Source: Candidatus Oxydemutatoraceae bacterium (GTDB lineage: Bacteria > Pseudomonadota > Gammaproteobacteria > Poriferisulfidales > Oxydemutatoraceae). Taken from it: a stretch of DNA of 64,000 nt. Of this stretch, positions 1 through 64,000 are shown piece by piece. The stretch spans positions 1,728,001-1,792,000 of the forward strand of contig OZ244717.1 of NCBI GenBank assembly GCA_965218975.1, given 5' to 3'. Numbering within the stretch: position 1 is the first letter of the stretch; every line of letters begins with the position of its first letter. The notes beneath the pieces are model-generated. The model had not been told where the DNA came from and ran no database searches. It worked only from the letters and a program-made list of their open reading frames with translations. Made by a program: the position numbers and the translations under genes.

Positions 1-64
1 GGGGAAGCGCTCGGCGGTAACATTCGAATCGGTGCTTTCTGTCCGTTGCCAGCATGAGGGCGGT

Positions 65-185
65 GCAGGGTGGGACGCGCCGCTGAAAACCGATCGGTTA
101 TTCAGCGGCGAACGACCCGACAAGGACGCCGGGGCTGGCGCTCATTGACAGAACCAAGTCTCGTCATAGACGACAGGCACTTTGC
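65..185 (+). repeat. R repeat copy 1 (~120-bp structured element)
   Basis: GCAGGGTG...GAAAACCGATCGGTT...CCCGACAAGGACGCCGGGG...CACTTTGC; matches ten other copies. Confidence 0.9.
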
Positions 186-419
186 TGAGCATTCACCAAC
201 AAACACAAAACGGTTTCATAACCGATCATTGAATGCTTCCGTATCGGCGAATAGCAGGTCTTCCGCATGATTGATACAATCTTCTTGGACGGTGCGGTTG
301 AAACACTCGATGTACACGTTCATTTTTGGACACTTGGGATAGGTCAGCCACTGCTCAATCGCGGGTGATTCCCGGATGAGGCGGGCAAACTGTCCTTGAA
401 ACTCACTACCGCCGTCCGT

Positions 420-537
420 CAGGGTGAGACGCACCCGGAAAACCGATCGGTTTTCAACGGCAAACGACCCGACAAGGACGTCGGGCTGGCGCTCATTGAC
501 AGAACCAAGTCTCGTCATGGACGACAAGCACTTTGCC
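420..537 (+). repeat. R repeat copy 2
   Basis: CAGGGTGAGAC...GAAAACCGATCGGTTTTC...CACTTTGCC. Confidence 0.9.
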
Positions 538-875
538 AGGTTGCGGCAGTACCGACACTATACACCCAGGGTCAGGCGCAGGAATGCGGCAGCATTACGG
601 CTGTTACAGCGGTTGGTTGCCACTGCTGTTGCCATACGGGTATAGACATTGATGGCCGTTAAGACGTAGCGGTAACACTCCGTGCTGATAACGCACAATC
701 GTATCCAGGGCGATGCAATGCCCCGGATACTGTGCTTTGAAGTGTTTCGACTTGCGTGCCTTGCAACGGCGCTTGAACAGTCGTTTTGTTTATCCTTTGA
801 CATTCAGCCGCTGCGGAATACAGCGCATTTTATCCGGCGCATCCGCAATCAGGCGCGCAATCGTGCGGACACTCG

Positions 876-995
876 GGCAGGGTGAGACGCGCCCGGAAAA
901 CCGATCGGTTTTCAGCGGCGAACGGCCCGACAAGGATATCGGGGCTGAGGTTCATTCGCAGAACCAAGTTTCGTCACGGACGACAGACACTTTAC
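876..995 (+). repeat. R repeat copy 3 (tail continues to 1055)
   Basis: GGCAGGGTGAGAC...CACTTTAC, followed by tail ACACAAAACGGTTTCATCAGC...CTGCCGA. Confidence 0.9.
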
Positions 996-1056
996 TGACA
1001 ACGCGGCAACAAACACAAAACGGTTTCATCAGCTTAAAGACTTTACTGCTGCCGAG

Positions 1057-1285
1057 TGTATAGTGTCAGATACATATGGAATAATCGTCTGAGAGGCAAT
1101 CTGCAATTTGGCTTATCATAGAAACTTTTGCATGATTCGCTCTGGCGAGTCTAACCATCAGATGATCGATTACTTACAACACTACAATGGCGAACGCCCT
1201 CACCGGAGATTAAACGACATGCTCCCTCTATCAAGCCATTTCCCGGCGACTCTCCCATTTGTCCGGAATGTATTGGACACGTACA
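1057..1285 (+). mobile_element. Miniature IS481 derivative (229 bp)
   Basis: Starts TGTATAGTGTCAGATACATATGG (IS left end, cf. 7343-7366), ends GTCCGGAATGTATTGGACACGTACA (right end, cf. 22561); carries transposase C-terminus DYLQHYNGERPH. Confidence 0.7.
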
Positions 1286-1418
1286 ATGAAAGAAACGGAA
1301 TATTAGACAGCGATGACAAAAAACATCGTTGGCAAGTTCTCCTTAAGACTCCGAAGAAATATCAAAAATATCTTTTAATTGATTAAAATAGTTAAGAAAT
1401 ATACCGAGAGGTAATATC

Positions 1419-2726
1419 ATGACCGCAAACTTAGCAAAAGTTGCCAAAGAAAGAGGCATTAAATATTTTCTAGTCAGCTTCGTAGACTTGTTTGGAAACC
1501 TGCGGGCAAAGCTAGTGCCTGCGCATGCCATCAAAGACATGCAAAAAAATGGCGCAGGCTTTGCAGGCTTTGCAACATGGCTAGATATGACACCTGCACA
1601 TCCGGACCTATTTGGAGTACCGGACCCCGGTAGTTTGACTCAATTACCTTGGAATTCCGAGGTGGGTTGGTTAGCGTGTGACCTGTGGATGGATGGCAGA
1701 GAAGTCGAAGCTTCTCCTCGTGTTGCATTAAAAAGGCAACTTGAGCGTGCCGCCAAAAAAGGCTATTGCGTAAAAACAGGGGTCGAGTGTGAATACTTTC
1801 TGATTAATCAAGAAGGCACTGCGGTAGCAGATACAGCTGATACGCAAAGTAAACCCTGCTATGATCAACAAGCATTGATGCGGCATTATCCATTGATTCG
1901 CAAAATATGTGATAGCATGACCGAACTCGGATGGAACCCTTATCAAAACGACCATGAAGACGCTAATGGCCAGTTTGAAATGAATTGGGATTATGACGAT
2001 GCTATGTTGACCGCTGACCGGCATGTGTTTTTCAAATATATGACAAAAACTTTAGCTGAACAGCATAACCTACGCGCTACTTTTGCTCCGAAGCCATTTC
2101 CGAATTTAACTGGGAACGGTTGTCACGCACATATTTCCCTGTGGAATAAAACCGCGCAAAAGAACTTATTCTTGGATAAGAGCGATGATTTAGGTTTATC
2201 CGAGCTGGCCTATCAATTTCTAGGCGGTATCATGCAGCATGCGCAATCTTTGTGTGCAGTGTTTAACCCCACGGTGAACAGCTACAAGCGTATTAGCGCA
2301 CCACGCACCGCTTCGGGTGCTACCTGGTCGCCAAACTCTATCACCTATTCCGGTAACAATCGCACTCATATGATCCGCGTACCGGATGGTGGAAGATTCG
2401 AACTACGATTAATGGACGGCGCTGCAAATCCTTATTTATTACAAGCCGGCGTAATCGCCGCAGGATTGGATGGCATTAAAAACAAAAGTGATCCGGGTAA
2501 ACCTCTACATATTAATATGTACGAAGAAGGGTATAAACTAAAAGCAGTTAGGCAATTGCCGGCCACTCTAATCGATGCCTTACACTTACTCGACAAAAAT
2601 AAAGCGATTCGCAAAAGTTTAGGCGAAGAACTGATTAACGCGTTTATTAAACTTAAGATGCACGAATGGAGAGAATTCACTAGCCACTTCAGTGAGTGGG
2701 AACGTACCAACGCACTAGATTGTTGA
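1419..2726 (+). CDS. glnT: Type III glutamine synthetase-like protein GlnT, probable gamma-glutamylmethylamide synthetase (GmaS)
   Basis: 435 aa; KYFLVSFVDLFG, GAGFAGFATW, NDHEDANGQFEMN, GNGCHAH, RFELRLMDGAANPY motifs; neighbours Amt and Mgs-like genes. Confidence 0.85.
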   Translation: MTANLAKVAKERGIKYFLVSFVDLFGNLRAKLVPAHAIKDMQKNGAGFAGFATWLDMTPAHPDLFGVPDPGSLTQLPWNSEVGWLACDLWMDGREVEASPRVALKRQLERAAKKGYCVKTGVECEYFLINQEGTAVADTADTQSKPCYDQQALMRHYPLIRKICDSMTELGWNPYQNDHEDANGQFEMNWDYDDAMLTADRHVFFKYMTKTLAEQHNLRATFAPKPFPNLTGNGCHAHISLWNKTAQKNLFLDKSDDLGLSELAYQFLGGIMQHAQSLCAVFNPTVNSYKRISAPRTASGATWSPNSITYSGNNRTHMIRVPDGGRFELRLMDGAANPYLLQAGVIAAGLDGIKNKSDPGKPLHINMYEEGYKLKAVRQLPATLIDALHLLDKNKAIRKSLGEELINAFIKLKMHEWREFTSHFSEWERTNALDC

Positions 2727-3449
2727 TAATGTCGTCCGTTTCCAATTCTTATATAATAAGCGGGAATAGCGGTTCATATCTACCATATACTGATTGGCAG
2801 TTACATTCATATTCTCTAAAGCGCTCTCACCTAGCTGCTTTTCCAATGCGGACTTGTACGCGGGAATCTTGCCCCACTCCGTTACTGTCGTGGGTGTAAT
2901 TTCAATATGAAATTGCACGCTTAACACATGTGTTTCTATAGACATTGCTTGAACAATACAAGCGGGTGTCGAGGCAAGTACTTTTGCGTTTCTAGGCACA
3001 CGCTTTACTGCCGCACTGTGCCATTGCAAACAATACATATGTTTAGGCAACTGGTGCAAAAACGGACTATTAACACCCTGCTCCGTGCTCGTTACGCCCA
3101 GCACACCTATCTCAGGCTGCCGAGCTAAACGCACCTCTCCGCCTAATGCATCGGCTAATAGCTGGTGCCCTAAACAGAAACCTAAATAGGGCAATTTACG
3201 CTCCGACACAGCCTCACGAATCGCTGCCTTTTCATCTAATAACCAGGGATATTTATCTTCTTCCCATACATCCATCGGTCCGCCCATTACCCATAAAGCA
3301 TCATAACTATTCAAATTAGGGATGGGTTCACCTTCATCTAATTCAACGGTATGCCATTCAATCCCATCTTCTTTTAAAAATTCACGGAAGATTCCGGGGT
3401 GCTCTGCCGCAATATGTTGAAAAACCAATATTTGTTCTAACTTTTTCAC
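2715..3449 (-). CDS. Class I glutamine amidotransferase
   Basis: 244 aa; VMGGPM, GFCLGHQ nucleophile elbow, QFHIE triad; GTG start. Confidence 0.85.
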   Translation of the reverse strand: MKKLEQILVFQHIAAEHPGIFREFLKEDGIEWHTVELDEGEPIPNLNSYDALWVMGGPMDVWEEDKYPWLLDEKAAIREAVSERKLPYLGFCLGHQLLADALGGEVRLARQPEIGVLGVTSTEQGVNSPFLHQLPKHMYCLQWHSAAVKRVPRNAKVLASTPACIVQAMSIETHVLSVQFHIEITPTTVTEWGKIPAYKSALEKQLGESALENMNVTANQYMVDMNRYSRLLYKNWKRTTLSTI

Positions 3450-3451
3450 GA

Positions 3452-3949
3452 TTAATCAGCGCGCTTCAAATAAACACGTTCATTTGGCCCCTGCAACTCC
3501 ACATTAAACTTTGCCGTTTCAGGAGAGAATGCATCCTCTGCGACAATGTTCTCAAACATAATCTGCTGATTGCTAAAGTCGATGTAATTCACTCGTCGAT
3601 TATTCAATGTAAAAAATATTATATTAAGTGAATTCTGACGGACTAAAGAATCACGCTCTTCCTCAGACCAATCCCAATCAAACGGACAACCAGGGATATT
3701 TCTATCCGGTTTGTAATTTGACAAAATAAATGCCTTGTCCCATGCAAAAGGCATCGCATCGGTCAAATAAATAGTGCGATTAATATTATTTCTAAGATAA
3801 GTGTACAGATGTCCACGCAGCTGAGCTTGACTAGTACAGCTCTTATATTGAGCCTGGTAATACAAAACGAATACCAACGCAACTACTGAGGGTGCTATAA
3901 AGAGAATCGGTTTAGTCGGAATTTCCTGGAGTAAAACCCTTATATTCAT
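3452..3949 (-). CDS. Hypothetical protein with N-terminal membrane anchor
   Basis: 165-aa ORF with hydrophobic N-terminal segment; abuts the amidotransferase gene. Confidence 0.65.
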   Translation of the reverse strand: MNIRVLLQEIPTKPILFIAPSVVALVFVLYYQAQYKSCTSQAQLRGHLYTYLRNNINRTIYLTDAMPFAWDKAFILSNYKPDRNIPGCPFDWDWSEEERDSLVRQNSLNIIFFTLNNRRVNYIDFSNQQIMFENIVAEDAFSPETAKFNVELQGPNERVYLKRAD

Positions 3950-3996
3950 TTCAGCCGCCGAATAATACGACTTTTACCAGTTAAGACAGACTGCAT

Positions 3997-4028
3997 AAAA
4001 AAGTCCCGGCTTTAGAAAAGCCGGGACT
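3997..4028 (-). terminator. Rho-independent terminator of the amt operon
   Basis: Perfect 12-bp stem AGTCCCGGCTTT-AGA-AAAGCCGGGACT, followed by a T-run on the minus strand. Confidence 0.85.
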
Positions 4029-4052
4029 AACAGGAGAACGTCAGCGAAAAAA

Positions 4053-4313
4053 CTATCGTTTAAAATGTCGCGAGGAAGGGTCTTCTTCAAGCTCAAGCGC
4101 TTGCTTCAGCCCTTCTTTATCTCCCCAACGCTTCAATTCTTCTTTGTGTTCATATTTTTCTATGGCTATTTGCCATATATGCCACACTATCCAAATGACA
4201 AATCCAATGAAAAATAGAAGCCATTCGGCCCCTACCATCGGATAAATTGGCCCTAGCTGATCTAAGTTAGCAAAACTTGTAATACCGGTAGACATTTTAT
4301 TTTCTCCCGTCAT
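4053..4313 (-). CDS. Small single-pass membrane protein downstream of amt
   Basis: ~80-86 aa with one Trp-rich TM helix (WLLFFIGFVIWIVWHIWQI); lies between amt and the terminator. Confidence 0.7.
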   Translation of the reverse strand: MTGENKMSTGITSFANLDQLGPIYPMVGAEWLLFFIGFVIWIVWHIWQIAIEKYEHKEELKRWGDKEGLKQALELEEDPSSRHFKR

Positions 4314-4343
4314 TAATTATTTTAAATAGAAAGTATCGGATCA

Positions 4344-5762
4344 TTATATAAGCCCATCCTTTTTCGCATTCTCCAATAGCAATTTATCTAATTCGCTTGA
4401 CTCTAGGTCTATTTGCATTTCGCTAGAAATATCCAAACCTGCCAACTCGATTTCTTTCGGAATACGCAACAGCCCTGCAGCATCAAGTATCTTTGCTGCA
4501 ATAAGAGCTGGGAAAAATCCTAAGACAAAGAACATAATGAGTGCGCCGATAAATTGCCCCCAAGGCGAAATAGTTGCGTAGTTTTCAAACGGCGAAGCCG
4601 GATACCCCCACAACACAAAACCACAAATGACAACACCAAAAAAGCCAGCGTACCCATGCACCGCAACTGCGCCTACCGCATCGTCCACCTTGAATCTCTT
4701 CTCAACCCAGTGATGCATCCTATATGCAATAATCACGCCCACAATTGAGATAACGAATGCTTGCATTGGATGGTATAAGTCATTTCCTGCCGAGGCGGCA
4801 ATCAAACCCGCAAGCCCACCGGAAAATGTCCAGAAAGGATCACCTTTAGAAACAATATAACCGCTCATTAACCCCCCGGACAAAGCAATTAAGAAATTAA
4901 ACGTAATTGCCGAAAGTGTCGTGGGACCAAGGTAGATATTAGTCGCAGTAAACATTGTTTTGCCTTCAACGTCTAACATATCACCGCCAAAGAAATCTAT
5001 GATAGGCACATTACACGCTGCATAGAATCCCCAAAAACCCGTGTAAATGAGAAAGATACCTATACACAGCAGCCACGGATTGTGCGGATTAATATTTCGA
5101 GGCGCTCCATCTTCACGGAACTTTCCGATACGCGGACCTAAAACCAGCAGTATGCCTAAAGCGAACCCGCCCGCAATTGCATGAATAACTCCCGAAGCAT
5201 ACGCATCATGGTAGCCTAGCTTATGCACCATCCAGCCGTCCCAATGCCAGCCCCAAGCCGCATCGATAATCCAAAGGACCGAACCAATTAAAACAGCCAA
5301 GATCCAAAATCCGCCGGATTGAATGCGTTCAATCACCGCACCGGAAACAATTGATGCCGCGGTCCATGAAAAAAGTAAAAATGCGCCCCAAAATACACCG
5401 TTAATACGCGCCCAAGACGCTGTATTATCTGCAGTTAACGCTTCCTGTACAGGGACGCCACCCATATGAGGGCCCATCAGCTCACTCCAAGGTGTCGCGT
5501 GCACTGCGCTTTGTATACTGCCCATAATTCCCGGTCCGTACGGAAATGCAAAATAAATCCACCATCCGAAAAAGAAAAATGTAATGGTCACTAACGGAAT
5601 GATCATTATATTTTTCATTAGAGTATGTAAGTGGTTTTTATGTCTTGAAGCGCCTACTTCATACATGCAGAATCCCACATGGATTAGGAACATGATTACT
5701 ACAGTTACCCAATAATAAAATTCGGTAAAAACGACGGTAAGCGAGCCTAGTGCATCAGTCAT
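4344..5762 (-). CDS. amt: Ammonium/methylammonium transporter (divergent Amt)
   Basis: 472 aa, multi-TM; SIVSGAVIER, GVIH and AVHG twin-His, LGPRIGKF, VDDAVGA motifs; good RBS. Confidence 0.9.
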   Translation of the reverse strand: MTDALGSLTVVFTEFYYWVTVVIMFLIHVGFCMYEVGASRHKNHLHTLMKNIMIIPLVTITFFFFGWWIYFAFPYGPGIMGSIQSAVHATPWSELMGPHMGGVPVQEALTADNTASWARINGVFWGAFLLFSWTAASIVSGAVIERIQSGGFWILAVLIGSVLWIIDAAWGWHWDGWMVHKLGYHDAYASGVIHAIAGGFALGILLVLGPRIGKFREDGAPRNINPHNPWLLCIGIFLIYTGFWGFYAACNVPIIDFFGGDMLDVEGKTMFTATNIYLGPTTLSAITFNFLIALSGGLMSGYIVSKGDPFWTFSGGLAGLIAASAGNDLYHPMQAFVISIVGVIIAYRMHHWVEKRFKVDDAVGAVAVHGYAGFFGVVICGFVLWGYPASPFENYATISPWGQFIGALIMFFVLGFFPALIAAKILDAAGLLRIPKEIELAGLDISSEMQIDLESSELDKLLLENAKKDGLI

Positions 5763-5807
5763 ACCTATTCCTCCCTTTTGTTTTCTTTTGATCGCAACAC
5801 ATCTTAA

Positions 5808-5863
5808 ATTAAGTGTTCGTTAAACATTAAGTGTTCGTTAAACATAGCGAATATGCGAACATT
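5808..5863. promoter_or_regulatory. Tandem 18-bp direct repeat with TGTT-N5-AACA boxes upstream of amt (candidate operator)
   Basis: ATTAAGTGTTCGTTAAAC at 5808-5825 and 5826-5843; inverted half-site GCGAACATT at ~5855-5863. Confidence 0.45.
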
Positions 5864-6069
5864 ATTATTAGTTATGCCTGTATCGCAGCTAATACATTAC
5901 ACCTCATTTTTCATATAAAAAATATACCGTGAGTATTAGTCCTAATAGGTATATTTTTTCTAACTACTAATAGGCATAAATAAGTGTACGATGCCACCTA
6001 AATGGGATTTTTGAAGAGCTTTGAGGGAAGCGCTCGGCAGTAACATTCGGACCGGTGCTTTCTGTCCGT

Positions 6070-6183
6070 GTGAGACGCGCCCGGAAAACCGATCGGTTTT
6101 CAGCGGCGAACGACCCGACAAGGATGTCGGGGCTGGCACTCATTGACAGAACCAAGTCTCGTCATGGACGACAGGCACTTTGC
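6070..6183 (+). repeat. R repeat copy 4 (left end clipped)
   Basis: GTGAGACGCGCCCGGAAAACCGATCGGTTTTC...CACTTTGC. Confidence 0.9.
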
Positions 6184-6417
6184 TGAGCATTCGCCAACAA
6201 ACACAAAACGGTTCCATAACCGGTCATTGAATGCTTCCGTATCGGCGAATAGCAGGTCTTCTGCATGATCGATACAATCTTCTTGGACGGTGCGGTTGAA
6301 GCGCTTGATGTGTGCGTTCATTTTTGGACACTTGGGATAGGTCAGCCACTGCTCAATCACGGGTGATTCCCGGATGAGCCGGGCAAACTGTCCTTGAAAC
6401 TCACTCCCGCCGTCCGT

Positions 6418-6536
6418 CAGGGTGAAACGCGCCCGGAAAACCGATCGGTTTTCAGCGGCGAACGACCCGACAAGGACGTCGGGGCTGGCGCTCATTGACA
6501 GAACCCAGTCTCGTCATGGATGACAGGCACTTTGCC
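6418..6536 (+). repeat. R repeat copy 5 (tail to 6616)
   Basis: CAGGGTGAAAC...CACTTTGCC plus tail with three ACAATCC units. Confidence 0.9.
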
Positions 6537-6925
6537 GACAATCCGGCACAATCCGCCGACAATCCGGCAGCAAACACAAAACGGTTTCATCAGCTCAAAG
6601 ACTTTACTGCTGCCGAAATTCTGCCAGGCGCAGGAATGCGGCAGCACTACGGCTGTTACAGCGGTTGGTTGCCACTGCTGTTGCCATACGGGTATAGACA
6701 TCGATGGCCGTTAAGACGTAGCGGCGCACTTCGTGCTGATCACGCACGATTGTATCCAGGGCGATGCAATGCCCCGGATACTGTGCTTTGAAGTGTTTCG
6801 GCTTGCGTGCCTTGCAACGGTGCTTGAACAGTCGTTTTGTTTGTTCTTTAGCATTCAGATGCTGCAGAATACAGCGCATTTTATCCGGCGCATCCGCGAT
6901 CAGGCCGCAATCGTGCGGACACTCG

Positions 6926-7045
6926 GGCAGGGTGAGATGCGCCCGGAAAACCGATCGGTTTTCAGCGGCAAGCGACCCGACAAGGACGTCGAGGCTGGGG
7001 TTCATTCGCAGAACCAAGTCTCGTCATGGATGACAGGCACTTTGC
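6926..7045 (+). repeat. R repeat copy 6
   Basis: GGCAGGGTGAGAT...CACTTTGC. Confidence 0.9.
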
Positions 7046-7395
7046 TAGGTTGCGGCCAGGTCCGCCGACGCCTCTTGCGCGGTGCTTTGCCGCGGTCATG
7101 CAAGGCGCTGAGCCCAGTGCGGCGATAACGCTTGCGCCAGGCATACAAAGTGCTACGACTGAGCTTGAATGTGTTCGGGAGTTACAATCCTCCCAAAATA
7201 ACAGGGCATCGTGTTTCTGTTGAGCCGTTGTGTTCATGAGCCTCTATTTTTGAAGCAAAATTGGCTCATATAGAAACCTTTGATGCGGTGGCCGATGTGC
7301 TGGTATTGCATATCGGTCACCTTTTCGAGTTAAGCCGTGAGTCCCATATGTATCTGGCACTATACACTGTGGTTCCCGACTCGAAGTGGACCCGC

Positions 7396-7998
7396 TCATT
7401 GAAACAAGGACACACTACTCATTTCATTCGGCAAGGGGTCTGCGAGTACCCGCTTCCAATTAGGGTCAAAAGCAAGAATTTGAATGCTCGGCGGAAGGTG
7501 CGGATTAAATAAAGCATTGTGCCAATAAGTTGCCTGAAATTCATGTTCATTCGCAGCTAAATTCTTAACCCGGCACGGAATCGTATACTGTTGATTTTGT
7601 TGATGGAAAATTAATACAATCGTGTTCGCAGCTAGTATTCTATTTGTAATTTCGGATGCTGCGGGCAACAGTGCAGTCAATCGATCGGTGAATTGATCCG
7701 CATGTTGGTAATGACCGGCAACAAGCGTTTTCAATACCGAATCACGACGTATCGCCGGATCATGGGTTTTTTTATACATAAAACGAAATTCGGGAATCAA
7801 TCCCGTTAGGTCTCTCCGATTGATCAGTACAATAAGTCTGGTGAACACTTGATTATCTATGACGACCACCGCTCGCATTCCTGAAGACGGCCGCCCATCT
7901 TGCATACGCACTGCATGTTGACGTATCCGACATTGCCAACTTAAAAAATGATGGCGTAATAATTGTTCGGTCGATCGCGCACTTGCCACGATTATCAT
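7396..7998 (-). CDS. Hypothetical protein
   Basis: 200-aa ORF co-oriented with the mgs-like operon; protein-like composition (FLSWQCRIRQ...GRPS). Confidence 0.7.
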   Translation of the reverse strand: MIIVASARSTEQLLRHHFLSWQCRIRQHAVRMQDGRPSSGMRAVVVIDNQVFTRLIVLINRRDLTGLIPEFRFMYKKTHDPAIRRDSVLKTLVAGHYQHADQFTDRLTALLPAASEITNRILAANTIVLIFHQQNQQYTIPCRVKNLAANEHEFQATYWHNALFNPHLPPSIQILAFDPNWKRVLADPLPNEMSSVSLFQ

Positions 7999-8093
7999 CT
8001 CAGATAAGCAACATTAATAGCACATAGAAATAAACCGGAATCCGCCAATCAGACTAAAATTATTCTACATCCTATTAGTATAACGATCAGGCT

Positions 8094-8489
8094 TTAGCTA
8101 AATTTCCCATAAGCTTTGCGCAACTCAATCAGAGGATGATTCGGCGACATTTGAAATTTAACCAGCAGCTCTCTTGCAATCATGTCTCGATCCTGCTGAT
8201 TATCCGGTAGATCCATATCCTCCGGAACCGTAATCCAACCATTAATATTGCGATCAAAAACCGCAGCGCGACCTTCCTCATACCCCATATGTACATCTTC
8301 CAGCCAGTTGAGATCGCTCCAACCCATAATATCAATATATTTTTTAAGAAAAGGCGTGAGTTTGCTTAAATCGGGAACTAAATTTACATCGTAGCGATAA
8401 CCAATATGTTGCCCGATCATCCGAGCGCGCTCATCGTCGAGATCATCGGATTTTAGAAATTGATCAATGTCTTTGTTTTTTTTACTCAT
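8094..8489 (-). CDS. Small acidic hypothetical protein of the mgs-like operon
   Basis: 131 aa, 23 bp downstream of the FMN-glutamate synthase gene, RBS-like AGAGAG. Confidence 0.75.
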   Translation of the reverse strand: MSKKNKDIDQFLKSDDLDDERARMIGQHIGYRYDVNLVPDLSKLTPFLKKYIDIMGWSDLNWLEDVHMGYEEGRAAVFDRNINGWITVPEDMDLPDNQQDRDMIARELLVKFQMSPNHPLIELRKAYGKFS

Positions 8490-8512
8490 AATACTCTCTA
8501 AATAAAATCCTT

Positions 8513-9859
8513 TTAGAAACGTGTCATATCAGGACGCCCCACTGTGTACTGAGTCCCAGCGATCGGCACTTGCGCACATGCGGATGCTTCTAAGGTCAAT
8601 GCAGCTAAATCTTCCGGCTCTAAAGAATGAATGTTGGTCTTGCCGCATGCACGTGCAAACATTTGCGCTTCAATCGTTAAAGTATGTAAGAAGTTATAAA
8701 CGCGTATCGAGGCATCATCCGGATTCAGACGCGCGCGTAGCTGGGGGTCTTGTGTCGCCACGCCCACCGGGCAACGACCGGTATGACAATGATAACAACT
8801 ACCTGCTTCCACGCCCATTTCTTCTTCAAAATTTGCTTCCGGAATATCCTTATTACAGTTTAGCGCCATCAATGCCGCGTGTCCGATAGCGACAGCATCC
8901 GCACCTAAGGCAATCGCTTTTGCCAAATCCGCACCATTGCGAATTCCTCCCGCATAAACAAGAGATATTTGGTCTTCCATACCTACATCTTGAATTGCGC
9001 GGCGTGCTTGCCGTATTGCCGCGATCCCAGGAACACCGGTATCCTCTGTCGCAAGATGCGGACCCGCTCCCGTACCACCTTCCATGCCATCGATATAAAT
9101 TGAATCCGGATCCGTTTTTGCAGCCATACGCACGTCATCATAAACACGCGCTGCACCCAATTTTAATTGGATGGGAATTTGCCAATCTGTGGCTTCGCGT
9201 ATCTCTTGAATCTTTAAGGCAAGATCATCCGGCCCCAACCAATCAGGGTGTCTTGCAGGCGATCGTTGATCAATACCCGCAGGCAACGAACGCATTTCCG
9301 CAACTTGGTCGGTCACCTTTTGTCCCATCAAATGCCCGCCCAAACCTACTTTACAACCTTGTCCGATAAAAAACTCCACACCATCGGCAAGAAGTAAATG
9401 CTGCGGATTAAATCCGTATCGCGATTGAATACATTGGTAGAACCATTTTTCCGAGTAGCGACGTTCGTCAGGAATCATGCCGCCTTCACCTGAGCAGGTC
9501 GCAGTACCCGCCATAGTAGCGCCACGTGCCAATGCGGTTTTAGCTTCATAACTTAAAGCACCAAAACTCATACCGGTAATGTAAACAGGTATATCTAGTT
9601 TTAATGGCCGCTTTGCACGCGGACCAATAATCGTTTCGGTTGAACATTTCTCTCGATATCCTTCAATCACAAATCGAGTCAGGGTGCCCGGCATAAAAGT
9701 CAGGTCGTCCCATGTGGGAATTTTTTTAAATAGTGAAAATCCGCGCATACGATAACGGCCCAACTCAGACTTGATATGGATGTCATTAATCACCTCAGGA
9801 GGAAATATAAAGCTCTTTCCAAGTAGATATTTTTTATCTTCGTCTTTTACTGAAGGCAT
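8513..9859 (-). CDS. mgsC: FMN-binding glutamate synthase family protein (N-methylglutamate synthase subunit C-like, GlxD)
   Basis: GMSFGALS, SGEGG, GQGCKVGLGGHL, DGMEGGTGA, CYHCHTGRCPVG Fe-S motif. Confidence 0.75.
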   Translation of the reverse strand: MPSVKDEDKKYLLGKSFIFPPEVINDIHIKSELGRYRMRGFSLFKKIPTWDDLTFMPGTLTRFVIEGYREKCSTETIIGPRAKRPLKLDIPVYITGMSFGALSYEAKTALARGATMAGTATCSGEGGMIPDERRYSEKWFYQCIQSRYGFNPQHLLLADGVEFFIGQGCKVGLGGHLMGQKVTDQVAEMRSLPAGIDQRSPARHPDWLGPDDLALKIQEIREATDWQIPIQLKLGAARVYDDVRMAAKTDPDSIYIDGMEGGTGAGPHLATEDTGVPGIAAIRQARRAIQDVGMEDQISLVYAGGIRNGADLAKAIALGADAVAIGHAALMALNCNKDIPEANFEEEMGVEAGSCYHCHTGRCPVGVATQDPQLRARLNPDDASIRVYNFLHTLTIEAQMFARACGKTNIHSLEPEDLAALTLEASACAQVPIAGTQYTVGRPDMTRF

Positions 9860-9884
9860 ATTCTTTACCTCTCATGTATCTTGA

Positions 9885-10727
9885 TTATAGTACCAGTTTC
9901 TTTTCAGTCGGTTCAAGGTTGTCATAATTCCACAATTGCTTTCCAGACTCAATCTTGGTAATGTTTTCAACACCGTTCGGCGCTTCCATTCCGTATAACT
10001 CTAATTTACTTTCCAAGTAGCGAACGTCTACATCCGTCAATTCACCTTCAACCGCATCCACTCCTAATCTCTTAGTTTTACCAGCCAGATAAATAATCCC
10101 GTCGTACATGGAATCGCCCAGGTTTTCATTTGCATTACCCAAAATAATCATGCGGCCTCTTTGCATCATGAATCCCGAGAATGCACCGGTATCTCCGCCG
10201 ATAATAATCGTTCCGCCTTTTTGATCGATACCCGTACGCGAACCTACGCTGCCTTTGCAAACCAAATCCCCGCCACGAATTGCCGCACCAAAAGTTGACC
10301 CGGCGTTTTTTTCAATTACAATGGTTCCCGCCAGCATATTCTCTCCGCACGACCAACCGACGCGGCCATTAATGCGAACGTTCGGACCGTCAATAAGGCT
10401 ACAGGCAAAATACCCCAAGCTGCCTTCGAACTTCAAATTGAGCCGGTTTAGTATTCCAACACCTAGCGAATGTTTACCCATGGGATTTCTAACCGTAATC
10501 GTGCCGTAACCTTGTTTCATAAGTTCACGAATTTTGATGTTGATATCAGTGGTTCCCATATCCGCGCAATCGAATTCCGTTGACTTTTCAAAATCCACAT
10601 CATAAGCATACACATGAATAAAATTCTCTTCCGCAGAGGACGAGAAATATATCTGTTGGGTGCGACCCGACAGTTGCTCGGCATGCATCCCCATATCATA
10701 GGACTTGCTTTCTTTTACACTTGCCAT
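9885..10727 (-). CDS. mgsB: GXGXG/FwdC-like beta-helix protein (N-methylglutamate synthase subunit B-like, GlxC)
   Basis: Repeated G-rich units (GRVGWSCGENMLAG, GSVGSRTGIDQKGG, GDSMYDG). Confidence 0.7.
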   Translation of the reverse strand: MASVKESKSYDMGMHAEQLSGRTQQIYFSSSAEENFIHVYAYDVDFEKSTEFDCADMGTTDINIKIRELMKQGYGTITVRNPMGKHSLGVGILNRLNLKFEGSLGYFACSLIDGPNVRINGRVGWSCGENMLAGTIVIEKNAGSTFGAAIRGGDLVCKGSVGSRTGIDQKGGTIIIGGDTGAFSGFMMQRGRMIILGNANENLGDSMYDGIIYLAGKTKRLGVDAVEGELTDVDVRYLESKLELYGMEAPNGVENITKIESGKQLWNYDNLEPTEKKLVL

Positions 10728-11656
10728 ACCCGTACCTCCCCTTCATACGGATCAAAGGTGTCTATCTCACGCGGAAAAATGCTGCGAATTGAAATTTCTT
10801 CCGAAGCGAGAGCAACAAACTCATCACCTTCATAAATGACCATCGGCTTAGCAGCCATAGTATCTTTCGCCATTCCCAACTGATTGCCGGTTGCCACTAA
10901 ATAAGAAAATACACCATCCAAGTAATGTACTGAACGATTCATCGCTTCTTCCAAATCATCGCCTTGATCAATTCGGTCCGCTAAATACACGGCGATTAGT
11001 TCGGAATCACAATCCGACATGAAACGATGGCTTCGACGTTCCAATGCGCGTCGATTGGTCCAATAATTGGTCAACTGGCCATTATGCACGACAGACACAT
11101 CTGTGAACGGATATGCCCAATACGGATGCGCCGATCGTATATCAACATCTGATTCCGTCGCCATACGTGCATGACCAATGCTATGGGTGCCTTTGAAATC
11201 GCTTAACTTGTACTGCCTAGATACGGTTTCGGCATCGCCCAAATCTTTGATCAATTCCAACGCATTTCCAACCGACATTATTTCGACACCGTCCACATCT
11301 TCAACATAATCAATCAGCCGACGCAAATCCCCATCGAAAGTAAAAGTATAACGGTGAGAATATTCTGTCGGGACTTGTCGATCCGTAATATTAGCGCCTG
11401 ATTCCTTTAAACGCGCTCCAACCGCTTCTTCTCGCGCTTTTACTTCCGCATGAATACCAAAACCTATTTTCATTGCTTCTTGTTCCGCAGTAATAAAGCG
11501 CATTACATATTCATTTTTATCTTTGTTCGCATTTCCGTACAAAGCAAACCCGGTAGAGTCATACCCACGATGTCTCAAAGCTTGCAACATCAAGGTCATT
11601 TCCAAACCGATGTTCGAACTTTTACCTTTCCAGATAAGCCCCGCTATTCCACACAT
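10715..11656 (-). CDS. mgsA: Class II (Ntn) glutamine amidotransferase (N-methylglutamate synthase subunit A-like, GlxB)
   Basis: MCGIAG N-terminal Cys, HRGYDSTG, GHARMATES, VHNGQLTN, DSE motifs. Confidence 0.75.
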   Translation of the reverse strand: MCGIAGLIWKGKSSNIGLEMTLMLQALRHRGYDSTGFALYGNANKDKNEYVMRFITAEQEAMKIGFGIHAEVKAREEAVGARLKESGANITDRQVPTEYSHRYTFTFDGDLRRLIDYVEDVDGVEIMSVGNALELIKDLGDAETVSRQYKLSDFKGTHSIGHARMATESDVDIRSAHPYWAYPFTDVSVVHNGQLTNYWTNRRALERRSHRFMSDCDSELIAVYLADRIDQGDDLEEAMNRSVHYLDGVFSYLVATGNQLGMAKDTMAAKPMVIYEGDEFVALASEEISIRSIFPREIDTFDPYEGEVRVWQV

Positions 11657-11680
11657 CACAATTCTCCTGTTTATTATTTA

Positions 11681-13156
11681 TTAGGGTAGATAGTCCAGAT
11701 AAGTATCTACGTCCCATTCCGTCACAGTGTGATTAAAACGCTCCCATTCATCGTTTTTATAATGAGTAAATACTTTGTACATTTCATCCGGCATAGATGA
11801 TTTAATCACCTCGTCTCTATCCAAAGCTTCCAACGCTTTACCTAGCGACATCGGCAACCGCTTGATGTCTTTGCCCTCTTTAATCGCTTCGTAAATATTG
11901 CGTTCTTCCGGTTCCCCCGGATCTAAATCATTGCAAATCCCATCATCGAATGCTTTTAATAATGCCGCCCCCATTAAGTAAGGATTGACCATAGAATCTA
12001 CAGAGCGATATTCAAAGCGCCCCGGCGCAGAAACCCGTAAACCGCAGGTTCGATTTTGAAATCCCCAATCTGCAAAAACCGGCGCCCAAAAACCGGTATC
12101 CCATAAACGTCTATACGAATTCACAGTAGACGAGCCAATCGCCGTCAATGCTTGCAAGTGTGCCATGACGCCACCGATACACTGCAAACCGATGAGGCCA
12201 GGTTTGCGATCATCGATTTTAGGATCCGGCATAAAGGTGTTTTCGCCACCTTGTAGATAGCTAAACACGTCTTCCATGCCACACAGCGGGTCCTGATGCA
12301 ATGAGTTCACTACGGACTCACCGCCTTTCCACAACGAAACGTTATGATGGCAGCCCGAGGCGGATACCCCCATAAACGGTTTCGTCATAAAACAGGCAAC
12401 TAAATTTTGTTCGCGCGCAACTTGCGCGCATATTTGCCGATAGGTGGTGAGACGATCCGCATTACGCATGACGTCATCAAACATCCAGTTTAATTCGAGT
12501 TGCCCCGGAGCGTCCTCATGATCGCCCTGTATCATGTTGTAACCCATTTGCTCGGCATACTCAATCACTTTCATCGAGGCAGGCCTTAACTCTTCAAATT
12601 GATCAATATGGTAGCAATTAGGCTTCGTTACACCGCCATCAAGTTGGCCGTTTTCATCCCGCTTCAACCACATCATTTCAGGTTCAGTACCCATACGCAT
12701 GTGTAAGCCATCATGCTTGTTTATAAATTCATTATGAATGATACGCAGATTACCGCGGCAATCTGAGGTCAAATGAGTGCCCGGATTATTTCTTTCCTCT
12801 CGATTGCGAAAACACGTACAAAATACCCGCGCAATACGCTTATCCCAAGGCAATTGACAGAATGTTTCCGGATCGGAAATGCCAACAAGTTCTGAGGCTT
12901 CCGGACCGTAACCGATATAATTTCCATGCCGATCAATATAAAGGTTGGCAGTAGAGCCATAAACCAACTGAAAACCTTTTTCAGCGATGCGTTCCCAATG
13001 ATCGGCAGGTATTCCTTTACCGACAATTCGACCGGTGACGGATACGAATTGAAAATAGATATACTTGATATTTAAAGAATTTATCTTGTCACGGACTTGT
13101 TTCACCAGATCGCTTCTTCCATCAGCGTTCACGTGTTTTTCCAAATCTGTCGCCAT
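11681..13156 (-). CDS. Second glutamine synthetase-like (gamma-glutamylamide ligase) protein
   Basis: GTEPE, GDHEDAPGQLELN, KPFMGVSASGCHHN, RFEYRSVDSMVNPY; start taken at MATDLEK (13156). Confidence 0.85.
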   Translation of the reverse strand: MATDLEKHVNADGRSDLVKQVRDKINSLNIKYIYFQFVSVTGRIVGKGIPADHWERIAEKGFQLVYGSTANLYIDRHGNYIGYGPEASELVGISDPETFCQLPWDKRIARVFCTCFRNREERNNPGTHLTSDCRGNLRIIHNEFINKHDGLHMRMGTEPEMMWLKRDENGQLDGGVTKPNCYHIDQFEELRPASMKVIEYAEQMGYNMIQGDHEDAPGQLELNWMFDDVMRNADRLTTYRQICAQVAREQNLVACFMTKPFMGVSASGCHHNVSLWKGGESVVNSLHQDPLCGMEDVFSYLQGGENTFMPDPKIDDRKPGLIGLQCIGGVMAHLQALTAIGSSTVNSYRRLWDTGFWAPVFADWGFQNRTCGLRVSAPGRFEYRSVDSMVNPYLMGAALLKAFDDGICNDLDPGEPEERNIYEAIKEGKDIKRLPMSLGKALEALDRDEVIKSSMPDEMYKVFTHYKNDEWERFNHTVTEWDVDTYLDYLP

Positions 13157-13206
13157 TTTTAGCACCCCTATATTTTTATGTTTTATAAAATGAAAATCAC
13201 TCCGAC

Positions 13207-14550
13207 CTAACTCCAAGGGTACGGACTGTGAGAGACCGGATGTAATTTCCCTTCTTCATAACGCGAAAATCGAAATGGCTCAAGTAGTTTGCTTTTTTGG
13301 CTGACGATCTCTTCCGCAGCTAATTTTCCTATTCCAATCATTTTGTAGCCATGATTCGAATCCGCAATAACATAGCAGTTATCTCGAAATACATCGAATA
13401 CGGGGAAACTGTCCGGAGCAAACACTCCGATTCCCCCCGATGGTTCTTTTTTATATTTCGTGAGCGTTCCTTCAAAACGTTTTTGGCAATGCGCTAAAGC
13501 AGATACCCACATTTCCGCAAACGCGTCATCAACAACGTAATCCGGCGAATCGGGACCGTAAGGGTCCACTTTTACTTGATCCGGGTCGGTATCGATCTTA
13601 AACGGCGCGGCACCGCCTTGAACGCCGCCAAAGTTAAAGTCCGGCTTATAATAGATACCCCATAATTTATCGGTAATTAATTTACCGTTGCCATCGGCAT
13701 AGAGCGGTGCGTCCGTATCGACATGAACCACCGGCGGGAAATCTCCACCATTAGTCTTTTGTAGCTGCGGGTCAACACCTAATGTTCCTTCCTGCAAGGA
13801 CCAATAGACCCACATCGGAACATGATCGTGAATTACCCCATTCGCGTCTTTTACATCTATAAATTTAGGCAAATCCAGCATCTCCCATATACTTTTTATC
13901 CATGGTCCGACTCCAACTATTACATAATCACATGAAATGATTCCTTTATCAGTCTCTGCCGCTTTGATCGCATCGCTAATAGCGCAACTTTGAAAGCCCG
14001 TAACTTTTACGCCAGGTAAAAACCGCACCCCTTCATTCTTCGCTTTAGCCGCAAGTCCTTTCATGCTTGGTAAGTTGCTCGCGTAGCCACCGCGCTTTTC
14101 ATGCAAAATTGAAGTAATGTTTTCAGCTTGCCAATCGCTAAAAATACTTTTCATATAATCGGCGCATTCTTTTTTCCCTTCAATAAATACGGATTCGTAA
14201 CCAATATCTTTCTGTTGTCGAGCGATACTTGCAACATCCGTACGCATCACTTCAGGCGCCGCTTGTATGTAGCCCACCGGAAAGTAACGATATGCTTTAG
14301 GATCGCTTTCCCAAACTTCCACACTGTGTACCATTAATTCGCGCATTGCCGGTTGAAAATAATTATTTCTTATCACACCGCAGGCAATTCCCGACGCGCC
14401 CGCTCCCACGTCTTTTTTATCCACAATTAAGATATCGTTACCGCTGCCTGCGCCGCTTGCTTTCAATCGCAATGCAAGATGATAAGCCGTGCTCAAGCCA
14501 TGCACTCCTGCTCCGATCACCAGGTACTTGGTTTTATTTACGAAACTCAT
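13207..14550 (-). CDS. FAD-dependent oxidoreductase (sarcosine oxidase beta / DadA-like)
   Basis: IGAGVHG FAD motif, GAGASGIACG, C-terminal HGYKM and PFRFSRY. Confidence 0.85.
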   Translation of the reverse strand: MSFVNKTKYLVIGAGVHGLSTAYHLALRLKASGAGSGNDILIVDKKDVGAGASGIACGVIRNNYFQPAMRELMVHSVEVWESDPKAYRYFPVGYIQAAPEVMRTDVASIARQQKDIGYESVFIEGKKECADYMKSIFSDWQAENITSILHEKRGGYASNLPSMKGLAAKAKNEGVRFLPGVKVTGFQSCAISDAIKAAETDKGIISCDYVIVGVGPWIKSIWEMLDLPKFIDVKDANGVIHDHVPMWVYWSLQEGTLGVDPQLQKTNGGDFPPVVHVDTDAPLYADGNGKLITDKLWGIYYKPDFNFGGVQGGAAPFKIDTDPDQVKVDPYGPDSPDYVVDDAFAEMWVSALAHCQKRFEGTLTKYKKEPSGGIGVFAPDSFPVFDVFRDNCYVIADSNHGYKMIGIGKLAAEEIVSQKSKLLEPFRFSRYEEGKLHPVSHSPYPWS

Positions 14551-14754
14551 TATCGAAATTTTATGCAGTAGACTTGCTGCTCAACACTATGCATTGAAGG
14601 CTGATTCAATGAATTCTCCATTAAAAAATGATGACCTTTTACTTGTTTAACCGTCAATTGCACTTTGTATTTACTACCTAATGAGTAGTCGATAGTATTC
14701 AAGTAAGAGTTTAGAAATTTGCTCAAGCTAAGGCTCACAGATTGAATAACTACG

Positions 14755-15003
14755 CTAAAGCCTTGATCTTATATACCTAAAAATCCCGAAAAGACTAATC
14801 AAAACCCAAAATGCTTCGACGATAAATGCCGACATATTAAATTCGTACATCAAGGAAACTATAACAAAAAACGCACCTAAGGCATTCAGTACGGAATACG
14901 ACAAGCTAGTACTGGGCAAGCGCTCTAGTTGCAACAAAAAATAGGTAATAATAATCAGCGCCACTCCGATATTACCTAGTATGTCATGCCATTGATAGAT
15001 CAT
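14755..15003 (-). CDS. Small 3-TM membrane protein (CBU_0592-like)
   Basis: 82 aa; GNIGVALIIITY, YSVLNALGA, EAFWVLISLFG pattern. Confidence 0.7.
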   Translation of the reverse strand: MIYQWHDILGNIGVALIIITYFLLQLERLPSTSLSYSVLNALGAFFVIVSLMYEFNMSAFIVEAFWVLISLFGIFRYIRSRL

Positions 15004-15352
15004 GCCTGATTGGCTCTCTTGTCATATTTCCGGGTTAGCGGGAAATGCGATACTCCTGCAAGCTCCGCGCCGCTTACCCAGCCTGTGTACGTTTCCGAAA
15101 ACACACAACTTATTCCGTATAAGCAACATTTAAAATAGCTTGCAGTATAAAGCCAAGCTCTTTTCCGGTTTTTAGTAACATACATTTTGCTATACGTCCG
15201 CATTAAAACCAAATTTGCCATGCGCTTTTGGCAGCTATCTTCCGCAAAATCAAGTTGATGGCGCATTTAATCTATGCTTGGTAAAGTGTTTTTACATTGA
15301 CACAGAACTCTGAACGGATTTCGCGGACGCTCTGATTTTCAATCAAATATTT

Positions 15353-15703
15353 TTACAGTGCGCCGAATTTTCTTTGACCGACATAGAAAGCTTTACCTGA
15401 AGAATCGGATGTGAATGTGACTTTCGTGCCGCTATCGAAATATACAACGTCACCGGGCTTCACCGTTATCGTTTCGCCGCCGTCCTCTGCAATCGTCATC
15501 TCACCTTCCAACATGATTTTACATTCATCATAGCTATAGGTATATTCCAACGGATTCCCTGAGCCCATCTTGAAAAATCCGCAAGTGATAGGTGCCTCCT
15601 CACTATTTGAAGATATTATGTCCTGTAAAAACGCATTAATTCCATCTATACCCAATGAAGCGATATCCTGCGATTGCGCTCCGCCAAAATATTTCACTGC
15701 CAT
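15353..15703 (-). CDS. Cupin protein (EutQ-like)
   Basis: 116 aa; CGFF, YTYSYDE, LEGEM, PGDVVYF cupin motifs. Confidence 0.8.
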   Translation of the reverse strand: MAVKYFGGAQSQDIASLGIDGINAFLQDIISSNSEEAPITCGFFKMGSGNPLEYTYSYDECKIMLEGEMTIAEDGGETITVKPGDVVYFDSGTKVTFTSDSSGKAFYVGQRKFGAL

Positions 15704-15822
15704 TTTAATTCTCCTTACAAAAAATTTTCATTAACCACTGATCAAAAACATCAGTATTTAAACAAATATTACTAAACTATGACTTAGATTCAAACAACTA
15801 ATTACAAACCCAATTTATCTAG

Positions 15823-16111
15823 CGTCGTCGCGCCCGAACACAGCAGACCTTGCTTGCGGCACCACGGCAAAAGCAACACATAAACCTTGGTCCCGTCCTT
15901 AGCGGGATACCTTAGGCGCAGACGACAGATTTCCCAAATCGGCATTTGTGGTCAGATACGGCGATGCCATTGTGCTCATGGGCCTCCGTTTTTGAAGCAA
16001 AACCGGCTATTCTATAGAAACCTTTGATGCGGTGGTCAATGTACTGATATTGTATATCAGTCACCTTTTCATTGACATCCAAGAACCCCGAATGTATCCG
16101 GCACATGTACA
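15823..16111 (-). mobile_element. IS481 5'-end relic next to the tRNA-Leu 3' end
   Basis: Left end TGTACATGTGCCGGATACAT (minus strand); QYQYIDHRIKGFY N-terminus; internal part homologous to 23163-23279. Confidence 0.75.
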
Positions 16112-16122
16112 GAAGAGTTAAA

Positions 16123-16211
16123 TGGTGCCCGGGGCCGGACTCGAACCGGCACAGAGACTCAGCTCCGAGGGATTTTAAGTCCCTTGTGTCTACCAATTCC
16201 ACCACCCGGGC
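16123..16211 (-). tRNA. leuZ: tRNA-Leu(TAA)
   Basis: GCCCGGGTGGTGGAATTGGTAGAC...anticodon TAA, long variable arm, GTTCGAGTC, CCA. Confidence 0.95.
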
Positions 16212-16212
16212 T

Positions 16213-16286
16213 TGGAGGCTAGTACCGGAATCGAACCGGTGTACACGGCTTTGCAGGCCGCTGCATCACCACTCTGCCAACTAGCC
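16213..16286 (-). tRNA. cysT: tRNA-Cys(GCA)
   Basis: GGCTAGTTGGCAGAGTGG...anticodon GCA...GTTCGATTCC...TCCA. Confidence 0.95.
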
Positions 16287-16326
16287 TGACGGATGTAAGT
16301 AAAGTATACACGCTTCCATTAAATTA

Positions 16327-16361
16327 TTGACGGTTATCCTCAGTCACTTATAATGGCTGCC
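16327..16361 (+). promoter_or_regulatory. Sigma70 promoter of tRNA-Gly
   Basis: TTGACG-16 bp-TATAAT followed by GC-rich discriminator GGCTGCC. Confidence 0.75.
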
Positions 16362-16386
16362 TTTATTTATTGAAAATTTTCTCAGT

Positions 16387-16461
16387 GCGGGAATAGCTCA
16401 GTGGTAGAGCACAACCTTGCCAAGGTTGGGGTCGCGGGTTCAAGTCCCGTTTCCCGCTCCA
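16387..16461 (+). tRNA. glyW: tRNA-Gly(GCC)
   Basis: GCGGGAATAGCTCAGTGGTAGAGC...anticodon GCC...GTTCAAGTC...TCCA. Confidence 0.95.
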
Positions 16462-16631
16462 TCATCCGCTTATGTGCAGCTGCTGCGCAAGCAGCACGGA
16501 ACAAAGCAAGAATTTAATCGACGATTTATATCGAAAAGGTATTCCTTAAAGAAATTTATGTAAACGTCCTGCTGAAATCATTAATAATGATCTTGCATTT
16601 CGGCTCAAACGCAAGCCTTAATTAATTTCCT

Positions 16632-17249
16632 TTATTTATTGAATACATGCCGAGCTTTTAGCAGGTACATTATCATAGACAGTAACGTCATAGCTGCCGC
16701 AAGATACAATAACAATAAACCGATATTGCCTGTCGTGCTGATTGGCATACCGGTTGCGGGCGGCACACCCCACAGCAGGAATATGATGGCAAAAACCTGA
16801 ATCACCATTTTAGTTTTGCCTAACCAATTCACTGCAACCAAATCTCCGCATCCTTCACCGGTCATCCATTCGCGTAAACCGGCAATAGCGAATTCACGGG
16901 TAATAATTACTAAGGCGGGCAAAGTAACTAACCAATCCGATACCCTTTCAACAATCAACAGTAACGCAACGGCAACAATCATCTTATCTGCAATCGGGTC
17001 TATCAATGCTCCAAATCGCGTCACCTGCTCAAACCGCCGGGCAATATAACCGTCTAAAACATCAGTGATTGCCGCCAGTGTAAATAATCCCGCGCAGACC
17101 ACGGCGCTCCAATGTACCAAGCAATACATCGTACCGCCATTCGTCGTCGTAACCCATTCCGACGAGTAAAACGCGATAATAAGCAACGGAATGATAAATA
17201 TCCGCAGTAATGTCAGTAATGTCGGTAAGTTGACAACCATCATAGTCAT
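16632..17249 (-). CDS. pgsA: CDP-diacylglycerol--glycerol-3-phosphate 3-phosphatidyltransferase
   Basis: NLPTLLTLLRI; DVLDGYIAR...FGALIDPIADK CDP-alcohol motif; follows uvrC. Confidence 0.95.
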   Translation of the reverse strand: MTMMVVNLPTLLTLLRIFIIPLLIIAFYSSEWVTTTNGGTMYCLVHWSAVVCAGLFTLAAITDVLDGYIARRFEQVTRFGALIDPIADKMIVAVALLLIVERVSDWLVTLPALVIITREFAIAGLREWMTGEGCGDLVAVNWLGKTKMVIQVFAIIFLLWGVPPATGMPISTTGNIGLLLLYLAAAMTLLSMIMYLLKARHVFNK

Positions 17250-17253
17250 TTAT

Positions 17254-19107
17254 TTAAGGCGCCTCATGTAATCGCCGGTGGATTAATTTTGCCAGCTGCA
17301 GACTAACCCCCGGAACTTTACTAATCTCTTCAATTCCGGCACGGGCGACACTCTGCAAACCGCCAAAATACCTCATCAAGTTATGCCGACGTTTTGGCCC
17401 CAGCCCAGGTAATTCTTCCAGTAAAGAATGTTGTTGCTTCTTGGCGCGTAAGTTACGATGTCCGGCAATCGCAAAACGATGCGCCTCATCACGAATTTGT
17501 TGGACTAAATGCAGCACCGCGCTATTCGTTTGCAAAGTCACTGTCTTCCCTTCTCGTTCCAACAGCAATGTTTCCCATCCCGGCTTACGTGAACGACATT
17601 TCGCAACCGCGATTACAATAACCTTGTGAACGACCAACTCCTTCATCACCTCTTGCGCTCGTTTCAACTGCCCCTTACCACCATCAATAAATAAAATATC
17701 CGGAATACATCCTTCGCCGGCCAGCAGCCTGCGATAATGACGTGTCAGCGCCTGACCCATTGCCGCATAATCATCACCGGCCGTGATACCGAGGATATTA
17801 AAACGACGATAATCTTTTTTCAAAGGACCTTCGCTATCGAACACGACACATGACGCGACAGTCGAGTCGCCCATCGTATGACTAACATCAAAACACTCCA
17901 TTCGCGTCGGCATCTCAGACAAGCCCAATGTTTCTTGCAAACTTATGAGGCGCCTTCGCATGCTGCTTTTTGACGCAAGCCGTAACGATAACGCACATGC
18001 TGCATTTTCCTGTGCAATTTCAAGCCACTTGCGTTTGCGTCCACGCACATTTGCGGCAATTTTAACTTTATGCCCGGCTTTGTTTTCCAGCATCATTCGC
18101 AAAGATTCGACATCAGAGGGTCTCTCGTGCAGGACAATTTCATTTGGGATTTTATGCGACAGATAATACTGTCCCAAAAATGCGGTGAGCATTTCATTAA
18201 TCGACAATTCATGATTCCCTTGAGGGAGACGCGGATAATAAGATCGGCTACCGATGTTCAGCCCTCCGCGCACATAAATAACCTGCATGCAAACCGCCCC
18301 ACCTCGATACTCACAGGCAATAATATCCAGTTCACCACGACCGGCATTCATATACTGGCGCTCCGATACCTGCCGTAGCGTTTCGACTTGATCACGATAT
18401 TGTGATGCTTTCTCATATTCCTGCAGTTCCGCCGCGCGGTCCATACGTTCAACAAGCGTACGAATCAATCGCTCGCTATTTCCCGATAAAAATTCCACCG
18501 CAAGTTTTAAACTATCATGATACGCGGCCGGATCAATATAATTCACACACGGCGCACTGCAACGTTTAATCTGGTACTGCAAACATGGGCGAGTACGATT
18601 CTTAAAAAAACTATCCCGGCATTGCCGTAGCTGAAATAACTTAAACAACAAATTTAAAGTCTCGCGCACCGCGCTCGCGCTCGGATAAGGACCAAAATAC
18701 TTTCCCGGCCGCTTACGCGAACCACGATAGAAGCTTAGACGCGGAAATTGATCATCCGAAGTCACTCGAATGTACGGGTAACTTTTATCATCACGCAACA
18801 GAATGTTATAGCGCGGACAATATCCCTTAATCAGATTGTTTTCCAACAGCAAAGCTTCCGCTTCGGTGTGAGTGACCGTTGCTTCAATGTGCGCTATTTG
18901 CTCAAGCAAAAGACGTGTTTTTGCACTATGCCCGTAATTGCGAAAATAGCTTGCGACCCGTTTCTTCAAGTTTTTTGCCTTGCCGACGTACAACACTTTC
19001 CCTTGCCCATCAAACATGGTATAAACACCACATCGTTGAGTGAGATTTTGCACAAATTCAGCGGGATCAAATATGCCGCTACCGCTATGAAATTCCCGAG
19101 TCATCAA
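17254..19107 (-). CDS. uvrC: Excinuclease ABC subunit C
   Basis: GIY-YIG (GVY...YVGKAKNL), ECFDVSH, IDGGKGQ, RDEAHRFA, C-terminal HhH. Confidence 0.97.
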   Translation of the reverse strand: MMTREFHSGSGIFDPAEFVQNLTQRCGVYTMFDGQGKVLYVGKAKNLKKRVASYFRNYGHSAKTRLLLEQIAHIEATVTHTEAEALLLENNLIKGYCPRYNILLRDDKSYPYIRVTSDDQFPRLSFYRGSRKRPGKYFGPYPSASAVRETLNLLFKLFQLRQCRDSFFKNRTRPCLQYQIKRCSAPCVNYIDPAAYHDSLKLAVEFLSGNSERLIRTLVERMDRAAELQEYEKASQYRDQVETLRQVSERQYMNAGRGELDIIACEYRGGAVCMQVIYVRGGLNIGSRSYYPRLPQGNHELSINEMLTAFLGQYYLSHKIPNEIVLHERPSDVESLRMMLENKAGHKVKIAANVRGRKRKWLEIAQENAACALSLRLASKSSMRRRLISLQETLGLSEMPTRMECFDVSHTMGDSTVASCVVFDSEGPLKKDYRRFNILGITAGDDYAAMGQALTRHYRRLLAGEGCIPDILFIDGGKGQLKRAQEVMKELVVHKVIVIAVAKCRSRKPGWETLLLEREGKTVTLQTNSAVLHLVQQIRDEAHRFAIAGHRNLRAKKQQHSLLEELPGLGPKRRHNLMRYFGGLQSVARAGIEEISKVPGVSLQLAKLIHRRLHEAP

Positions 19108-19747
19108 TCATACGCCTCGCTGCTTGAATAACAGCATGAAACCCCCGTTCAGTCAAGCGACCGGTCTGCACGTTATAACGGCTACAATGATAAGAATCCA
19201 ATAAAAGCTCGCCCATCGGCAACACGTGTTTCACACCATGCCGAAACCGGTAATGTGCTAGCTTTAGTCCCAACGCTTTGAGCGTAGCACGGTGTGCAAT
19301 ATGTCCTAATGCAAGAATTACGGCGCAGTTATGCAAACGTTCAATCTCAGCGCGCAAAAATTGATTGCAGATACCGATTTCCTCGTTAGTCGGCATATTG
19401 TTCGGCGGAAGACATTTCACCGCGTTTACAATCCGGCAAGCTCGCAGATACATTCCGTCGGTAACGGATTCGGCGCTCGCTCGCGTAGCAAAACCGTAAC
19501 GGTGCAGGCTTTTATATAGCAGAATTCCGGCATAGTCGCCGGTAAATGGTCGCCCGGTACGGTTAGCGCCATGCTTTCCCGGCGCTAATCCGACTATTAA
19601 AAGATACGGATGACTAACGCCAAACGATGGTACCGGTGCGCAATAATAATCGGGATGTTGTTTTTTAACTTGTCGCAAATAACGGACTAGCCGATGGCAG
19701 CGAGTACAGTCGATATCGAACAGCGGTACAGTCATGCCATCGTGCAA
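19085..19747 (-). CDS. Uracil-DNA glycosylase, family 5 (UdgB-like, Fe-S)
   Basis: CTRCHRL, GLAPGKHGANRTGRPFTGD, NAVKCLPP, SYHCSRYN. Confidence 0.9.
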   Translation of the reverse strand: MHDGMTVPLFDIDCTRCHRLVRYLRQVKKQHPDYYCAPVPSFGVSHPYLLIVGLAPGKHGANRTGRPFTGDYAGILLYKSLHRYGFATRASAESVTDGMYLRACRIVNAVKCLPPNNMPTNEEIGICNQFLRAEIERLHNCAVILALGHIAHRATLKALGLKLAHYRFRHGVKHVLPMGELLLDSYHCSRYNVQTGRLTERGFHAVIQAARRMIDDSGIS

Positions 19748-20689
19748 CTAAAATCTAAGTAGCGCCGCCCCCCAAGTAAAGCCGCCACCGAACGCTTCAA
19801 GCATTACAGTTTGACCGCGTTGTATGCGCCCGTCGAGTACCGCCTCATTAAACGCCAACGGAACCGATGCGGCGGAAGTATTGCCATGCATATCAACCGT
19901 TTGCACTACTTGCGACATTGGCATTTCTAATTTTTTTGCGGTTGCCGCGAGAATCCGAGAGTTCGCCTGATGAGGCACCAACCAATCAATATCCGATCTT
20001 TTAAGCTGGTTGGCCGCTAATGTCTCATCAACAATTCGCCCCATAGTATTGACTGCCATCTTAAAGACTTCGCTGCCTTGCATTTGAATTGCATCTTTCC
20101 CCGCTTGATTTTTTGACACATGCAAAAGTTTCTCATAATTGCCATCGGCATGAATATGTGTCGAATAAATCCCCGGCTCCGATGCTGCTTGCAAAACAAA
20201 TGCACCGGCACCATCGCCAAACAAAACACAGGTCGCGCGATCATCCCAATCAATAATTCGCGACAATACTTCGCTACCGACGACCAACGCGCATTTGGTG
20301 CGGCTGGCACGAATAAAGCAATCGGCAATTGCAAGTGCATAAATAAAACCGGTGCAAACCGCCTGCACGTCAAATGCCGGACAATCGCGTACACCTAAAC
20401 GGCTTTGTAATAAGCATGCGGTGCCGGGGAAAACTTTATCCGGTGTTGTCGTTGCCAGAATGATGCAATCAAGGTCCTGTATCCGCACCCCAGCCATCTC
20501 TATTGCGGCATGCGCAGCATACTCGGCAAGATCGCAAGTACTTTCATCTTCAACAATATGACGCTGATGAATGCCAGTGCGCTCACGTATCCATTGATCG
20601 GAAGTGTCCACTAACTTTTCCAAATCATGATTAGTCAGTATCTTAGGCGGTAAATATCCGCCGGAGCCGGCAATGATCGAGTGCATCAT
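19748..20689 (-). CDS. fabH: 3-oxoacyl-ACP synthase III
   Basis: [33 protein letters not shown]. Confidence 0.97.
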
Positions 20690-21720
20690 ACGTCACTACC
20701 CGCTTTCAACATCACTTCCAGTGCCTTATCCAATAACTGAGGCACTTGTTTCAAAGCTTCAGTGCGAGCGACTTTAATCGCATTTTTAAATCCGACCGAG
20801 CTTGCCCTGCCATGGCTTTTAATAACCACACCTTGCAAACCTAACAAACTGGCACCATTGTATTTTTCAAGATTAACTCTTTCACGCACTGATTTCAGAA
20901 TCGGCTTAATTCCTAAAGCTGCGATTTGATTCAAATAATTCTGTTTGCATGCTTGCTTGAACAATTGCAAGACAAATGCGTACGTTCCCTCCATTGACTT
21001 CAATGCAATATTCCCAACGAATCCGTCGGCAACCACCACGTTGACAGAACCTTCATGCAAGTGACTACTCTCAACGTAACCGATATAATTTAATGAACTT
21101 TCTCGCAGTAAAGCATTGGCCGCTTTAATTTGATCATTCCCTTTAATGGCTTCTTCACCTACATTCAGCAAAGCGACCCGCGGACTTGGTATATCATCCA
21201 CTACCGAAGCAAGCATGGACCCCATTACCGCAAACTGATACAAGTGCTCCGCTTTACAGTCGATATTGGCACCTAAATCGAGCATGTAAATATGTCCAGC
21301 CACAGTCGGAACCATCGCGGTAATTGCCGGACGCTCAATCCCGGCCAAAGTACTTAGTACATAACGTGAAATCGCCATCAATGCTCCCGTGTTACCGGCG
21401 CTAACACATGCTGCGGCAGTACCATCTTTGACCAAATTAACCGCGACCCGCATAGACGACTGACGCTTTTTACGTAGCGCACGCGTCGGTTCTTCATCCA
21501 TCGCAATAGTTTCAGGAGCGTGCACCAAACGCAGGCGTTGCTCCGGTAATGAAGAATCTTGACGTTCGTCGAGAAACGCTTGCAGCGCTTGCATATCACC
21601 TACTAATATTAATGCAATGTCTTCACATTCGGACAGTGTGGATAATGCAGCGGGAATTGTCGTGTCCAGTCCGAAATCACCGCTAGCGGCATCAATGGCG
21701 ATCGTGATCGGTACGGTCAT
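20686..21720 (-). CDS. plsX: Phosphate acyltransferase
   Basis: [42 protein letters not shown]. Confidence 0.96.
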
Positions 21721-21777
21721 CTTGCCAACTATCCACAGCGCAAAAAACTAAACAGGACCTATATTGAAGTTTGGTAC

Positions 21778-21987
21778 TCAGACTTCGTCTTCTTCCAATC
21801 GTTCGTTTTCACTCGGCTTAGGCGGAATAATTTCTCGTCCGCGATAAAAACCGTCAGGAGCAATATGATGACGTAAATGACTACTGCCCGTAGTCGGATC
21901 TATTGAAAGCGCTGCTGCTTTCAAGTAATCATGCGACCGACGCATTGCACTCTTTGATCGTGTCTTCTTATTTTTTTGCACTGCCAT
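21778..21987 (-). CDS. rpmF: 50S ribosomal protein L32
   Basis: [12 protein letters not shown]...RRSHD...HLRHHI...GFYRG. Confidence 0.96.
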
Positions 21988-22002
21988 GAAAATCTCCGCC
22001 TA

Positions 22003-22515
22003 TTAATTTGATAGCCTTTTTAAGATAGAGAATGGATTCTGTGTTTGCATTTTTTCCCGAGAATACTGAATTTCTTTTAGCATTGTCGAATCGCAGTAAG
22101 CTCGATTTTGATGCATCGGAAATTGCGGCAACTGTAAAAGTAATTCATCCTCTACCAAAACAGCCAAATCCAGCTCCTCGTTTTCACAAAGAATGAGATC
22201 TTTGTCATTGTCAATGTTCCGAGCGCTCTCTTCACTTCGTGCAATAAACAAATAGCTCCTAACATTCAATTCTTGTCGTAGGTCTTCCAAACAACGGCAA
22301 CATTGCAGAACTAATTCAACTTGCAGAATAATTCCCGCACGTACAACCCCGGCCTCATACTCCGAGAACTCAACATCAGCCCGAACCATGTCTCGCACCG
22401 GGTTACAAATCTCCAAAAACCGCGGGATGCGACTCATCGGCAATTCTCCTACGAGTCTTGTCTGCCTTCGCGCCAACAGATAAGGGCGTACCGACAAGGG
22501 TAAGATACCAGCCAT
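22003..22515 (-). CDS. yceD: YceD/DUF177 family protein
   Basis: CCRCL, LVEDELLLQLP, NPFSILK; upstream of rpmF; true start MAGILP (22515), the longer ORF begins inside an IS. Confidence 0.9.
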   Translation of the reverse strand: MAGILPLSVRPYLLARRQTRLVGELPMSRIPRFLEICNPVRDMVRADVEFSEYEAGVVRAGIILQVELVLQCCRCLEDLRQELNVRSYLFIARSEESARNIDNDKDLILCENEELDLAVLVEDELLLQLPQFPMHQNRAYCDSTMLKEIQYSREKMQTQNPFSILKRLSN

Positions 22516-22560
22516 AATAGCGGTAAATTGTATCCGTTCGTACGATGGAACACAAATATT

Positions 22561-23810
22561 TGTACGTGTCCAATACATTCCGGACAAATGAGGGAGTTGC
22601 CGGGCAATGACTTGATACGGAGCCATGTAGTTCAATCCCCGGTGGGGGCACTCGCCGTTGTAGCGCTGCAAGTAATCAATCATCTACCGGTTAAACTCAC
22701 CGATATCTTCAAGCAGTAACGCTTCCCGATAGTCGATAAACTCTTCCTGGACAGTACGGTTGAAGCGCTCGTTATAAGCATTCATTTTGGGGTACCCGGG
22801 TAAGTATAGCAGTGGCGGATCTTTCGGTGCCGTCGGTCAATACTTGCTCGATTTTGCCCGGTAAGACCGTTTGCACCAAGGCGACAAACCGAGCCGCTTG
22901 GGTGCTATTGCCGCGAGGCACTGCCGACGAAGGCAAAGCGGCTTGAATGATCCGTTGCGGTCGGAATATAGCGTCGGCTGCCTTCGATAAAACAGATAAT
23001 AGTATCGAAAGCAACACAGTGTCCGACATGCTTGGCACCGGCTTTGCGATCTAGACGCGGGCGCGGCGGCTTACGTCGCAACGGTTTGGCTCAACCTTTG
23101 CGATCCAAGCGCTGCGGTGAGCAACGCATCCGATCCGAGGCATCTGAAATCAAGCGTCCGATCGTCGTCGCACTCGAACACAACAGACCTTGCTTCCGGC
23201 ACCACGGCAAGTGCAACACATAAATCTTGTCCCGTCCCTAGTGGGGTATCTTAGGCGCAGACGACGGATTTCCCGGATCAGAGTTCGCGGCCAGACTCAA
23301 CGTCGGCGTTTACGCGGCGTTCTGCTGCGGTCGTGCAAACTGCTCAACCCTCCCTTTTGTGTTTGTTGGCGGATTGTCGGCGGATTGTGCCGGATTGTGC
23401 CGGATTGTCGGCAAAGTGCCTGTCATCCATGACGCGACTGGGTTCTGTCAACAAGCCCCAGCCCCGACGTCCTTGTCGGGTCGTTCGCCGCTGAAAACCG
23501 GTCGGTTTTCCGGGCGCGTCTCACCCTGCCGATAGGCCAGGGCGCCATGCATACAGCATCAAACGACTGATCTTGAATGCATCGCAGACAGCGACCATGC
23601 CATGGTTTTCCTGGAAGGTGAGAATTTTGAGTCGTTGTTTTGCATCGTAAGCTTATAGTGTCCCAACTATGCTCGATTTTAGCGACCCGGTAAAACCCCC
23701 GGATTCGATAGCCTATATGTTGGATTTGTAAGGCTTCTCTTCCTGTCGGTAGGAGTGCCAAATGTTTCTAAGCTTATGCACAAGGTTCCCACTAAATATA
23801 AATCAATATA
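22561..23810 (-). mobile_element. IS481-family relic (subtype B) carrying one R repeat
   Basis: Right end TGTACGTGTCCAATACATTCCGGAC; fragments QIQHIGYRIRGFY, KIEQVLTDG, RFNRTVQEEF, YNGECPH; frameshifts and stops; left boundary approximate. Confidence 0.8.
23410..23530 (-). repeat. R repeat copy 7 (tail extends to ~23354)
   Basis: Reverse complement of R; both ends complete (GGCAAAGTG...CACCCTGCC); tail with four GGATTGT units. Confidence 0.9.
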
Positions 23811-23895
23811 CCTTATACTTCGTATTTTCTACACCGGATATATGCACGCATCAATGCCACTGAAAGATTGAGGGCATGATAAACAGGAGGACAAC

Positions 23896-25458
23896 ATGAC
23901 TATATCTATGGATATCAGGGACGAGATAGAACGCATCCGAACGCTGAAGGACATCAATCAATTGAACGAGTCTACCCTGCAAACTTCTATCGTGTTGCCT
24001 GTATTGCGTGCGTTGGGTTGGAACACATCTGACCCGGACCAAGTCAGACTAGAACATAACGTTGCCAACCATCTAAAAGGAAGGGCAGATATTGCATTGC
24101 TCGGAGACCATAAGCCTCTGGCTTTGATTGAAACGAAAGCTCCGCGTCGCCTGCTGGAAAACGTGGACAAATATCGCAACCAGCTATTTGAATACTGTCG
24201 CTTATTGCAGATAACTTCGGGAGTGTTGAGTAACGGTAAAGAATGGTATTTTTACTATCTCGGAGACTCTACTATACCGGCAGATGTTATAGACCTCCTT
24301 AAAGACGATATACCGCAAAGCGCAGCTAAACTCCGGCGATTCTTAAGTCGAGAGAAAATACTGGACGGAAGCGCTCGTTCATTTACTGAGGAAGCGCTGA
24401 CCCAACGGATCCTGAACAGAGAGTGGAAAAAATTACTTACGGAGGGCGACAGGCAATTGGTTGCCAGACTAAGGAAGGAGGTTAAAATTACTTCCAACGT
24501 GTCAGTAAGCCTCTCACAGGTAGCCGGGTTTCTCAAAGGACGCGCCGACCTGCCGTCGGCGACGCACTCAATTGAACAAAGCATGGAAGTTGCGGAGACT
24601 AACACCGCAGCTACCTCAACACAATTGACAAAGCCCGACAATGTAAGCTCTCGAGTGTCTGCACCATCGGCTGACGTCACAGCTACCTCAACGCAATCAA
24701 CGGAGCTGCCTAAGGACCAAAGCCACACTAAGCAGCGGCCCACGCATATTCAGGCATTCGGAAAACGTATAGAGTGCGCCACATGGAAAAGTGTCTTGGT
24801 AGAGTTTCTGCTTGAGCTATATGCACGCCACCCTGATTTATTCCAACGTTTAACGGACGCACCGAAAAGGTCGGTTCCGTATCAGCCGAAATTCGCACAA
24901 GATCGTGAGAAACTAAGATCGGTGGGTGTGCCGCGCAAGATAGGTGAATCGGGATATTGGGTGGAAACTTGGGGTGGCAGGAAGGGCACCGAACAGTACT
25001 GTCGTGCCGTTCAGCAGCTGCTTAACCTGCCTGAGGACACGCTGGTTATACATTCGGCTGACATTGTAGCTACCTCAACGCAACCAGCAAAACCGCCTAA
25101 GGACCAAAGTCACACTAAGCAGCAGCCCACGCATATTCAGGCATTCGGAAAACGTATAGAGTGCGCCACATGGAAAAGTGTCTTGGTAGAGTTTCTGACT
25201 GAGCTGCACGCCAGCCACCCTGATTTATTCCAACGTTTAACGGACGCACCGAAAAGGTCGGTTCCGTATCAGCCGAAACTTGCAAAAGATCGTGAGAAAC
25301 TAAGATCAATGCGTGCGCCGCGCAAAATAGGTGAATCGGGATATTGGGTAGAAACCAAAGCTAGCAGTGACGCCATCGAAAAGCACTGCCGTGCCGTTCA
25401 GCAGCTATTCAACTTGCCTGAGGACACGCTGGTTGTGCATTCATCCGATCAACACTGA
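23896..25458 (+). CDS. HsdR_N-like PD-(D/E)XK nuclease fused to two tandem SeqA-C-like domains
   Basis: NE...LPVLRALGW...E...RADIAL...IETK...QLFEY...LSNG nuclease pattern; RBS AGGAGG; C-terminal domain duplicated; the SeqA similarity is judged by eye. Confidence 0.75.
   Translation: MTISMDIRDEIERIRTLKDINQLNESTLQTSIVLPVLRALGWNTSDPDQVRLEHNVANHLKGRADIALLGDHKPLALIETKAPRRLLENVDKYRNQLFEYCRLLQITSGVLSNGKEWYFYYLGDSTIPADVIDLLKDDIPQSAAKLRRFLSREKILDGSARSFTEEALTQRILNREWKKLLTEGDRQLVARLRKEVKITSNVSVSLSQVAGFLKGRADLPSATHSIEQSMEVAETNTAATSTQLTKPDNVSSRVSAPSADVTATSTQSTELPKDQSHTKQRPTHIQAFGKRIECATWKSVLVEFLLELYARHPDLFQRLTDAPKRSVPYQPKFAQDREKLRSVGVPRKIGESGYWVETWGGRKGTEQYCRAVQQLLNLPEDTLVIHSADIVATSTQPAKPPKDQSHTKQQPTHIQAFGKRIECATWKSVLVEFLTELHASHPDLFQRLTDAPKRSVPYQPKLAKDREKLRSMRAPRKIGESGYWVETKASSDAIEKHCRAVQQLFNLPEDTLVVHSSDQH
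24667..25450 (+). repeat. Intragenic tandem duplication, period 387 bp (129 codons)
   Basis: TCGGCTGAC at 24667 and 25054; long identical tracts between the two copies. Confidence 0.95.
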
Positions 25459-25709
25459 CTTTGATGCGACGGCCTTAAGACACAGCGGTGCCGACACATT
25501 GGTTACGCATTCTTCCGATCAACCCAGGTAACGACCGCCTGTGTATTCTGTCTGCGGCATGGTTTCCGGTGTTCACAAGTCTGGCTCGCTCATTTCGGCC
25601 GGCGGCAATAAGTGATACGAATGGAACGTATCGAGAGTCCCCTTAAAAACTTAAGCAGCAACGGCTATCACCGGTCGGTTGAAGCGCACGAGCAAGGGAG
25701 GGTTTTCAA

Positions 25710-26495
25710 TTGAGTTGGTGGGGCAAAGTGATAGGGGGCACATTGGGGTTCATGCTCGGCGGCCCCCTCGGTGCCCTGCTAGGCGCTTCCCTGGGTCATT
25801 CGATAGACAGCAGCTTTTCCCGCGGAGCGCGAGGACAATATTTTCCGGGTGGTCAAGAACGTACTCAAGCCGCATTTTTTACCGCTACTTTTTCGGTAAT
25901 GGGCCATATTGCCAAAGCCGACGGCAAGGTGTCTCGCCAGGAAATCAATTTAGCGGAAACCGTCATGGATGAGATGCGCCTAAACAACCTGCAACGTAAG
26001 GCTGCAAGGAAATTATTTAATCGAGGCAAACAATCGGAATTCGATATTGAGTCCGTCCTTAATCAGTTCCGCATGGAATGCCATCGCCGGGTAACGCTGC
26101 TGCGTATATTCATGGAGATACAAGTCCAAGCTGCCTTCGCCGATGGACGTCTTGACCCGAAAGAAAATCGTATCCTCGCAAATATCGCCCGGCAACTAGG
26201 TTTCAGATCCGCCGACCTAAACAGAATCATTAATATGGTCAGGGGCACCGGAACTGATGCTGCACCGGACGGACAAACTGCTTCCGACCTCAACCCCTAC
26301 GATGTACTTGGTATAACGCCGGATACCCCACTTCCCGAAATCAAAAAGACCTATAGGAGACTGCTTAATCAGCATCATCCGGACAAACTAGTTGCCAAAG
26401 GACTTCCTGAAGAAATGATCAAATTAGCCAACCAGAGAACCCGCGAAATTAGGCAAGCTTGGAAAAACATTCAAACTCAGCATCAAACCGTCTGA
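25710..26495 (+). CDS. djlA: Co-chaperone DjlA
   Basis: N-terminal WWGKVIGG...GPLGA TM, TerB-like domain (AKADGKVS), J-domain HHPDK...GLPEEM. Confidence 0.95.
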   Translation: MSWWGKVIGGTLGFMLGGPLGALLGASLGHSIDSSFSRGARGQYFPGGQERTQAAFFTATFSVMGHIAKADGKVSRQEINLAETVMDEMRLNNLQRKAARKLFNRGKQSEFDIESVLNQFRMECHRRVTLLRIFMEIQVQAAFADGRLDPKENRILANIARQLGFRSADLNRIINMVRGTGTDAAPDGQTASDLNPYDVLGITPDTPLPEIKKTYRRLLNQHHPDKLVAKGLPEEMIKLANQRTREIRQAWKNIQTQHQTV

Positions 26496-26809
26496 AGCCC
26501 GAAACGCTCGGGGCAGTTAGGCATACCGGCAATGACGTTCGAGGAGTTGTCCGGCTATGAAAAGTTAGCTCCAGTACGGAATTTGTTAGTTTCCCTTCAG
26601 GGGAAAATGTCCGAATCCTACGAAAAGTGTCATGCTCCGGCTATCGAGTGATTGCACACTAATAAAATGCACAATACTTAAGGGAACTTATATGAGACAT
26701 TGAAGTTCATTTAACCGGCAAACTAACTCCAAATGCATCGAATCTATCGTTTCCGAAATGAATCATTTCTTCTTTCTCACAAAATTGGTATATAACGAAA
26801 AAGATTAAC

Positions 26810-29800
26810 TTAATGATTATCCCCAATCGAAGCTTTTTTGTATGCAGATTCAAGTCGCTTTCTACTTTTTTCACCCATGCGACGCATGCCGAGCCATTTA
26901 CGCATTTCCACAACCGCACCCTCGATATCACAGCCACAGTCAATAAAATGGCGAGACATGGCAACAAGCTCAGGCATGGCAACATTTTCTGCGGTACGCT
27001 GATAAGAAAACCCATTGACTACACGAAAGCCATCCCAGTGAGCTATATCCGCATCTACAAGCCACACGAATCGTACGTTATCTTCCGTGGTAATTTGCAG
27101 CCTGTTATTTTTTTCTAAAACTTCGCTGAGTACCTGGTTGATCCTGCTGCCTGCACTCTTGAAGCCATGCGCCGTGGTAATCAATTTAAACAGGACTTCC
27201 ACACGAACTGGCTGCTCATGCTGTACGATTTGTTCCATCAAGTGCGAAAGTGTAGCTCGGTAGTCATACTCGTAAAAGCTGTCCCGCCTAAGTTTGATAT
27301 CATTCGAAGCCACACCCCAAGGGATGTACTCACGTTTACCCGGTATCTCGGGTGCATCCTCCACAACACTACCCGCAACTTTTTCCCACACCACCTCCTG
27401 GGGATCGCCCTCCGAAGTAATATCATGGCCATCCGTACTCGCAAAATCTGTATTGACACCCTCTTCTGAAGAATTCTGGGTCACTAACACCGTATCGGGA
27501 ACCTCCTCTGAAGGTGCCCCACTGTCCTCAGCGCAAGACTCAAGCAATTCATGCAACTGTTGGTCTATACGATCTATGCAATCCGCTGGGTTAACCCACC
27601 AATCTGTAGACCAAATTCTCAATATTTTCCATCCTAATCTCTTAAGAACTTGCTCGCGCAGAAAATCTCGATCACGAGCTGTGGCAGACCGGTGATAGGT
27701 AGCACCATCACATTCTATGCCGGCAAGATACTTTCCGGCTTTGTCAGGATGAACAACACCGAGATCAATCCGGAAACCAGACACACCGATTTGGCTGTGA
27801 ACCGTCCAGTCCCGCTCCTCTAGCCTTGCCGCAACTTGCTCTTCAAATTCTGAGTCGAAAGTCCCCAGAGGGCGTTCAATCGACTCTCCGATTGCCTTCC
27901 TGCCCCGTTTGGCAAAATCCATAAAACGTTTCATGTCCCTGACACCGAACGCCTTTGTGCGCGATAGATCGATATCTTCCGGCTGCATACTTGAATAGAC
28001 ATGCATTTCATTGCGGGCACGGGTGATTGCAACGTTCAAGCGTCTTGGGCCGCCCTCCTGATTCATGGGTCCGAAGTTCATCGACAAGCGACCTGAACGA
28101 TCTTTACCGTACGTCATGGAAAAGTAGATGATCGAACGTTCATCACCTTGTACGCTCTCGATGTTTTTTACAAAGATGGATTCGATAGTATCTTCAGCAA
28201 AGAAAGGTTCGATTTCAGGGTAATCCCGGCGTGCCTTTTCCAGCATGTCTTCAATGAGAATCTGTTGTTCCTGATTAAAGGTAACTACACCAATCGTCAT
28301 ACCGGTTTTTTTGAAACCCGGGTCTCGCAATTTTGTAACGATGCTATTAACCACAGCTCGGGCCTCAGGTTGGTTGATCCTCTTGCCGCCTTTTTCATAC
28401 AAGCCATTGTCGACATAGTGGAACGACACCGCTTTATCGGCAGTGGCCGGTGACGGAAAAGTTATCAACCCTCCATCATAGTACGTGTGATTACTAAAAG
28501 TGATGAGAGACTCTTGTCGTGAGCGATAATGCCATTTCAACTGGTATGTTGGCAGATTGGCTCCCATACACTCATCGAGGATTGACTCCAGGTCAGCATC
28601 GATATCACTGTCGTTGTACTCATCCTCCTGACGATTGAAGAAAGAGGTTGGAGGCAATTGCTTCGGATCTCCAACAATAATGGCTTGATTCGCCCTTGCG
28701 ATAGCACCAATGGCATCCCATGGCGTAATCTGACTGGCCTCATCGAAAACCACTACATCAAATGAAGCCCCGTCAGGAGGCAGGTATTGAGCCACCGACA
28801 TTGGACTCATCATCACGCAAGGCGTGAGCTTGAATAGGTTACTGCCGAGCTTTTCAATTAACTGCCGCACTGGCATATGGCGGCGTTGTTTTTGAATTTC
28901 CCGACTGAGAACATGCCACGTTGAGCCTTGAGGGACATGACCGCGTGAGGGAATCACTTGGCTGAGTTTGGCATACACGTACGCTTGGGTGAGTTCCATG
29001 AACTCCTTGTCCAACTTCACAAAGTCATCAATAACGCGTACATGTTCAGCAGGAACAAATTTCCTGATCACATCATCACTGTCTACGGCACGATCTAACC
29101 ACCAGCGGTGATAGTTCACCCGGAAGGCTTCCTCAGCAGTGCTGTCAACAAGAGAGCCATTCTCGACAGCATCCACGAGAGACTGCATATCTTTCTTTAA
29201 CGCTTTTTCGCGAACCCGTCGCCAGGCGGTCCAGGCTTTCAGCCTCGGAGCCTGTTCTACCCACTGTGCACAGGTATCCGCTGTCATTTTCAGAAAAGAC
29301 TTGTCGTCAGACTCGACATGCAAGTCGCCGGTCGCGGCAATAGTCTCGCGAAGCGATTGCTGTGCCGCCTTAAAAGCTTTAAGTGCACGCATAAATGCGC
29401 TTGTCGATGCCTGGATCTGACCGCTTGGACCCAACAGCTCGGAGGATTGAAGCAATGAGGTCATCGTTGATGTGGCCTTGCGATAGGTTTCAGGCGCCGT
29501 GAAGAGCGCACTCATCACGCTTCTTAGTTCGCGACCAAATCCTGCGGCTTCTGCGAAAAGTGCAGGTTCAGTATGTATACCGTCGAATTTCCTGCCGATG
29601 ACGTTATCCAGACCTTTGAGCTTTTCAAGCGCTGTCTTCGCATTACTTGCAACCGAGAGCAAGGTGAGGTCAGAGACGACATTTGAAATTTTCGATCCGC
29701 CTGAAAATGGTTTGATCTGAGCTTTTATCGCTCTGACATCCAGCCATTTTGGCATAAACCATTTCTCTTCGGCCGCAGACAGTCGAGCTAGCAAGTCTGC

Positions 29801-32779
29801 TATGTCTAAATCGATCACGGTTTCCTTATAGGTCGTAGCTGTACTCTCGAATTGTTGTCGGTAACTTTGAGCAAGTTCCGCTGCAGACTCGAGATCTTGT
29901 ACTAAATCACTGCCTACGGGACCTAGCAGAGAAGAGTACGACTTGTTGTATGCCTTAGGTAAAATACGTTCGAGTGCTGCAACCATTTGCAGGTCACCTT
30001 GACTCATCACCCGAATCGGCAATCTCAGGGTTTTGATCCAAGACTGAAGTACTGCTTCCAGTCCTAGCGCTGCACTGTGAAGGGCTGTGGACTGGTCAAT
30101 AACTTTCCTTTGCCAAGATGGAGACCAATCATCGGCTTCGACCCTGTTGAAGCAACTCTTGCTTATATCACCAATCTGATCGGCATTTACATCAATGCGA
30201 GATGCTATATTGGAAAGTGTCTCAAGGTCACCCTCCGTGTGAGCTTGATGATCAGGCCAATTGAAACTGAGTTCGCTCACAGTCGGATTGTTTATTACAA
30301 CTCCGATGGCCTGAAAAATGCTAAGACCGTTGGAATAAGTTTTGTGGAGCTGCCTAACATAGGTATTGAGGTTTTCACGCAAGCCCATCAGACGCTCAGC
30401 CTCACGATCCCAATTGGAAATCCTTGGATACCTGCTTTGCCATGCCCGATCCAGTTGGGCTATCACATCAGTCTTTCTTGCCTTGCTAGAGTGCAGTTCC
30501 AGGCAAAACTTACCCAGTCCTACTTCACGCAAACGACGATAGACGACATCTAAGGCTGCTGTTTTCTCAGATACAAACAGTACTTTTTTCCCTATGGCCA
30601 ACAGATGGCTGATTATGTTTGCAATCGTCTGGCTTTTGCCCGTCCCGGGAGGTCCTTTGATCACGAAGTCCATACCTTCTGATGCTGCAATGACTGCCGC
30701 CATTTGAGTGCTGTCACACGACATGGGCAAATAGGTGTTTTTCGGATGACATTTACTATCCATCTCCTCCGGGCGTGTAAAGTCGACACCGTCGTTGCCC
30801 ATATACGTATCCCGAGGAGTATCAATCAAATGTTTAACCAAGGGTGAATTCTTGAGATGTTCAGTCCGTGCATCCAGGTCAGCCCACATCAAGTACTTGG
30901 CGAAGCTGAACGTACTTAAAACTAGATCGTCAGAAACTTCCCAACCTTCAATGTCACGAACATGCTGTCTGACAATATTCCATATTCTATCAACATCCAA
31001 GCCGGAATCATCCGTCGGCAGTTCTTTTGAAAGTTCTTGAATTTCAAGCCCGAAGTCTTGGCGAAGCATTTGCAGTAAGGTCGGATTAAACTGCGGTTCG
31101 TCATCATGGATACGTAGCTTGAATGCAGCATTCACAGACCTCCGAGAAAGACTGACTGGAATCAGTATCAGCGGTGCTTGGTAGTTACGAGTCCGGTTGT
31201 CCGTCTGAGTCCAGTTCAAAAAACCGAGTGCCAGATATAATATGTTGGTGCCGCCTTCTTCAATCGCTGCCTTTGATGCTCGATACAATTCTATAAGTGA
31301 CCCTGTCAACTTGTTTTGATCCATTGCAGCGGTAATTTTCCCACGTTTCATAGCCTGCAATACTTGTTCTCCGTGCAAATCTTCCGAAAAACGTCTGCGG
31401 TGTTCTTCATCACTTCGAGGATCGGTGGAGCTAATCACTTTCTCCAAAGGAGCAAATGTAAAGACTTGATCCTCGGCCAGCATATCTTCCAGCTCACCAG
31501 GATTTGTGCAGATAAACGGTACTGCCCTTTTGGACTTCTTGAAGTTCAGAAGTCTGTTGCGTAATGACAGGTCAAGGAGTTTTCGTTTCCAGTTTTCAAC
31601 TCGAGCATCTGCACCCACTTTCTTGTCAGGAGTGGGTGCATCCGGATACTCAACATCCTCAGGCAGATCACTCAGATCATCTAAGCCTGCATCAATTACC
31701 TTATCTACCTGAGCTTCCTCTTTTCCTACTTCTGTGACGCGTTCAAAAAGCGGTTGAATCCTGGCAAGTCGAGATTGTTTTATATCAACCAGCAACAGAA
31801 AACCTGCTTCATCCAACAGTTTACTTTTAGCCTCCTTCCTCGCTTCGTTAAATCTTCTAGCCGGTCTATCCGTAACTAAAGTGGTCTCAAATACCAGTAT
31901 TTCCTTCAGGTTGACTCTTTTACGCAAAGCCTGCAGGTCCTCGACCACACTTGTGCCAAACTCCAGGTCTTCCAGCCAGACGCCGGCAAAAGCATGTCCT
32001 TTAGTAAAAATGACAAGAGAATTAAGACCTGCCTGTTCCAGGGCGCCGACAAATAACAATGTCGAGTCCATGCACGTGACAAGACGGTGACGCTTCACCT
32101 CTTCGGGCAACCGAATCTTTTGACCTGCATCTTCAAAACTTGCGGGAGGCTCAGCGTACGTCAAGTCCTGCTTGACGACTGCCGACCAAATGGCATTGAC
32201 CAGCTCACCTGTTCTCTTACGACTTTTTGACCGATAGCCGTCGAGCTTTGGATTACGCCCATTGGCTTCCAGTACCTTCGCTGCAGTTCGCAAAATTTCC
32301 TGAATAAATGGAGAATTAGGTTGAACAAACGCTGCAAGAATTTCCGGCAGTTCCTTGGTGCCGCTCCATTCGTTGCGACTCAGAACTTCAGTATCACAAG
32401 ATGCCGTAGCAAGGACTTCATCCCCTGATTTCAAAGTAAAGTAGTAAGTGCCCCTGACAGCCTCATTCACCTCCTCCAAAAAGTGCGGGTTGAGTTCAAT
32501 CGCGCAGTCACGTAAAGAGTGCTCAGTACCAGATACTAGTCGATCGATATGCCATGTCTTGGTTTCAGCAAATTCCGGGCTAGCTGTAACGGTAAGCTTT
32601 AAATCTTGATAGCTGACATCAGTGGGATTGAGCAACGTTATTTCACGAAGAACTGGTACTGAGTTTTGCTGGAGTGCCAAATTTACCTTGCCGGCAGCCG
32701 TAACATGGATTGTTATGACTCGTTCGTCAGTCGCATTACCAGCAATCTCTGAAGTCACTTTTCTTCTCCTATAGGACAT
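26810..32779 (-). CDS. DUF4011-SF1 helicase-Vsr/REase-DUF3320 protein (Hhe-type antiphage architecture)
   Basis: 1989 aa; WKRKLLDLSLRNRLLNF, GPPGTGKS, DEASQ, GDPKQLPP, HYRS, QGDER, RRLNVAITRAR, FDSEFE...RIDL...IECDG; N-terminal TCMD...GHAF motif. Confidence 0.85.
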   Translation of the reverse strand: MSYRRRKVTSEIAGNATDERVITIHVTAAGKVNLALQQNSVPVLREITLLNPTDVSYQDLKLTVTASPEFAETKTWHIDRLVSGTEHSLRDCAIELNPHFLEEVNEAVRGTYYFTLKSGDEVLATASCDTEVLSRNEWSGTKELPEILAAFVQPNSPFIQEILRTAAKVLEANGRNPKLDGYRSKSRKRTGELVNAIWSAVVKQDLTYAEPPASFEDAGQKIRLPEEVKRHRLVTCMDSTLLFVGALEQAGLNSLVIFTKGHAFAGVWLEDLEFGTSVVEDLQALRKRVNLKEILVFETTLVTDRPARRFNEARKEAKSKLLDEAGFLLLVDIKQSRLARIQPLFERVTEVGKEEAQVDKVIDAGLDDLSDLPEDVEYPDAPTPDKKVGADARVENWKRKLLDLSLRNRLLNFKKSKRAVPFICTNPGELEDMLAEDQVFTFAPLEKVISSTDPRSDEEHRRRFSEDLHGEQVLQAMKRGKITAAMDQNKLTGSLIELYRASKAAIEEGGTNILYLALGFLNWTQTDNRTRNYQAPLILIPVSLSRRSVNAAFKLRIHDDEPQFNPTLLQMLRQDFGLEIQELSKELPTDDSGLDVDRIWNIVRQHVRDIEGWEVSDDLVLSTFSFAKYLMWADLDARTEHLKNSPLVKHLIDTPRDTYMGNDGVDFTRPEEMDSKCHPKNTYLPMSCDSTQMAAVIAASEGMDFVIKGPPGTGKSQTIANIISHLLAIGKKVLFVSEKTAALDVVYRRLREVGLGKFCLELHSSKARKTDVIAQLDRAWQSRYPRISNWDREAERLMGLRENLNTYVRQLHKTYSNGLSIFQAIGVVINNPTVSELSFNWPDHQAHTEGDLETLSNIASRIDVNADQIGDISKSCFNRVEADDWSPSWQRKVIDQSTALHSAALGLEAVLQSWIKTLRLPIRVMSQGDLQMVAALERILPKAYNKSYSSLLGPVGSDLVQDLESAAELAQSYRQQFESTATTYKETVIDLDIADLLARLSAAEEKWFMPKWLDVRAIKAQIKPFSGGSKISNVVSDLTLLSVASNAKTALEKLKGLDNVIGRKFDGIHTEPALFAEAAGFGRELRSVMSALFTAPETYRKATSTMTSLLQSSELLGPSGQIQASTSAFMRALKAFKAAQQSLRETIAATGDLHVESDDKSFLKMTADTCAQWVEQAPRLKAWTAWRRVREKALKKDMQSLVDAVENGSLVDSTAEEAFRVNYHRWWLDRAVDSDDVIRKFVPAEHVRVIDDFVKLDKEFMELTQAYVYAKLSQVIPSRGHVPQGSTWHVLSREIQKQRRHMPVRQLIEKLGSNLFKLTPCVMMSPMSVAQYLPPDGASFDVVVFDEASQITPWDAIGAIARANQAIIVGDPKQLPPTSFFNRQEDEYNDSDIDADLESILDECMGANLPTYQLKWHYRSRQESLITFSNHTYYDGGLITFPSPATADKAVSFHYVDNGLYEKGGKRINQPEARAVVNSIVTKLRDPGFKKTGMTIGVVTFNQEQQILIEDMLEKARRDYPEIEPFFAEDTIESIFVKNIESVQGDERSIIYFSMTYGKDRSGRLSMNFGPMNQEGGPRRLNVAITRARNEMHVYSSMQPEDIDLSRTKAFGVRDMKRFMDFAKRGRKAIGESIERPLGTFDSEFEEQVAARLEERDWTVHSQIGVSGFRIDLGVVHPDKAGKYLAGIECDGATYHRSATARDRDFLREQVLKRLGWKILRIWSTDWWVNPADCIDRIDQQLHELLESCAEDSGAPSEEVPDTVLVTQNSSEEGVNTDFASTDGHDITSEGDPQEVVWEKVAGSVVEDAPEIPGKREYIPWGVASNDIKLRRDSFYEYDYRATLSHLMEQIVQHEQPVRVEVLFKLITTAHGFKSAGSRINQVLSEVLEKNNRLQITTEDNVRFVWLVDADIAHWDGFRVVNGFSYQRTAENVAMPELVAMSRHFIDCGCDIEGAVVEMRKWLGMRRMGEKSRKRLESAYKKASIGDNH

Positions 32780-32859
32780 TCAGAAACACAAGAATGGCAT
32801 TGAATTGTAGGTCCATGGATGATTTAGACTCAAGTTTTGAATTCGTATCAACACTAACT

Positions 32860-32900
32860 TACGTTTTATTATATGCAATCTATAACATGATACTCTTTCT
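32860..32900 (+). repeat. 41-bp direct repeat, left copy
   Basis: TACGTTTTATTATATGCAATCTATAACATGATACTCTTTCT; 38/41 identical to 33865-33905. Confidence 0.9.
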
Positions 32901-33502
32901 GTATATGCCAGATATATATAGGACTCACGGCGCGACTCAAATATGCAATATCAGCACCGGCCACTGCATCAAAGGTTTTTGTACGAGCCAATTTAGCTAA
33001 CAAAATAAAGATTATGATGGGGAGGCTCATGGCAACCAGTGCCGACAAGAAACACGATACCCTCATTTTTTTGGGGTTTGTAACACACGACGTTTCCTGC
33101 CGATCTGTGACCGGCTTGTCGTTTCGGGGGAAACTACGGACCAGGATGTCACCGAGCGCATTCAAGGTCGGTCGTTCAACACTGTATGCATGGCGTCCTA
33201 TTGACAAGGAGAGTTGAGCAGTTTACGCGATCGCGGCAAAGCACCGCGCAAACAGCGGCGGCGGATCTGACCGTAGCCCGGCAAAGTACCTGTCGTCCAT
33301 GACGAGACTTGGTTCTGGCAATGAACCCCAGCCCCGACGTCCTTGTCGGGTCGTTCGCCGCTGAAAACCAATCGGTTTTCCGGGCGCGTCTCACCCTGCA
33401 CCACCCTCATGCCGATAACGAACAGTAAGCACCAATCCGAATATTACTGCCAAACGCCTCCCTCAAAGCCCTGCAAGAATCCCACCAGGGTGGCATCGTA
33501 CA
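32900..33502 (+). mobile_element. Internally deleted IS481 subtype A (5' part-R-3' part)
   Basis: Left end TGTATATGCCAGATA, right end GGTGGCATCGTACA; fragments GHCIKGF and RSTLYAWR; one R copy joins the first and last segments. Confidence 0.85.
33280..33399 (-). repeat. R repeat copy 8
   Basis: GGCAAAGTACC...CTCACCCTGC. Confidence 0.9.
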
Positions 33503-33534
33503 TTCTCCGGCGAAAAATCGGCTATATTAAAGGC

Positions 33535-33750
33535 ATGAGTACTACCGCACTTTACAAAGCATTAGTTGAAGCCGGTGCATCAAAGGATGCTGCTGAAAGA
33601 GCCGTCAAAGGTTTAGCGCATACGGAGGAGGGCGCTGCCAAAACCGATTTGGCAGAGCTCAAAGTTGAATTGATTAAATGGATGGTAGTGCTTACCGAAA
33701 TTATCATCGCCGCAGTCGGTTTTTTCTCCGATAATGGCTTAACCGATTAG
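33535..33750 (+). CDS. Small coiled-coil/TM protein (DUF1640/CCDC90-like)
   Basis: 71 aa MSTTALYKALVEAG...KTDLAELKVELIKWMV; TATATT lies 6 nt before ATG. Confidence 0.65.
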   Translation: MSTTALYKALVEAGASKDAAERAVKGLAHTEEGAAKTDLAELKVELIKWMVVLTEIIIAAVGFFSDNGLTD

Positions 33751-33754
33751 CCGA

Positions 33755-33864
33755 ACCTTCATAATCCGCGGCCACACTCATTTCCGGTCCGACGTGCATC
33801 CTCGCCCGATCAAACGTTAATCCCAAGCAATCCTCGAAAGTCCGGAATACATTGTACACGTACA
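33755..33864 (+). mobile_element. IS481 3'-end relic
   Basis: RPHS-like codons, then GTCCGGAATACATTGTACACGTACA right end (cf. 1261-1285). Confidence 0.65.
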
Positions 33865-33905
33865 TACGCTTTATTATCCGCAATCTATAACATGATACTC
33901 TTTCT
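33865..33905 (+). repeat. 41-bp direct repeat, right copy
   Basis: TACGCTTTATTATCCGCAATCTATAACATGATACTCTTTCT. Confidence 0.9.
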
Positions 33906-34018
33906 AGTAAATTCTTACATATACGAGATGCCTACTAGCTTTCGGTTCTTACTTTCACCAAACAGCAACGGTATGGAAATGACAAACTTGTGCAAAGATC
34001 AACCGGTATAAAAACCGG

Positions 34019-34091
34019 TGGAGCCAGGGAGAGTCGAACTCCCGACCTCCTGCATGCAAAGCAGGCGCTCTCCCAACTGAGCTATGGCCCC
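34019..34091 (-). tRNA. tRNA-Ala(TGC), 3' CCA not encoded (CCG)
   Basis: GGGGCCATAGCTCAGTTGGGAGAGC...anticodon TGC...GTTCGACTC...GGCTCCA-CCG; G3-U70 pair. Confidence 0.95.
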
Positions 34092-34231
34092 GGATGTAAT
34101 GAACCAACGGCTAACGCGACTAGACATTGCTATTACTAAGCCTCATTCAAGATTATCCATAATATGTAATGACTGTCAAAATAAAGCGCCTTATACAGCC
34201 CCATTTCAACGCTCGGAATGAGACCGGAAAT

Positions 34232-34894
34232 TCAATCTCGCTTTAGCGTTTGCATAAATTTACGATGTTCACGAGATTCCTCTTCAGTCGCGCGAATAAC
34301 AATAAAGTCAGTATGCCGCCGACTAGCTTGTGTTGTAGTATTATGCCGAACATTATGTTTCAATTGCATAGAAACTTGACCGCTGGTCATTGCTAAATAT
34401 ACTTTTAACAGTAATTCAGCATCCAGCAGAGCGTTATGTTTATCGCGCATTGAATAATCAACCTGATAGCGACGACAAAGATCATTCAATCTATTGTGCA
34501 TATTCGGATGTAGTTCACGTGCCAACTTTAATGTATCCGATACCTGACAATCGGTTTCTGCGGTGAAACATCGACGCCCCATTTGTTTCAATTCGGCGTC
34601 CAAAAATCCAATATCGAACTCTGCATTATGCGCGAGAATTTCGGCGCCCCTAACAAATCCAAGAAAACTATCACAAATGTCGGCAAACCGCGGTTGACCA
34701 TCCAAATGCTTTCGTGTGATGCGATGTATCTGTAACGCGCGACTGTCGATACCGCGTTCCGGATTGATCAGACGATAGTAACTTTCCCCTTGACAACGGT
34801 CAATCAATTCAACGCAACCGATTTCAATAATACGATGGCCTTCGGTAACTTCCAGACCGGTTGTTTCCGTATCCAAAATAATTTGCCTTGCCAT
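34232..34894 (-). CDS. dnaQ: DNA polymerase III epsilon subunit
   Basis: LDTETTG, HNAEFD, HNALLDAELL, AMTSGQ. Confidence 0.96.
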   Translation of the reverse strand: MARQIILDTETTGLEVTEGHRIIEIGCVELIDRCQGESYYRLINPERGIDSRALQIHRITRKHLDGQPRFADICDSFLGFVRGAEILAHNAEFDIGFLDAELKQMGRRCFTAETDCQVSDTLKLARELHPNMHNRLNDLCRRYQVDYSMRDKHNALLDAELLLKVYLAMTSGQVSMQLKHNVRHNTTTQASRRHTDFIVIRATEEESREHRKFMQTLKRD

Positions 34895-34896
34895 AA

Positions 34897-35352
34897 TTAT
34901 TTCTCGCCGGTTCCCAACAATTGATTTAAATATTCATTGGCAATCGCATCGGCACGCTCATTTTCTGGATTGCCGCTATGACCTCTGACCCATCCCCAAT
35001 CAATCGAATGTTTGGCCACCAACATATCCAAGCGTTTCCATAAATCCTCATTTTTGACCGGTTTGCGATTGGATGTTTTCCAATTATTTTGTTTCCATTG
35101 TGCTAACCACCGGGTAACTCCTTCTTGCAGATAACGGGAGTCGGTTATTAGACAAATCGGGCAACGACGTCGAACTCGCGATAAAGCTTCAATTGCCGCG
35201 GTTAATTCCATTCGGTTATTTGTAGTTTCCGCTTCAACACCGCCAAACTCCTTGATAATGCCGTCATAAACCATCAGTACACCCCAACTGCCAGGCCCCG
35301 GATTACCGCGGCAGGCGCCATCAGTGTAGATGTACAGCTTCTTGTCGGACAT
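34897..35352 (-). CDS. rnhA: Ribonuclease HI
   Basis: YTDGACRGNPGPG, TTNNRMEL, TDS, WVRGHSG, NERAD. Confidence 0.97.
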   Translation of the reverse strand: MSDKKLYIYTDGACRGNPGPGSWGVLMVYDGIIKEFGGVEAETTNNRMELTAAIEALSRVRRRCPICLITDSRYLQEGVTRWLAQWKQNNWKTSNRKPVKNEDLWKRLDMLVAKHSIDWGWVRGHSGNPENERADAIANEYLNQLLGTGEK

Positions 35353-36070
35353 TGGGAATATCTAATGTTGTCGGTTGCGCAACGTGTTTTTTTAAGAATG
35401 TCGGTCGCCATGCTTTGCCAACAGGTTTTAACGACGATACACGTTTACTCGCAAATAAAGCGCTTACGCTGTATAACAGCGGCAAGTAATCAATAAATTT
35501 CCAAGACAACTTAAATAGATGAGCACCCGTTCCAATCGGAACTAAGGCATGATGCACGGCTTCCATATCAAAACCCAAAACTGAAAGCCAGTCCTGAATC
35601 CGATACGCCGAATAGAAATGCCCGCACCACGGCGCTCGTGCCCGGCGGTGAAATAATTTACCGACTACCTGCCAACCATAAGGATTAAAGGAAATAATTA
35701 ATAATTTACCTTCCGGAATCAATACCCGATCGATTTCACGCAACAAGCTATGCGGATTCTCTATAAATTCTAAGACATGGCATACGGCGATGAAATCCAA
35801 ACTTTCCGAATCAATCGGCAAGTTTTCAAAATCGGTAACGACCAAAGAACGTATGGCGCCAAAACGAAATCTCATTGGGATATTCTTTGCATGAAACCAA
35901 TCTTTGCTCTGATCCAGCAAACTAATTTCCGCCGCATAATAACCAAAACATCCGTCCAACCAATGATGGAATAAAGTCTGAATCTGCGCAAGCAACACTT
36001 GTCGATGTTTTACCTGATACCAATCCGATAACTGCCGCGCAATATTTTGGCGTTGGAACTGACTTATCAT
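35321..36070 (-). CDS. SAM-dependent methyltransferase (YafS-like)
   Basis: LPIDSESLD...HVLEF...PHSLLREIDRVLIPEG...FNP; conserved position beside rnhA. Confidence 0.85.
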   Translation of the reverse strand: MISQFQRQNIARQLSDWYQVKHRQVLLAQIQTLFHHWLDGCFGYYAAEISLLDQSKDWFHAKNIPMRFRFGAIRSLVVTDFENLPIDSESLDFIAVCHVLEFIENPHSLLREIDRVLIPEGKLLIISFNPYGWQVVGKLFHRRARAPWCGHFYSAYRIQDWLSVLGFDMEAVHHALVPIGTGAHLFKLSWKFIDYLPLLYSVSALFASKRVSSLKPVGKAWRPTFLKKHVAQPTTLDIPNVRQEAVHLH

Positions 36071-36078
36071 CGAAGATA

Positions 36079-37710
36079 TTATGCCGCAGCCAACCTCGGT
36101 ACGGAAGCAAGCAAAGTTTTAGTATAAGTTTCAATCGGTTGATTCAATACCGACATTGTTTCACCCGACTCAACAATCTTCCCTTTGCGCATCACCGCAA
36201 TCGAATGCGCCATGTAAGCAACCACCGCGATATCATGCGTAATAAACAAATAACTTAATCCCTGCTCCCGCTGCAATTCATGTAGCAGATCAAGAATCTG
36301 CGCTTGTATGGAAACATCTAAGGAACTAGTCGGTTCATCACAAATTAGTAATTCCGGTTCAACCGCGAGTGCGCGCGCAATACATAATCGTTGGCGCTGT
36401 CCGCCGGAAAATTCATGCGGATACCGCTGTATAACGTTATTTAAACCGACTTTACGTAATAGCCATAATACCTTTTTATCCATCTCAGCTTCTTTCGCAT
36501 ATAAAGTTTGCGCGCGCATCCCTTCTTTAATAATCTCTCCGACTGTCAACTTCGGATTCATCGATGCAAACGGATCTTGTAGAACCACCTGCACTTTTTG
36601 CCTGAATTGACGGACCGCTTTGCCTCGCAAATTATCTAAATCTTGTCTTTGAAATAAAATTGTCCCCGTTCGGTTATCAACTAATCGCAGTATCGCCTTG
36701 GCAACAGTCGTCTTACCGCTCCCTGACTCACCGACCAACGCCAACGTTTGACCTTTCTTCAATTCAAATGAAACACCGTCTACTGCTCGAACATAACCGG
36801 TAACTCTGCGGAATATGCCGGAACGCACCGGAAAATGAACCGACAAATCTCGTACGGCTAGAATGTTTTGATCGCGCACATTCTGCTCCGTTTCGATCAT
36901 TGATCGGCTATTCCCGGATAAAACGACAGCACGCTTATCTAAGGTCAGAACCGCTCGTAATAAACAACGGCTGTAAGGATGAGTCAGCTGATGAAACGAT
37001 ACGCTATCAGAATGTTCAATAATCCGTCCGTCGCGCATAATGGCAAGGCTGTCCGCCACATTAGCGACAATTGCCAAATCATGCGAAATAAACAACATAG
37101 CCATACCCAGACGTTTTTGCAAAGTTTTCAGTAATGCAAGGACTTGGGCCTGCACCGTTACGTCGAGAGCCGTCGTCGGTTCGTCAGCAATCAGTAGTTG
37201 CGGATCACCGGCAATTGCAATTGCAATGACGGCACGCTGCTTCATCCCGCCGGATAATTCGTGCGGGTACGACTTGATAACACGTCGCGGGGCGTCAATC
37301 CCCACATGATCAAGCAGCTTCTCAACTTCTTTTTGTAATGCGTGGCGATACGTGTTTTTACATAAACGTAAAACTTCGCTAATCTGCTGCCCTATCGTAA
37401 AAACCGGATTTAATGCGGTGGCGGGCTCTTGAAATATAAAGGATATTTTCTTTCCGCGAATATGCTCCATTTGCGATTCCGGTGTCCTTAGCAAATCGGC
37501 GCCGCAAAAATGAATACTGCCGCTATAAAAACGAATGGCTCGAGGCAATAAGCGAACCACTGACAAAGCGCTCAACGTCTTCCCCGAACCTGATTCACCG
37601 AGCAAAGCAAAAGTCTTCCCTCGATGCACTTCAAAATTGACGTCATGCAGCAGACATTGATTCTCCAAGCCGACGCTTAAATTGGTAACCTGCAATAATG
37701 CTTGTGTCAT
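36079..37710 (-). CDS. Peptide ABC transporter, fused double ATP-binding protein
   Basis: Two GESGSGKT Walker A motifs, LSGGMKQR and FSGGQRQR, DEPT twice. Confidence 0.93.
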   Translation of the reverse strand: MTQALLQVTNLSVGLENQCLLHDVNFEVHRGKTFALLGESGSGKTLSALSVVRLLPRAIRFYSGSIHFCGADLLRTPESQMEHIRGKKISFIFQEPATALNPVFTIGQQISEVLRLCKNTYRHALQKEVEKLLDHVGIDAPRRVIKSYPHELSGGMKQRAVIAIAIAGDPQLLIADEPTTALDVTVQAQVLALLKTLQKRLGMAMLFISHDLAIVANVADSLAIMRDGRIIEHSDSVSFHQLTHPYSRCLLRAVLTLDKRAVVLSGNSRSMIETEQNVRDQNILAVRDLSVHFPVRSGIFRRVTGYVRAVDGVSFELKKGQTLALVGESGSGKTTVAKAILRLVDNRTGTILFQRQDLDNLRGKAVRQFRQKVQVVLQDPFASMNPKLTVGEIIKEGMRAQTLYAKEAEMDKKVLWLLRKVGLNNVIQRYPHEFSGGQRQRLCIARALAVEPELLICDEPTSSLDVSIQAQILDLLHELQREQGLSYLFITHDIAVVAYMAHSIAVMRKGKIVESGETMSVLNQPIETYTKTLLASVPRLAAA

Positions 37711-39116
37711 TATTGGGTCGACAGATATGGATCAAAGGCATCGCGGACCGCATCCGCCAGCAGATTCGCGCACAGTACCAAAACAAACATAAAGCCAAAA
37801 GCGGCGCACAGCGACCACCAAACAACCGGTTCACGCGCCATTTCTAATCGCGCACCGTTAATCATATTGCCCCAACTGAACATCGTCGGGTCCACTCCGA
37901 TATTCACGTAGGAAAGAACTGCTTCCGCCAACACCAATCCGCTAAAATCCAAAGCAATCGTGATAAATACAATGTGCATAACATTCGGCAGAATATGACG
38001 TAAAATCGTTCTGATTTTTCCAACGCCCAGCGCTTGCGCAGCAGTAATGTAATCCATACTTTTGACCTTTAGGGTCTCGGCACGAAGCAAACGGCAAAGC
38101 CCTGTCCAACTAGTGATTCCAAGTATGATGCACAGAAACAACAAACGAGTATCGGCACGCACCACTAAATTATTAAAGCTATCTTCATGTTGATTCATAT
38201 GCAAGTGTAGCATTAACACTCCGGCAGCAATCAATAACACTCCGGGGATGGAATTCAGTGTGGTATAAATATATTGAATCACATCATCCGCTCGCCCTAA
38301 AAAGTAGCCGGCGGTGATACCAAGGAATAAAGCAAAAGGCAGCATCACCAGAGTCGTTAAAGTACCGATTAAAACTCCGGTACGGATACTTTTAATCGCT
38401 TGATAAAAAACATCTTCGCCTACTTTATCGGTACCGAGAATATGATATTTGGACGACAACTGTATACAAATAAAGCAAACTGCTAGTATAGCTAGGAGCG
38501 TAAAAAACGCGGTTCGCCATGGAATAAACCGGGGGTCTGAAAAAAAAATCCGAAGCTGTGACGTTAGCGCTATCCTGCGTCGCATCGCATAAATAAAATT
38601 CAACAATAGCAGCAATATAGCTCCGGCCGAAGCTGCCTTGAAAATACCGCTGATCGTTAACCGAGATATATCCGGCCATCGTTGATCAACTCGCTCTAGG
38701 TGAGCGCCGCCGAATTGCAGGCGCGGATAATCACGTTGGGCTGTGCCGTCACCGACATTCTCCTTCACATAAGCATGTAACGCAAAAGGGCTGGAATAAG
38801 TTTTTTCTTTCTGTTTGCGTAGCAAAGTCAAAATCCAATCTAAAACACTCAAAACTTCATTAGAATATGTCGCTTCTTGAGTGGCGACCTGATTTATCGA
38901 TATAGCTGAAAGCCGCGGTCGAAAATGTAAGGAGTCAAGCAAAGCAGTCAAAACATAGAAAACGATGACCGATAAGGAGATCACCGCAACTCTGCTTTGT
39001 GCAAGATTTTGCCAAGGCCTAAGCAAGTGAGGCCGACTAATTGCGTAAATGAAATAAGCGCCAATCGAACCAATCAAGAGAAAAAACAGAAAATCGGTGG
39101 CAAGTATAACCGGCAT
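37710..39116 (-). CDS. Peptide ABC transporter permease (OppC/DppC-like)
   Basis: HILGTDKVG, EAA-like YITAAQALG, RHILPN. Confidence 0.92.
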   Translation of the reverse strand: MPVILATDFLFFLLIGSIGAYFIYAISRPHLLRPWQNLAQSRVAVISLSVIVFYVLTALLDSLHFRPRLSAISINQVATQEATYSNEVLSVLDWILTLLRKQKEKTYSSPFALHAYVKENVGDGTAQRDYPRLQFGGAHLERVDQRWPDISRLTISGIFKAASAGAILLLLLNFIYAMRRRIALTSQLRIFFSDPRFIPWRTAFFTLLAILAVCFICIQLSSKYHILGTDKVGEDVFYQAIKSIRTGVLIGTLTTLVMLPFALFLGITAGYFLGRADDVIQYIYTTLNSIPGVLLIAAGVLMLHLHMNQHEDSFNNLVVRADTRLLFLCIILGITSWTGLCRLLRAETLKVKSMDYITAAQALGVGKIRTILRHILPNVMHIVFITIALDFSGLVLAEAVLSYVNIGVDPTMFSWGNMINGARLEMAREPVVWWSLCAAFGFMFVLVLCANLLADAVRDAFDPYLSTQ

Positions 39117-39120
39117 CGTC

Positions 39121-40098
39121 CTAACTCAAACGCACTCGCGGATCAACAATGGCATAAGAGATGTCTGTCAACAACAAACCCAGAATGTATAGCATCGCTC
39201 CCAAAAAAACCATTGAGCGTACAATTGAAAAATCCTGCCGCAAGATAGCATCGATCGTATAACTGCCCAATCCTGGAATGCTGAAAAATGATTCGGTAAT
39301 TAAACTACCCATAAAAAGCAAAGGAAGAATCACTACCACACCGGTTAGAATCGGAATCAGCGAATTGCGCAGGACATGGCGGAATAATATGTTAAGCTCG
39401 CTCAATCCTTTCGCCCTCGCCAAACGCACATAGTCCTTACCGAATTCTTCCAGAAAAATCGTGCGATACCACCGCCCGCCGGCGCCGATTCCGCTAACGA
39501 CTCCGATGATGATCGGCAGCGCTAAAAATTTAATGGCTTCCCAACCGTCGGTATAACCGGAAACCGGAACCAATTTTAACAATTTCGCAACCAAGTATTG
39601 TCCGCCGATGATATAGAATAGGCCTGAAATTGACATCAGTGCGATACATAAAATCACCGAACTAAAATCAACATAAGTCGCTCGAAAAAAGACCATCAAA
39701 AGCGCAAAACTGATATTGACCAGCAGCCCAACCAGTAAAGTCGGCACGGCAATCATAAGGCTTGGCCACATTCGCTGCTTGATATCCCTGCCTATATCCC
39801 GTCCGCTATCGGAAATTCCAAAGTCAAACACCAAGAGGCGGAGCGATTCGTTAAAAAAAACTGTGTCGGTAAACTTTTCCAAGCCGGGTGATCGCTTAGA
39901 GTAAATGAGCGGCTTATTGTAGCCGCGTTCTTCCTTCCATGTTTCAATTTGTTCCTGAGTAATATGTCGATGCCCCAAATTCATTCGGGCGACATCATCA
40001 GGCGAATTGACAACAAAGAATAGTAAAAAAGTCAAAACATTCACTCCCAATAGAATCGGAGCGGCATAAATCACGCGGCGTAAAACGTAGGCAGTCAT
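39121..40098 (-). CDS. Peptide ABC transporter permease (OppB/DppB-like)
   Basis: DYVRLARAKGLS...HVLRNSLIP...PGLG...DPRV. Confidence 0.92.
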   Translation of the reverse strand: MTAYVLRRVIYAAPILLGVNVLTFLLFFVVNSPDDVARMNLGHRHITQEQIETWKEERGYNKPLIYSKRSPGLEKFTDTVFFNESLRLLVFDFGISDSGRDIGRDIKQRMWPSLMIAVPTLLVGLLVNISFALLMVFFRATYVDFSSVILCIALMSISGLFYIIGGQYLVAKLLKLVPVSGYTDGWEAIKFLALPIIIGVVSGIGAGGRWYRTIFLEEFGKDYVRLARAKGLSELNILFRHVLRNSLIPILTGVVVILPLLFMGSLITESFFSIPGLGSYTIDAILRQDFSIVRSMVFLGAMLYILGLLLTDISYAIVDPRVRLS

Positions 40099-42281
40099 AG
40101 TGCGGTTTGATTACGGCGAAGATAGTACACGCGAATGGCTGGCAATAAAAATATCACCAGCAAAAAAACAACCCATACTAAAGGCTGAATAACCGGCCGA
40201 TTCCATTCGGCAACGTATTGCGCACGGCGTTCGGCATCAATCCGTTGATACTTCAACGTGTTATTTGCCATCAAGTTCGGCTTGAAATTCCGATACCAGT
40301 CGTAATGCAATATAAATGATTTCGGATGAAACCCCCAAATCCATGGCGCGTCATGACGTAGAATTTCAATCATCTCATTGATCACTTGTCGGCGCAATGA
40401 TGTGTTTGGCATACTTTTCATCTGTTCGTAGAGACGATCGAATTGAGGGTTTTGATAATTAGCCGCATTCTCTCCGCCGCCTTTCGCCTTAGCATGAGGG
40501 CCATATAATAAAAAAAAGAAATTTTCAGGGTCCGGATAATCTGCGTTCCATCCCCAACGGAAAATTTGTGCATTCCCATTTAACATTTTGTCCTGAAATC
40601 GATTATAGTCGGTATTACGAATTACCAATTGAATATCTAGTTTGGCAAACTGCTTGCGGAGCCAACTTAAAAAGGACTTGGCATCCGGGCCTGAACCTAT
40701 AGAATCAAAGTACAATATAAGAGCTTGGCCGGTTCTTTGATCAATGCCATTTGCGTAACCTGCCTCCCGTAACAAGCGGCGGGCTTCATCAAGCGATTTA
40801 CGTTGCAGCGTCTTTGATGAGGCGACACGGTCATAAACATAACGATTAAAATCGCTTTGATCGTAGCCAAAAATTTCAGGCGGGAGCGGGCTTTGCGCGG
40901 CAAGTCCTCTGCCGTTTAAGAAGATTGAAATAAACTCTTCCATGTCGACTGCGATAGACAATGCGCGGCGTAATTTAACCGCTCGTTCATTCAAACCGCC
41001 TACCACAGGATCAAGCATATTGAATCCGATATAAATCACCGAACTAGTAATCGCGGTTTGCATTATGATGCCTTTTTTATTCATTTCATCAGTTAAAGAA
41101 AATTCACCGTCCACGCGTACTCGAACCGCTTGATCAAAACTATCCGAAGTCAATCCGGACCGATCGTAATACCCTTGCAGAAATTTATTCCAGTACGGTA
41201 TATCCTCTTTCTCAAGACTAAAAACAACTTCGTCAATAAAGGGCAACTGCTTGCCGCTGTCAACCAACAAACTACGCGCCGAATCGCCCTGCACACCTCC
41301 GACCGGATAAGTTTCGGTATGGAAGTTCGGGTTACGCTTCAACATCATGCGCAAATTAGGATTATTTTCCACTAGCATATAAGCGCCGCTGCCGACGGGG
41401 TACCAATTTAAAGTGATGTTGCTTTCCTGCAATTCCGGCTGGCTGTAAAAGTAATCGGCTTCCCAGGGCATCGGCGCAAAAAAAGGCATTGCCAGCCAGT
41501 ATATAAACTGCGGATAATCGCTGCTCACTGTAATTCGATAGCGATAGCGATCAAGCACTTTCACTCCCGGCATATCAATCTTGCGTAAATCCAACCACTT
41601 ATCTGAATTTAATAATTTACGTTCGGATCGAACTTTCTCCCTGAATTCGGCGAAGCCGGAAACATGTTCGGCGAATAAACTTGCAACCGGGCTATGTAAT
41701 GCAGGGTCTGCAAGTCGTTTAATTTGATAAACATAGTCTGCCGCTGTCAGCTCGCGAGTGCCGGTTTCAGGAAAATCTGCTATACCGTAGACTGAATCTG
41801 TCTGTTGCGGTGATATTGGAATATAGCGGAATTGCCCGTCCGCGGAGCGGGCAAATGCCGGATGCGGCTGATAAAAAATATCGGGCTTAAGTGTAATTTC
41901 ATATACGCTCCGAAGCGCAAGGGTGGCATCTTCAGTCCGTTGTTCATCGGCGGTTAAGTGATACACTTGTGGTAGCGTTTGTGCCGTTAACGGCACTAGC
42001 TGGTACGGTCTCTTTAAGTAGTGGTATTGTAGTGGCGGTTCATAAACTTGGGCAATAATCGCATATTCATTAGAACTGTAGGAACGCGCCGGATCAAGAA
42101 ATTTCGGACGCTCTGAAAATGCCGTATACAAAATATTTTTCTCGAAATTGGAATGCGGATTATTCCAAGCGCGATCGCAAGAAGTTAGTGCCAGAATAGC
42201 GAGCACACAAGCCGTACTGCTTTTTGCAAAATTTAATCGATGATATTTATTGGTGTACAATGGTCCGGCCACTTCTATCAT
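40095..42281 (-). CDS. Peptide ABC transporter substrate-binding lipoprotein (family 5)
   Basis: LALTSC lipobox-like motif, LDPARSY, PVGSGAY, GWNADYPDPENF; start likely at or after 42281 rather than 42386. Confidence 0.88.
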   Translation of the reverse strand: MIEVAGPLYTNKYHRLNFAKSSTACVLAILALTSCDRAWNNPHSNFEKNILYTAFSERPKFLDPARSYSSNEYAIIAQVYEPPLQYHYLKRPYQLVPLTAQTLPQVYHLTADEQRTEDATLALRSVYEITLKPDIFYQPHPAFARSADGQFRYIPISPQQTDSVYGIADFPETGTRELTAADYVYQIKRLADPALHSPVASLFAEHVSGFAEFREKVRSERKLLNSDKWLDLRKIDMPGVKVLDRYRYRITVSSDYPQFIYWLAMPFFAPMPWEADYFYSQPELQESNITLNWYPVGSGAYMLVENNPNLRMMLKRNPNFHTETYPVGGVQGDSARSLLVDSGKQLPFIDEVVFSLEKEDIPYWNKFLQGYYDRSGLTSDSFDQAVRVRVDGEFSLTDEMNKKGIIMQTAITSSVIYIGFNMLDPVVGGLNERAVKLRRALSIAVDMEEFISIFLNGRGLAAQSPLPPEIFGYDQSDFNRYVYDRVASSKTLQRKSLDEARRLLREAGYANGIDQRTGQALILYFDSIGSGPDAKSFLSWLRKQFAKLDIQLVIRNTDYNRFQDKMLNGNAQIFRWGWNADYPDPENFFFLLYGPHAKAKGGGENAANYQNPQFDRLYEQMKSMPNTSLRRQVINEMIEILRHDAPWIWGFHPKSFILHYDWYRNFKPNLMANNTLKYQRIDAERRAQYVAEWNRPVIQPLVWVVFLLVIFLLPAIRVYYLRRNQTAL

Positions 42282-42332
42282 TAGATAATAAACATATCCT
42301 AAACTCATAACCGACAAATTGGCAATCGACTT

Positions 42333-42566
42333 ATGACTATCGAGCAGATCATTGACGAGTTTGGAGCAATAGTATTCTTGGACCAAGAAACCGATCTTTT
42401 AATTGCTTGGGACGGAAGGGTTCATTTTGAAATCTTTGCCGGGAAATTTGACGGAAACTACGACAAGATTGACGCTTTCTATCGCGAAGTGAAAACGATT
42501 CACACTGCCAAAACAGTGGCTAAAATGTGGTTTGACGAACATGCAATCTTTAACCCAGGACCATAA
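42333..42566 (+). CDS. Small hypothetical protein coupled to fabI
   Basis: 77-aa ATG ORF whose TAA abuts the fabI ATG (TAAATG). Confidence 0.55.
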   Translation: MTIEQIIDEFGAIVFLDQETDLLIAWDGRVHFEIFAGKFDGNYDKIDAFYREVKTIHTAKTVAKMWFDEHAIFNPGP

Positions 42567-43355
42567 ATGGGCTTTCTGCAAGGGAAACAAGTGTTAATCA
42601 CCGGGGTGGCGAGCGAACGTTCGATTGCTTGGGGGATGGTACAAGCAATGTCCCGTGAAAACGCTGAAATTGCTTTAACTTACCAAAATGAAAAGCTGAG
42701 ATCACGAGTCGAAAAGCTTGCCGGACAATGCGGTTGCCGCTTAGTACTGCCTTGCGATGTTTCAAATGAGGATAACATTCGGCAGCTGTTTCAAACATTA
42801 GGCAAGGAATGGGACCGGTTGAATGGCTTGGTGCACTCCATTGCTTTCGCGCCACGCGAAGAATTAAACGGCGATTTTGCCGAAGTTACAACTCGTGCCG
42901 GTTTCAACAGCGCGCATGAAATCAGCTCGTACAGCCTAACCGCTTTAGCACGCTGCGCACGGCCTCTGATGCGTAATAATGGCGGCGCAATCGTTACTCT
43001 CAGCTACCTCGGCGCCGAAAGAGCGGTTGCCAACTATAATGTCATGGGGCTTGCCAAAGCGAGCCTTGAAGCGAACGTTCGCTACCTTGCCTGTGCTTTA
43101 GGTAAAGATAATATTCGCGTCAACAGCATTTCAGCGGGGCCAATACGCACGCTCGCCGCTGCCGGCATCAGTGATTTTCGTAAAATGCTGGAGATAGTTG
43201 AAAAAACCGCGCCGCTTAAGAAAAACATTAGCATTGAAGAGGTCGGGAATGCCGGAGCTTTCTTAATCTCCGACTTAGCTTCAGGTATTACCGGTGAAGT
43301 TATTTATGTGGACGGGGGGTTCCATATCGTCGGTTTGCCGTTTATACAGCAATAA
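42567..43355 (+). CDS. fabI: Enoyl-ACP reductase
   Basis: [36 protein letters not shown]. Confidence 0.97.
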
Positions 43356-43379
43356 ATCATACGCCCCCCCGCACAGAAA

Positions 43380-44666
43380 TTATGCTTTCTTCAAAGCCGC
43401 ATGGACCATTTCTTTTTCACTGCGGGCAATAACACAGGCGCCTGTCAGATCGCTAAATACATTCACACTGGTTCTACACATATCTAAAATCCGATCAACT
43501 GTCAAAACAAGTCCGATCGCCTCAATCGGTAAACCGACTGCCGACAAAATTAATGTGATAGCAACCAAACTCGCGGCAGGAATACCTGCAACACCGATAG
43601 AAGTTAGCAAAGCGAGTATGACGATGCTCAGCTGGGTCGCAAAACTTAAATCGACACTATAAAGTTGAGCGATAAAAACAACAACGACACACTCATAAAG
43701 TGCGGTTCCGTCCATATTGACAGTCGCACCTAACGGCAAAACAAAACTGCTAACACGTTTTGACACCCCCGCTCTTTGCTGAATACTATTTAAGCTGACC
43801 GGTAGCGTTGCCGAAGATGAAGCGGTAGAAAATGCGGTCAGCAATGCCGGAATAACTTGCCCCATATATTGAATCGGACTGACATTGGCAATGGTTCTTA
43901 GCAACAGCGGCAAAATGATGAAAAAATGAAATGCCAATGCCACCAGCACTGTCAGAAAAAACTTCAACAAAGGTAAAACCGACTCCATCCCGGAAATAAT
44001 CACTGTCTTCGCAACTAAAGCAAAAACCCCATAAGGCATAAATCGCATAATCCATAAAGTAATCCGGATCATTACTTCCTGAACACTCTCCCAAAAATCG
44101 GCTAGGGAACGGCCGATATTACCGGAAACTTTCGTCATAAAAAAACCGAACACCGCACTAAAAAAAATCAGACCCAACAATTGACCTTCAGCGGCAGCAT
44201 GAAAAATATTTTCCGGCACCATGCGTAAAAATACTGCGGCAATGTCGCCGACCGCTTTACCTTCAACCTTACCCATAAATTCGGAAGTATCAGGCATTGT
44301 CGCTAAGATTCTTTGTGACGCTTCATCACTAACAGTGCCCGGCATTATTAAATTCACCAATGACAAACCGATAATGATTGAAATACTGCTGGTCATCAAA
44401 TAATAGCCCAATGTTTTGGCGCCTAACCTGCCAAACGCATGATCATTAGCGACGTTTGCCACACCGACAATAATAGAAGAGACAACTAAAGGCACGACAA
44501 CCATTTTCAGCGCATTCAGGAACAATGTTCCTAAAAACGTCAAAATGGCAACCAATTCAATGCCCGCGAGTTGAGTTTGTTCGGTTGAAAAACTTCCGAT
44601 TAAAACCGCAAGCATAAGCGCAATCAGAACTTGCCAATGAAGTGCAATTTTTTCAGAAAAAATCAT
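43380..44666 (-). CDS. Dicarboxylate/amino acid:cation symporter (GltP-like)
   Basis: TAFSTASSSATLP, GATVNMDG, VDRILDMCRTSVN. Confidence 0.93.
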   Translation of the reverse strand: MIFSEKIALHWQVLIALMLAVLIGSFSTEQTQLAGIELVAILTFLGTLFLNALKMVVVPLVVSSIIVGVANVANDHAFGRLGAKTLGYYLMTSSISIIIGLSLVNLIMPGTVSDEASQRILATMPDTSEFMGKVEGKAVGDIAAVFLRMVPENIFHAAAEGQLLGLIFFSAVFGFFMTKVSGNIGRSLADFWESVQEVMIRITLWIMRFMPYGVFALVAKTVIISGMESVLPLLKFFLTVLVALAFHFFIILPLLLRTIANVSPIQYMGQVIPALLTAFSTASSSATLPVSLNSIQQRAGVSKRVSSFVLPLGATVNMDGTALYECVVVVFIAQLYSVDLSFATQLSIVILALLTSIGVAGIPAASLVAITLILSAVGLPIEAIGLVLTVDRILDMCRTSVNVFSDLTGACVIARSEKEMVHAALKKA

Positions 44667-44671
44667 TTCAA

Positions 44672-46552
44672 TTATTCCCCTTCAAATTTATCAAGTTCCC
44701 CATTATTAATTTTGAAATCAATAGTTTGAGTTAGATCTTGTAAAACGAGATTCACTTCGTTTATGAATACGGCAAACGGCTCAATTTCTTCCTCATCACG
44801 CTCCTCGTCAAGTTTCACTTCCGACAGCTCGATTACAATGTGATAACCATCTTCGGATATCTCTGCCGCACGGTAGGAGTTTTGGTCGGGTTTAGGCGGT
44901 GGAATGCGGTAAGCGGCATTGATAACCGCTTGGTCCAATCCCGAAATATTGCGCCGAATGAATCCCGGATCTTGAATTTCCAGTGCATGCTTTTCGGCGA
45001 TATCTTCAAATGTGGTCCCTGAACGTAATTCGTTGACTATCTGTTGGGCAAATTCGGCAGATTCTTTACCGGCTTTTCGTTTTTGGAGATACCGGAATAT
45101 TTTTTCCGAAACTTTCTTATATGATTGTTGCCTAGGCGACTCATTATTGGTGATTTGAAAAACAAAAGCGCGTCGCGGTTCAATCTCAAAAACTTCACTA
45201 ATTAACTTTTGGGAAAAAATCTTCTCTTTATTGATTTCTGTGCGAAATGTTTTATAGCCTAGAAAGGGATTTTCAACATCTTCTGATAACCAACCTGTTT
45301 TATGTAATTCAAGTTCCGACAAGTCTGCTACCAAACTTAAATTTTCATTCTCAAAAGCCAGCTCTTTGAGCATTGAAACCTTATCATCGTATATGCCTTG
45401 AGATTGATCGCGCTTTAATCGCGCCAATATTGCTTCCATCAGCTCGCCTTCGTAAGCTTTTTGTTGCTGAGGCACGACAGACAATAACTTAAATATCTGT
45501 ATCCCAAAACGACTATTAATCGGTTGGCTAAAACTTCCTTCCTGCAGAGAAAAAATTGCCGCTCCTTGTGCTTCTTCCAACTCATCCCGTTCAAATGGCG
45601 GTAATTCCCCGTGCGCATCTAAACTTAGAAAATCATCGGAAAACTCTTTTACTAACTCGGCAAAATCTTCTCCGGCAAGTAACCTGTCATACGCTTCCTG
45701 AGCACGTTCTTCCGCTGCCGCTTCGCCGTGCCGACGCGGACTAAACAGTAAATGGGCAACGATACGCCGTTCCGGAATGATAAAATCCTGTAGATTACTT
45801 GCATAATAGTTACGCCCTTCCTCTTCCGTTATAACAATACCATTTTCTATATCGTCCATTTTCAACTCAAGATAGTCCATCTTGAAGCGTCTTGGCGTCT
45901 TGAATTTCTCTCTATTCTCATTGTAGAAGTTTTGCGCCTCTTCATCGGATACTTTCTGCACATTTAACCATTTATCGGGATCAATATCGACGTAACGTAT
46001 CTTCCGCGTTTGGAAAGATAAATCCTCATATAGTTTCGTCTCGGCATCTAAAGTAAAGCTGCCGGCTGAAACCGCACTCTGTAATTGCCTATCGCGCAAA
46101 ACCTTTCTCATAAAGCTTTGATATTGCTTAAATGACAAGTTGTTCGCATCTAAGAACTGAGAAAATACTGCTTTATCGAACCGCCCGTCCGTTTGAAACT
46201 GCTCAGAACGAGCAATCGCTTCGGCAATCGTCCGACCGGAAACGGAATAGCCATTCCTTTCCGTTTCTTGGGCAACCAGCCCTTCTCGCAGTAGAGTGAT
46301 GACTGTCTGTTGACGAACAAATTCAGGTTCCAGTTCGCCACCGATTCGCTCTTCCAGCAAACGTTTTTGATTGATATAAGCATTCCTGTACTCCCTTAGA
46401 GTGATTTCCTGATCAGCAATCTCAATAACGATCGGGTCGCCGGAATCTTGGAAATAAAAATTAATTCCCCATAAAGCAAAAGGAACGCTGATAATACCAA
46501 TGATCCCATAGGCTATCCAACCAGTTATTTTTTCACGAATCTGCAAAAGCAT
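44672..46552 (-). CDS. ppiD: Periplasmic chaperone/PPIase D
   Basis: MLLQIREKITGW N-terminal TM, SurA-like N domain, parvulin domain (HLLF...FSDD...SQPINSRFG); follows hupB. Confidence 0.9.
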   Translation of the reverse strand: MLLQIREKITGWIAYGIIGIISVPFALWGINFYFQDSGDPIVIEIADQEITLREYRNAYINQKRLLEERIGGELEPEFVRQQTVITLLREGLVAQETERNGYSVSGRTIAEAIARSEQFQTDGRFDKAVFSQFLDANNLSFKQYQSFMRKVLRDRQLQSAVSAGSFTLDAETKLYEDLSFQTRKIRYVDIDPDKWLNVQKVSDEEAQNFYNENREKFKTPRRFKMDYLELKMDDIENGIVITEEEGRNYYASNLQDFIIPERRIVAHLLFSPRRHGEAAAEERAQEAYDRLLAGEDFAELVKEFSDDFLSLDAHGELPPFERDELEEAQGAAIFSLQEGSFSQPINSRFGIQIFKLLSVVPQQQKAYEGELMEAILARLKRDQSQGIYDDKVSMLKELAFENENLSLVADLSELELHKTGWLSEDVENPFLGYKTFRTEINKEKIFSQKLISEVFEIEPRRAFVFQITNNESPRQQSYKKVSEKIFRYLQKRKAGKESAEFAQQIVNELRSGTTFEDIAEKHALEIQDPGFIRRNISGLDQAVINAAYRIPPPKPDQNSYRAAEISEDGYHIVIELSEVKLDEERDEEEIEPFAVFINEVNLVLQDLTQTIDFKINNGELDKFEGE

Positions 46553-46640
46553 ACGATGGTTCTACAAGAGCTATATAATCCGCCTACTCAAAATAAATAC
46601 GGGCAACACCTTAGCCCCGTATCATCTTAACTCTTAATTG

Positions 46641-46717
46641 TGGCGGAGTGGACGGGACTCGAACCCGCGACCCCCGGCGTGACAGGCCGGTATTCTAACC
46701 AACTGAACTACCACTCC
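46641..46717 (-). tRNA. tRNA-Asp(GTC)
   Basis: GGAGTGGTAGTTCAGTTGGTTAGAATAC...anticodon GTC...GCCA. Confidence 0.96.
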
Positions 46718-46727
46718 GTAGGGTTCC

Positions 46728-46802
46728 TGGTGGGTGCTGAGGGATTTGAACCCCCGACTTCCGCCTTGTAAGGACGGCGCTCTACCACTGAGCTAAGCAC
46801 CC
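46728..46802 (-). tRNA. tRNA-Val(TAC)
   Basis: GGGTGCTTAGCTCAGTGGTAGAGC...anticodon TAC...ACCA. Confidence 0.96.
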
Positions 46803-46822
46803 CTGAAAGATTCCTTTAAGAT

Positions 46823-47095
46823 CTAATTCAGGGCGTCTTTCAGAGATTTTCCCGCTTTGAAGGCCGGTGCCTTACTCGCGGCAATCTGAATGGCTTCGCC
46901 GGTTCGAGGATTACGACCCATACGCGGTTTCCTTTCACGCACTAGAAAAGTGCCGAATCCAACAATTGTGACCTGTTTGCCTATTCTCAAGGCATTGGTA
47001 ACTGCTTTAGTAAACGCATCAACAGCTTTACCTGCATCTACCTTAGAGAGTCCTGTACCATCAGCAACAGATTCAATAAGTTCTGACTTATTCAT
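46823..47095 (-). CDS. hupB: DNA-binding protein HU
   Basis: MNKSELI...GFGTF...GRNPRTGE...PAFKAGK; follows lon. Confidence 0.95.
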   Translation of the reverse strand: MNKSELIESVADGTGLSKVDAGKAVDAFTKAVTNALRIGKQVTIVGFGTFLVRERKPRMGRNPRTGEAIQIAASKAPAFKAGKSLKDALN

Positions 47096-47275
47096 CGGAT
47101 TTTAGTCTCCTTTATGAGGTTAGTTATTTCGAGGAATTTTTATATTTGCCAGTTGCAACACTCAGACATTTATTCTACTTTGCACGGCAATAACACCTGA
47201 ATGCGACACACTAGTGATCATGCTGTGTATAGGGAACCATTATACACAAATAATCGGAAAAATCTCAAGCAAATG

Positions 47276-49696
47276 CTAATGCCTTGCCCAATCTCGCTCT
47301 TTATCCGCCAGAGTAAAGTCTTTATTTTCTTTCAAAGACTCTTCTTTTTTCTCGCTTTTTTTTGGGACCGGCGATCTTTCAAGGGCGATATCGAAAACTT
47401 CCTCAATCCAACGAACCACCCGGATGTTAAGTTTTCTTAGAATGTTTGCCGGAATTTCCTTCAAATCTTTACGATTTTCCTCAGGAATAATCACGGTATC
47501 CACCCCGCCTCTGAGAGCAGCAATCAGTTTTTCTTTCATGCCGCCGATAGGAAGCACCTCGCCTCGGAGAGTGATCTCACCCGTCATCGCGACATTGGCA
47601 CAAACCGGAATCCGTGTTAACTCCGATACTAACGCAGTGCACATCGCAATTCCGGCACTCGGGCCATCCTTAGGTGTCGCGCCCTCCGGAACATGAACAT
47701 GCACATCTTTTTTCTCATAAAATCCTTTATCTATACCTAAAGACTCCGCACGATTACGCACGACTGTCATTGCCGCACTAATTGACTCCTGCATGACATC
47801 TCCAAGCTTTCCGGTCTGGACTAATTTACCTTTACCCGGCACCACAGTCGCTTCAATAGTAAGTAATTCACCGCCAACTTCTGTCCACGCAAGACCTGTA
47901 ACCTGCCCGATTTGATTATTTTCTTCCGCCAAACCATAACGATACCTACGCACACCAAGATACTTTTCCAGATTCCGCGGCGCAATCCGTATCGGACCGG
48001 CTACCGTCTCCTTCTTCAGTAGAATACTTCGTACAACTTTCCGACAAATTTTAGCAATCTCGCGCTCTAAATTACGCACTCCCGCTTCACGAGTATAATA
48101 ACGAATCATATCAATAATCGCAGTTTCGTTGAAATGTATTTCGGTTTTCTTCAAGCCATTATTCTCGAGCTGACGATTAATCAGATAGCGCATTGCAATA
48201 ATCTTTTTTTCATCTTCCGTGTAGCCCGCAAGACGAATTACTTCCATTCGGTCTAGTAAAGGCTGAAGGATGTTCATGCCATTGGCAGTGCACACGAACA
48301 TAACATCCGATAAGTCGAAATCAACCTCCAAGTAATGATCTTGAAAGGTCGCATTCTGCTCGGGGTCTAAAACCTCCAGCAAAGCGGATGCCGGATCACC
48401 ACGAAAATCCATCGCCATCTTGTCCACTTCATCAAGTAAAAACAACGGATTCCTAACTCCAACTTTGGCAAGGTTTTGGATAAATTTTCCAGGCATTGAA
48501 CCGATATACGTCCGACGATGACCGCGAATTTCTGCTTCGTCACGGACACCGCCTAGCGACATCCGAGTAAATTTCCGCCCCGTCGCTCGCGCAATCGAAC
48601 GCCCCAACGATGTTTTCCCCACCCCTGGAGGTCCCACTAAACACAGAATGGGTCCCTTGAGTTTCTTGACTCTTTTTTGAACTGCCAAATATTCGGAAAT
48701 TCGTTGCTTTACCTTCTCTAAACCATAGTGATCCTCATCAAGGATTTCTTCAGCCCGCTGTAAACTGGTTTTCAATTTAGTAGATTTTTTCCACGGCACA
48801 TTTACTAGCCAATCGAGATAATTACGCACAACTGTTGCTTCCGCCGACATCGATGACATTAAATCCAGTTTATTTAACTCGGAAGTGGCTTTTGCTTTGA
48901 TATCTTTTGGCATGCCGGACTTTTTGATTTTTGTCTCGTATTCCTCGTGCTCGCCCGGCGCATCTTCATCCAAATTTCCTAATTCTTTCTGAATCGCCTT
49001 CATCTGCTCATTCAGATAATATTCGCGCTGACTCTTCTCCATTTGTTGCTTGACGTGACCGCGAATACGCCTTTCAATCCGCATAATATCCGACTCGCTT
49101 TCAAGTAATGCCAGAAGGTATTCCAAACGCTCGCATTGCCCATTGAGCTCCAAAATTTTCTGTTTATATTCAATCTTGACCGGAATATTAGCGGCAATCG
49201 TATCTACCAAACGCACCGGATCATCAATACTTGAAATCACACTTAAAATTTCCTGCGAGGTTTTCTGATATGCCTTTACGTACTGGGTAAACTGTGTCAC
49301 AACCGAGCGCATGAGCGCATCTAAATGCTTCTGATCTGTGGACGGAACGATGGTAAGCAATTTATATTCCGCTGACAAATAATCTTCATTATCCTGAAAA
49401 CGGACCACCTCAACACGCTTCTCTCCTTCAACTAAAACCTTGATGGTGCCATCCGGCAATTTCAGCAATTGTAGGATAGATGCAATGGATCCGGCGTGAT
49501 AAATTTCATCAAGATCGGGATCGTCAACTCCTGGATTTTTCTGCGTTAAAAGTATAATTTTCTTGTTTTTCTCCATAGCAATATCGAGAGCCGCAACCGA
49601 TTTCTCACGTCCGACAAACAGCGAAGTCACCATATTGGGATAAACTACGACATCACGCAGTGGAAGTACCGGAAAAATTAAAGAGTCTTTTGACAT
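47276..49696 (-). CDS. lon: Lon protease
   Basis: PVLPLRDVVVYP, GPPGVGKTS, PKDGPSAG. Confidence 0.98.
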   Translation of the reverse strand: MSKDSLIFPVLPLRDVVVYPNMVTSLFVGREKSVAALDIAMEKNKKIILLTQKNPGVDDPDLDEIYHAGSIASILQLLKLPDGTIKVLVEGEKRVEVVRFQDNEDYLSAEYKLLTIVPSTDQKHLDALMRSVVTQFTQYVKAYQKTSQEILSVISSIDDPVRLVDTIAANIPVKIEYKQKILELNGQCERLEYLLALLESESDIMRIERRIRGHVKQQMEKSQREYYLNEQMKAIQKELGNLDEDAPGEHEEYETKIKKSGMPKDIKAKATSELNKLDLMSSMSAEATVVRNYLDWLVNVPWKKSTKLKTSLQRAEEILDEDHYGLEKVKQRISEYLAVQKRVKKLKGPILCLVGPPGVGKTSLGRSIARATGRKFTRMSLGGVRDEAEIRGHRRTYIGSMPGKFIQNLAKVGVRNPLFLLDEVDKMAMDFRGDPASALLEVLDPEQNATFQDHYLEVDFDLSDVMFVCTANGMNILQPLLDRMEVIRLAGYTEDEKKIIAMRYLINRQLENNGLKKTEIHFNETAIIDMIRYYTREAGVRNLEREIAKICRKVVRSILLKKETVAGPIRIAPRNLEKYLGVRRYRYGLAEENNQIGQVTGLAWTEVGGELLTIEATVVPGKGKLVQTGKLGDVMQESISAAMTVVRNRAESLGIDKGFYEKKDVHVHVPEGATPKDGPSAGIAMCTALVSELTRIPVCANVAMTGEITLRGEVLPIGGMKEKLIAALRGGVDTVIIPEENRKDLKEIPANILRKLNIRVVRWIEEVFDIALERSPVPKKSEKKEESLKENKDFTLADKERDWARH

Positions 49697-49844
49697 AACA
49701 TCTCCGTATAATTAAAGTAAGTCACTCAGCTATAATGGGTAACCAATAGTGAAAATCAAGTGCTCTCACACCGCCAAAAACTATTCACATGCTCGTCGTA
49801 TCAAAAATATTGTAAGAACTTTCTATTACTAGCTGCCAATTCTT

Positions 49845-51131
49845 TCATCCGTACTGTTCCGAATCCTGCGAATTTACTTCTTCCGATTCCCGCCCTTGAT
49901 GAATCATCAACGGAGAATGATCGCCCTCGACCGCGCCTTTATCAACAATAACACTTTCGACGCGCCCCATCGACGGCAATTGGTACATCGTATCAAGCAA
50001 AATATTTTCTAAAACTGCACGCAGTCCGCGCGCACCGGTTTTAGTCTTCATTGCCTCTTGTGCGATCGCTTGCAGAGCATCTTTTCTAAACTCAAGCTTT
50101 GTGCCTTCCATCCCTAATAGATGAATATATTGGCGGGTAAGCGCATTCTTCGGTTCGGTCAAAATCCTAACCAATAACGCTTCATCCAACTCTTCTAAAA
50201 CTGCCGTTACCGATAAACGACCGACAAATTCCGGAATTAAACCGTAACGGATTAAATCCTCTGCCTCAACCATCTTTAGCGTTTCCACCAACAAATGTGT
50301 ATCATCAACACTTCTGACATCAGCGGAAAAGCCAATCGCGCTATTGTCGCCACGTTCGCGAATAATATGCTCTAACCCGGTAAACGCCCCCCCGCAGATG
50401 AATAAGATATTGCTCGTATCAACTTGGAGAAACTCCTGCTGCGGGTGTTTCCTTCCTCCTTGCGGCGGCACCGATGCTAATGTACCTTCAATCAGTTTAA
50501 GTAGCGCTTGTTGCACTCCTTCACCCGACACATCCCGGGTAATTGAAAGATTATCGGTCTTACGTGATATCTTATCTATTTCATCAATATAAACGATACC
50601 ATTTTTAGCCTTTTCAACGTCATAATCACATTTCTGAAGCAGTTTTTGAATAATATTTTCAACGTCTTCGCCGACATAACCCGCTTCGGTTAACGTCGTC
50701 GCATCGGCAATTGTAAACGGCACATGCAACAAACGCGCGAGAGTTTGTGCCAATAGAGTCTTGCCCGAACCCGTCGGCCCGATCAACAAAATATTACTTT
50801 TACTAATCTCAACAGCGTTCGCATCGTCGGTGTCTTGTGATTTCAAACGCTTGTAATGATTATAAACTGCGACGGATAAAACACGTTTGGCATATTCCTG
50901 CCCGATCACGTATTTATCAAGCGCAATTTTAATTTCTTTAGGTTTTGGCAACGTGAAGTGCCCGTCTGTCGGCGGCGTATGATCTAACTCATCGCGCAAT
51001 ATTTCATTGCATAAATCAACACATTCATTGCATATAAAGATAGAAGGTCCGGCGATCAGTTTGCGGACTTCCTTTTGGCTCTTACGGCAAAAGGAGCAGT
51101 GGATAAGTTTATTCTCTTCACTGTTACCCAT
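49845..51131 (-). CDS. clpX: ATP-dependent Clp protease ATP-binding subunit
   Basis: CSFC...CNEC Zn finger, [22 protein letters not shown] loop. Confidence 0.98.
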
Positions 51132-51207
51132 AGCATATCATTTGATGTTACAGCCCATTATAAACGATTTTCTCATACGATTTTATGCACTATACATGGC
51201 ACCTGCG

Positions 51208-51819
51208 CTAATCGGTCTTCTTTGCCTTCCGCTGTGCCAAAATCTCATCAATCAGTCTATACTTTAATGCTTCTTGCGCTCCCATAAAATAATCGCGTTC
51301 GGTATCCTGCTTAATCTTCTTCAACGGTTGTTTGGTGTGAAACGAGAGCACACGACTCAGTTGATCTTTTAGTTCTAATAGCTCTTTGGCATGAATGTCC
51401 AAATCGGTTGCTTGCCCCTGGAACCCTCCTAAGGGTTGGTGCATCATGATTCTTGAATGCGGTAATGCATAACGCTTACCCTTGCAACCGCCGGCAAGCA
51501 ACAATGCCCCCATGCTCGCCGCCTGACCGATACACAAAGTACTGATATCGGGATGAGTAAATTGCATCGTGTCGTAAATAGACATTCCAGCGCTTACCGA
51601 ACCCCCAGGCGAATTAATGTACAAGGAAATATCCTTGTCGGGATTTTCAGATTCAAGAAATAAAATCTGTGCGACAATTAAATTTGCCATCTGATCCTCT
51701 ATTGGCCCGACGGCAAAAATAACTCGGTCCTTTAACAAACGCGAGTAAATATCGTAAGAACGCTCACCGCGTGAAGTTTGTTCAATAACAAATGGAACAA
51801 GATTCATTCTTGTTATCAT
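51208..51819 (-). CDS. clpP: Clp protease proteolytic subunit
   Basis: [30 protein letters not shown]; start at 51819 follows AAGGAG. Confidence 0.97.
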
Positions 51820-51845
51820 AACGTAACTCCTTGGAGATACAATCA

Positions 51846-53168
51846 TTAGGTTTCGGCTATTTCGCTAAAAGTATATTCTTTTGTCCTTAACGTAGCAGTT
51901 TGTAACACATATTGAAATACCATGTCCTGCAATGCCATCAGCCATAGTGAGTATCGTGCTTCTTGATCCCGCCGATAATAATCCTTTGCCTCGGTCGGAT
52001 TTTCGAAATCGGCGGCGATTTCTCCAAGTTTCTCCTCAAAAGCATTGTTATCAACGGATATTCTGTAGCGTTTTGCAATCCTGTCTACAACCAGAAAAGA
52101 CTTTACGTTTTGTTCCGCCTGTTTTTCAAACACACTGTCTTCAATTTTTGCCGCGCTTTCTTTATCTAAGCTCATTGTTGTTACCATCTTCTCACGTAAT
52201 GACCTTACCTCATTGTTAACCATCATCTGCGGAATGGTAAAAGTGTTTCTTTCGATTAGTGCGTTGAAAATCGCTTGCCGCACTCTTTTCTCAATATTCT
52301 TCTTGACACGTTGCTCTATACTCTTGTGCAAAATTTCCCTCAATTTTTTTGCTTCTCTCCGCTCAAGCCCAAACTTTTTAAAGAATTCCAAATTCATTTC
52401 CGCAAGTTTCGACTCCATAACTTCCTCAATCGTGACATCAAAAACTTCGGACTTCGGTCCGGTAAAAAGATGAATTCTGTTCAACAATTTTCTAAACCCA
52501 TTCTCTGTGAGGTCAGGCACCGGCATTTTTACTGTAACTCGTTCGCCTTTTTTGGAGCCAATTAAGTGTTGCCCAATATTTTCTTCAGGCTTTTTTGCAT
52601 CAACCATTAAGGTTAAAGTTTCATCTTTCTTTTTGTGAAATTTAGCGGCAATTCGTTCGGAATGCATCTTAATTTGAATGCGGTCGCCATCTTGAACGGC
52701 ACGTTCCGTTGGCAACCATTCACCATATTGACGGCGGATCTTTAACAAAAAATCCTCAACGTCTTGTTTGGAAATCTCAACGTGCGGCTGCTCAATTTCA
52801 ACCCCTTCAAGTAGCTTAGGCTCAAACTCCGGAAAGACCTCAACTCTTGCGACGAACTTAACATCCTCACCCATTGCCATTCGAATATCCTCAAAATACG
52901 GACTGGTAACCACTTCGATTTTATATTGCTTAATCACATCCGTGTATGCTTGATCAATCATACCGGTTACCACTTCTTGGTATAGCTCCTGACCGTGCAA
53001 ATCGCGTAAAAGCTTTATCGGAACTTTGCCGGGACGGAACCCGGAAATACGTATTTTCTTCCGGAGTTTTTGCAACCGCTCATTAAAAGATCTCTCTACT
53101 TCTTCCACAGCCAATGTAACTTTCAGCCTACGCTCAAGTTCCCCGGTGTTTTGAATCGATACTTCCAT
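51846..53168 (-). CDS. tig: Trigger factor
   Basis: [23 protein letters not shown] ribosome-binding signature; upstream of clpP; the longer ORF start lies inside the tRNA. Confidence 0.92.
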
Positions 53169-53195
53169 TCTTTTCCCTTCAACAGGGTGAGCCAG

Positions 53196-53278
<83 letters not shown>

Positions 53279-53362
53279 ACGGGACAAAGCATTATAATTC
53301 GCTTACAAGATTGACCAAAACTCAGCTTTAATTGCCGACAACCAAACGAGCCACTATTCATG

Positions 53363-53683
53363 TCAAAGTGCGGTATTGATAATACGCATGTAATATTGTC
53401 GCCAATTATTACCCATCAGACGCAAATCCTCATTGCTATTCTTAAAATATCGGCGGTTGAGCAAATAAGAAAAATAAGGGATCTTATAAAAAATTGCGGC
53501 GCCAACCATCAAAATGGTCCCGGTCAGCGTTTTATACCGTTCGTACAAAGGAATTTCATTTAGCCAGAAAAGGAATCCTATCGTGCATACGAACGCGGAA
53601 AAAGCCAAAGTTAATAAGCGATTAAATCTATTATGATTCAATCTGATTGTACATAGCCTTTCTATGGCATCCGTCGCCATCAA
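53363..53683 (-). CDS. Hypothetical 2-TM membrane protein
   Basis: ~105-aa ORF with two hydrophobic segments, directly downstream of 16S. Confidence 0.55.
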   Translation of the reverse strand: MMATDAIERLCTIRLNHNRFNRLLTLAFSAFVCTIGFLFWLNEIPLYERYKTLTGTILMVGAAIFYKIPYFSYLLNRRYFKNSNEDLRLMGNNWRQYYMRIINTAL

Positions 53684-53753
53684 CCTAGCTCACAAAAATA
53701 AGTAAGATAATTTGTGTGGATGCTCACATCTTAGCTGGAATCTTTTCTCTTTA

Positions 53754-55306
<1,553 letters not shown>

Positions 55307-55506
55307 AAAATATTTGGCAACTTGCGTTGCCAAAATGGTTTTTTTGATGAAGACCGATCCGAAACTCTATACTGAATTTCAGTTGGCACTTACATCAAAG
55401 TTTAGATTCAGCTTCAACGTAAGCACCCGCACAAATTATCTATCATTAATACTTTATCAAATAACATTGCCAGCCCTACAATTTGAGTCGACAACTAAGG
55501 TTTCTA

Positions 55507-55535
55507 ATCATATAGCAGACAATATACTAAGTCAA
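55507..55535 (-). promoter_or_regulatory. Sigma70 promoter of the 16S gene
   Basis: TTGACT-17 bp-TATGAT on the minus strand, ~200 nt before mature 16S. Confidence 0.7.
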
Positions 55536-55644
55536 GGTGTTGTACGATGCCACCCTAAATGGGATTTTTGAAGGGCTTCGGGGGAAGCGTTCGGCAGTAA
55601 CATTCGGATCGGTGCTTTCTGTCCGTTGCCGGCATGAGGACGGT

Positions 55645-55763
55645 GCAGGGTGAGACGCGCCCGGAAAACCGATCGGTTTTCAGTGGCGAACGACCCGACA
55701 AGGACGTCGGGGCTGGCGCTTATTGACAGAACCAAGTCTCGTCATGGACGACAGGCACTTTGC
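55645..55763 (+). repeat. R repeat copy 9 (tail to 55823)
   Basis: GCAGGGTGAGAC...CACTTTGC. Confidence 0.9.
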
Positions 55764-56132
55764 TGAAAATCCGGCAGCAAACACAAAATGGTTTCATCAG
55801 CTCAAAGACTTTACTGCTGCCGAAATTCTGCCAGGCGCAGGAATGCGGCAGCACTACGGCTATTACAGCGGTTGGTTGCACTGCTATTGCCATTCGGGTA
55901 TAGACATCAATGGCCGTTAAGACGTAGCGGCGCACTCCGTGCTGATAACGCACAATCGTATCCAGGGCGATGCAATGCCCCGGATACTGTGCTTTGAAGT
56001 GTTTCGGCTTGCGTGCCTTGCAACGGCGCTTGAACAGTCGTTTTGTTTGTCCTTTGGCATTCAGCCATTGCGGAATACAGCGCATTTTATCCGGCGCATC
56101 TGCGATCAGGCGCGCAATCGTGCGGACACTCG

Positions 56133-56252
56133 GGCAGGGTGAGATGCGCCGCTGAAAACCGATCGGTTTTCAGCGGCGAACGACTCGACAAGGATGTCGG
56201 GGCTGGGTTCATTCGCAGAACCAAGTTTCGTCACGGACGACAGACACTTTAC
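56133..56252 (+). repeat. R repeat copy 10 (tail to 56312)
   Basis: GGCAGGGTGAGAT...; perfect 32-bp palindrome variant. Confidence 0.9.
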
Positions 56253-56330
56253 TGATAACACGGCAACAAACACAAAACGGTTTCATCAGCTCAAAGATTT
56301 TACTGCTGCCGAGATTCGGATAAGCCTGGC

Positions 56331-56449
56331 GCAGAGTGAGACGCGCCCGGAAAACCGATCGGTTTTCAGCGGCGAACGACTCGACAAGGACGTCGGGGCT
56401 GGCGTTCATTGACAGAACCAAGTCTCGTCATGGACGACAAGCACTTTGC
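56331..56449 (+). repeat. R repeat copy 11
   Basis: GCAGAGTGAGAC...CACTTTGC. Confidence 0.9.
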
Positions 56450-56946
56450 TGACAATCCGCCGACGCTTCTTACGCGGCGCTTTGCCGCGGTCATGCAAGG
56501 CGCTGAGTCCAGTGCGGCGATAACGCCGGCGCCAGCGGTACAAAGTGCTGCGACCGACCTTGAATGCGTTCGGGAGTTACAACCCTCACAAAATAACCGG
56601 GCATCGTGTTTCTGTTGAGCCGTTGTGTTCATAATAGCCTCTATTTTTGAAGCAAAATTGGCTCATATAGAAACCTTTGATGCGGTGGCCGATGTGCTAA
56701 TATTGCATATCGGTTACCTTTTTGAGTCGTGCCGTGAATCCCACATGTATCTGGCACTGTACACCCGGATTTTTTAGGGTTATTTGTCTTTGCGCCTATG
56801 GTAAAGCTTGTTCTTGAGGAGTTTGCACTGTCCTTTGGCGTTGGTTCGGACGGGAATAGTGCGCATTCTATCCGGTGCTACGCATACCGCTTCACTGCTT
56901 TAGCTTGACGCGGCCGCTAGCATAAAAAGCGCCATAAACTCTTCAT

Positions 56947-59055
56947 TCATAAAGTTATTTTTCCCAAAGGTTGCACCGTTATTTCTTGAGTCAACTCTTG
57001 GAAAGACAAAATTGCCAAATCATACAACTCAACCTCAAGCATTTTTCGCACATAACGGCGAATATCCATTGCTGTAACCAACACCGGTTTATTCGCGCGC
57101 CGCGCAATGTCGCCAACCATCTTCTTCGTCTTATCAACAAATTGACGTGTAATCTGGGGGTCCAGAGCAAGATAATTTCCCGACGAAGTCTGACGCACTC
57201 CCCCGCGTATGGATTCTTCCAAATCCTGGTCCAGCAAATATGCCGACAGAATGTTTTGTTCGCTGCTGTATTTATAACTGATATAACGCTTCAAATCACC
57301 GCGCACATATTCCGTTAATAAAACCGTATCCTTTTCTTTTTGCCCCCACTCGACCAATGACTCAAGAACTAAGCGGACATTGCGAATTGAAATATCCTCG
57401 CTGACCAATCGCTGAAAAACATTGGTGGTCAAATGTATCGGTAAAATTCGCTGCACTTCCTTAATCAAGTCCGGAAAAGTCGTTTGCAGTTGGGTAAATA
57501 AGTAATGCGTTTCCTGAATGCCGATAAATTCTTCGGAATACCTCTTCAATACATGCGATAAATGGTAAGTTAACACTTTCGGAAGCTCCATATATGACAC
57601 GTTGGCGGCAACCATCTGTTCTTTATATCGCTCGTCCACCCAGACCGTATCAATGTTAGGCAAAAACTGCTCGCCGTTTTCACTTGGCAATCCCATCACA
57701 TCCAACTGTTCGGAGCTATCGGCATAAAATACATATCCGGGTTTTAAATGCCCCTTTGCCACCGGAACTTCCTGCATCAAAATCGCATAATGCCCCACTG
57801 CCGGCATATTTTCATTAAACCTCAAATGAATACCCGGAAACGGCACGCCGAGGTCTAAGTACAAAGCGCGACGCACCTTAGCGGCCTCTTGATTGAGAAA
57901 ACGCACATCTAAGCCGTCTTGCAAACTCGCTTCAATATCGACCAACAAAGGCACGCCCAATGTTACTTCTTCTTGTCCGGACAATTGCACTCGGGCATCT
58001 TCATCCGATATCGACTTTCGCCGCGTTGACGGAAGCAATGCCGAAATATCGCTATCCTCGGCTTGCTGTTTCCGCTTCTTTATACCGCGCAACAACAGCA
58101 GACCGCCACCGCCCGTAACGATTGCCAGAATCAGAAACGTCGCTGCGGGAAAACCAGGAATCAAGCTGAATGCGACCATCAGACCGCCGGCAACCAGCAA
58201 TGCGCGCGGCTGAGCGCTGAACTGTTGACTGATATCGCTCGCCAAATTTTCGGTTTCTTCGGTACTGACGCGGGTTACGATAATGCCGGCAGTCATCGCG
58301 ATCAATAACGCCGGTATTTGTGCGACCAGACCGTCGCCGATCGTCAAAATCGAATAAACATGCGTTGCTTCGCCAAGTTCCATACCGCGCTGAAAAACCC
58401 CGATGGACAAACCACCAATCAAGTTGATCACAATGATAATCAAACTGGCAATCGCGTCCCCTTTGACAAACTTCATCGCGCCATCCATGGAACCATACAG
58501 TTGACTTTCTTTTTCCACCACCTCCCGCCGGCGTTTCGCTTCAGCCATATCAATGACTCCGGCGCGCATATCGCCGTCGATGCTCATTTGTTTACCGGGC
58601 ATCGCGTCCAAAGAAAAACGCGCGCTGACTTCAGCAACGCGCTCCGCGCCTTTTGTAATGACCAAAAATTGCACAATCGTGATAATTAAAAAGATAACCA
58701 GCCCGACGACAAGGTTTCCGGCAACCACGAAATTGCCAAAGGTATCAATGATCTTCCCGGCATCCGCTTGCAACAACACCAAACGGGTTGTCGTAATCGA
58801 TAATGCCAAACGAAACAAAGTGGATAACAACAACACCGCCGGAAACGCGAAAAACTCCGCGGCGGACGAGATGTACACCGCTAACATCAGCAGAATGATG
58901 GCGATGCTCATGCTCAAACCGATCAAAATGTCGACCAGAACGGTCGGTAACGGCAAGATCATCATAAAGATAATCGCGACCAACAAGGATGCGAGCAATA
59001 CATCTTTGCGTTGGGTAATTTTGTATAGCGCGGCTTGGATATTTTCAGGCAGCAT
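56947..59055 (-). CDS. sctV: T3SS export gate protein (LcrD/YscV)
   Basis: KGAERVAEVSARFSLDAMPGKQMSID, YGSMDGAMKFVKGD, IGDGLVAQIP, EDISIRN; injectisome gene context. Confidence 0.95.
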   Translation of the reverse strand: MLPENIQAALYKITQRKDVLLASLLVAIIFMMILPLPTVLVDILIGLSMSIAIILLMLAVYISSAAEFFAFPAVLLLSTLFRLALSITTTRLVLLQADAGKIIDTFGNFVVAGNLVVGLVIFLIITIVQFLVITKGAERVAEVSARFSLDAMPGKQMSIDGDMRAGVIDMAEAKRRREVVEKESQLYGSMDGAMKFVKGDAIASLIIIVINLIGGLSIGVFQRGMELGEATHVYSILTIGDGLVAQIPALLIAMTAGIIVTRVSTEETENLASDISQQFSAQPRALLVAGGLMVAFSLIPGFPAATFLILAIVTGGGGLLLLRGIKKRKQQAEDSDISALLPSTRRKSISDEDARVQLSGQEEVTLGVPLLVDIEASLQDGLDVRFLNQEAAKVRRALYLDLGVPFPGIHLRFNENMPAVGHYAILMQEVPVAKGHLKPGYVFYADSSEQLDVMGLPSENGEQFLPNIDTVWVDERYKEQMVAANVSYMELPKVLTYHLSHVLKRYSEEFIGIQETHYLFTQLQTTFPDLIKEVQRILPIHLTTNVFQRLVSEDISIRNVRLVLESLVEWGQKEKDTVLLTEYVRGDLKRYISYKYSSEQNILSAYLLDQDLEESIRGGVRQTSSGNYLALDPQITRQFVDKTKKMVGDIARRANKPVLVTAMDIRRYVRKMLEVELYDLAILSFQELTQEITVQPLGKITL

Positions 59056-59066
59056 TTTACCGATTA

Positions 59067-59441
59067 TTATCGACCGGCGCGGCCATCGGTCGCTTCATTA
59101 TAATCTTGATACAGACGTTTCATTTCATCCGCCTGCCCGTTATTTTGCGACATACGTAGCCGCAATAAACGAACAGCGGCATGTTCCGCTTCGGGCAAAG
59201 GCAGCTGTTGAACTTCCCGGATCAATTCGGCGCTTTGCCGCATCTTGCCCTGCAAAAAATAACCGTATGCAAGCATCTTCAAACATTGATGATTAGCGGA
59301 ATCGAAGACACGTAAAAATTCAAGTAAAACTACTGCTTGATCCGGTAAATCCTGTTGCAAATAATTGTATGCCGAGATCAACAACCAATCAATATGTTCT
59401 TCCGTCGGCTCTGAAACGCTCGTCACCGCCATTTTGTTCAT
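59067..59441 (-). CDS. sctY: YscY-like TPR chaperone
   Basis: 124 aa; AYNYLQQ...AVVLLEFL TPR-like pattern; directly upstream of sctV. Confidence 0.7.
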   Translation of the reverse strand: MNKMAVTSVSEPTEEHIDWLLISAYNYLQQDLPDQAVVLLEFLRVFDSANHQCLKMLAYGYFLQGKMRQSAELIREVQQLPLPEAEHAAVRLLRLRMSQNNGQADEMKRLYQDYNEATDGRAGR

Positions 59442-59818
59442 CCTTGAATTAAAGTGCTGCGCCCGATATTGAACGATTGAAAATTCTCCTTCATTACGCC
59501 AAATAAAACTTGTGCCGCCTGCACCGCTTGCCTCTCGGCGCCATTCTTCGGCAGATAGTTGTTGCCAATCGCTTCAATCTCCTCAAACAATCGCGAGTAA
59601 CCGGAAGGTGTCGTCACATACTTATTCGATATTTTAGGTGTCACCATGTTTTCAAGCGCCCGCGCATTAGCGTACAGATTGAACACTTCTTCAAGATGCG
59701 AAGGAATCGACGCGCTAATAGGCAGATAAACTTTTCTTTGTGGAAAATCGCTTTCCGACTCAGCGCTATGACTCACGTAAGAAACCTTTTCAATACCGGT
59801 ATCAAGCGAAACGATCAT
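59438..59818 (-). CDS. sctX: YscX-like protein
   Basis: 126 aa; LDTGIE N-terminus, ends RSTLIQG; overlaps the sctY start. Confidence 0.65.
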   Translation of the reverse strand: MIVSLDTGIEKVSYVSHSAESESDFPQRKVYLPISASIPSHLEEVFNLYANARALENMVTPKISNKYVTTPSGYSRLFEEIEAIGNNYLPKNGAERQAVQAAQVLFGVMKENFQSFNIGRSTLIQG

Positions 59819-60184
59819 TTAACAATTCTCCTTATTCAGCGCTTGCCGAGCTTGCGCGACATCATCGCATAACAAAACGCAGCGCAAAAGCCCGGACAAA
59901 TTCAAAACTTCCCGCACATAACGGCTCACCGCGCACAAGGACAAGCCGACGGCGCATGTTTGCGTATTGAGTTTACGGGCGATTTCCAACAAAACTCTTA
60001 AACCCGCGCTATTGATATAATGCAAGGACTCGCACGATAATATCATGCGTCGGCAACCTTTCTCATATAAAACCGACGCAACATCCCGCAGCTGACTCGC
60101 ATTGGAAAAATCCAAGCTACCGATGAGTTGAACAACAACGATATCCTCCTTTTCTTCCACAATGCGAATGTCTAAATCGCGCAT
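59819..60184 (-). CDS. STAS-domain anti-sigma factor antagonist
   Basis: VVVQLIGSLDFSNA...LHYINSAGLRVL...VREVLNLSGL. Confidence 0.85.
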   Translation of the reverse strand: MRDLDIRIVEEKEDIVVVQLIGSLDFSNASQLRDVASVLYEKGCRRMILSCESLHYINSAGLRVLLEIARKLNTQTCAVGLSLCAVSRYVREVLNLSGLLRCVLLCDDVAQARQALNKENC

Positions 60185-60187
60185 AAT

Positions 60188-60565
60188 TTATAGTTCCGCT
60201 TCGGCATAGAGTTTGCACATCAGCTCAAAAGCCTGAAACATTCCGCCCGCTTGCGATTGATTCAAACGCACCGCAAGCACCGCGACATTATTGCCTTTCA
60301 AACCCACCTGTACAAAAAAGGGCAAATACCGATCAAAATTACACTGCCGCAAAAGCAAACGCAATTTTACTTCAACTTGATCGACAGCGGATATCTCCCT
60401 GAAAACAGCCAACACCACATCGTCGGCGGAACACTCCACATCAAGCCAATATTTATTATCGCCGACGGTGAAATTATGTACTTTGGAATCGCTGCCGACA
60501 AAATTTTCAAACCCCAAACTGCGACCAAAATCAACAAGCGCTTCATTCCACCACTCGTAGGTCAC
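60188..60565 (-). CDS. sycN: SycN-like T3SS chaperone
   Basis: 125 aa; WWNEALVDFGRSLG N-terminus; directly after sctW. Confidence 0.7.
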   Translation of the reverse strand: MTYEWWNEALVDFGRSLGFENFVGSDSKVHNFTVGDNKYWLDVECSADDVVLAVFREISAVDQVEVKLRLLLRQCNFDRYLPFFVQVGLKGNNVAVLAVRLNQSQAGGMFQAFELMCKLYAEAEL

Positions 60566-60566
60566 A

Positions 60567-61700
60567 TCATCCGTCTACCGGCTCATTATCGATTGCAATA
60601 TCCAACGCTTGCTGCACCGATTGCAATAATCGCTCGCGTTTAATCTGATCGTCATTAAACACCTTCAGCGGAATCAAACGGGTTATTTCCTTGAATCCTT
60701 GCAAAAAATAAATCTCCGCAGTATTATTTAGAATACCGAGTTTATGCGGTAATTCGGAAAAAAAAGTTCCCCCTTGCCAAGCTTTATCCTGCACCACCAA
60801 TAATTCTTTCATCAAATCGTTCGTTCCGATACGCTCTGGAACAGCGTCGAAGTTGTGCCTCACACGCACCAGCAAATCTTCACATTGGCTATGCATGCTG
60901 TTAAGCAGCTTAAGCTGATACATATCATCCATAATCTGTTTAAGCTTCACTTTGTCTAAGGAATGATTACCGGCATCAAGATCAACCGCCAGAGATTTAA
61001 GAAGGAAACTAACCGCTTCAAGAAAATTATCATCCGAGTGTTCTCCGACAATCCGATTATACGCATCATTCACGCTCGCATAATCCAGCACCACGTCGCG
61101 ATAAAAATCGCGCAACTGCTGAGTATCCCCAATCCCTTTGGCGGAAAAATCTTCGGCGACGACGGAGACATTCAACCCGGCCTGAATCGCGGGTCCCGCT
61201 TCTGCTTGCAGGTCGGTCATCGCTTGTTCCAACGATGCGATCAATTCCGGCGAAGCATTATCCTCCTTCGCTTTCTCATGCGTATAAGACAATGCAAGAA
61301 ATTGGTGCGTTTCATCGCCGGAAAACTGTTGCGCCCTCTGACGCAGAGTTTCAGGCGTCATTCCTGCGCTATTTTCAAGAACGGCTTTGGCAAAGTCGTC
61401 AAGCTTTTTGTTTCGCTCAAGATCGGGGACTTGCCTCAGATACTTTTCCGCTTGCTCCATAGCAAAGCTCTTCGCCAAGCCCTTGCTGTTGATTTTGCGC
61501 TTGGCAAGTTTTTTTTCAACTTTCTCGCTATGCGCAAACGTCAATTCTTCGGCGGCATCCTGCAGGGCCGCGATCGGGTCGCGGGAGTGCGTTATACTTT
61601 CACCGCGAAAGTTTGCACGTAACGAAGCCGATTGTCCCGACAGATGAGACGGCAGAGTGCTTGAATGAACTTGGCCCGGCACATCAATCGGATTGCTCAC
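60567..61700 (-). CDS. sctW: T3SS gatekeeper (YopN-TyeA fusion type)
   Basis: DAAEELTFAHSE, IQAGLN, LRDFYRDVV, FLLKSLAVDL; TyeA-like C-terminus (RLIPLKVF...QQALD). Confidence 0.88.
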   Translation of the reverse strand: MSNPIDVPGQVHSSTLPSHLSGQSASLRANFRGESITHSRDPIAALQDAAEELTFAHSEKVEKKLAKRKINSKGLAKSFAMEQAEKYLRQVPDLERNKKLDDFAKAVLENSAGMTPETLRQRAQQFSGDETHQFLALSYTHEKAKEDNASPELIASLEQAMTDLQAEAGPAIQAGLNVSVVAEDFSAKGIGDTQQLRDFYRDVVLDYASVNDAYNRIVGEHSDDNFLEAVSFLLKSLAVDLDAGNHSLDKVKLKQIMDDMYQLKLLNSMHSQCEDLLVRVRHNFDAVPERIGTNDLMKELLVVQDKAWQGGTFFSELPHKLGILNNTAEIYFLQGFKEITRLIPLKVFNDDQIKRERLLQSVQQALDIAIDNEPVDG

Positions 61701-61738
61701 TATTCAAACCTCAGATTCAAATCCCGGTCTATGCGAAA

Positions 61739-62761
61739 TCAGACACGTGATTGCATAATCTGCGAAGTCGTTTGATGTTGACTTTGTTGCATATCTTTCA
61801 AAGTCTGTTTCATATCCTGAGCGGATTTATGCAATGAATCGGCATATTGCCGTTCGCGTTCCAATGTCGAACGCAATGTTTCAGCGCGCGCTTCATCTTT
61901 CTTGCTCTCGGCTTTCAATTGCTCAGAACCATACTTAAAACCGGAGTCGACCGTTTGGGAAATACCCATAGTAATTTGTGAGTAGCCCTGCGTCTTCATT
62001 GAAATACTATTGGCTTTCTGCGATATGATGAAAGTCGCATTCTGTTCTTTGAGGTTGGAAAGTCCGATTTTATCCAGTTCGGCTTTTCTTGAGGTCAGAT
62101 CTTCAGTCACATCATCAACGGTTTCTTCAGCATTTTCTTGAGCCGTTTCGCCGGTATCTCGCGTTGAAGTTTCTTCTTCCGTTTCCGTCAGCTTTGTTTG
62201 AGTCACTTCTTCGGTGGTCTCGGACGTGGTTTTTGCTTGCGCATCTTCGCTTGCACTTGATTCTTCCGTGGCAGGAGCTGCTTCAGACGCAATCTTGAAG
62301 CTTTGCACTCCGCCGGCAACGCTAATACCGCCGGAAACAATTTGCCCGGCGCCTGAAATGACGCCGCCGGCAAGCGCCAAACCGGCACCGGAGCGAATAT
62401 CATCCGCCGCTTCATTCATTTCATCGGCAACGCTTAGGATGTCCGCAATCGTTTGGTCGCGCGACGCTTTTTCCGCTTCCTGATTTAACTTGACCAACAC
62501 TTGAGCGATCTCATAAAAATCAAGAGTAACATTCTGAGAAATCGCGCTCAATCCCGCATCGGCTTGATCAACATCAATATGGCTCGGCGATGGGAGCGAC
62601 GGCGCGTTTCGTTGCACAGCGATGCCTTCGTCGGAAGACCGCACCGCGGTATCATACGGCGGTTGGGGCGCACGCGGGGCCGCTGTCGCTTGTTCGGAAG
62701 CGGACGCCGCCCGCTGGGTTGAAGAAACATCAACTGGGGGTATATTGTTTAAATCCGTCAT
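61739..62761 (-). CDS. T3SS translocator-like protein (YopD/SctB-like) with acidic insert
   Basis: Pro/Ser-rich N-terminus, one Gly/Ala hydrophobic segment, C-terminal coiled coil; start MTDLNN after GGAGG. Confidence 0.65.
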   Translation of the reverse strand: MTDLNNIPPVDVSSTQRAASASEQATAAPRAPQPPYDTAVRSSDEGIAVQRNAPSLPSPSHIDVDQADAGLSAISQNVTLDFYEIAQVLVKLNQEAEKASRDQTIADILSVADEMNEAADDIRSGAGLALAGGVISGAGQIVSGGISVAGGVQSFKIASEAAPATEESSASEDAQAKTTSETTEEVTQTKLTETEEETSTRDTGETAQENAEETVDDVTEDLTSRKAELDKIGLSNLKEQNATFIISQKANSISMKTQGYSQITMGISQTVDSGFKYGSEQLKAESKKDEARAETLRSTLERERQYADSLHKSAQDMKQTLKDMQQSQHQTTSQIMQSRV

Positions 62762-62892
62762 AGTTACGAACCTCCGATGAGATGGTTGCAAAGTGATAAT
62801 ATTATACTTAACTAGAAAAGTTTTGCCCAAACAGTATCGTCCCGCCGATTCGCGGCAACGGCTCGCCGTTTTACCTGCGAGAATAATAACTC

Positions 62893-63933
62893 TTATAAAT
62901 CGCGCACCACGCGCAGCACTTCAGCGACCGGAGTAATCAAATTGTCGGGGATATACGCGTTGAGGTCGGCCTCCGCCGACAACGAATGCGCCAACGGAAC
63001 ATTCTGCATCACCGGCACGCCTTCCTGTTCGGCAATTTCAATAATACGCTGAGCGATGAGACCCTGTTCTTTTAATGTTACCACCGGCAGCGGAGTTTTT
63101 TCTTGATCATAATAAAGCCCGATCGCAATATGCGTCGGATTGCTCACGATAACGCTTGATCTCTTTACATTTGACACCTGCTGGCTATTGATAATTTCCG
63201 TGAAAAGCTGACGGCGGCGACCTTTAATCTCCGGACTGCCCTCAGTTTCCTTGTACTCGCGCTTAATTTCATCTTTAGACATTTTCAGGCCTTTAATATA
63301 TTCGAATTTCTGAAAAACATAATCCGCACCGGCAACGATAATAAACGCGGCCGACGCATAAATAACCACTTGGGAAAATAAAGTCCCCAATATCGGCATA
63401 ATGCAGTCCATGCCGCAATAAGGGATCCGCAGGATTGTCGGAGTGTTCACCCAGATAATATGACCGATTAAATACGCCATAAATCCGATTTTGAACAGCG
63501 ATTTCAGCAATTCGATCAGATTCTTTTTAGAGAAAATATTTTTCAACGCTTTGCCCGGGTTGAGCTTTTTCAAGTCGGGTTTGACCGCTTCGGGAGCAAA
63601 TAAAACTCCGACTTGAGCGAAATTGCTCAAAACCGCAGCGATCAATCCGATGCAAGCCACCGGAAATATCATCAATAAACCAAGCTCGATCACCTCTTTG
63701 ACCATATCGTCAAAAGCCGTTTCAAAAGCCACGCTTTCCAGCCAAATCGGAGTATTGAACAATTCTTCAAATCTATGTAAGTAAAAGTCGCTTGCCACCC
63801 ACAGGAATAGCATCAAACTTACAATCACGGCCGCGCTGGAAACTTCCTTGCTTTTGGCAACCTGCCCTTTTTTCCGCGCATCGCGAAGCCGTTTCGGCGT
63901 CGGTAGTTCGGTTTTATCGGAAGCGTTGCTCAT
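62893..63933 (-). CDS. sctU: T3SS export switch protein (YscU)
   Basis: KTELPTPKRLRDARKKGQV, KMSKDEIKREYKETEGSP, NPTH autocleavage site. Confidence 0.95.
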   Translation of the reverse strand: MSNASDKTELPTPKRLRDARKKGQVAKSKEVSSAAVIVSLMLFLWVASDFYLHRFEELFNTPIWLESVAFETAFDDMVKEVIELGLLMIFPVACIGLIAAVLSNFAQVGVLFAPEAVKPDLKKLNPGKALKNIFSKKNLIELLKSLFKIGFMAYLIGHIIWVNTPTILRIPYCGMDCIMPILGTLFSQVVIYASAAFIIVAGADYVFQKFEYIKGLKMSKDEIKREYKETEGSPEIKGRRRQLFTEIINSQQVSNVKRSSVIVSNPTHIAIGLYYDQEKTPLPVVTLKEQGLIAQRIIEIAEQEGVPVMQNVPLAHSLSAEADLNAYIPDNLITPVAEVLRVVRDL

Positions 63934-63934
63934 A

Positions 63935-64000
63935 TCATTGGAAAATCAAGCGCAAAGTGTCAATATTGTCTTTGAAATCATGCAGTATATCTCCGAAATA
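63935..64000 (-). CDS. 3' end of upstream gene, probably SctT (partial)
   Basis: Open frame YFGDILHDFKDNIDTLRLIFQ* ends 1 nt before the sctU ATG; identity rests on synteny only. Confidence 0.4.
   Translation of the reverse strand, partial: YFGDILHDFKDNIDTLRLIFQ

Follow-up and report, generated by a model that had tools for sequence, protein, structure and literature searches.

MITEs and internally deleted insertion sequences (IS) mobilised in trans are short, non-coding and present in many copies. The same is true of R, a structured repeat of mostly 118 nt in the genome of a Candidatus Oxydemutatoraceae bacterium, and the commonest relic of its IS481-like hosts consists of two IS ends around R arrays, with the transposase deleted. 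Unlike MITEs, however, R is not IS-derived, shows no family-conserved terminal repeats or regular target duplication, and has no cognate transposase that could be found. In fact, it is the IS relic that is the MITE-like vehicle, and R is the passenger. R also resembles the REP/BIME sequences associated with RAYT and the palindromes derived from IS200/IS605, being likewise hairpin-rich, strand-consistent, inserted by a short fixed motif and devoid of terminal repeats. Yet no Y1/RAYT gene was found, R is three to four times the length of a REP, and its orientation follows that of the IS.

Rickettsia palindromic elements (RPEs) are structured sequences of 100–150 nt that insert inside genes and for which a transposase is not known. 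They insert in frame and remain translated, whereas R breaks the frame and has IS genes as its hosts. In E. coli, the 178-bp repeats of the tyrT locus are repeat units that carry partial tRNA ends within tRNA operons. The module to which R belongs is likewise accompanied in other genomes by partial tRNA ends and an intact tRNA, often in tandem, but it occurs across many families and with many different tRNAs, and its hairpins are conserved and covary. Finally, the Rsm RNAs are of a size comparable to the module, and some species carry several rsm genes in tandem. Like the decoy RNAs of the Csr/Rsm systems (CsrB, CsrC and RsmX/Y/Z), the module has GGA motifs in its loops and occurs as several tandem copies in some genomes; it differs in having only two GGA hairpins, no matching Rfam model and a location in tRNA leaders or spacers or after csrA.

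R copies and their IS481-like hosts

All 11 copies of R listed in the original prediction are present in the window (the whole stretch of 64,000 nt that was analysed), and their predicted starts agree with the profile positions to 1–2 nt. The 18-nt central palindrome has 11 matches there with up to three mismatches allowed (8 exact, 2 with one mismatch and 1 with two), against a chance expectation of 0.01, and that number was reached in 0 of 100 shuffles. A profile of the copies places nine on the plus strand and two (23411–23528 and 33281–33398) on the minus strand; the original prediction did not mention that these two are inverted. The features of the window are as follows.

1..1287, minus strand: IS481-like family-1 relic with three R copies, extending past the window start (repeat depth; tblastn with P0001)
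66..185, plus strand: R copy at site A of IS family 1, before the transposase HRPH codons (nhmmer 121 bits, model 1–118; flanks map to A_left/A_right)
420..536, plus strand: R copy at site B, immediately before the TDGGSEF codons (profile; comparison of filled and empty sites)
878..994, plus strand: R copy of site C type in the transposase N-terminal part, followed by tail, S segment and IS end (profile, flanks, sequence)
1108-1386, plus strand: family-2-like C-terminal fragment abutting the first relic (tblastn with P0001)
5974..7371, minus strand: IS481-like family-1 relic, the reference copy, with three R copies and a broken transposase (depth profile; sequence; tblastn, P0001 residues 1-318, 30% identity)
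6068..6183, plus strand: R copy at site A, lacking its first bases along with 23 nt of the IS upstream of it (profile, sequence)
6418..6535, plus strand: R copy with its left junction at site B and its right side joined to tail and S segment, a C/B recombinant (profile, flanks, sequence)
6536..6621, plus strand: R tail (11-nt CGACAATCCGG/CACAATCCGC units, end CAAACACAAAA) and S segment (sequence, junction comparison)
6928..7045, plus strand: R copy at site C (profile, flanks)
15823..16116, strand unassigned: IS fragment without R, adjoining tRNA genes (sequence comparison)
22531..23782, minus strand: IS481-like family-2 relic, frameshifted, with one R copy (tblastn; R-free relative L010)
23411..23528, minus strand: R copy with tail (to about 23352) at site E of the family-2 relic, AGGG on both sides (comparison of filled and empty sites)
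32900..33654, minus strand: heavily deleted IS relic around the R copy at 33281 (tblastn, repeat depth)
33281..33398, minus strand: R copy in a relic of which the IS left end and a C_right fragment remain (flank mapping)
55528..56766, minus strand: IS481-like family-1 relic with three R copies and an internal deletion between them, adjoining the 16S rRNA gene (sequence comparison)
55646..55763, plus strand: R copy with A_left on the left and tail/S on the right, an A/B-C recombinant (flank mapping)
56135..56251, plus strand: R copy, left flank of site C (profile, flanks)
56332..56449, plus strand: R copy of junction type D, the S-segment end meeting the R start at a CAGG common to both (flanks, junction comparison)

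The reference relic measures about 1.04 kb without its three R copies and has imperfect inverted end repeats that start with TGTA. The S segment comes from the N-terminal coding part of the native transposase and has travelled with R; it aligns to the corresponding region of the homologue P0001. Nine of the 11 copies lie in three family-1 relics and one (23411) in a family-2 relic, where it runs in the transposase sense, opposite to the arrangement in family 1. The claim that every copy interrupts an IS481 transposase gene thus nearly holds in the window, the exception being the copy at 33281, whose host is reduced to end fragments without a detectable coding remnant. As predicted, the other intergenic gaps of the window gave no further profile match, and no copy has a credible ORF; the 117-nt copy at 420..536 is open in the transposase frame by chance, as read by eye. 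All three hairpins that had been described were found, and homologues in other genomes have the two small ones too, with compensatory changes. The imperfect terminal repeats fared less well, with only 7 of 9 positions matching and no comparable 3′ end in the homologue alignments.

Across the 2.08-Mb genome, R occurs in 317 copies (score at least 60 bits) that form 192 arrays in 96 clusters and amount to 35 kb, or about 1.7% of the sequence. The strands are evenly used (159 plus, 158 minus), with orientation following the IS. Of the 192 arrays, 183 have one or both 120-nt flanks alignable to the reference IS copy; for 30 of these 183 the downstream flank alone aligns (in 11 of the 30 the alignment is confined to R's own tail or the S segment next to it), and therefore 153 arrays have an aligned upstream flank. 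The mapped flanks lie in one orientation relative to R in 345 of 347 cases. They are themselves repeated 30–100 times in the genome, in a repeat unit bounded by IS ends. The expected tie to IS481 relics extends to nearly all copies genome-wide, the relics belonging to two IS481-like families. It does not extend to two inverted clusters (149.1–149.8 kb and 153.0–153.8 kb of the genome; 11 copies) in otherwise unique DNA, and 9 of the 192 arrays have neither flank matching the reference IS. The 3.2-kb segment between the two clusters encodes MNT/HepT, an HNH endonuclease and an IrrE-like peptidase; lacking a transposase, it was rejected as an autonomous partner of R. A tRNA remnant in the unique flank was likewise rejected, there being no significant match to any of 45 tRNAs. 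Contigs from runs of other organisms also show R joined to IS segments, and these contigs end at repeats.

The hosts are termed IS481-like here: the IS481 NCBIfam model is their best match, yet both a fragment (74.8 bits) and the intact homologue P0001 (162 bits) fall below its cut-off of 224, and matches to Pfam rve/rve_3 are weak. No intact IS481-like transposase was found in the genome. Every family-1 copy that bears R has a broken transposase gene, and relics free of R are just as dead. No target duplication of R-carrying IS copies was recognised among the four paired ends compared. One other repeat family was opened, and its only intact transposase belongs to an unrelated 1.93-kb IS of about 15 copies that contains no R.

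Homologous modules in other bacteria

R had been regarded as not matching any described element. Rfam returned nothing for it at gathering thresholds or at E ≤ 0.01 (the sub-threshold matches, at E 0.27–0.8, are to unrelated families and at chance level), and full-text searches of the literature turned up no account of an R-like element. In kind, however, R is not unique to its genome. No close copy turned up when one genome per species was scanned for an exact 41-nt match, when metagenome contigs were searched with a gapped pattern, or when plasmids (blastn) and 40 relatives (BLAST) were queried; diverged relatives were detected by a covariance model only. This model matched 23 of 150 other genomes of the class, one per family, with 1 to at least 22 copies each (22 of 149 without the unpublished genome G180), as well as 2 of the 40 relatives. 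Moreover, a profile made from six foreign sequences alone recovers 318 R copies. R is homologous to a module family spread across the class.

The module spans about 110–125 nt and comprises a 5′ GGGYGAGC, a variable hairpin P1 (the central palindrome of R), GCGAACGNCC, hairpin P2 with an A-N-GGA loop, GGGCYGG, a variable region, and hairpin P4 (GCCA-NGGA-UGGC). The covariation check suggested with the original prediction showed that P2 covaries strongly: 86% of cells are paired, both sides differ in 82 cells (26 ± 3.6 in shuffles), and the covariation score was 0.285 against at most 0.046 in slid controls. In foreign sequences the loops of the two hairpins contain GGA in 63 and 62 of 69 cases, and the two lie a median of 44 nt apart (42–61 nt). 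Within the source genome, R varies little in conservation along its length, the best conserved parts being P2 and the GGGCTGG motif (P2 96.6%, mean 93.4%). The fold of R DNA has modest z-scores (−1.6 and −1.5), so its overall stability is unremarkable.

The genomic setting of the module elsewhere is quite different. A tRNA gene directly adjoins it in 13 of 27 loci (12 genomes) and in all three loci of the relatives, with no IS near these tRNA-adjoining modules; the positions are tRNA leaders or spacers, and sites after csrA. Modules in other genomes are preceded by a copy of the first 19–25 nt of the tRNA gene, or of its last 16 nt reversed, and the intact tRNA then follows, often in a tandem arrangement. 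In G113 and G054 the order is csrA-module-module-tRNA-Ser-module, continuing to tRNA-Arg in G113. In G158 modules lie directly downstream of csrA on the csrA strand, and in G065 one module lies about 0.7 kb from csrA on the other strand. The source genome encodes CsrA, but no module was found at its own csrA-tRNA-Ser locus, nor any tRNA-adjacent copy of R. Of the 12 G152 loci fetched, 6 have a pair of modules arranged in MITE-like fashion, inverted and with terminal repeats.

The CsrA consensus is given as a GGA within a hairpin loop (PMC4347634). Both GGA hairpins are carried by R, and in the module they fit this consensus and are predicted CsrA/RsmA sites. The Rfam models for CsrB/CsrC/RsmX/Y/Z gave no match on R (E up to 1) or on a csrA-linked locus (E up to 5), and the presence of csrA does not set module-bearing genomes (21 of 23) apart from the others (101 of 127). 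The proximity of modules to csrA could be a by-product of the tRNA association.

Entry of R into transposase genes

Empty sites show that R is foreign to the IS: copies lacking R at sites A, B, C and E have continuous coding sequence, and this native sequence aligns to intact homologues such as P0001. R entered IS481-like transposase genes at at least four sites, in two IS families and always at a native CAG(G), which forms the left junction at sites A, B, C, D and E. Where matches reach the junction, R is adjacent in 56 of 67 at site A, 25 of 31 at site B and 18 of 21 at site C. Clean insertion is seen at one of four sites only, namely site E (three filled and two empty copies), where the 4-bp AGGG is duplicated; at sites A, B and C, 15–22 nt of target are replaced by R, with no duplication seen. 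An intron-like insert was rejected, since filled copies lack 6–8 native codons. R at site A also carries 6 nt native only to site C, and sites A and B are found in each of the four filled/empty combinations. In a tree of the IS segment between these two sites, 1 of 34 branches was supported, too few to separate single from repeated insertion. Recombination among IS copies has blurred the insertion history. Pairwise identity is 91.8–92.4% for R and 91.9–92.6% for the adjacent IS segments. R and IS being equally diverged, most copies therefore arose by hitch-hiking on the IS burst, R–R recombination and tandem duplication, and not by repeated targeting.

We consider it fairly probable that R is this lineage's amplified form of the class-wide structured module, copied into IS481-like genes and spread with the IS. 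This reading is built on demonstrated parts: homology, distribution, junction anatomy, the equal age of R and IS, and the absence of the partner genes sought. The module with its A-rich tail would have been copied into transposase genes at at least four positions in two IS families, with each junction at a native CAG(G)/GGG, a match to the 5′ end of the module itself, probably by microhomology-guided copying or repair that needs no dedicated transposase. Disrupted IS copies that kept both ends may then have been multiplied by intact copies supplying transposase, a step suggested solely by the IS-bounded repeat unit. R–R recombination would subsequently have removed coding parts of IS copies, and slippage at CAGG/GG repeats would have built the head-to-tail arrays, the end state being that all IS481-like copies are dead. 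Four independent hits on IS, with no single insertion in ordinary unique DNA, would be unexpected of an untargeted process and leave some preference for IS unexplained.

A true hyperparasitic MITE, one of the two readings offered in the original prediction, would have been inserted into IS481-type transposase genes at a CAGG-like target by a lost or unrecognised enzyme acting in trans. R is indeed non-coding, foreign, present in transposase genes and almost absent outside IS relics. Its sites in two IS families and both orientations all have the native CAG(G), filled and empty states are mixed among closely similar IS copies, and both the clean insertion and the MITE-like module pairs of G152 speak in favour of a MITE. 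Conserved ends, a partner gene and repeated targeting did not stand up, however. No terminal inverted repeats are conserved across the R family, and the R ends are unlike those of the IS481-like elements. The proposed search for an autonomous partner gave no matches to Y1 (HUH) transposase (PF01797), TnpB (PF07282) or reverse transcriptase (PF00078) and no IS110 gene in a genome rated 99.4% complete, and the one intact transposase seen, in the one other repeat family opened, is that of the R-free IS. With target replacement at three of four sites, an age equal to that of the IS burst and tRNA genes as the module's neighbours elsewhere, a hyperparasitic MITE seems unlikely.

A different proposal is that R was kept or amplified because its RNA titrates CsrA, the IS relics being carriers of a huge regulator decoy. 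The two hairpins with their 42–61-nt spacing, the place of modules directly downstream of csrA on its strand in G113, G054 and G158, the presence of csrA in the source genome and the superior conservation of P2 and GGGCTGG would all accord with this. R is nevertheless conserved almost evenly along its length and decays as fast as dead IS DNA. Its direction relative to the transposase also differs, antisense in family 1 but sense in family 2, and therefore no common promoter is evident. Selection of R as a decoy is, on balance, quite improbable.

An anti-transposon defence of the host that inactivates IS481 and leaves R as its scar or product, raised in the original prediction, would explain the broken transposase in every R-bearing family-1 copy and the recurrent positions of R. 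It is unsupported, because the same module lies beside tRNA genes with no IS nearby among the 23 of 150 other genomes; R-free IS481-like relics are equally dead, an unrelated IS family is intact and untouched, and candidate machinery was not found, which makes a scar highly implausible. A native internal repeat of one IS family, for which the IS boundaries and equal age of R might speak, is refuted by the continuous empty sites, the foreign homologues without any IS and the two clusters outside IS DNA, and has next to no chance of being correct.

Implications of the R expansion

R illustrates how a short structured sequence that carries no mobility genes itself can come to occupy about 1.7% of a genome. 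On the preferred account of a module captured by IS481-like elements, its path would have been to enter the IS, ride the IS burst, and then drive IS decay through recombination and tandem expansion. For RNA biology, a by-product may outweigh R itself, namely a conserved, covarying two-hairpin module seen beside tRNA genes in roughly a sixth of the families sampled in the class. Should the module bind CsrA, it would represent a novel type of regulator decoy, situated within tRNA transcripts and at the regulator's own locus.

A bolder idea, and a rather speculative one, is that the family consists of undescribed CsrA/RsmA-binding RNA units in tRNA leaders and the csrA-tRNA-Ser-tRNA-Arg locus that are able to spread. 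Capture by an IS481-like element would then have multiplied the unit about 300-fold here, with an IS amplifying the decoy of a global regulator. Were this so, the IS481-like element would be the first known vehicle for a CsrA-binding unit.

Abundance and arrangement of the repeat

The original prediction that the structured repeat R occurs 11 times in the window was borne out. Its central 18-nt palindrome was found 11 times, in eight cases exactly, against a chance expectation of 0.01, and the copies could be aligned over ~118 nt in common, from CAGGGTGAG to CACTTTGC. Nine are on the plus strand and two (23411 and 33281) on the minus strand. The window itself belongs to a single contig of 2,081,000 bp with 47.7% G+C, and a profile of the 11 copies gave 328 matches genome-wide. 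The census threshold of at least 60 bits leaves 317 of these, covering 35,202 bases, and 180 copies are essentially full length. The copies occur in 192 arrays (109 singles, 57 doubles and 19 triples, the largest array having seven copies head to tail), which are grouped in 96 clusters. Head-to-tail arrays have a period of 98–107 nt; at their junctions the upstream copy stops at model position 102–106 and the next begins at 1–3, and these junctions fall on short repeats (CAGG, GG) found both at the beginning of R and in its 3′ part.

Other repeats were encountered as well. At genome positions 1035013–1035697, three partial R copies (model positions 1–80) sit within a 302-bp tandem repeat, the third abutting an IS left end. 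A 56.9-kb stretch outside the window (genome 929899–986786) reaches a self-similarity depth of ~79; Tandem Repeats Finder detected no array with a period up to 500 in its first 12 kb, and the stretch is probably a giant gene or a long-period repeat region. Within the window, a 520-aa ORF at 23896–25458 contains two 300-nt direct repeats (24667–25353), which are 91% identical and spaced 387 nt apart.

Decayed IS481-like elements as hosts of R

Nearly every R flank is itself repetitive, at 30–100 copies. Around the reference IS copy, a relic of the first of two IS481-like families (family 1), the repeat unit is bounded at window positions 5975–7375, ends in imperfect inverted repeats, and measures ~1.04 kb once its three R copies are subtracted. 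It encodes a broken rve-type transposase on the minus strand, the best intact relatives of which are 350–390 aa in length and 44–47% identical. For the transposase fragment and these relatives alike, the top NCBIfam model is IS481 at scores below its cut-off, so “IS481-like” is the correct label. A second IS481-like family (family 2) is more diverged. The genome has no intact IS481-like copy; its rve-similar open frames reach at most 246 aa, with one 666-aa exception that has only a marginal rve match (E 0.003). A tblastn search returned 84 transposase-like loci, of which 13 are without R, and 70 of the 96 R clusters are within 300 bp of such a locus. An unrelated, R-free IS of 1.93 kb, present in ~15 copies (genome 876–2811 and ~14 further sites), encodes the only intact transposase seen (559 aa).

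Within these hosts, the arrays fall into a limited set of upstream flanks.

Upstream flank classes of the R arrays
Site A, family-1 transposase gene, before the HRPH codons: 68 arrays
Site B, same gene, before the TDGGSEF codons: 28 arrays
Site C, same gene, N-terminal region after MKPFC: 18 arrays
Junction type D, end of the carried N-terminal transposase segment (S) joined to the R start: 38 arrays
IS left end: 7 arrays
Family 2: 2 arrays
Tail class (~6582): 5 arrays
Other: 2 arrays
Unmatched: 24 arrays

The reference orientation is kept in 345 of 347 mapped R flanks. Recombinant relics are numerous, and the commonest single class (46 arrays) joins the left side of site A to R and then to the A-rich tail and S segment. 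In the relic sequences the coding core has been lost, and IS ends surround the R arrays. R–IS junctions also occur, without the unique flanks of the window locus, on contigs assembled from sequencing runs assigned to three other organisms (one example, of 313 nt, spans 6135–6447 with 13 differences), so the composite is not confined to the present assembly.

The earlier claim that R always lies inside IS481 relics holds for nearly all of it but fails for two inverted clusters in otherwise unique DNA, which are the one clear case of R beyond an IS; nine arrays are without any matching IS flank. The two inverted arms (genome 149062–149850 and 153047–153919; positions 1562–2350 and 5512–6419 of locus L113) each comprise a 96-nt unique flank and a diverged R array, with 11 diverged copies in total. 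The 3.2-kb segment between them carries MNT/HepT, HNH endonuclease and IrrE-like peptidase genes, and the arrangement resembles an inverted duplication or a segment able to invert. Adjoining these clusters, at genome 153933–155399, is a truncated paralogue (488 aa) of a 1989-aa protein encoded at window 26810–32779 on the minus strand, whose domains are DUF4011, an AAA_11/AAA_12 helicase and REase_MTES_1575. Elsewhere in the window, a 16S rRNA gene (53754–55306) is separated by 220 nt from an IS relic that carries R (55528–56766). This gene stands alone, with no 23S, 5S or tRNA-Ile/Ala spacer within the window, and given its isolation the rRNA operon appears to be split.

Entry of R into the IS and its age

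R is foreign to the IS, since sites A, B and C, as well as site E of family 2, are also found empty, with uninterrupted coding sequence that can be aligned to intact homologues. The left junction at every site is a native CAG(G) that overlaps the first bases of R. At site E (three copies filled, two empty), R and its tail form a clean insertion with AGGG on either side, and R runs in the sense of the transposase, the opposite of family 1. At sites A, B and C, 15–22 native nucleotides are replaced by R. Six bases of the R copy at site A are native to site C alone, and the right junction at site B shows a 9-nt match to sequence adjoining site C. Such a pattern of joins, replacements and matches agrees better with copying guided by short homology than with cut-and-paste. 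The original prediction had raised the possibility of an autonomous partner (a transposase, HUH/RAYT or reverse transcriptase), for which no candidate emerged among the gene types searched: Y1/HUH, TnpB, IS110 and reverse-transcriptase genes are all absent from the genome.

Between loci, R is 91.8–92.4% identical and the adjacent IS segment 91.9–92.6%, and this equality makes R as old as the IS burst. Copies at sites A and B are 91.6% identical to one another, a divergence no greater than that among same-site copies, and identity rises slightly, to 93.5%, among the copies of a single locus. Most R copies either came along with the IS or arose by local duplication. All four filled and empty combinations of sites A and B were found, and the IS tree is poorly resolved, a picture indicative of recombination between IS copies or of repeated conversion. 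The view of R as a parasite of IS481 is half upheld: R has invaded IS genes, but its high copy number is second-hand.

Related modules, tRNA genes and csrA

When 400 genomes from the class were searched by BLAST, three weak matches appeared, each covering one shared 36-nt stretch of R; once aligned, they displayed the R architecture with compensatory changes. A covariance model built on a 78-nt core found homologous modules in 23 of 150 other genomes, one per family (22 of 149 if the unpublished genome G180, on which no conclusion depends, is left out), at 1 to at least 22 copies per genome, some of them in tandem with a period of 120–163 nt; G113, G152 and G158 are among the high-copy genomes. 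Two of 40 relatives have modules, with 2–3 copies each. A profile made from six foreign sequences alone recovered 318 R copies in the present genome and nothing else above noise. Among 69 distinct foreign sequences, 86% of cells in the hairpin P2 are paired, and its double changes number 82 versus 26 ± 3.6 in shuffles, while slid controls collapse. The A-N-GGA loops of P2 and the second hairpin, P4, are present in 63 and 62 of the 69, ~44 nt apart. R is a member of a widespread module family and not a one-off, and the family is apparently undescribed. In line with the original prediction, which did not recognise R as a described element, full-text literature searches judged by titles and abstract starts yielded no description of R or the module. 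The family, R included, had no Rfam match at gathering thresholds or at E ≤ 0.01, and R itself had nothing beyond chance-level matches to unrelated families at E up to 1; in the window, gathering-threshold matches were confined to seven tRNAs and one 16S rRNA gene.

At 13 of 27 loci (12 genomes), the module has a tRNA gene within ~110 nt, as it does at all three loci in the relatives. Typically, the upstream side holds a copy of the first 19–25 nt of the tRNA, ending at the D-loop GG, or else a reversed copy of its final 16 nt, and the downstream side has an A-rich spacer followed by the intact tRNA, often in tandem. In genomes G152 and G158, a module is found directly 3′ of the rpmJ stop codon. 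G152 also has a MITE-like element of ~270 nt, composed of two different modules tail to tail as an inverted pair with terminal inverted repeats starting ACAGGATT, at 6 of the 12 loci examined in that genome (L074–L078 and L080).

Modules are also found near csrA. G113 (L068) and G054 (L070) share the single-strand order csrA, module, module, tRNA-Ser(gct), module, continuing to tRNA-Arg(acg) in G113. In G158 (C74:8330–9187), modules come right after csrA on the csrA strand, and G065 (C1:2768070–2768990) has one module 0.7 kb from csrA on the opposite strand. Modules are therefore on the csrA strand in three of the four csrA-linked genomes, and GGA two-hairpin modules downstream of csrA and around the genes for tRNA-Ser(gct) and tRNA-Arg(acg) are a conserved, unannotated feature of the locus. 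In the present genome, csrA is followed directly by tRNA-Ser with no module between.

A CsrA dimer can span a pair of binding sites separated by tens of nucleotides. By sequence motif, the two module hairpins are predicted sites that fit the CsrA/RsmA SELEX consensus, a GGA within a hairpin loop (PMC4347634; reviewed in PMC7652899). Against a link to CsrA, csrA itself occurs in 21 of 23 module-bearing genomes versus 101 of 127 others, the Rfam Csr/Rsm models match neither R nor a csrA-linked module locus, and conservation along R in this genome is nearly flat (mean 93.4%; P2 96.6%). The closeness of modules to csrA may be a consequence of their tRNA habit. The most interesting lead is the association of these modules with GGA hairpins, with tRNA genes and with csrA.

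Follow-up and report, generated by a model that had tools for sequence, protein, structure and literature searches.

One end of a short repeat, here called R, has been joined precisely 3' of 5'-CAGR at five independent sites of the window (the whole 64,000-nt stretch that was analysed), in both orientations and without a TSD. The explanation tentatively preferred here is an insertion that was one-ended and led by a single strand, with host end joining to complete it, and the enzyme would most likely be of the IS91-like HUH type and act in trans; R itself is possibly, though far from certainly, a short non-autonomous mobile element that needs just one functional end. The case consists of five old events in one window. 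The original prediction was of one fixed and one variable end, with target DNA replaced and no TSD; the geometry, the target loss (at five of the six variable junctions) and the lack of a TSD at sites 1-4 all stand, but the microhomology is firm at only one junction, and one insertion, in the relic termed B, lost about zero target.

The IS481 relics and their R copies

Six IS481-family relics lie in the window:

1-1290: A-type copy (c1)
5985..7375, minus strand: relic of subtype A (c2), with TGT...ACA ends, a transposase interrupted by three R copies, and weak rve and rve_3 matches
Near 15.9 kb: IS481 left-end fragment
22560..23830, minus strand: subtype-B relic (B), empty at sites 1-4, the comparator for the A copies
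32900-33502: short hybrid copy (c4), the empty allele for the B site
55541-56766: A-type copy (c3)

The A copies are mutually 94-95% identical over the IS segments common to them, and subtype B is 68% identical to subtype A over the core segment compared. The c2 transposase fragment has 33 homologues, most of them with rve/rve_3 domains, and the 30 that exceed 300 aa served as intact IS481-type references.

Several other features adjoin these relics. IS481 ends are nested within c1 (540-570, 1056-1075 and 1144-1290): a left end after AAAFLRL, an inverted left end adjoining R, and an inverted B-type right end. The relic c2 splits a cluster (1419-15703) of two glutamine-synthetase-like genes, glutamate synthase-like subunits, amidotransferases, an ammonium transporter and a cupin. 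A small CCDC90/DUF1640-like gene (33535-33750, plus strand) adjoins an IS481 relic, and a type III secretion apparatus cluster (FHIPEP, YscX, STAS, HrpJ/TyeA, YscU family; 56947-63933, minus strand) lies immediately beside c3. Elsewhere, a 16S rRNA gene (53754-55306, minus strand) is followed by a gap of about 480 nt, a tRNA and trigger factor, with no adjoining 23S gene, which makes it an unlinked rRNA operon, and an HSDR_N protein of 520 aa, which has a weak SeqA-like match at its C-terminus, contains a 300-nt internal duplication (24667-25353; 91% identical).

The core motif of R has 11 matches in the window as against 0.00 expected from shuffles. The 11 copies, found by motif scan and nhmmer, all lie within IS481 relics, three of them within 6070-7060 (6070 to about 6217, 6422-6616 and 6932-7046):

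70..220, minus strand: R at site 4 in c1
424..538, minus strand: R in c1, with the left junction of site 1a and the right junction of site 3
882..1055, minus strand: R at site 2 in c1, 174 nt, adjoining an inverted IS481 left end
6070..6217, minus strand: R at site 4 (YN-L-H-RPH) in c2, length about 148 nt; the variable end has cost about 17-23 nt of target, and a secondary loss removed 23 nt of right flank
6422..6616, minus strand: R at site 3 (before LTD) in c2, 174 nt with a further 21 nt of tandem duplication; target loss about 29 nt
6932..7046, minus strand: R in c2, 115 nt, with the left junction of site 1a and the right junction of site 2; probably an R x R recombinant, in which about 100 nt of the IS are absent
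23355..23524, plus strand: R in the subtype-B copy, reversed relative to the transposase, 139 nt plus a 31-nt tandem duplication; about zero target loss
33280..33394, plus strand: R in c4, with the left junction of site 1a and the right junction of site 4
55650..55823, minus strand: R in c3, 174 nt, with the left junction of site 3 and the right junction of site 4
56139..56312, minus strand: 174-nt R at site 2 in c3; target loss after PNLG about 52 nt
56336..56460, minus strand: R of about 125 nt at site 1 in c3, with a TCTG target and a microhomology of 9 nt; target loss about 34 nt

These copies collapse to only five fixed-end insertion sites and six variable junctions. The B copy had been described as uninterrupted at the sites compared; this holds for sites 1-4, but it carries an R of its own in the opposite orientation.

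R is a non-coding, hairpin-rich sequence of 115-174 nt, its longest form being 174 nt, and its copies are 83-96% identical in pairwise comparisons of the core. On the transposase strand, it ends in ...GTCTCAC, and an 18-nt palindrome lies close to this end:

6436..6453, no strand: subterminal palindrome of R, 14 nt from the fixed end

The 7-bp stem of this palindrome is invariant in the 11 aligned copies except for one 1-nt insertion. The tandem duplications in two copies (21 and 31 nt) fall within a stem-loop with a hypervariable 9-nt loop; the expansions there (6538-6584 and 23352-23408) are in units of 10-11 nt, and a further one occurs in P0160, the sibling allele described below. The loop was considered as a target guide and rejected, by inspection, for lack of complementarity to CAGR. 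An imperfect terminal palindrome has been perfected independently in two R copies at different sites (66-104 and 56139-56178), as intrastrand template switching predicts. Folding z-scores are modest (-1.57 and -1.65), and no sigma-70-like promoter was found in 5900-7500. The core substitutions (G>A 12, C>T 10, A>G 5, T>C 4, A>C 2, and four others once each) reveal no adenine-specific mutagenesis, and a diversity-generating retroelement was rejected on this ground. R was also rejected as a coding fragment: its 57-aa open frame has no Pfam match, a low ESM Atlas score and one chance plasmid match.

The fixed junction and its target

The fixed end reads TCAC/YCTG, the stroke marking the junction, in 10 of the 11 copies; the exception is the copy at 6070. 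That copy had been taken to be clipped within R, but comparison with the copies at 70 and 55650 shows its R end to be whole, with 23 nt of the flank lost later. The five distinct sites read TCTGCG at s1 (LRQAY), CCTGCC at s2 (CPS), CCTGAC at s3 (LTD), CCTGCA at s4 (LHRPH) and CCTGCC at the B site, which is in reverse orientation, against a background YCTG frequency of 0.006 per position. Two of the tetramers lie beside the copies in c2:

6418..6421, minus strand: target tetramer CCTG at site 3 (5'-CAGG on the plus strand), where CTG encodes a Leu present in 30/30 homologues
6928..6931, minus strand: target tetramer CCTG at site 2 (P-C of LPCPS)

The CTG had been thought common to R and the target. 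Judged from the empty alleles and the conserved codons, YCTG is wholly target DNA and no part of R. Indeed, the CTG is in frame on residues conserved among the homologues (L in 21/24 at s1, C in 23/25 at s2, L in 30/30 at s3 and L in 11/30 at s4). Moreover, site 1 in the empty B and 15.9-kb alleles reads CGTCTGCGC, which supplies the T of the sole TCTG junction, and the empty allele of the B site, in c4, reads CAAGG where B has CAGG. With YCTG assigned to the target, the point at which R is joined lies, on the other strand, 3' of 5'-CAGR, with a looser upstream consensus GGCAGR that each of the five upstream hexamers matches at five or six of six positions. The agreement of the T of the TCTG junction with the empty allele also led to the rejection of two other candidates, namely, a relaxase nic-type crossover after CCTG and an ISAs1-like CAGGG end for R.

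No TSD is present at sites 1-4, and at the B site, the overlap is at most 2 nt. R has no terminal inverted repeats, and its two ends are mutually dissimilar. These absences, together with the variable end, bear out the earlier view that R is not a DDE MITE.

The same observations weigh on a very improbable explanation, in which R DNA was passively captured at random IS481 breaks by templated break repair, or else R is a DDE-type MITE with a CAGGG end of its own. All 11 copies do lie in IS481 relics, and IEE/transposase systems cause microhomology deletions beside IS elements, according to the part of PMC9943667 available. Against this, the target-coded CTG largely refutes such an origin, TIRs and TSDs are absent, and the preference for IS481 is not significant (5/5 sites, p ~0.11): 43 of the 67 non-genic [GT]CAG[AG] sites, in counts that include R itself, lie in IS481 relics, so the apparent preference arises because neutral DNA lies there. 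The proposal that R was pasted as single-stranded DNA or cDNA into breaks in the IS therefore fares well only in its first half. A single-strand-led geometry fits, but the breaks are unsupported because random break repair would not give sequence-specific junctions at 5/5 sites.

The variable junctions

Six variable junctions can be distinguished:

s1a: R of 115 nt; 20 nt of target lost if paired with s1; microhomology at chance level
s1b: R of about 125 nt; 34 nt lost; microhomology firm, 9 nt
s2: R of 174 nt; 52 nt lost; microhomology probable (TCGGC at PNLG)
s3: R of 174 nt; 29 nt lost; microhomology unproven
s4: R of about 148 nt; 17-23 nt lost; microhomology unproven
B: R of 139 nt; about 0 nt lost; microhomology at chance level

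The losses, which come from codon spacings in the homologues and from empty alleles, are thus about 17-52 nt at five of the six junctions. As compared with the intact IS481-type homologues, 9 codons are missing between W.P and LR (in 25/30 homologues, the other 5 being unmatched by the regex), 18 (18/30) or 19 (7/30) between PNLG and CP, 15 between AxxF and LTD, and 6 between FNxxL and YN. The codon spacings of the B copy agree with those of the intact homologues. The estimate of 6-18 missing codons was therefore right for the A sites, and the deleted codons do exist in the intact IS. It fails for the 6932-7046 copy, which pairs the left junction of site 1 with the right junction of site 2 and where about 100 nt are missing. 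At the B insertion, the change relative to the empty allele at about 33200 ranges from a loss of -2 to +1 nt, and this absence of target loss led to the rejection of TnpB-type gap repair.

Microhomology was confirmed at KRRR (s1b), where both parents of the 9-nt match are visible and 0/595 background windows reach 9 nt. The TCGGC match at PNLG is probable rather than firm. The ATG(G/A)AAC match claimed at DRLWN is probably derived from R: W and N are outside the five commonest residues at those columns in the 30 homologues, and the sibling copy reads TGA. The left junction of s3 resembles the flank of s2 (GAATYTCGGC), and s3 may be a read-through copy of s2, in which case the 174-nt end that they have in common would perhaps be no natural terminus. 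At three of the six variable junctions the end is at CCGA, which agrees with CAGA in three of its four letters; this coincidence is weak because R contains 11 C-N-G-R tetramers in 174 nt and because s2 and s3 are possibly of one origin.

At the level of events, target loss is one-sided, being found at 5/6 variable and 0/5 fixed junctions, the sole exception among copies being one later 23-nt clip in 1/11. This one-sidedness, the survival of the same end everywhere and the clustering of all six breakpoints 115-174 nt from the fixed end argue for a ragged end that arose during insertion itself. On the other hand, small deletions like these are also present in R-free parts of the relics (in B after LTDG, and in the 15.9-kb fragment).

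Such deletions are the starting point of another, unlikely, explanation, in which a longer element was inserted precisely at CAGR and later microhomology deletions took away some of the flank and all of the element but R, its one surviving end. The clip at 6070 is of this kind, site 1 has two left junctions, neither of which can be derived from the other, and four apparent R x R recombinants imply that secondary rearrangement was common. Decay of this sort is hard to square with the retention of the same end at 5/5 sites without any remnant of a second R end beside any copy, with breakpoints that keep to 115-174 nt from the fixed end on the R side and to 0-52 nt on the target side, and with the near-zero loss at B. 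Moreover, P0160 has the same 174-nt boundary without a longer continuation.

The four apparent recombinants are the copies at 424, 6932, 33280 and 55650, which pair left and right junctions from different sites and would most simply have arisen by R x R recombination. P0160 is an ORF on a different 21-kb ENA contig; it runs from an antisense R at s2, through an empty s1 in which the six missing codons are present, to a CCDC90/DUF1640-like tail similar to the small gene at 33535-33750. It is one sibling allele of R in another assembly, and it independently supports the figures for codon loss. Its candidacy as the parent gene of R was rejected, the frame being an antisense read-through of that allele.

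A possible mechanism

The evidence for a one-ended HUH-type insertion consists of the fixed junction with its target-derived YCTG, the one-sided loss, the lack of a second-end remnant, the near-precise B insertion and the invariant palindrome. A trans-acting IS91-like HUH (rolling-circle) transposase would recognise the terminal palindrome of R as an 'ori', nick the target after CAGR and attach a single strand of R to the 3'-OH of the target. Since a proper terminator is missing, the free end would be trimmed and rejoined by host microhomology or template-switch repair, a sloppy step that would remove some of R together with 0-52 nt of target. The IS481 copies that carry R would then have multiplied, as their identity and the junctions common to different loci suggest, and recombination among R copies would have produced the chimeric ones.

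The properties of the IS91 family lend themselves to this. In the portion of PMC13181058 consulted, its elements have no TSD, insert beside a tetranucleotide and carry subterminal palindromes, and R likewise lacks a TSD and has such a palindrome. IS801, as described in the available part of PMC3189936, yields one-ended minis of 229, 360 and 679 nt with a common right end, which make up 26% of its insertions. Against the HUH reading, R is unlike the ori region of the one IS91 copy compared (86 and 33 of 200 shuffles do as well), and blastn gave no match in plasmids or E. coli. Its tetramer, CAGR at 5/5 sites, is not of the CTTG/GTTC/GTCC type and lacks the T that IS91 targets have at position 2, as that portion of PMC13181058 has it. 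The one-ended IS801 products described in the same part of PMC3189936 stop at a target-like tetramer, with no target loss reported there, whereas R loses target. The relation of CCGA to CAGA at the R junctions parallels that of the IS91 ter CTCG to CTTG, but this parallel is weak.

A somewhat unlikely alternative is that insertion was led by RNA and an RT, either as target-primed reverse transcription (TPRT) of a short RNA or as abortive group II intron retrohoming that left a 5' remnant. In the former, the target 3' end ...CAGR would pair with a YCUG following the terminal hairpin, and the cDNA end would be joined by microhomology; in the latter, R would be read as GUGAG..., with the 6-nt upstream consensus GGCAGR acting as IBS1. 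A precise start, a ragged end, target deletion and microhomology are also what the accessible text of PMC3280974 describes for the joining of linear group II intron cDNA in Drosophila embryos, and a bacterial RT (G2L4 RT) is reported, in the part of bioRxiv 2022.03.14.484287 available, to perform microhomology end joining. In the excerpts available of PMC4181065 and PMC5894124, RmInt1-like introns have IS elements as targets and lose the 3' end as they decay. The start of R matches GUGYG at four of five positions, and the fit of all five upstream hexamers to GGCAGR also favours this alternative.

Other observations are against it. No Rfam group II D1 or D5/D6 (Intron_gpII) match to R was found at E<=10, where a real intron used as a control scores 118 and 52 bits, respectively. 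As a 5' remnant, R begins with GTGAG rather than GUGYG, and no domain I similarity was found in Rfam, at seven class-D loci or, for other classes, by blastn of whole collections. The comparisons with the seven class-D 5' regions gave nothing consistent, with 22-198 of 200 shuffles as high in the sense direction and one antisense comparison at 3/200 among 14 tests. The retained 174 nt contain no UCUG-type EBS1 and no full EBS1 complement to GGCAGR, which could lie beyond them, and there is no IBS2 consensus upstream. As a 3' remnant, R has no similarity to the RmInt1-type 3' end, and its 34-nt GAGC...GTTC stem and CTCAC ending look superficially intron-like, though by inspection no more than 8/14 canonical pairs are made. 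The empty alleles have no IBS1 consensus, though they are subtype-B or hybrid sequences. A strand inference from G-U pairs was dropped: hand-picked stems were skewed to the transposase-strand orientation, but a rule fixed beforehand gave 6:3 (p=0.25).

A more specific form, and an improbable one, would make R a bacterial SINE-like element, that is, a ribozyme-less RNA of about 175 nt retroposed in trans by TPRT, in which the YCUG after each donor end would perpetuate the motif through primer-template pairing and the cDNA end would be joined by microhomology.

A look for RT or HUH enzymes among neighbouring genes had been proposed as a check; neither was found in the 58 ORFs and 41 intergenic frames of the window.

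Relatives of R and significance

Rfam searches with the window and with R alone gave nothing relevant, and blastn gave one chance match in plasmids, two in phages and none in E. coli. A pattern scan of GTDB returned 22 single matches (L001-L022), none of which extends beyond about 27 nt of R; they cover the palindrome only, and none is an R copy. This palindrome, 18-20 nt long, is found repeatedly in Streptomyces and related genomes (about 14 actinobacterial loci among the 22), often with several occurrences in one locus, and there it looks like a regulator operator unrelated to R. A profile search with the open frame of R gave four matches, three being repeat-driven and unrelated and the fourth P0160. 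The literature searched, from which subscription papers are largely absent, contains no description of R, nor of any one-ended mini-element that targets CAGR and replaces target DNA.

If the HUH reading is true, R is a mini-element reduced to its ori, whose target specificity, CAGR, is new and whose insertion replaces target DNA instead of interrupting it, which widens the IS91-type repertoire; it also reveals a route by which dead IS copies erode in a repeat-rich genome. If the RT reading is true, R is a short non-autonomous bacterial retroelement, of which none is described in the literature searched. In either case, R, as a cis-unit of 175 nt whose target is defined, is short enough for its mobility to be tested directly, given the enzyme.

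Comparison with known systems

DDE MITEs are like R in size and copy number, and differ from it in having what R lacks, namely TIRs, a TSD and a second constant end. The IS200/IS605 (Y1 HUH) elements have two defined ends and a guide tetramer beside a hairpin that pairs with the cleavage motif; they were rejected as a model since one end of R is variable and no fitting guide lies beside its terminal hairpin, as judged by inspection.

Among group II introns, linear retrohoming, in the accessible text of PMC3280974, resembles R in having one precise junction and another that is truncated, with exon deletion and microhomology. R differs in having no detectable D5/D6 and in its conserved target bases on the retained side, and that work concerns an engineered intron in Drosophila. 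RmInt1-like 5' remnants such as FRE652 (PMC4181065, in the excerpt available) also keep the 5' end, lose the 3' part and have IS hosts, and R starts with GTGAG; FRE652, at 652 nt, is clearly intron-like there, whereas R, at 115-174 nt, has neither class D similarity nor an Rfam D1 match.

The closest parallel to the preferred HUH reading is provided by the IS801/IS91 one-ended minis (PMC3189936, in the part available), which, like R, are short and non-coding, have one fixed and one variable end, insert at a tetranucleotide target without a TSD and are moved in trans. R differs from them in its lack of similarity to the IS91 ori, in its CAGR target, in the 17-52 nt of target lost at most sites and in that no parent element was found. 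R works like an IS91 one-ended mini, but it should not be filed as a member of IS91.
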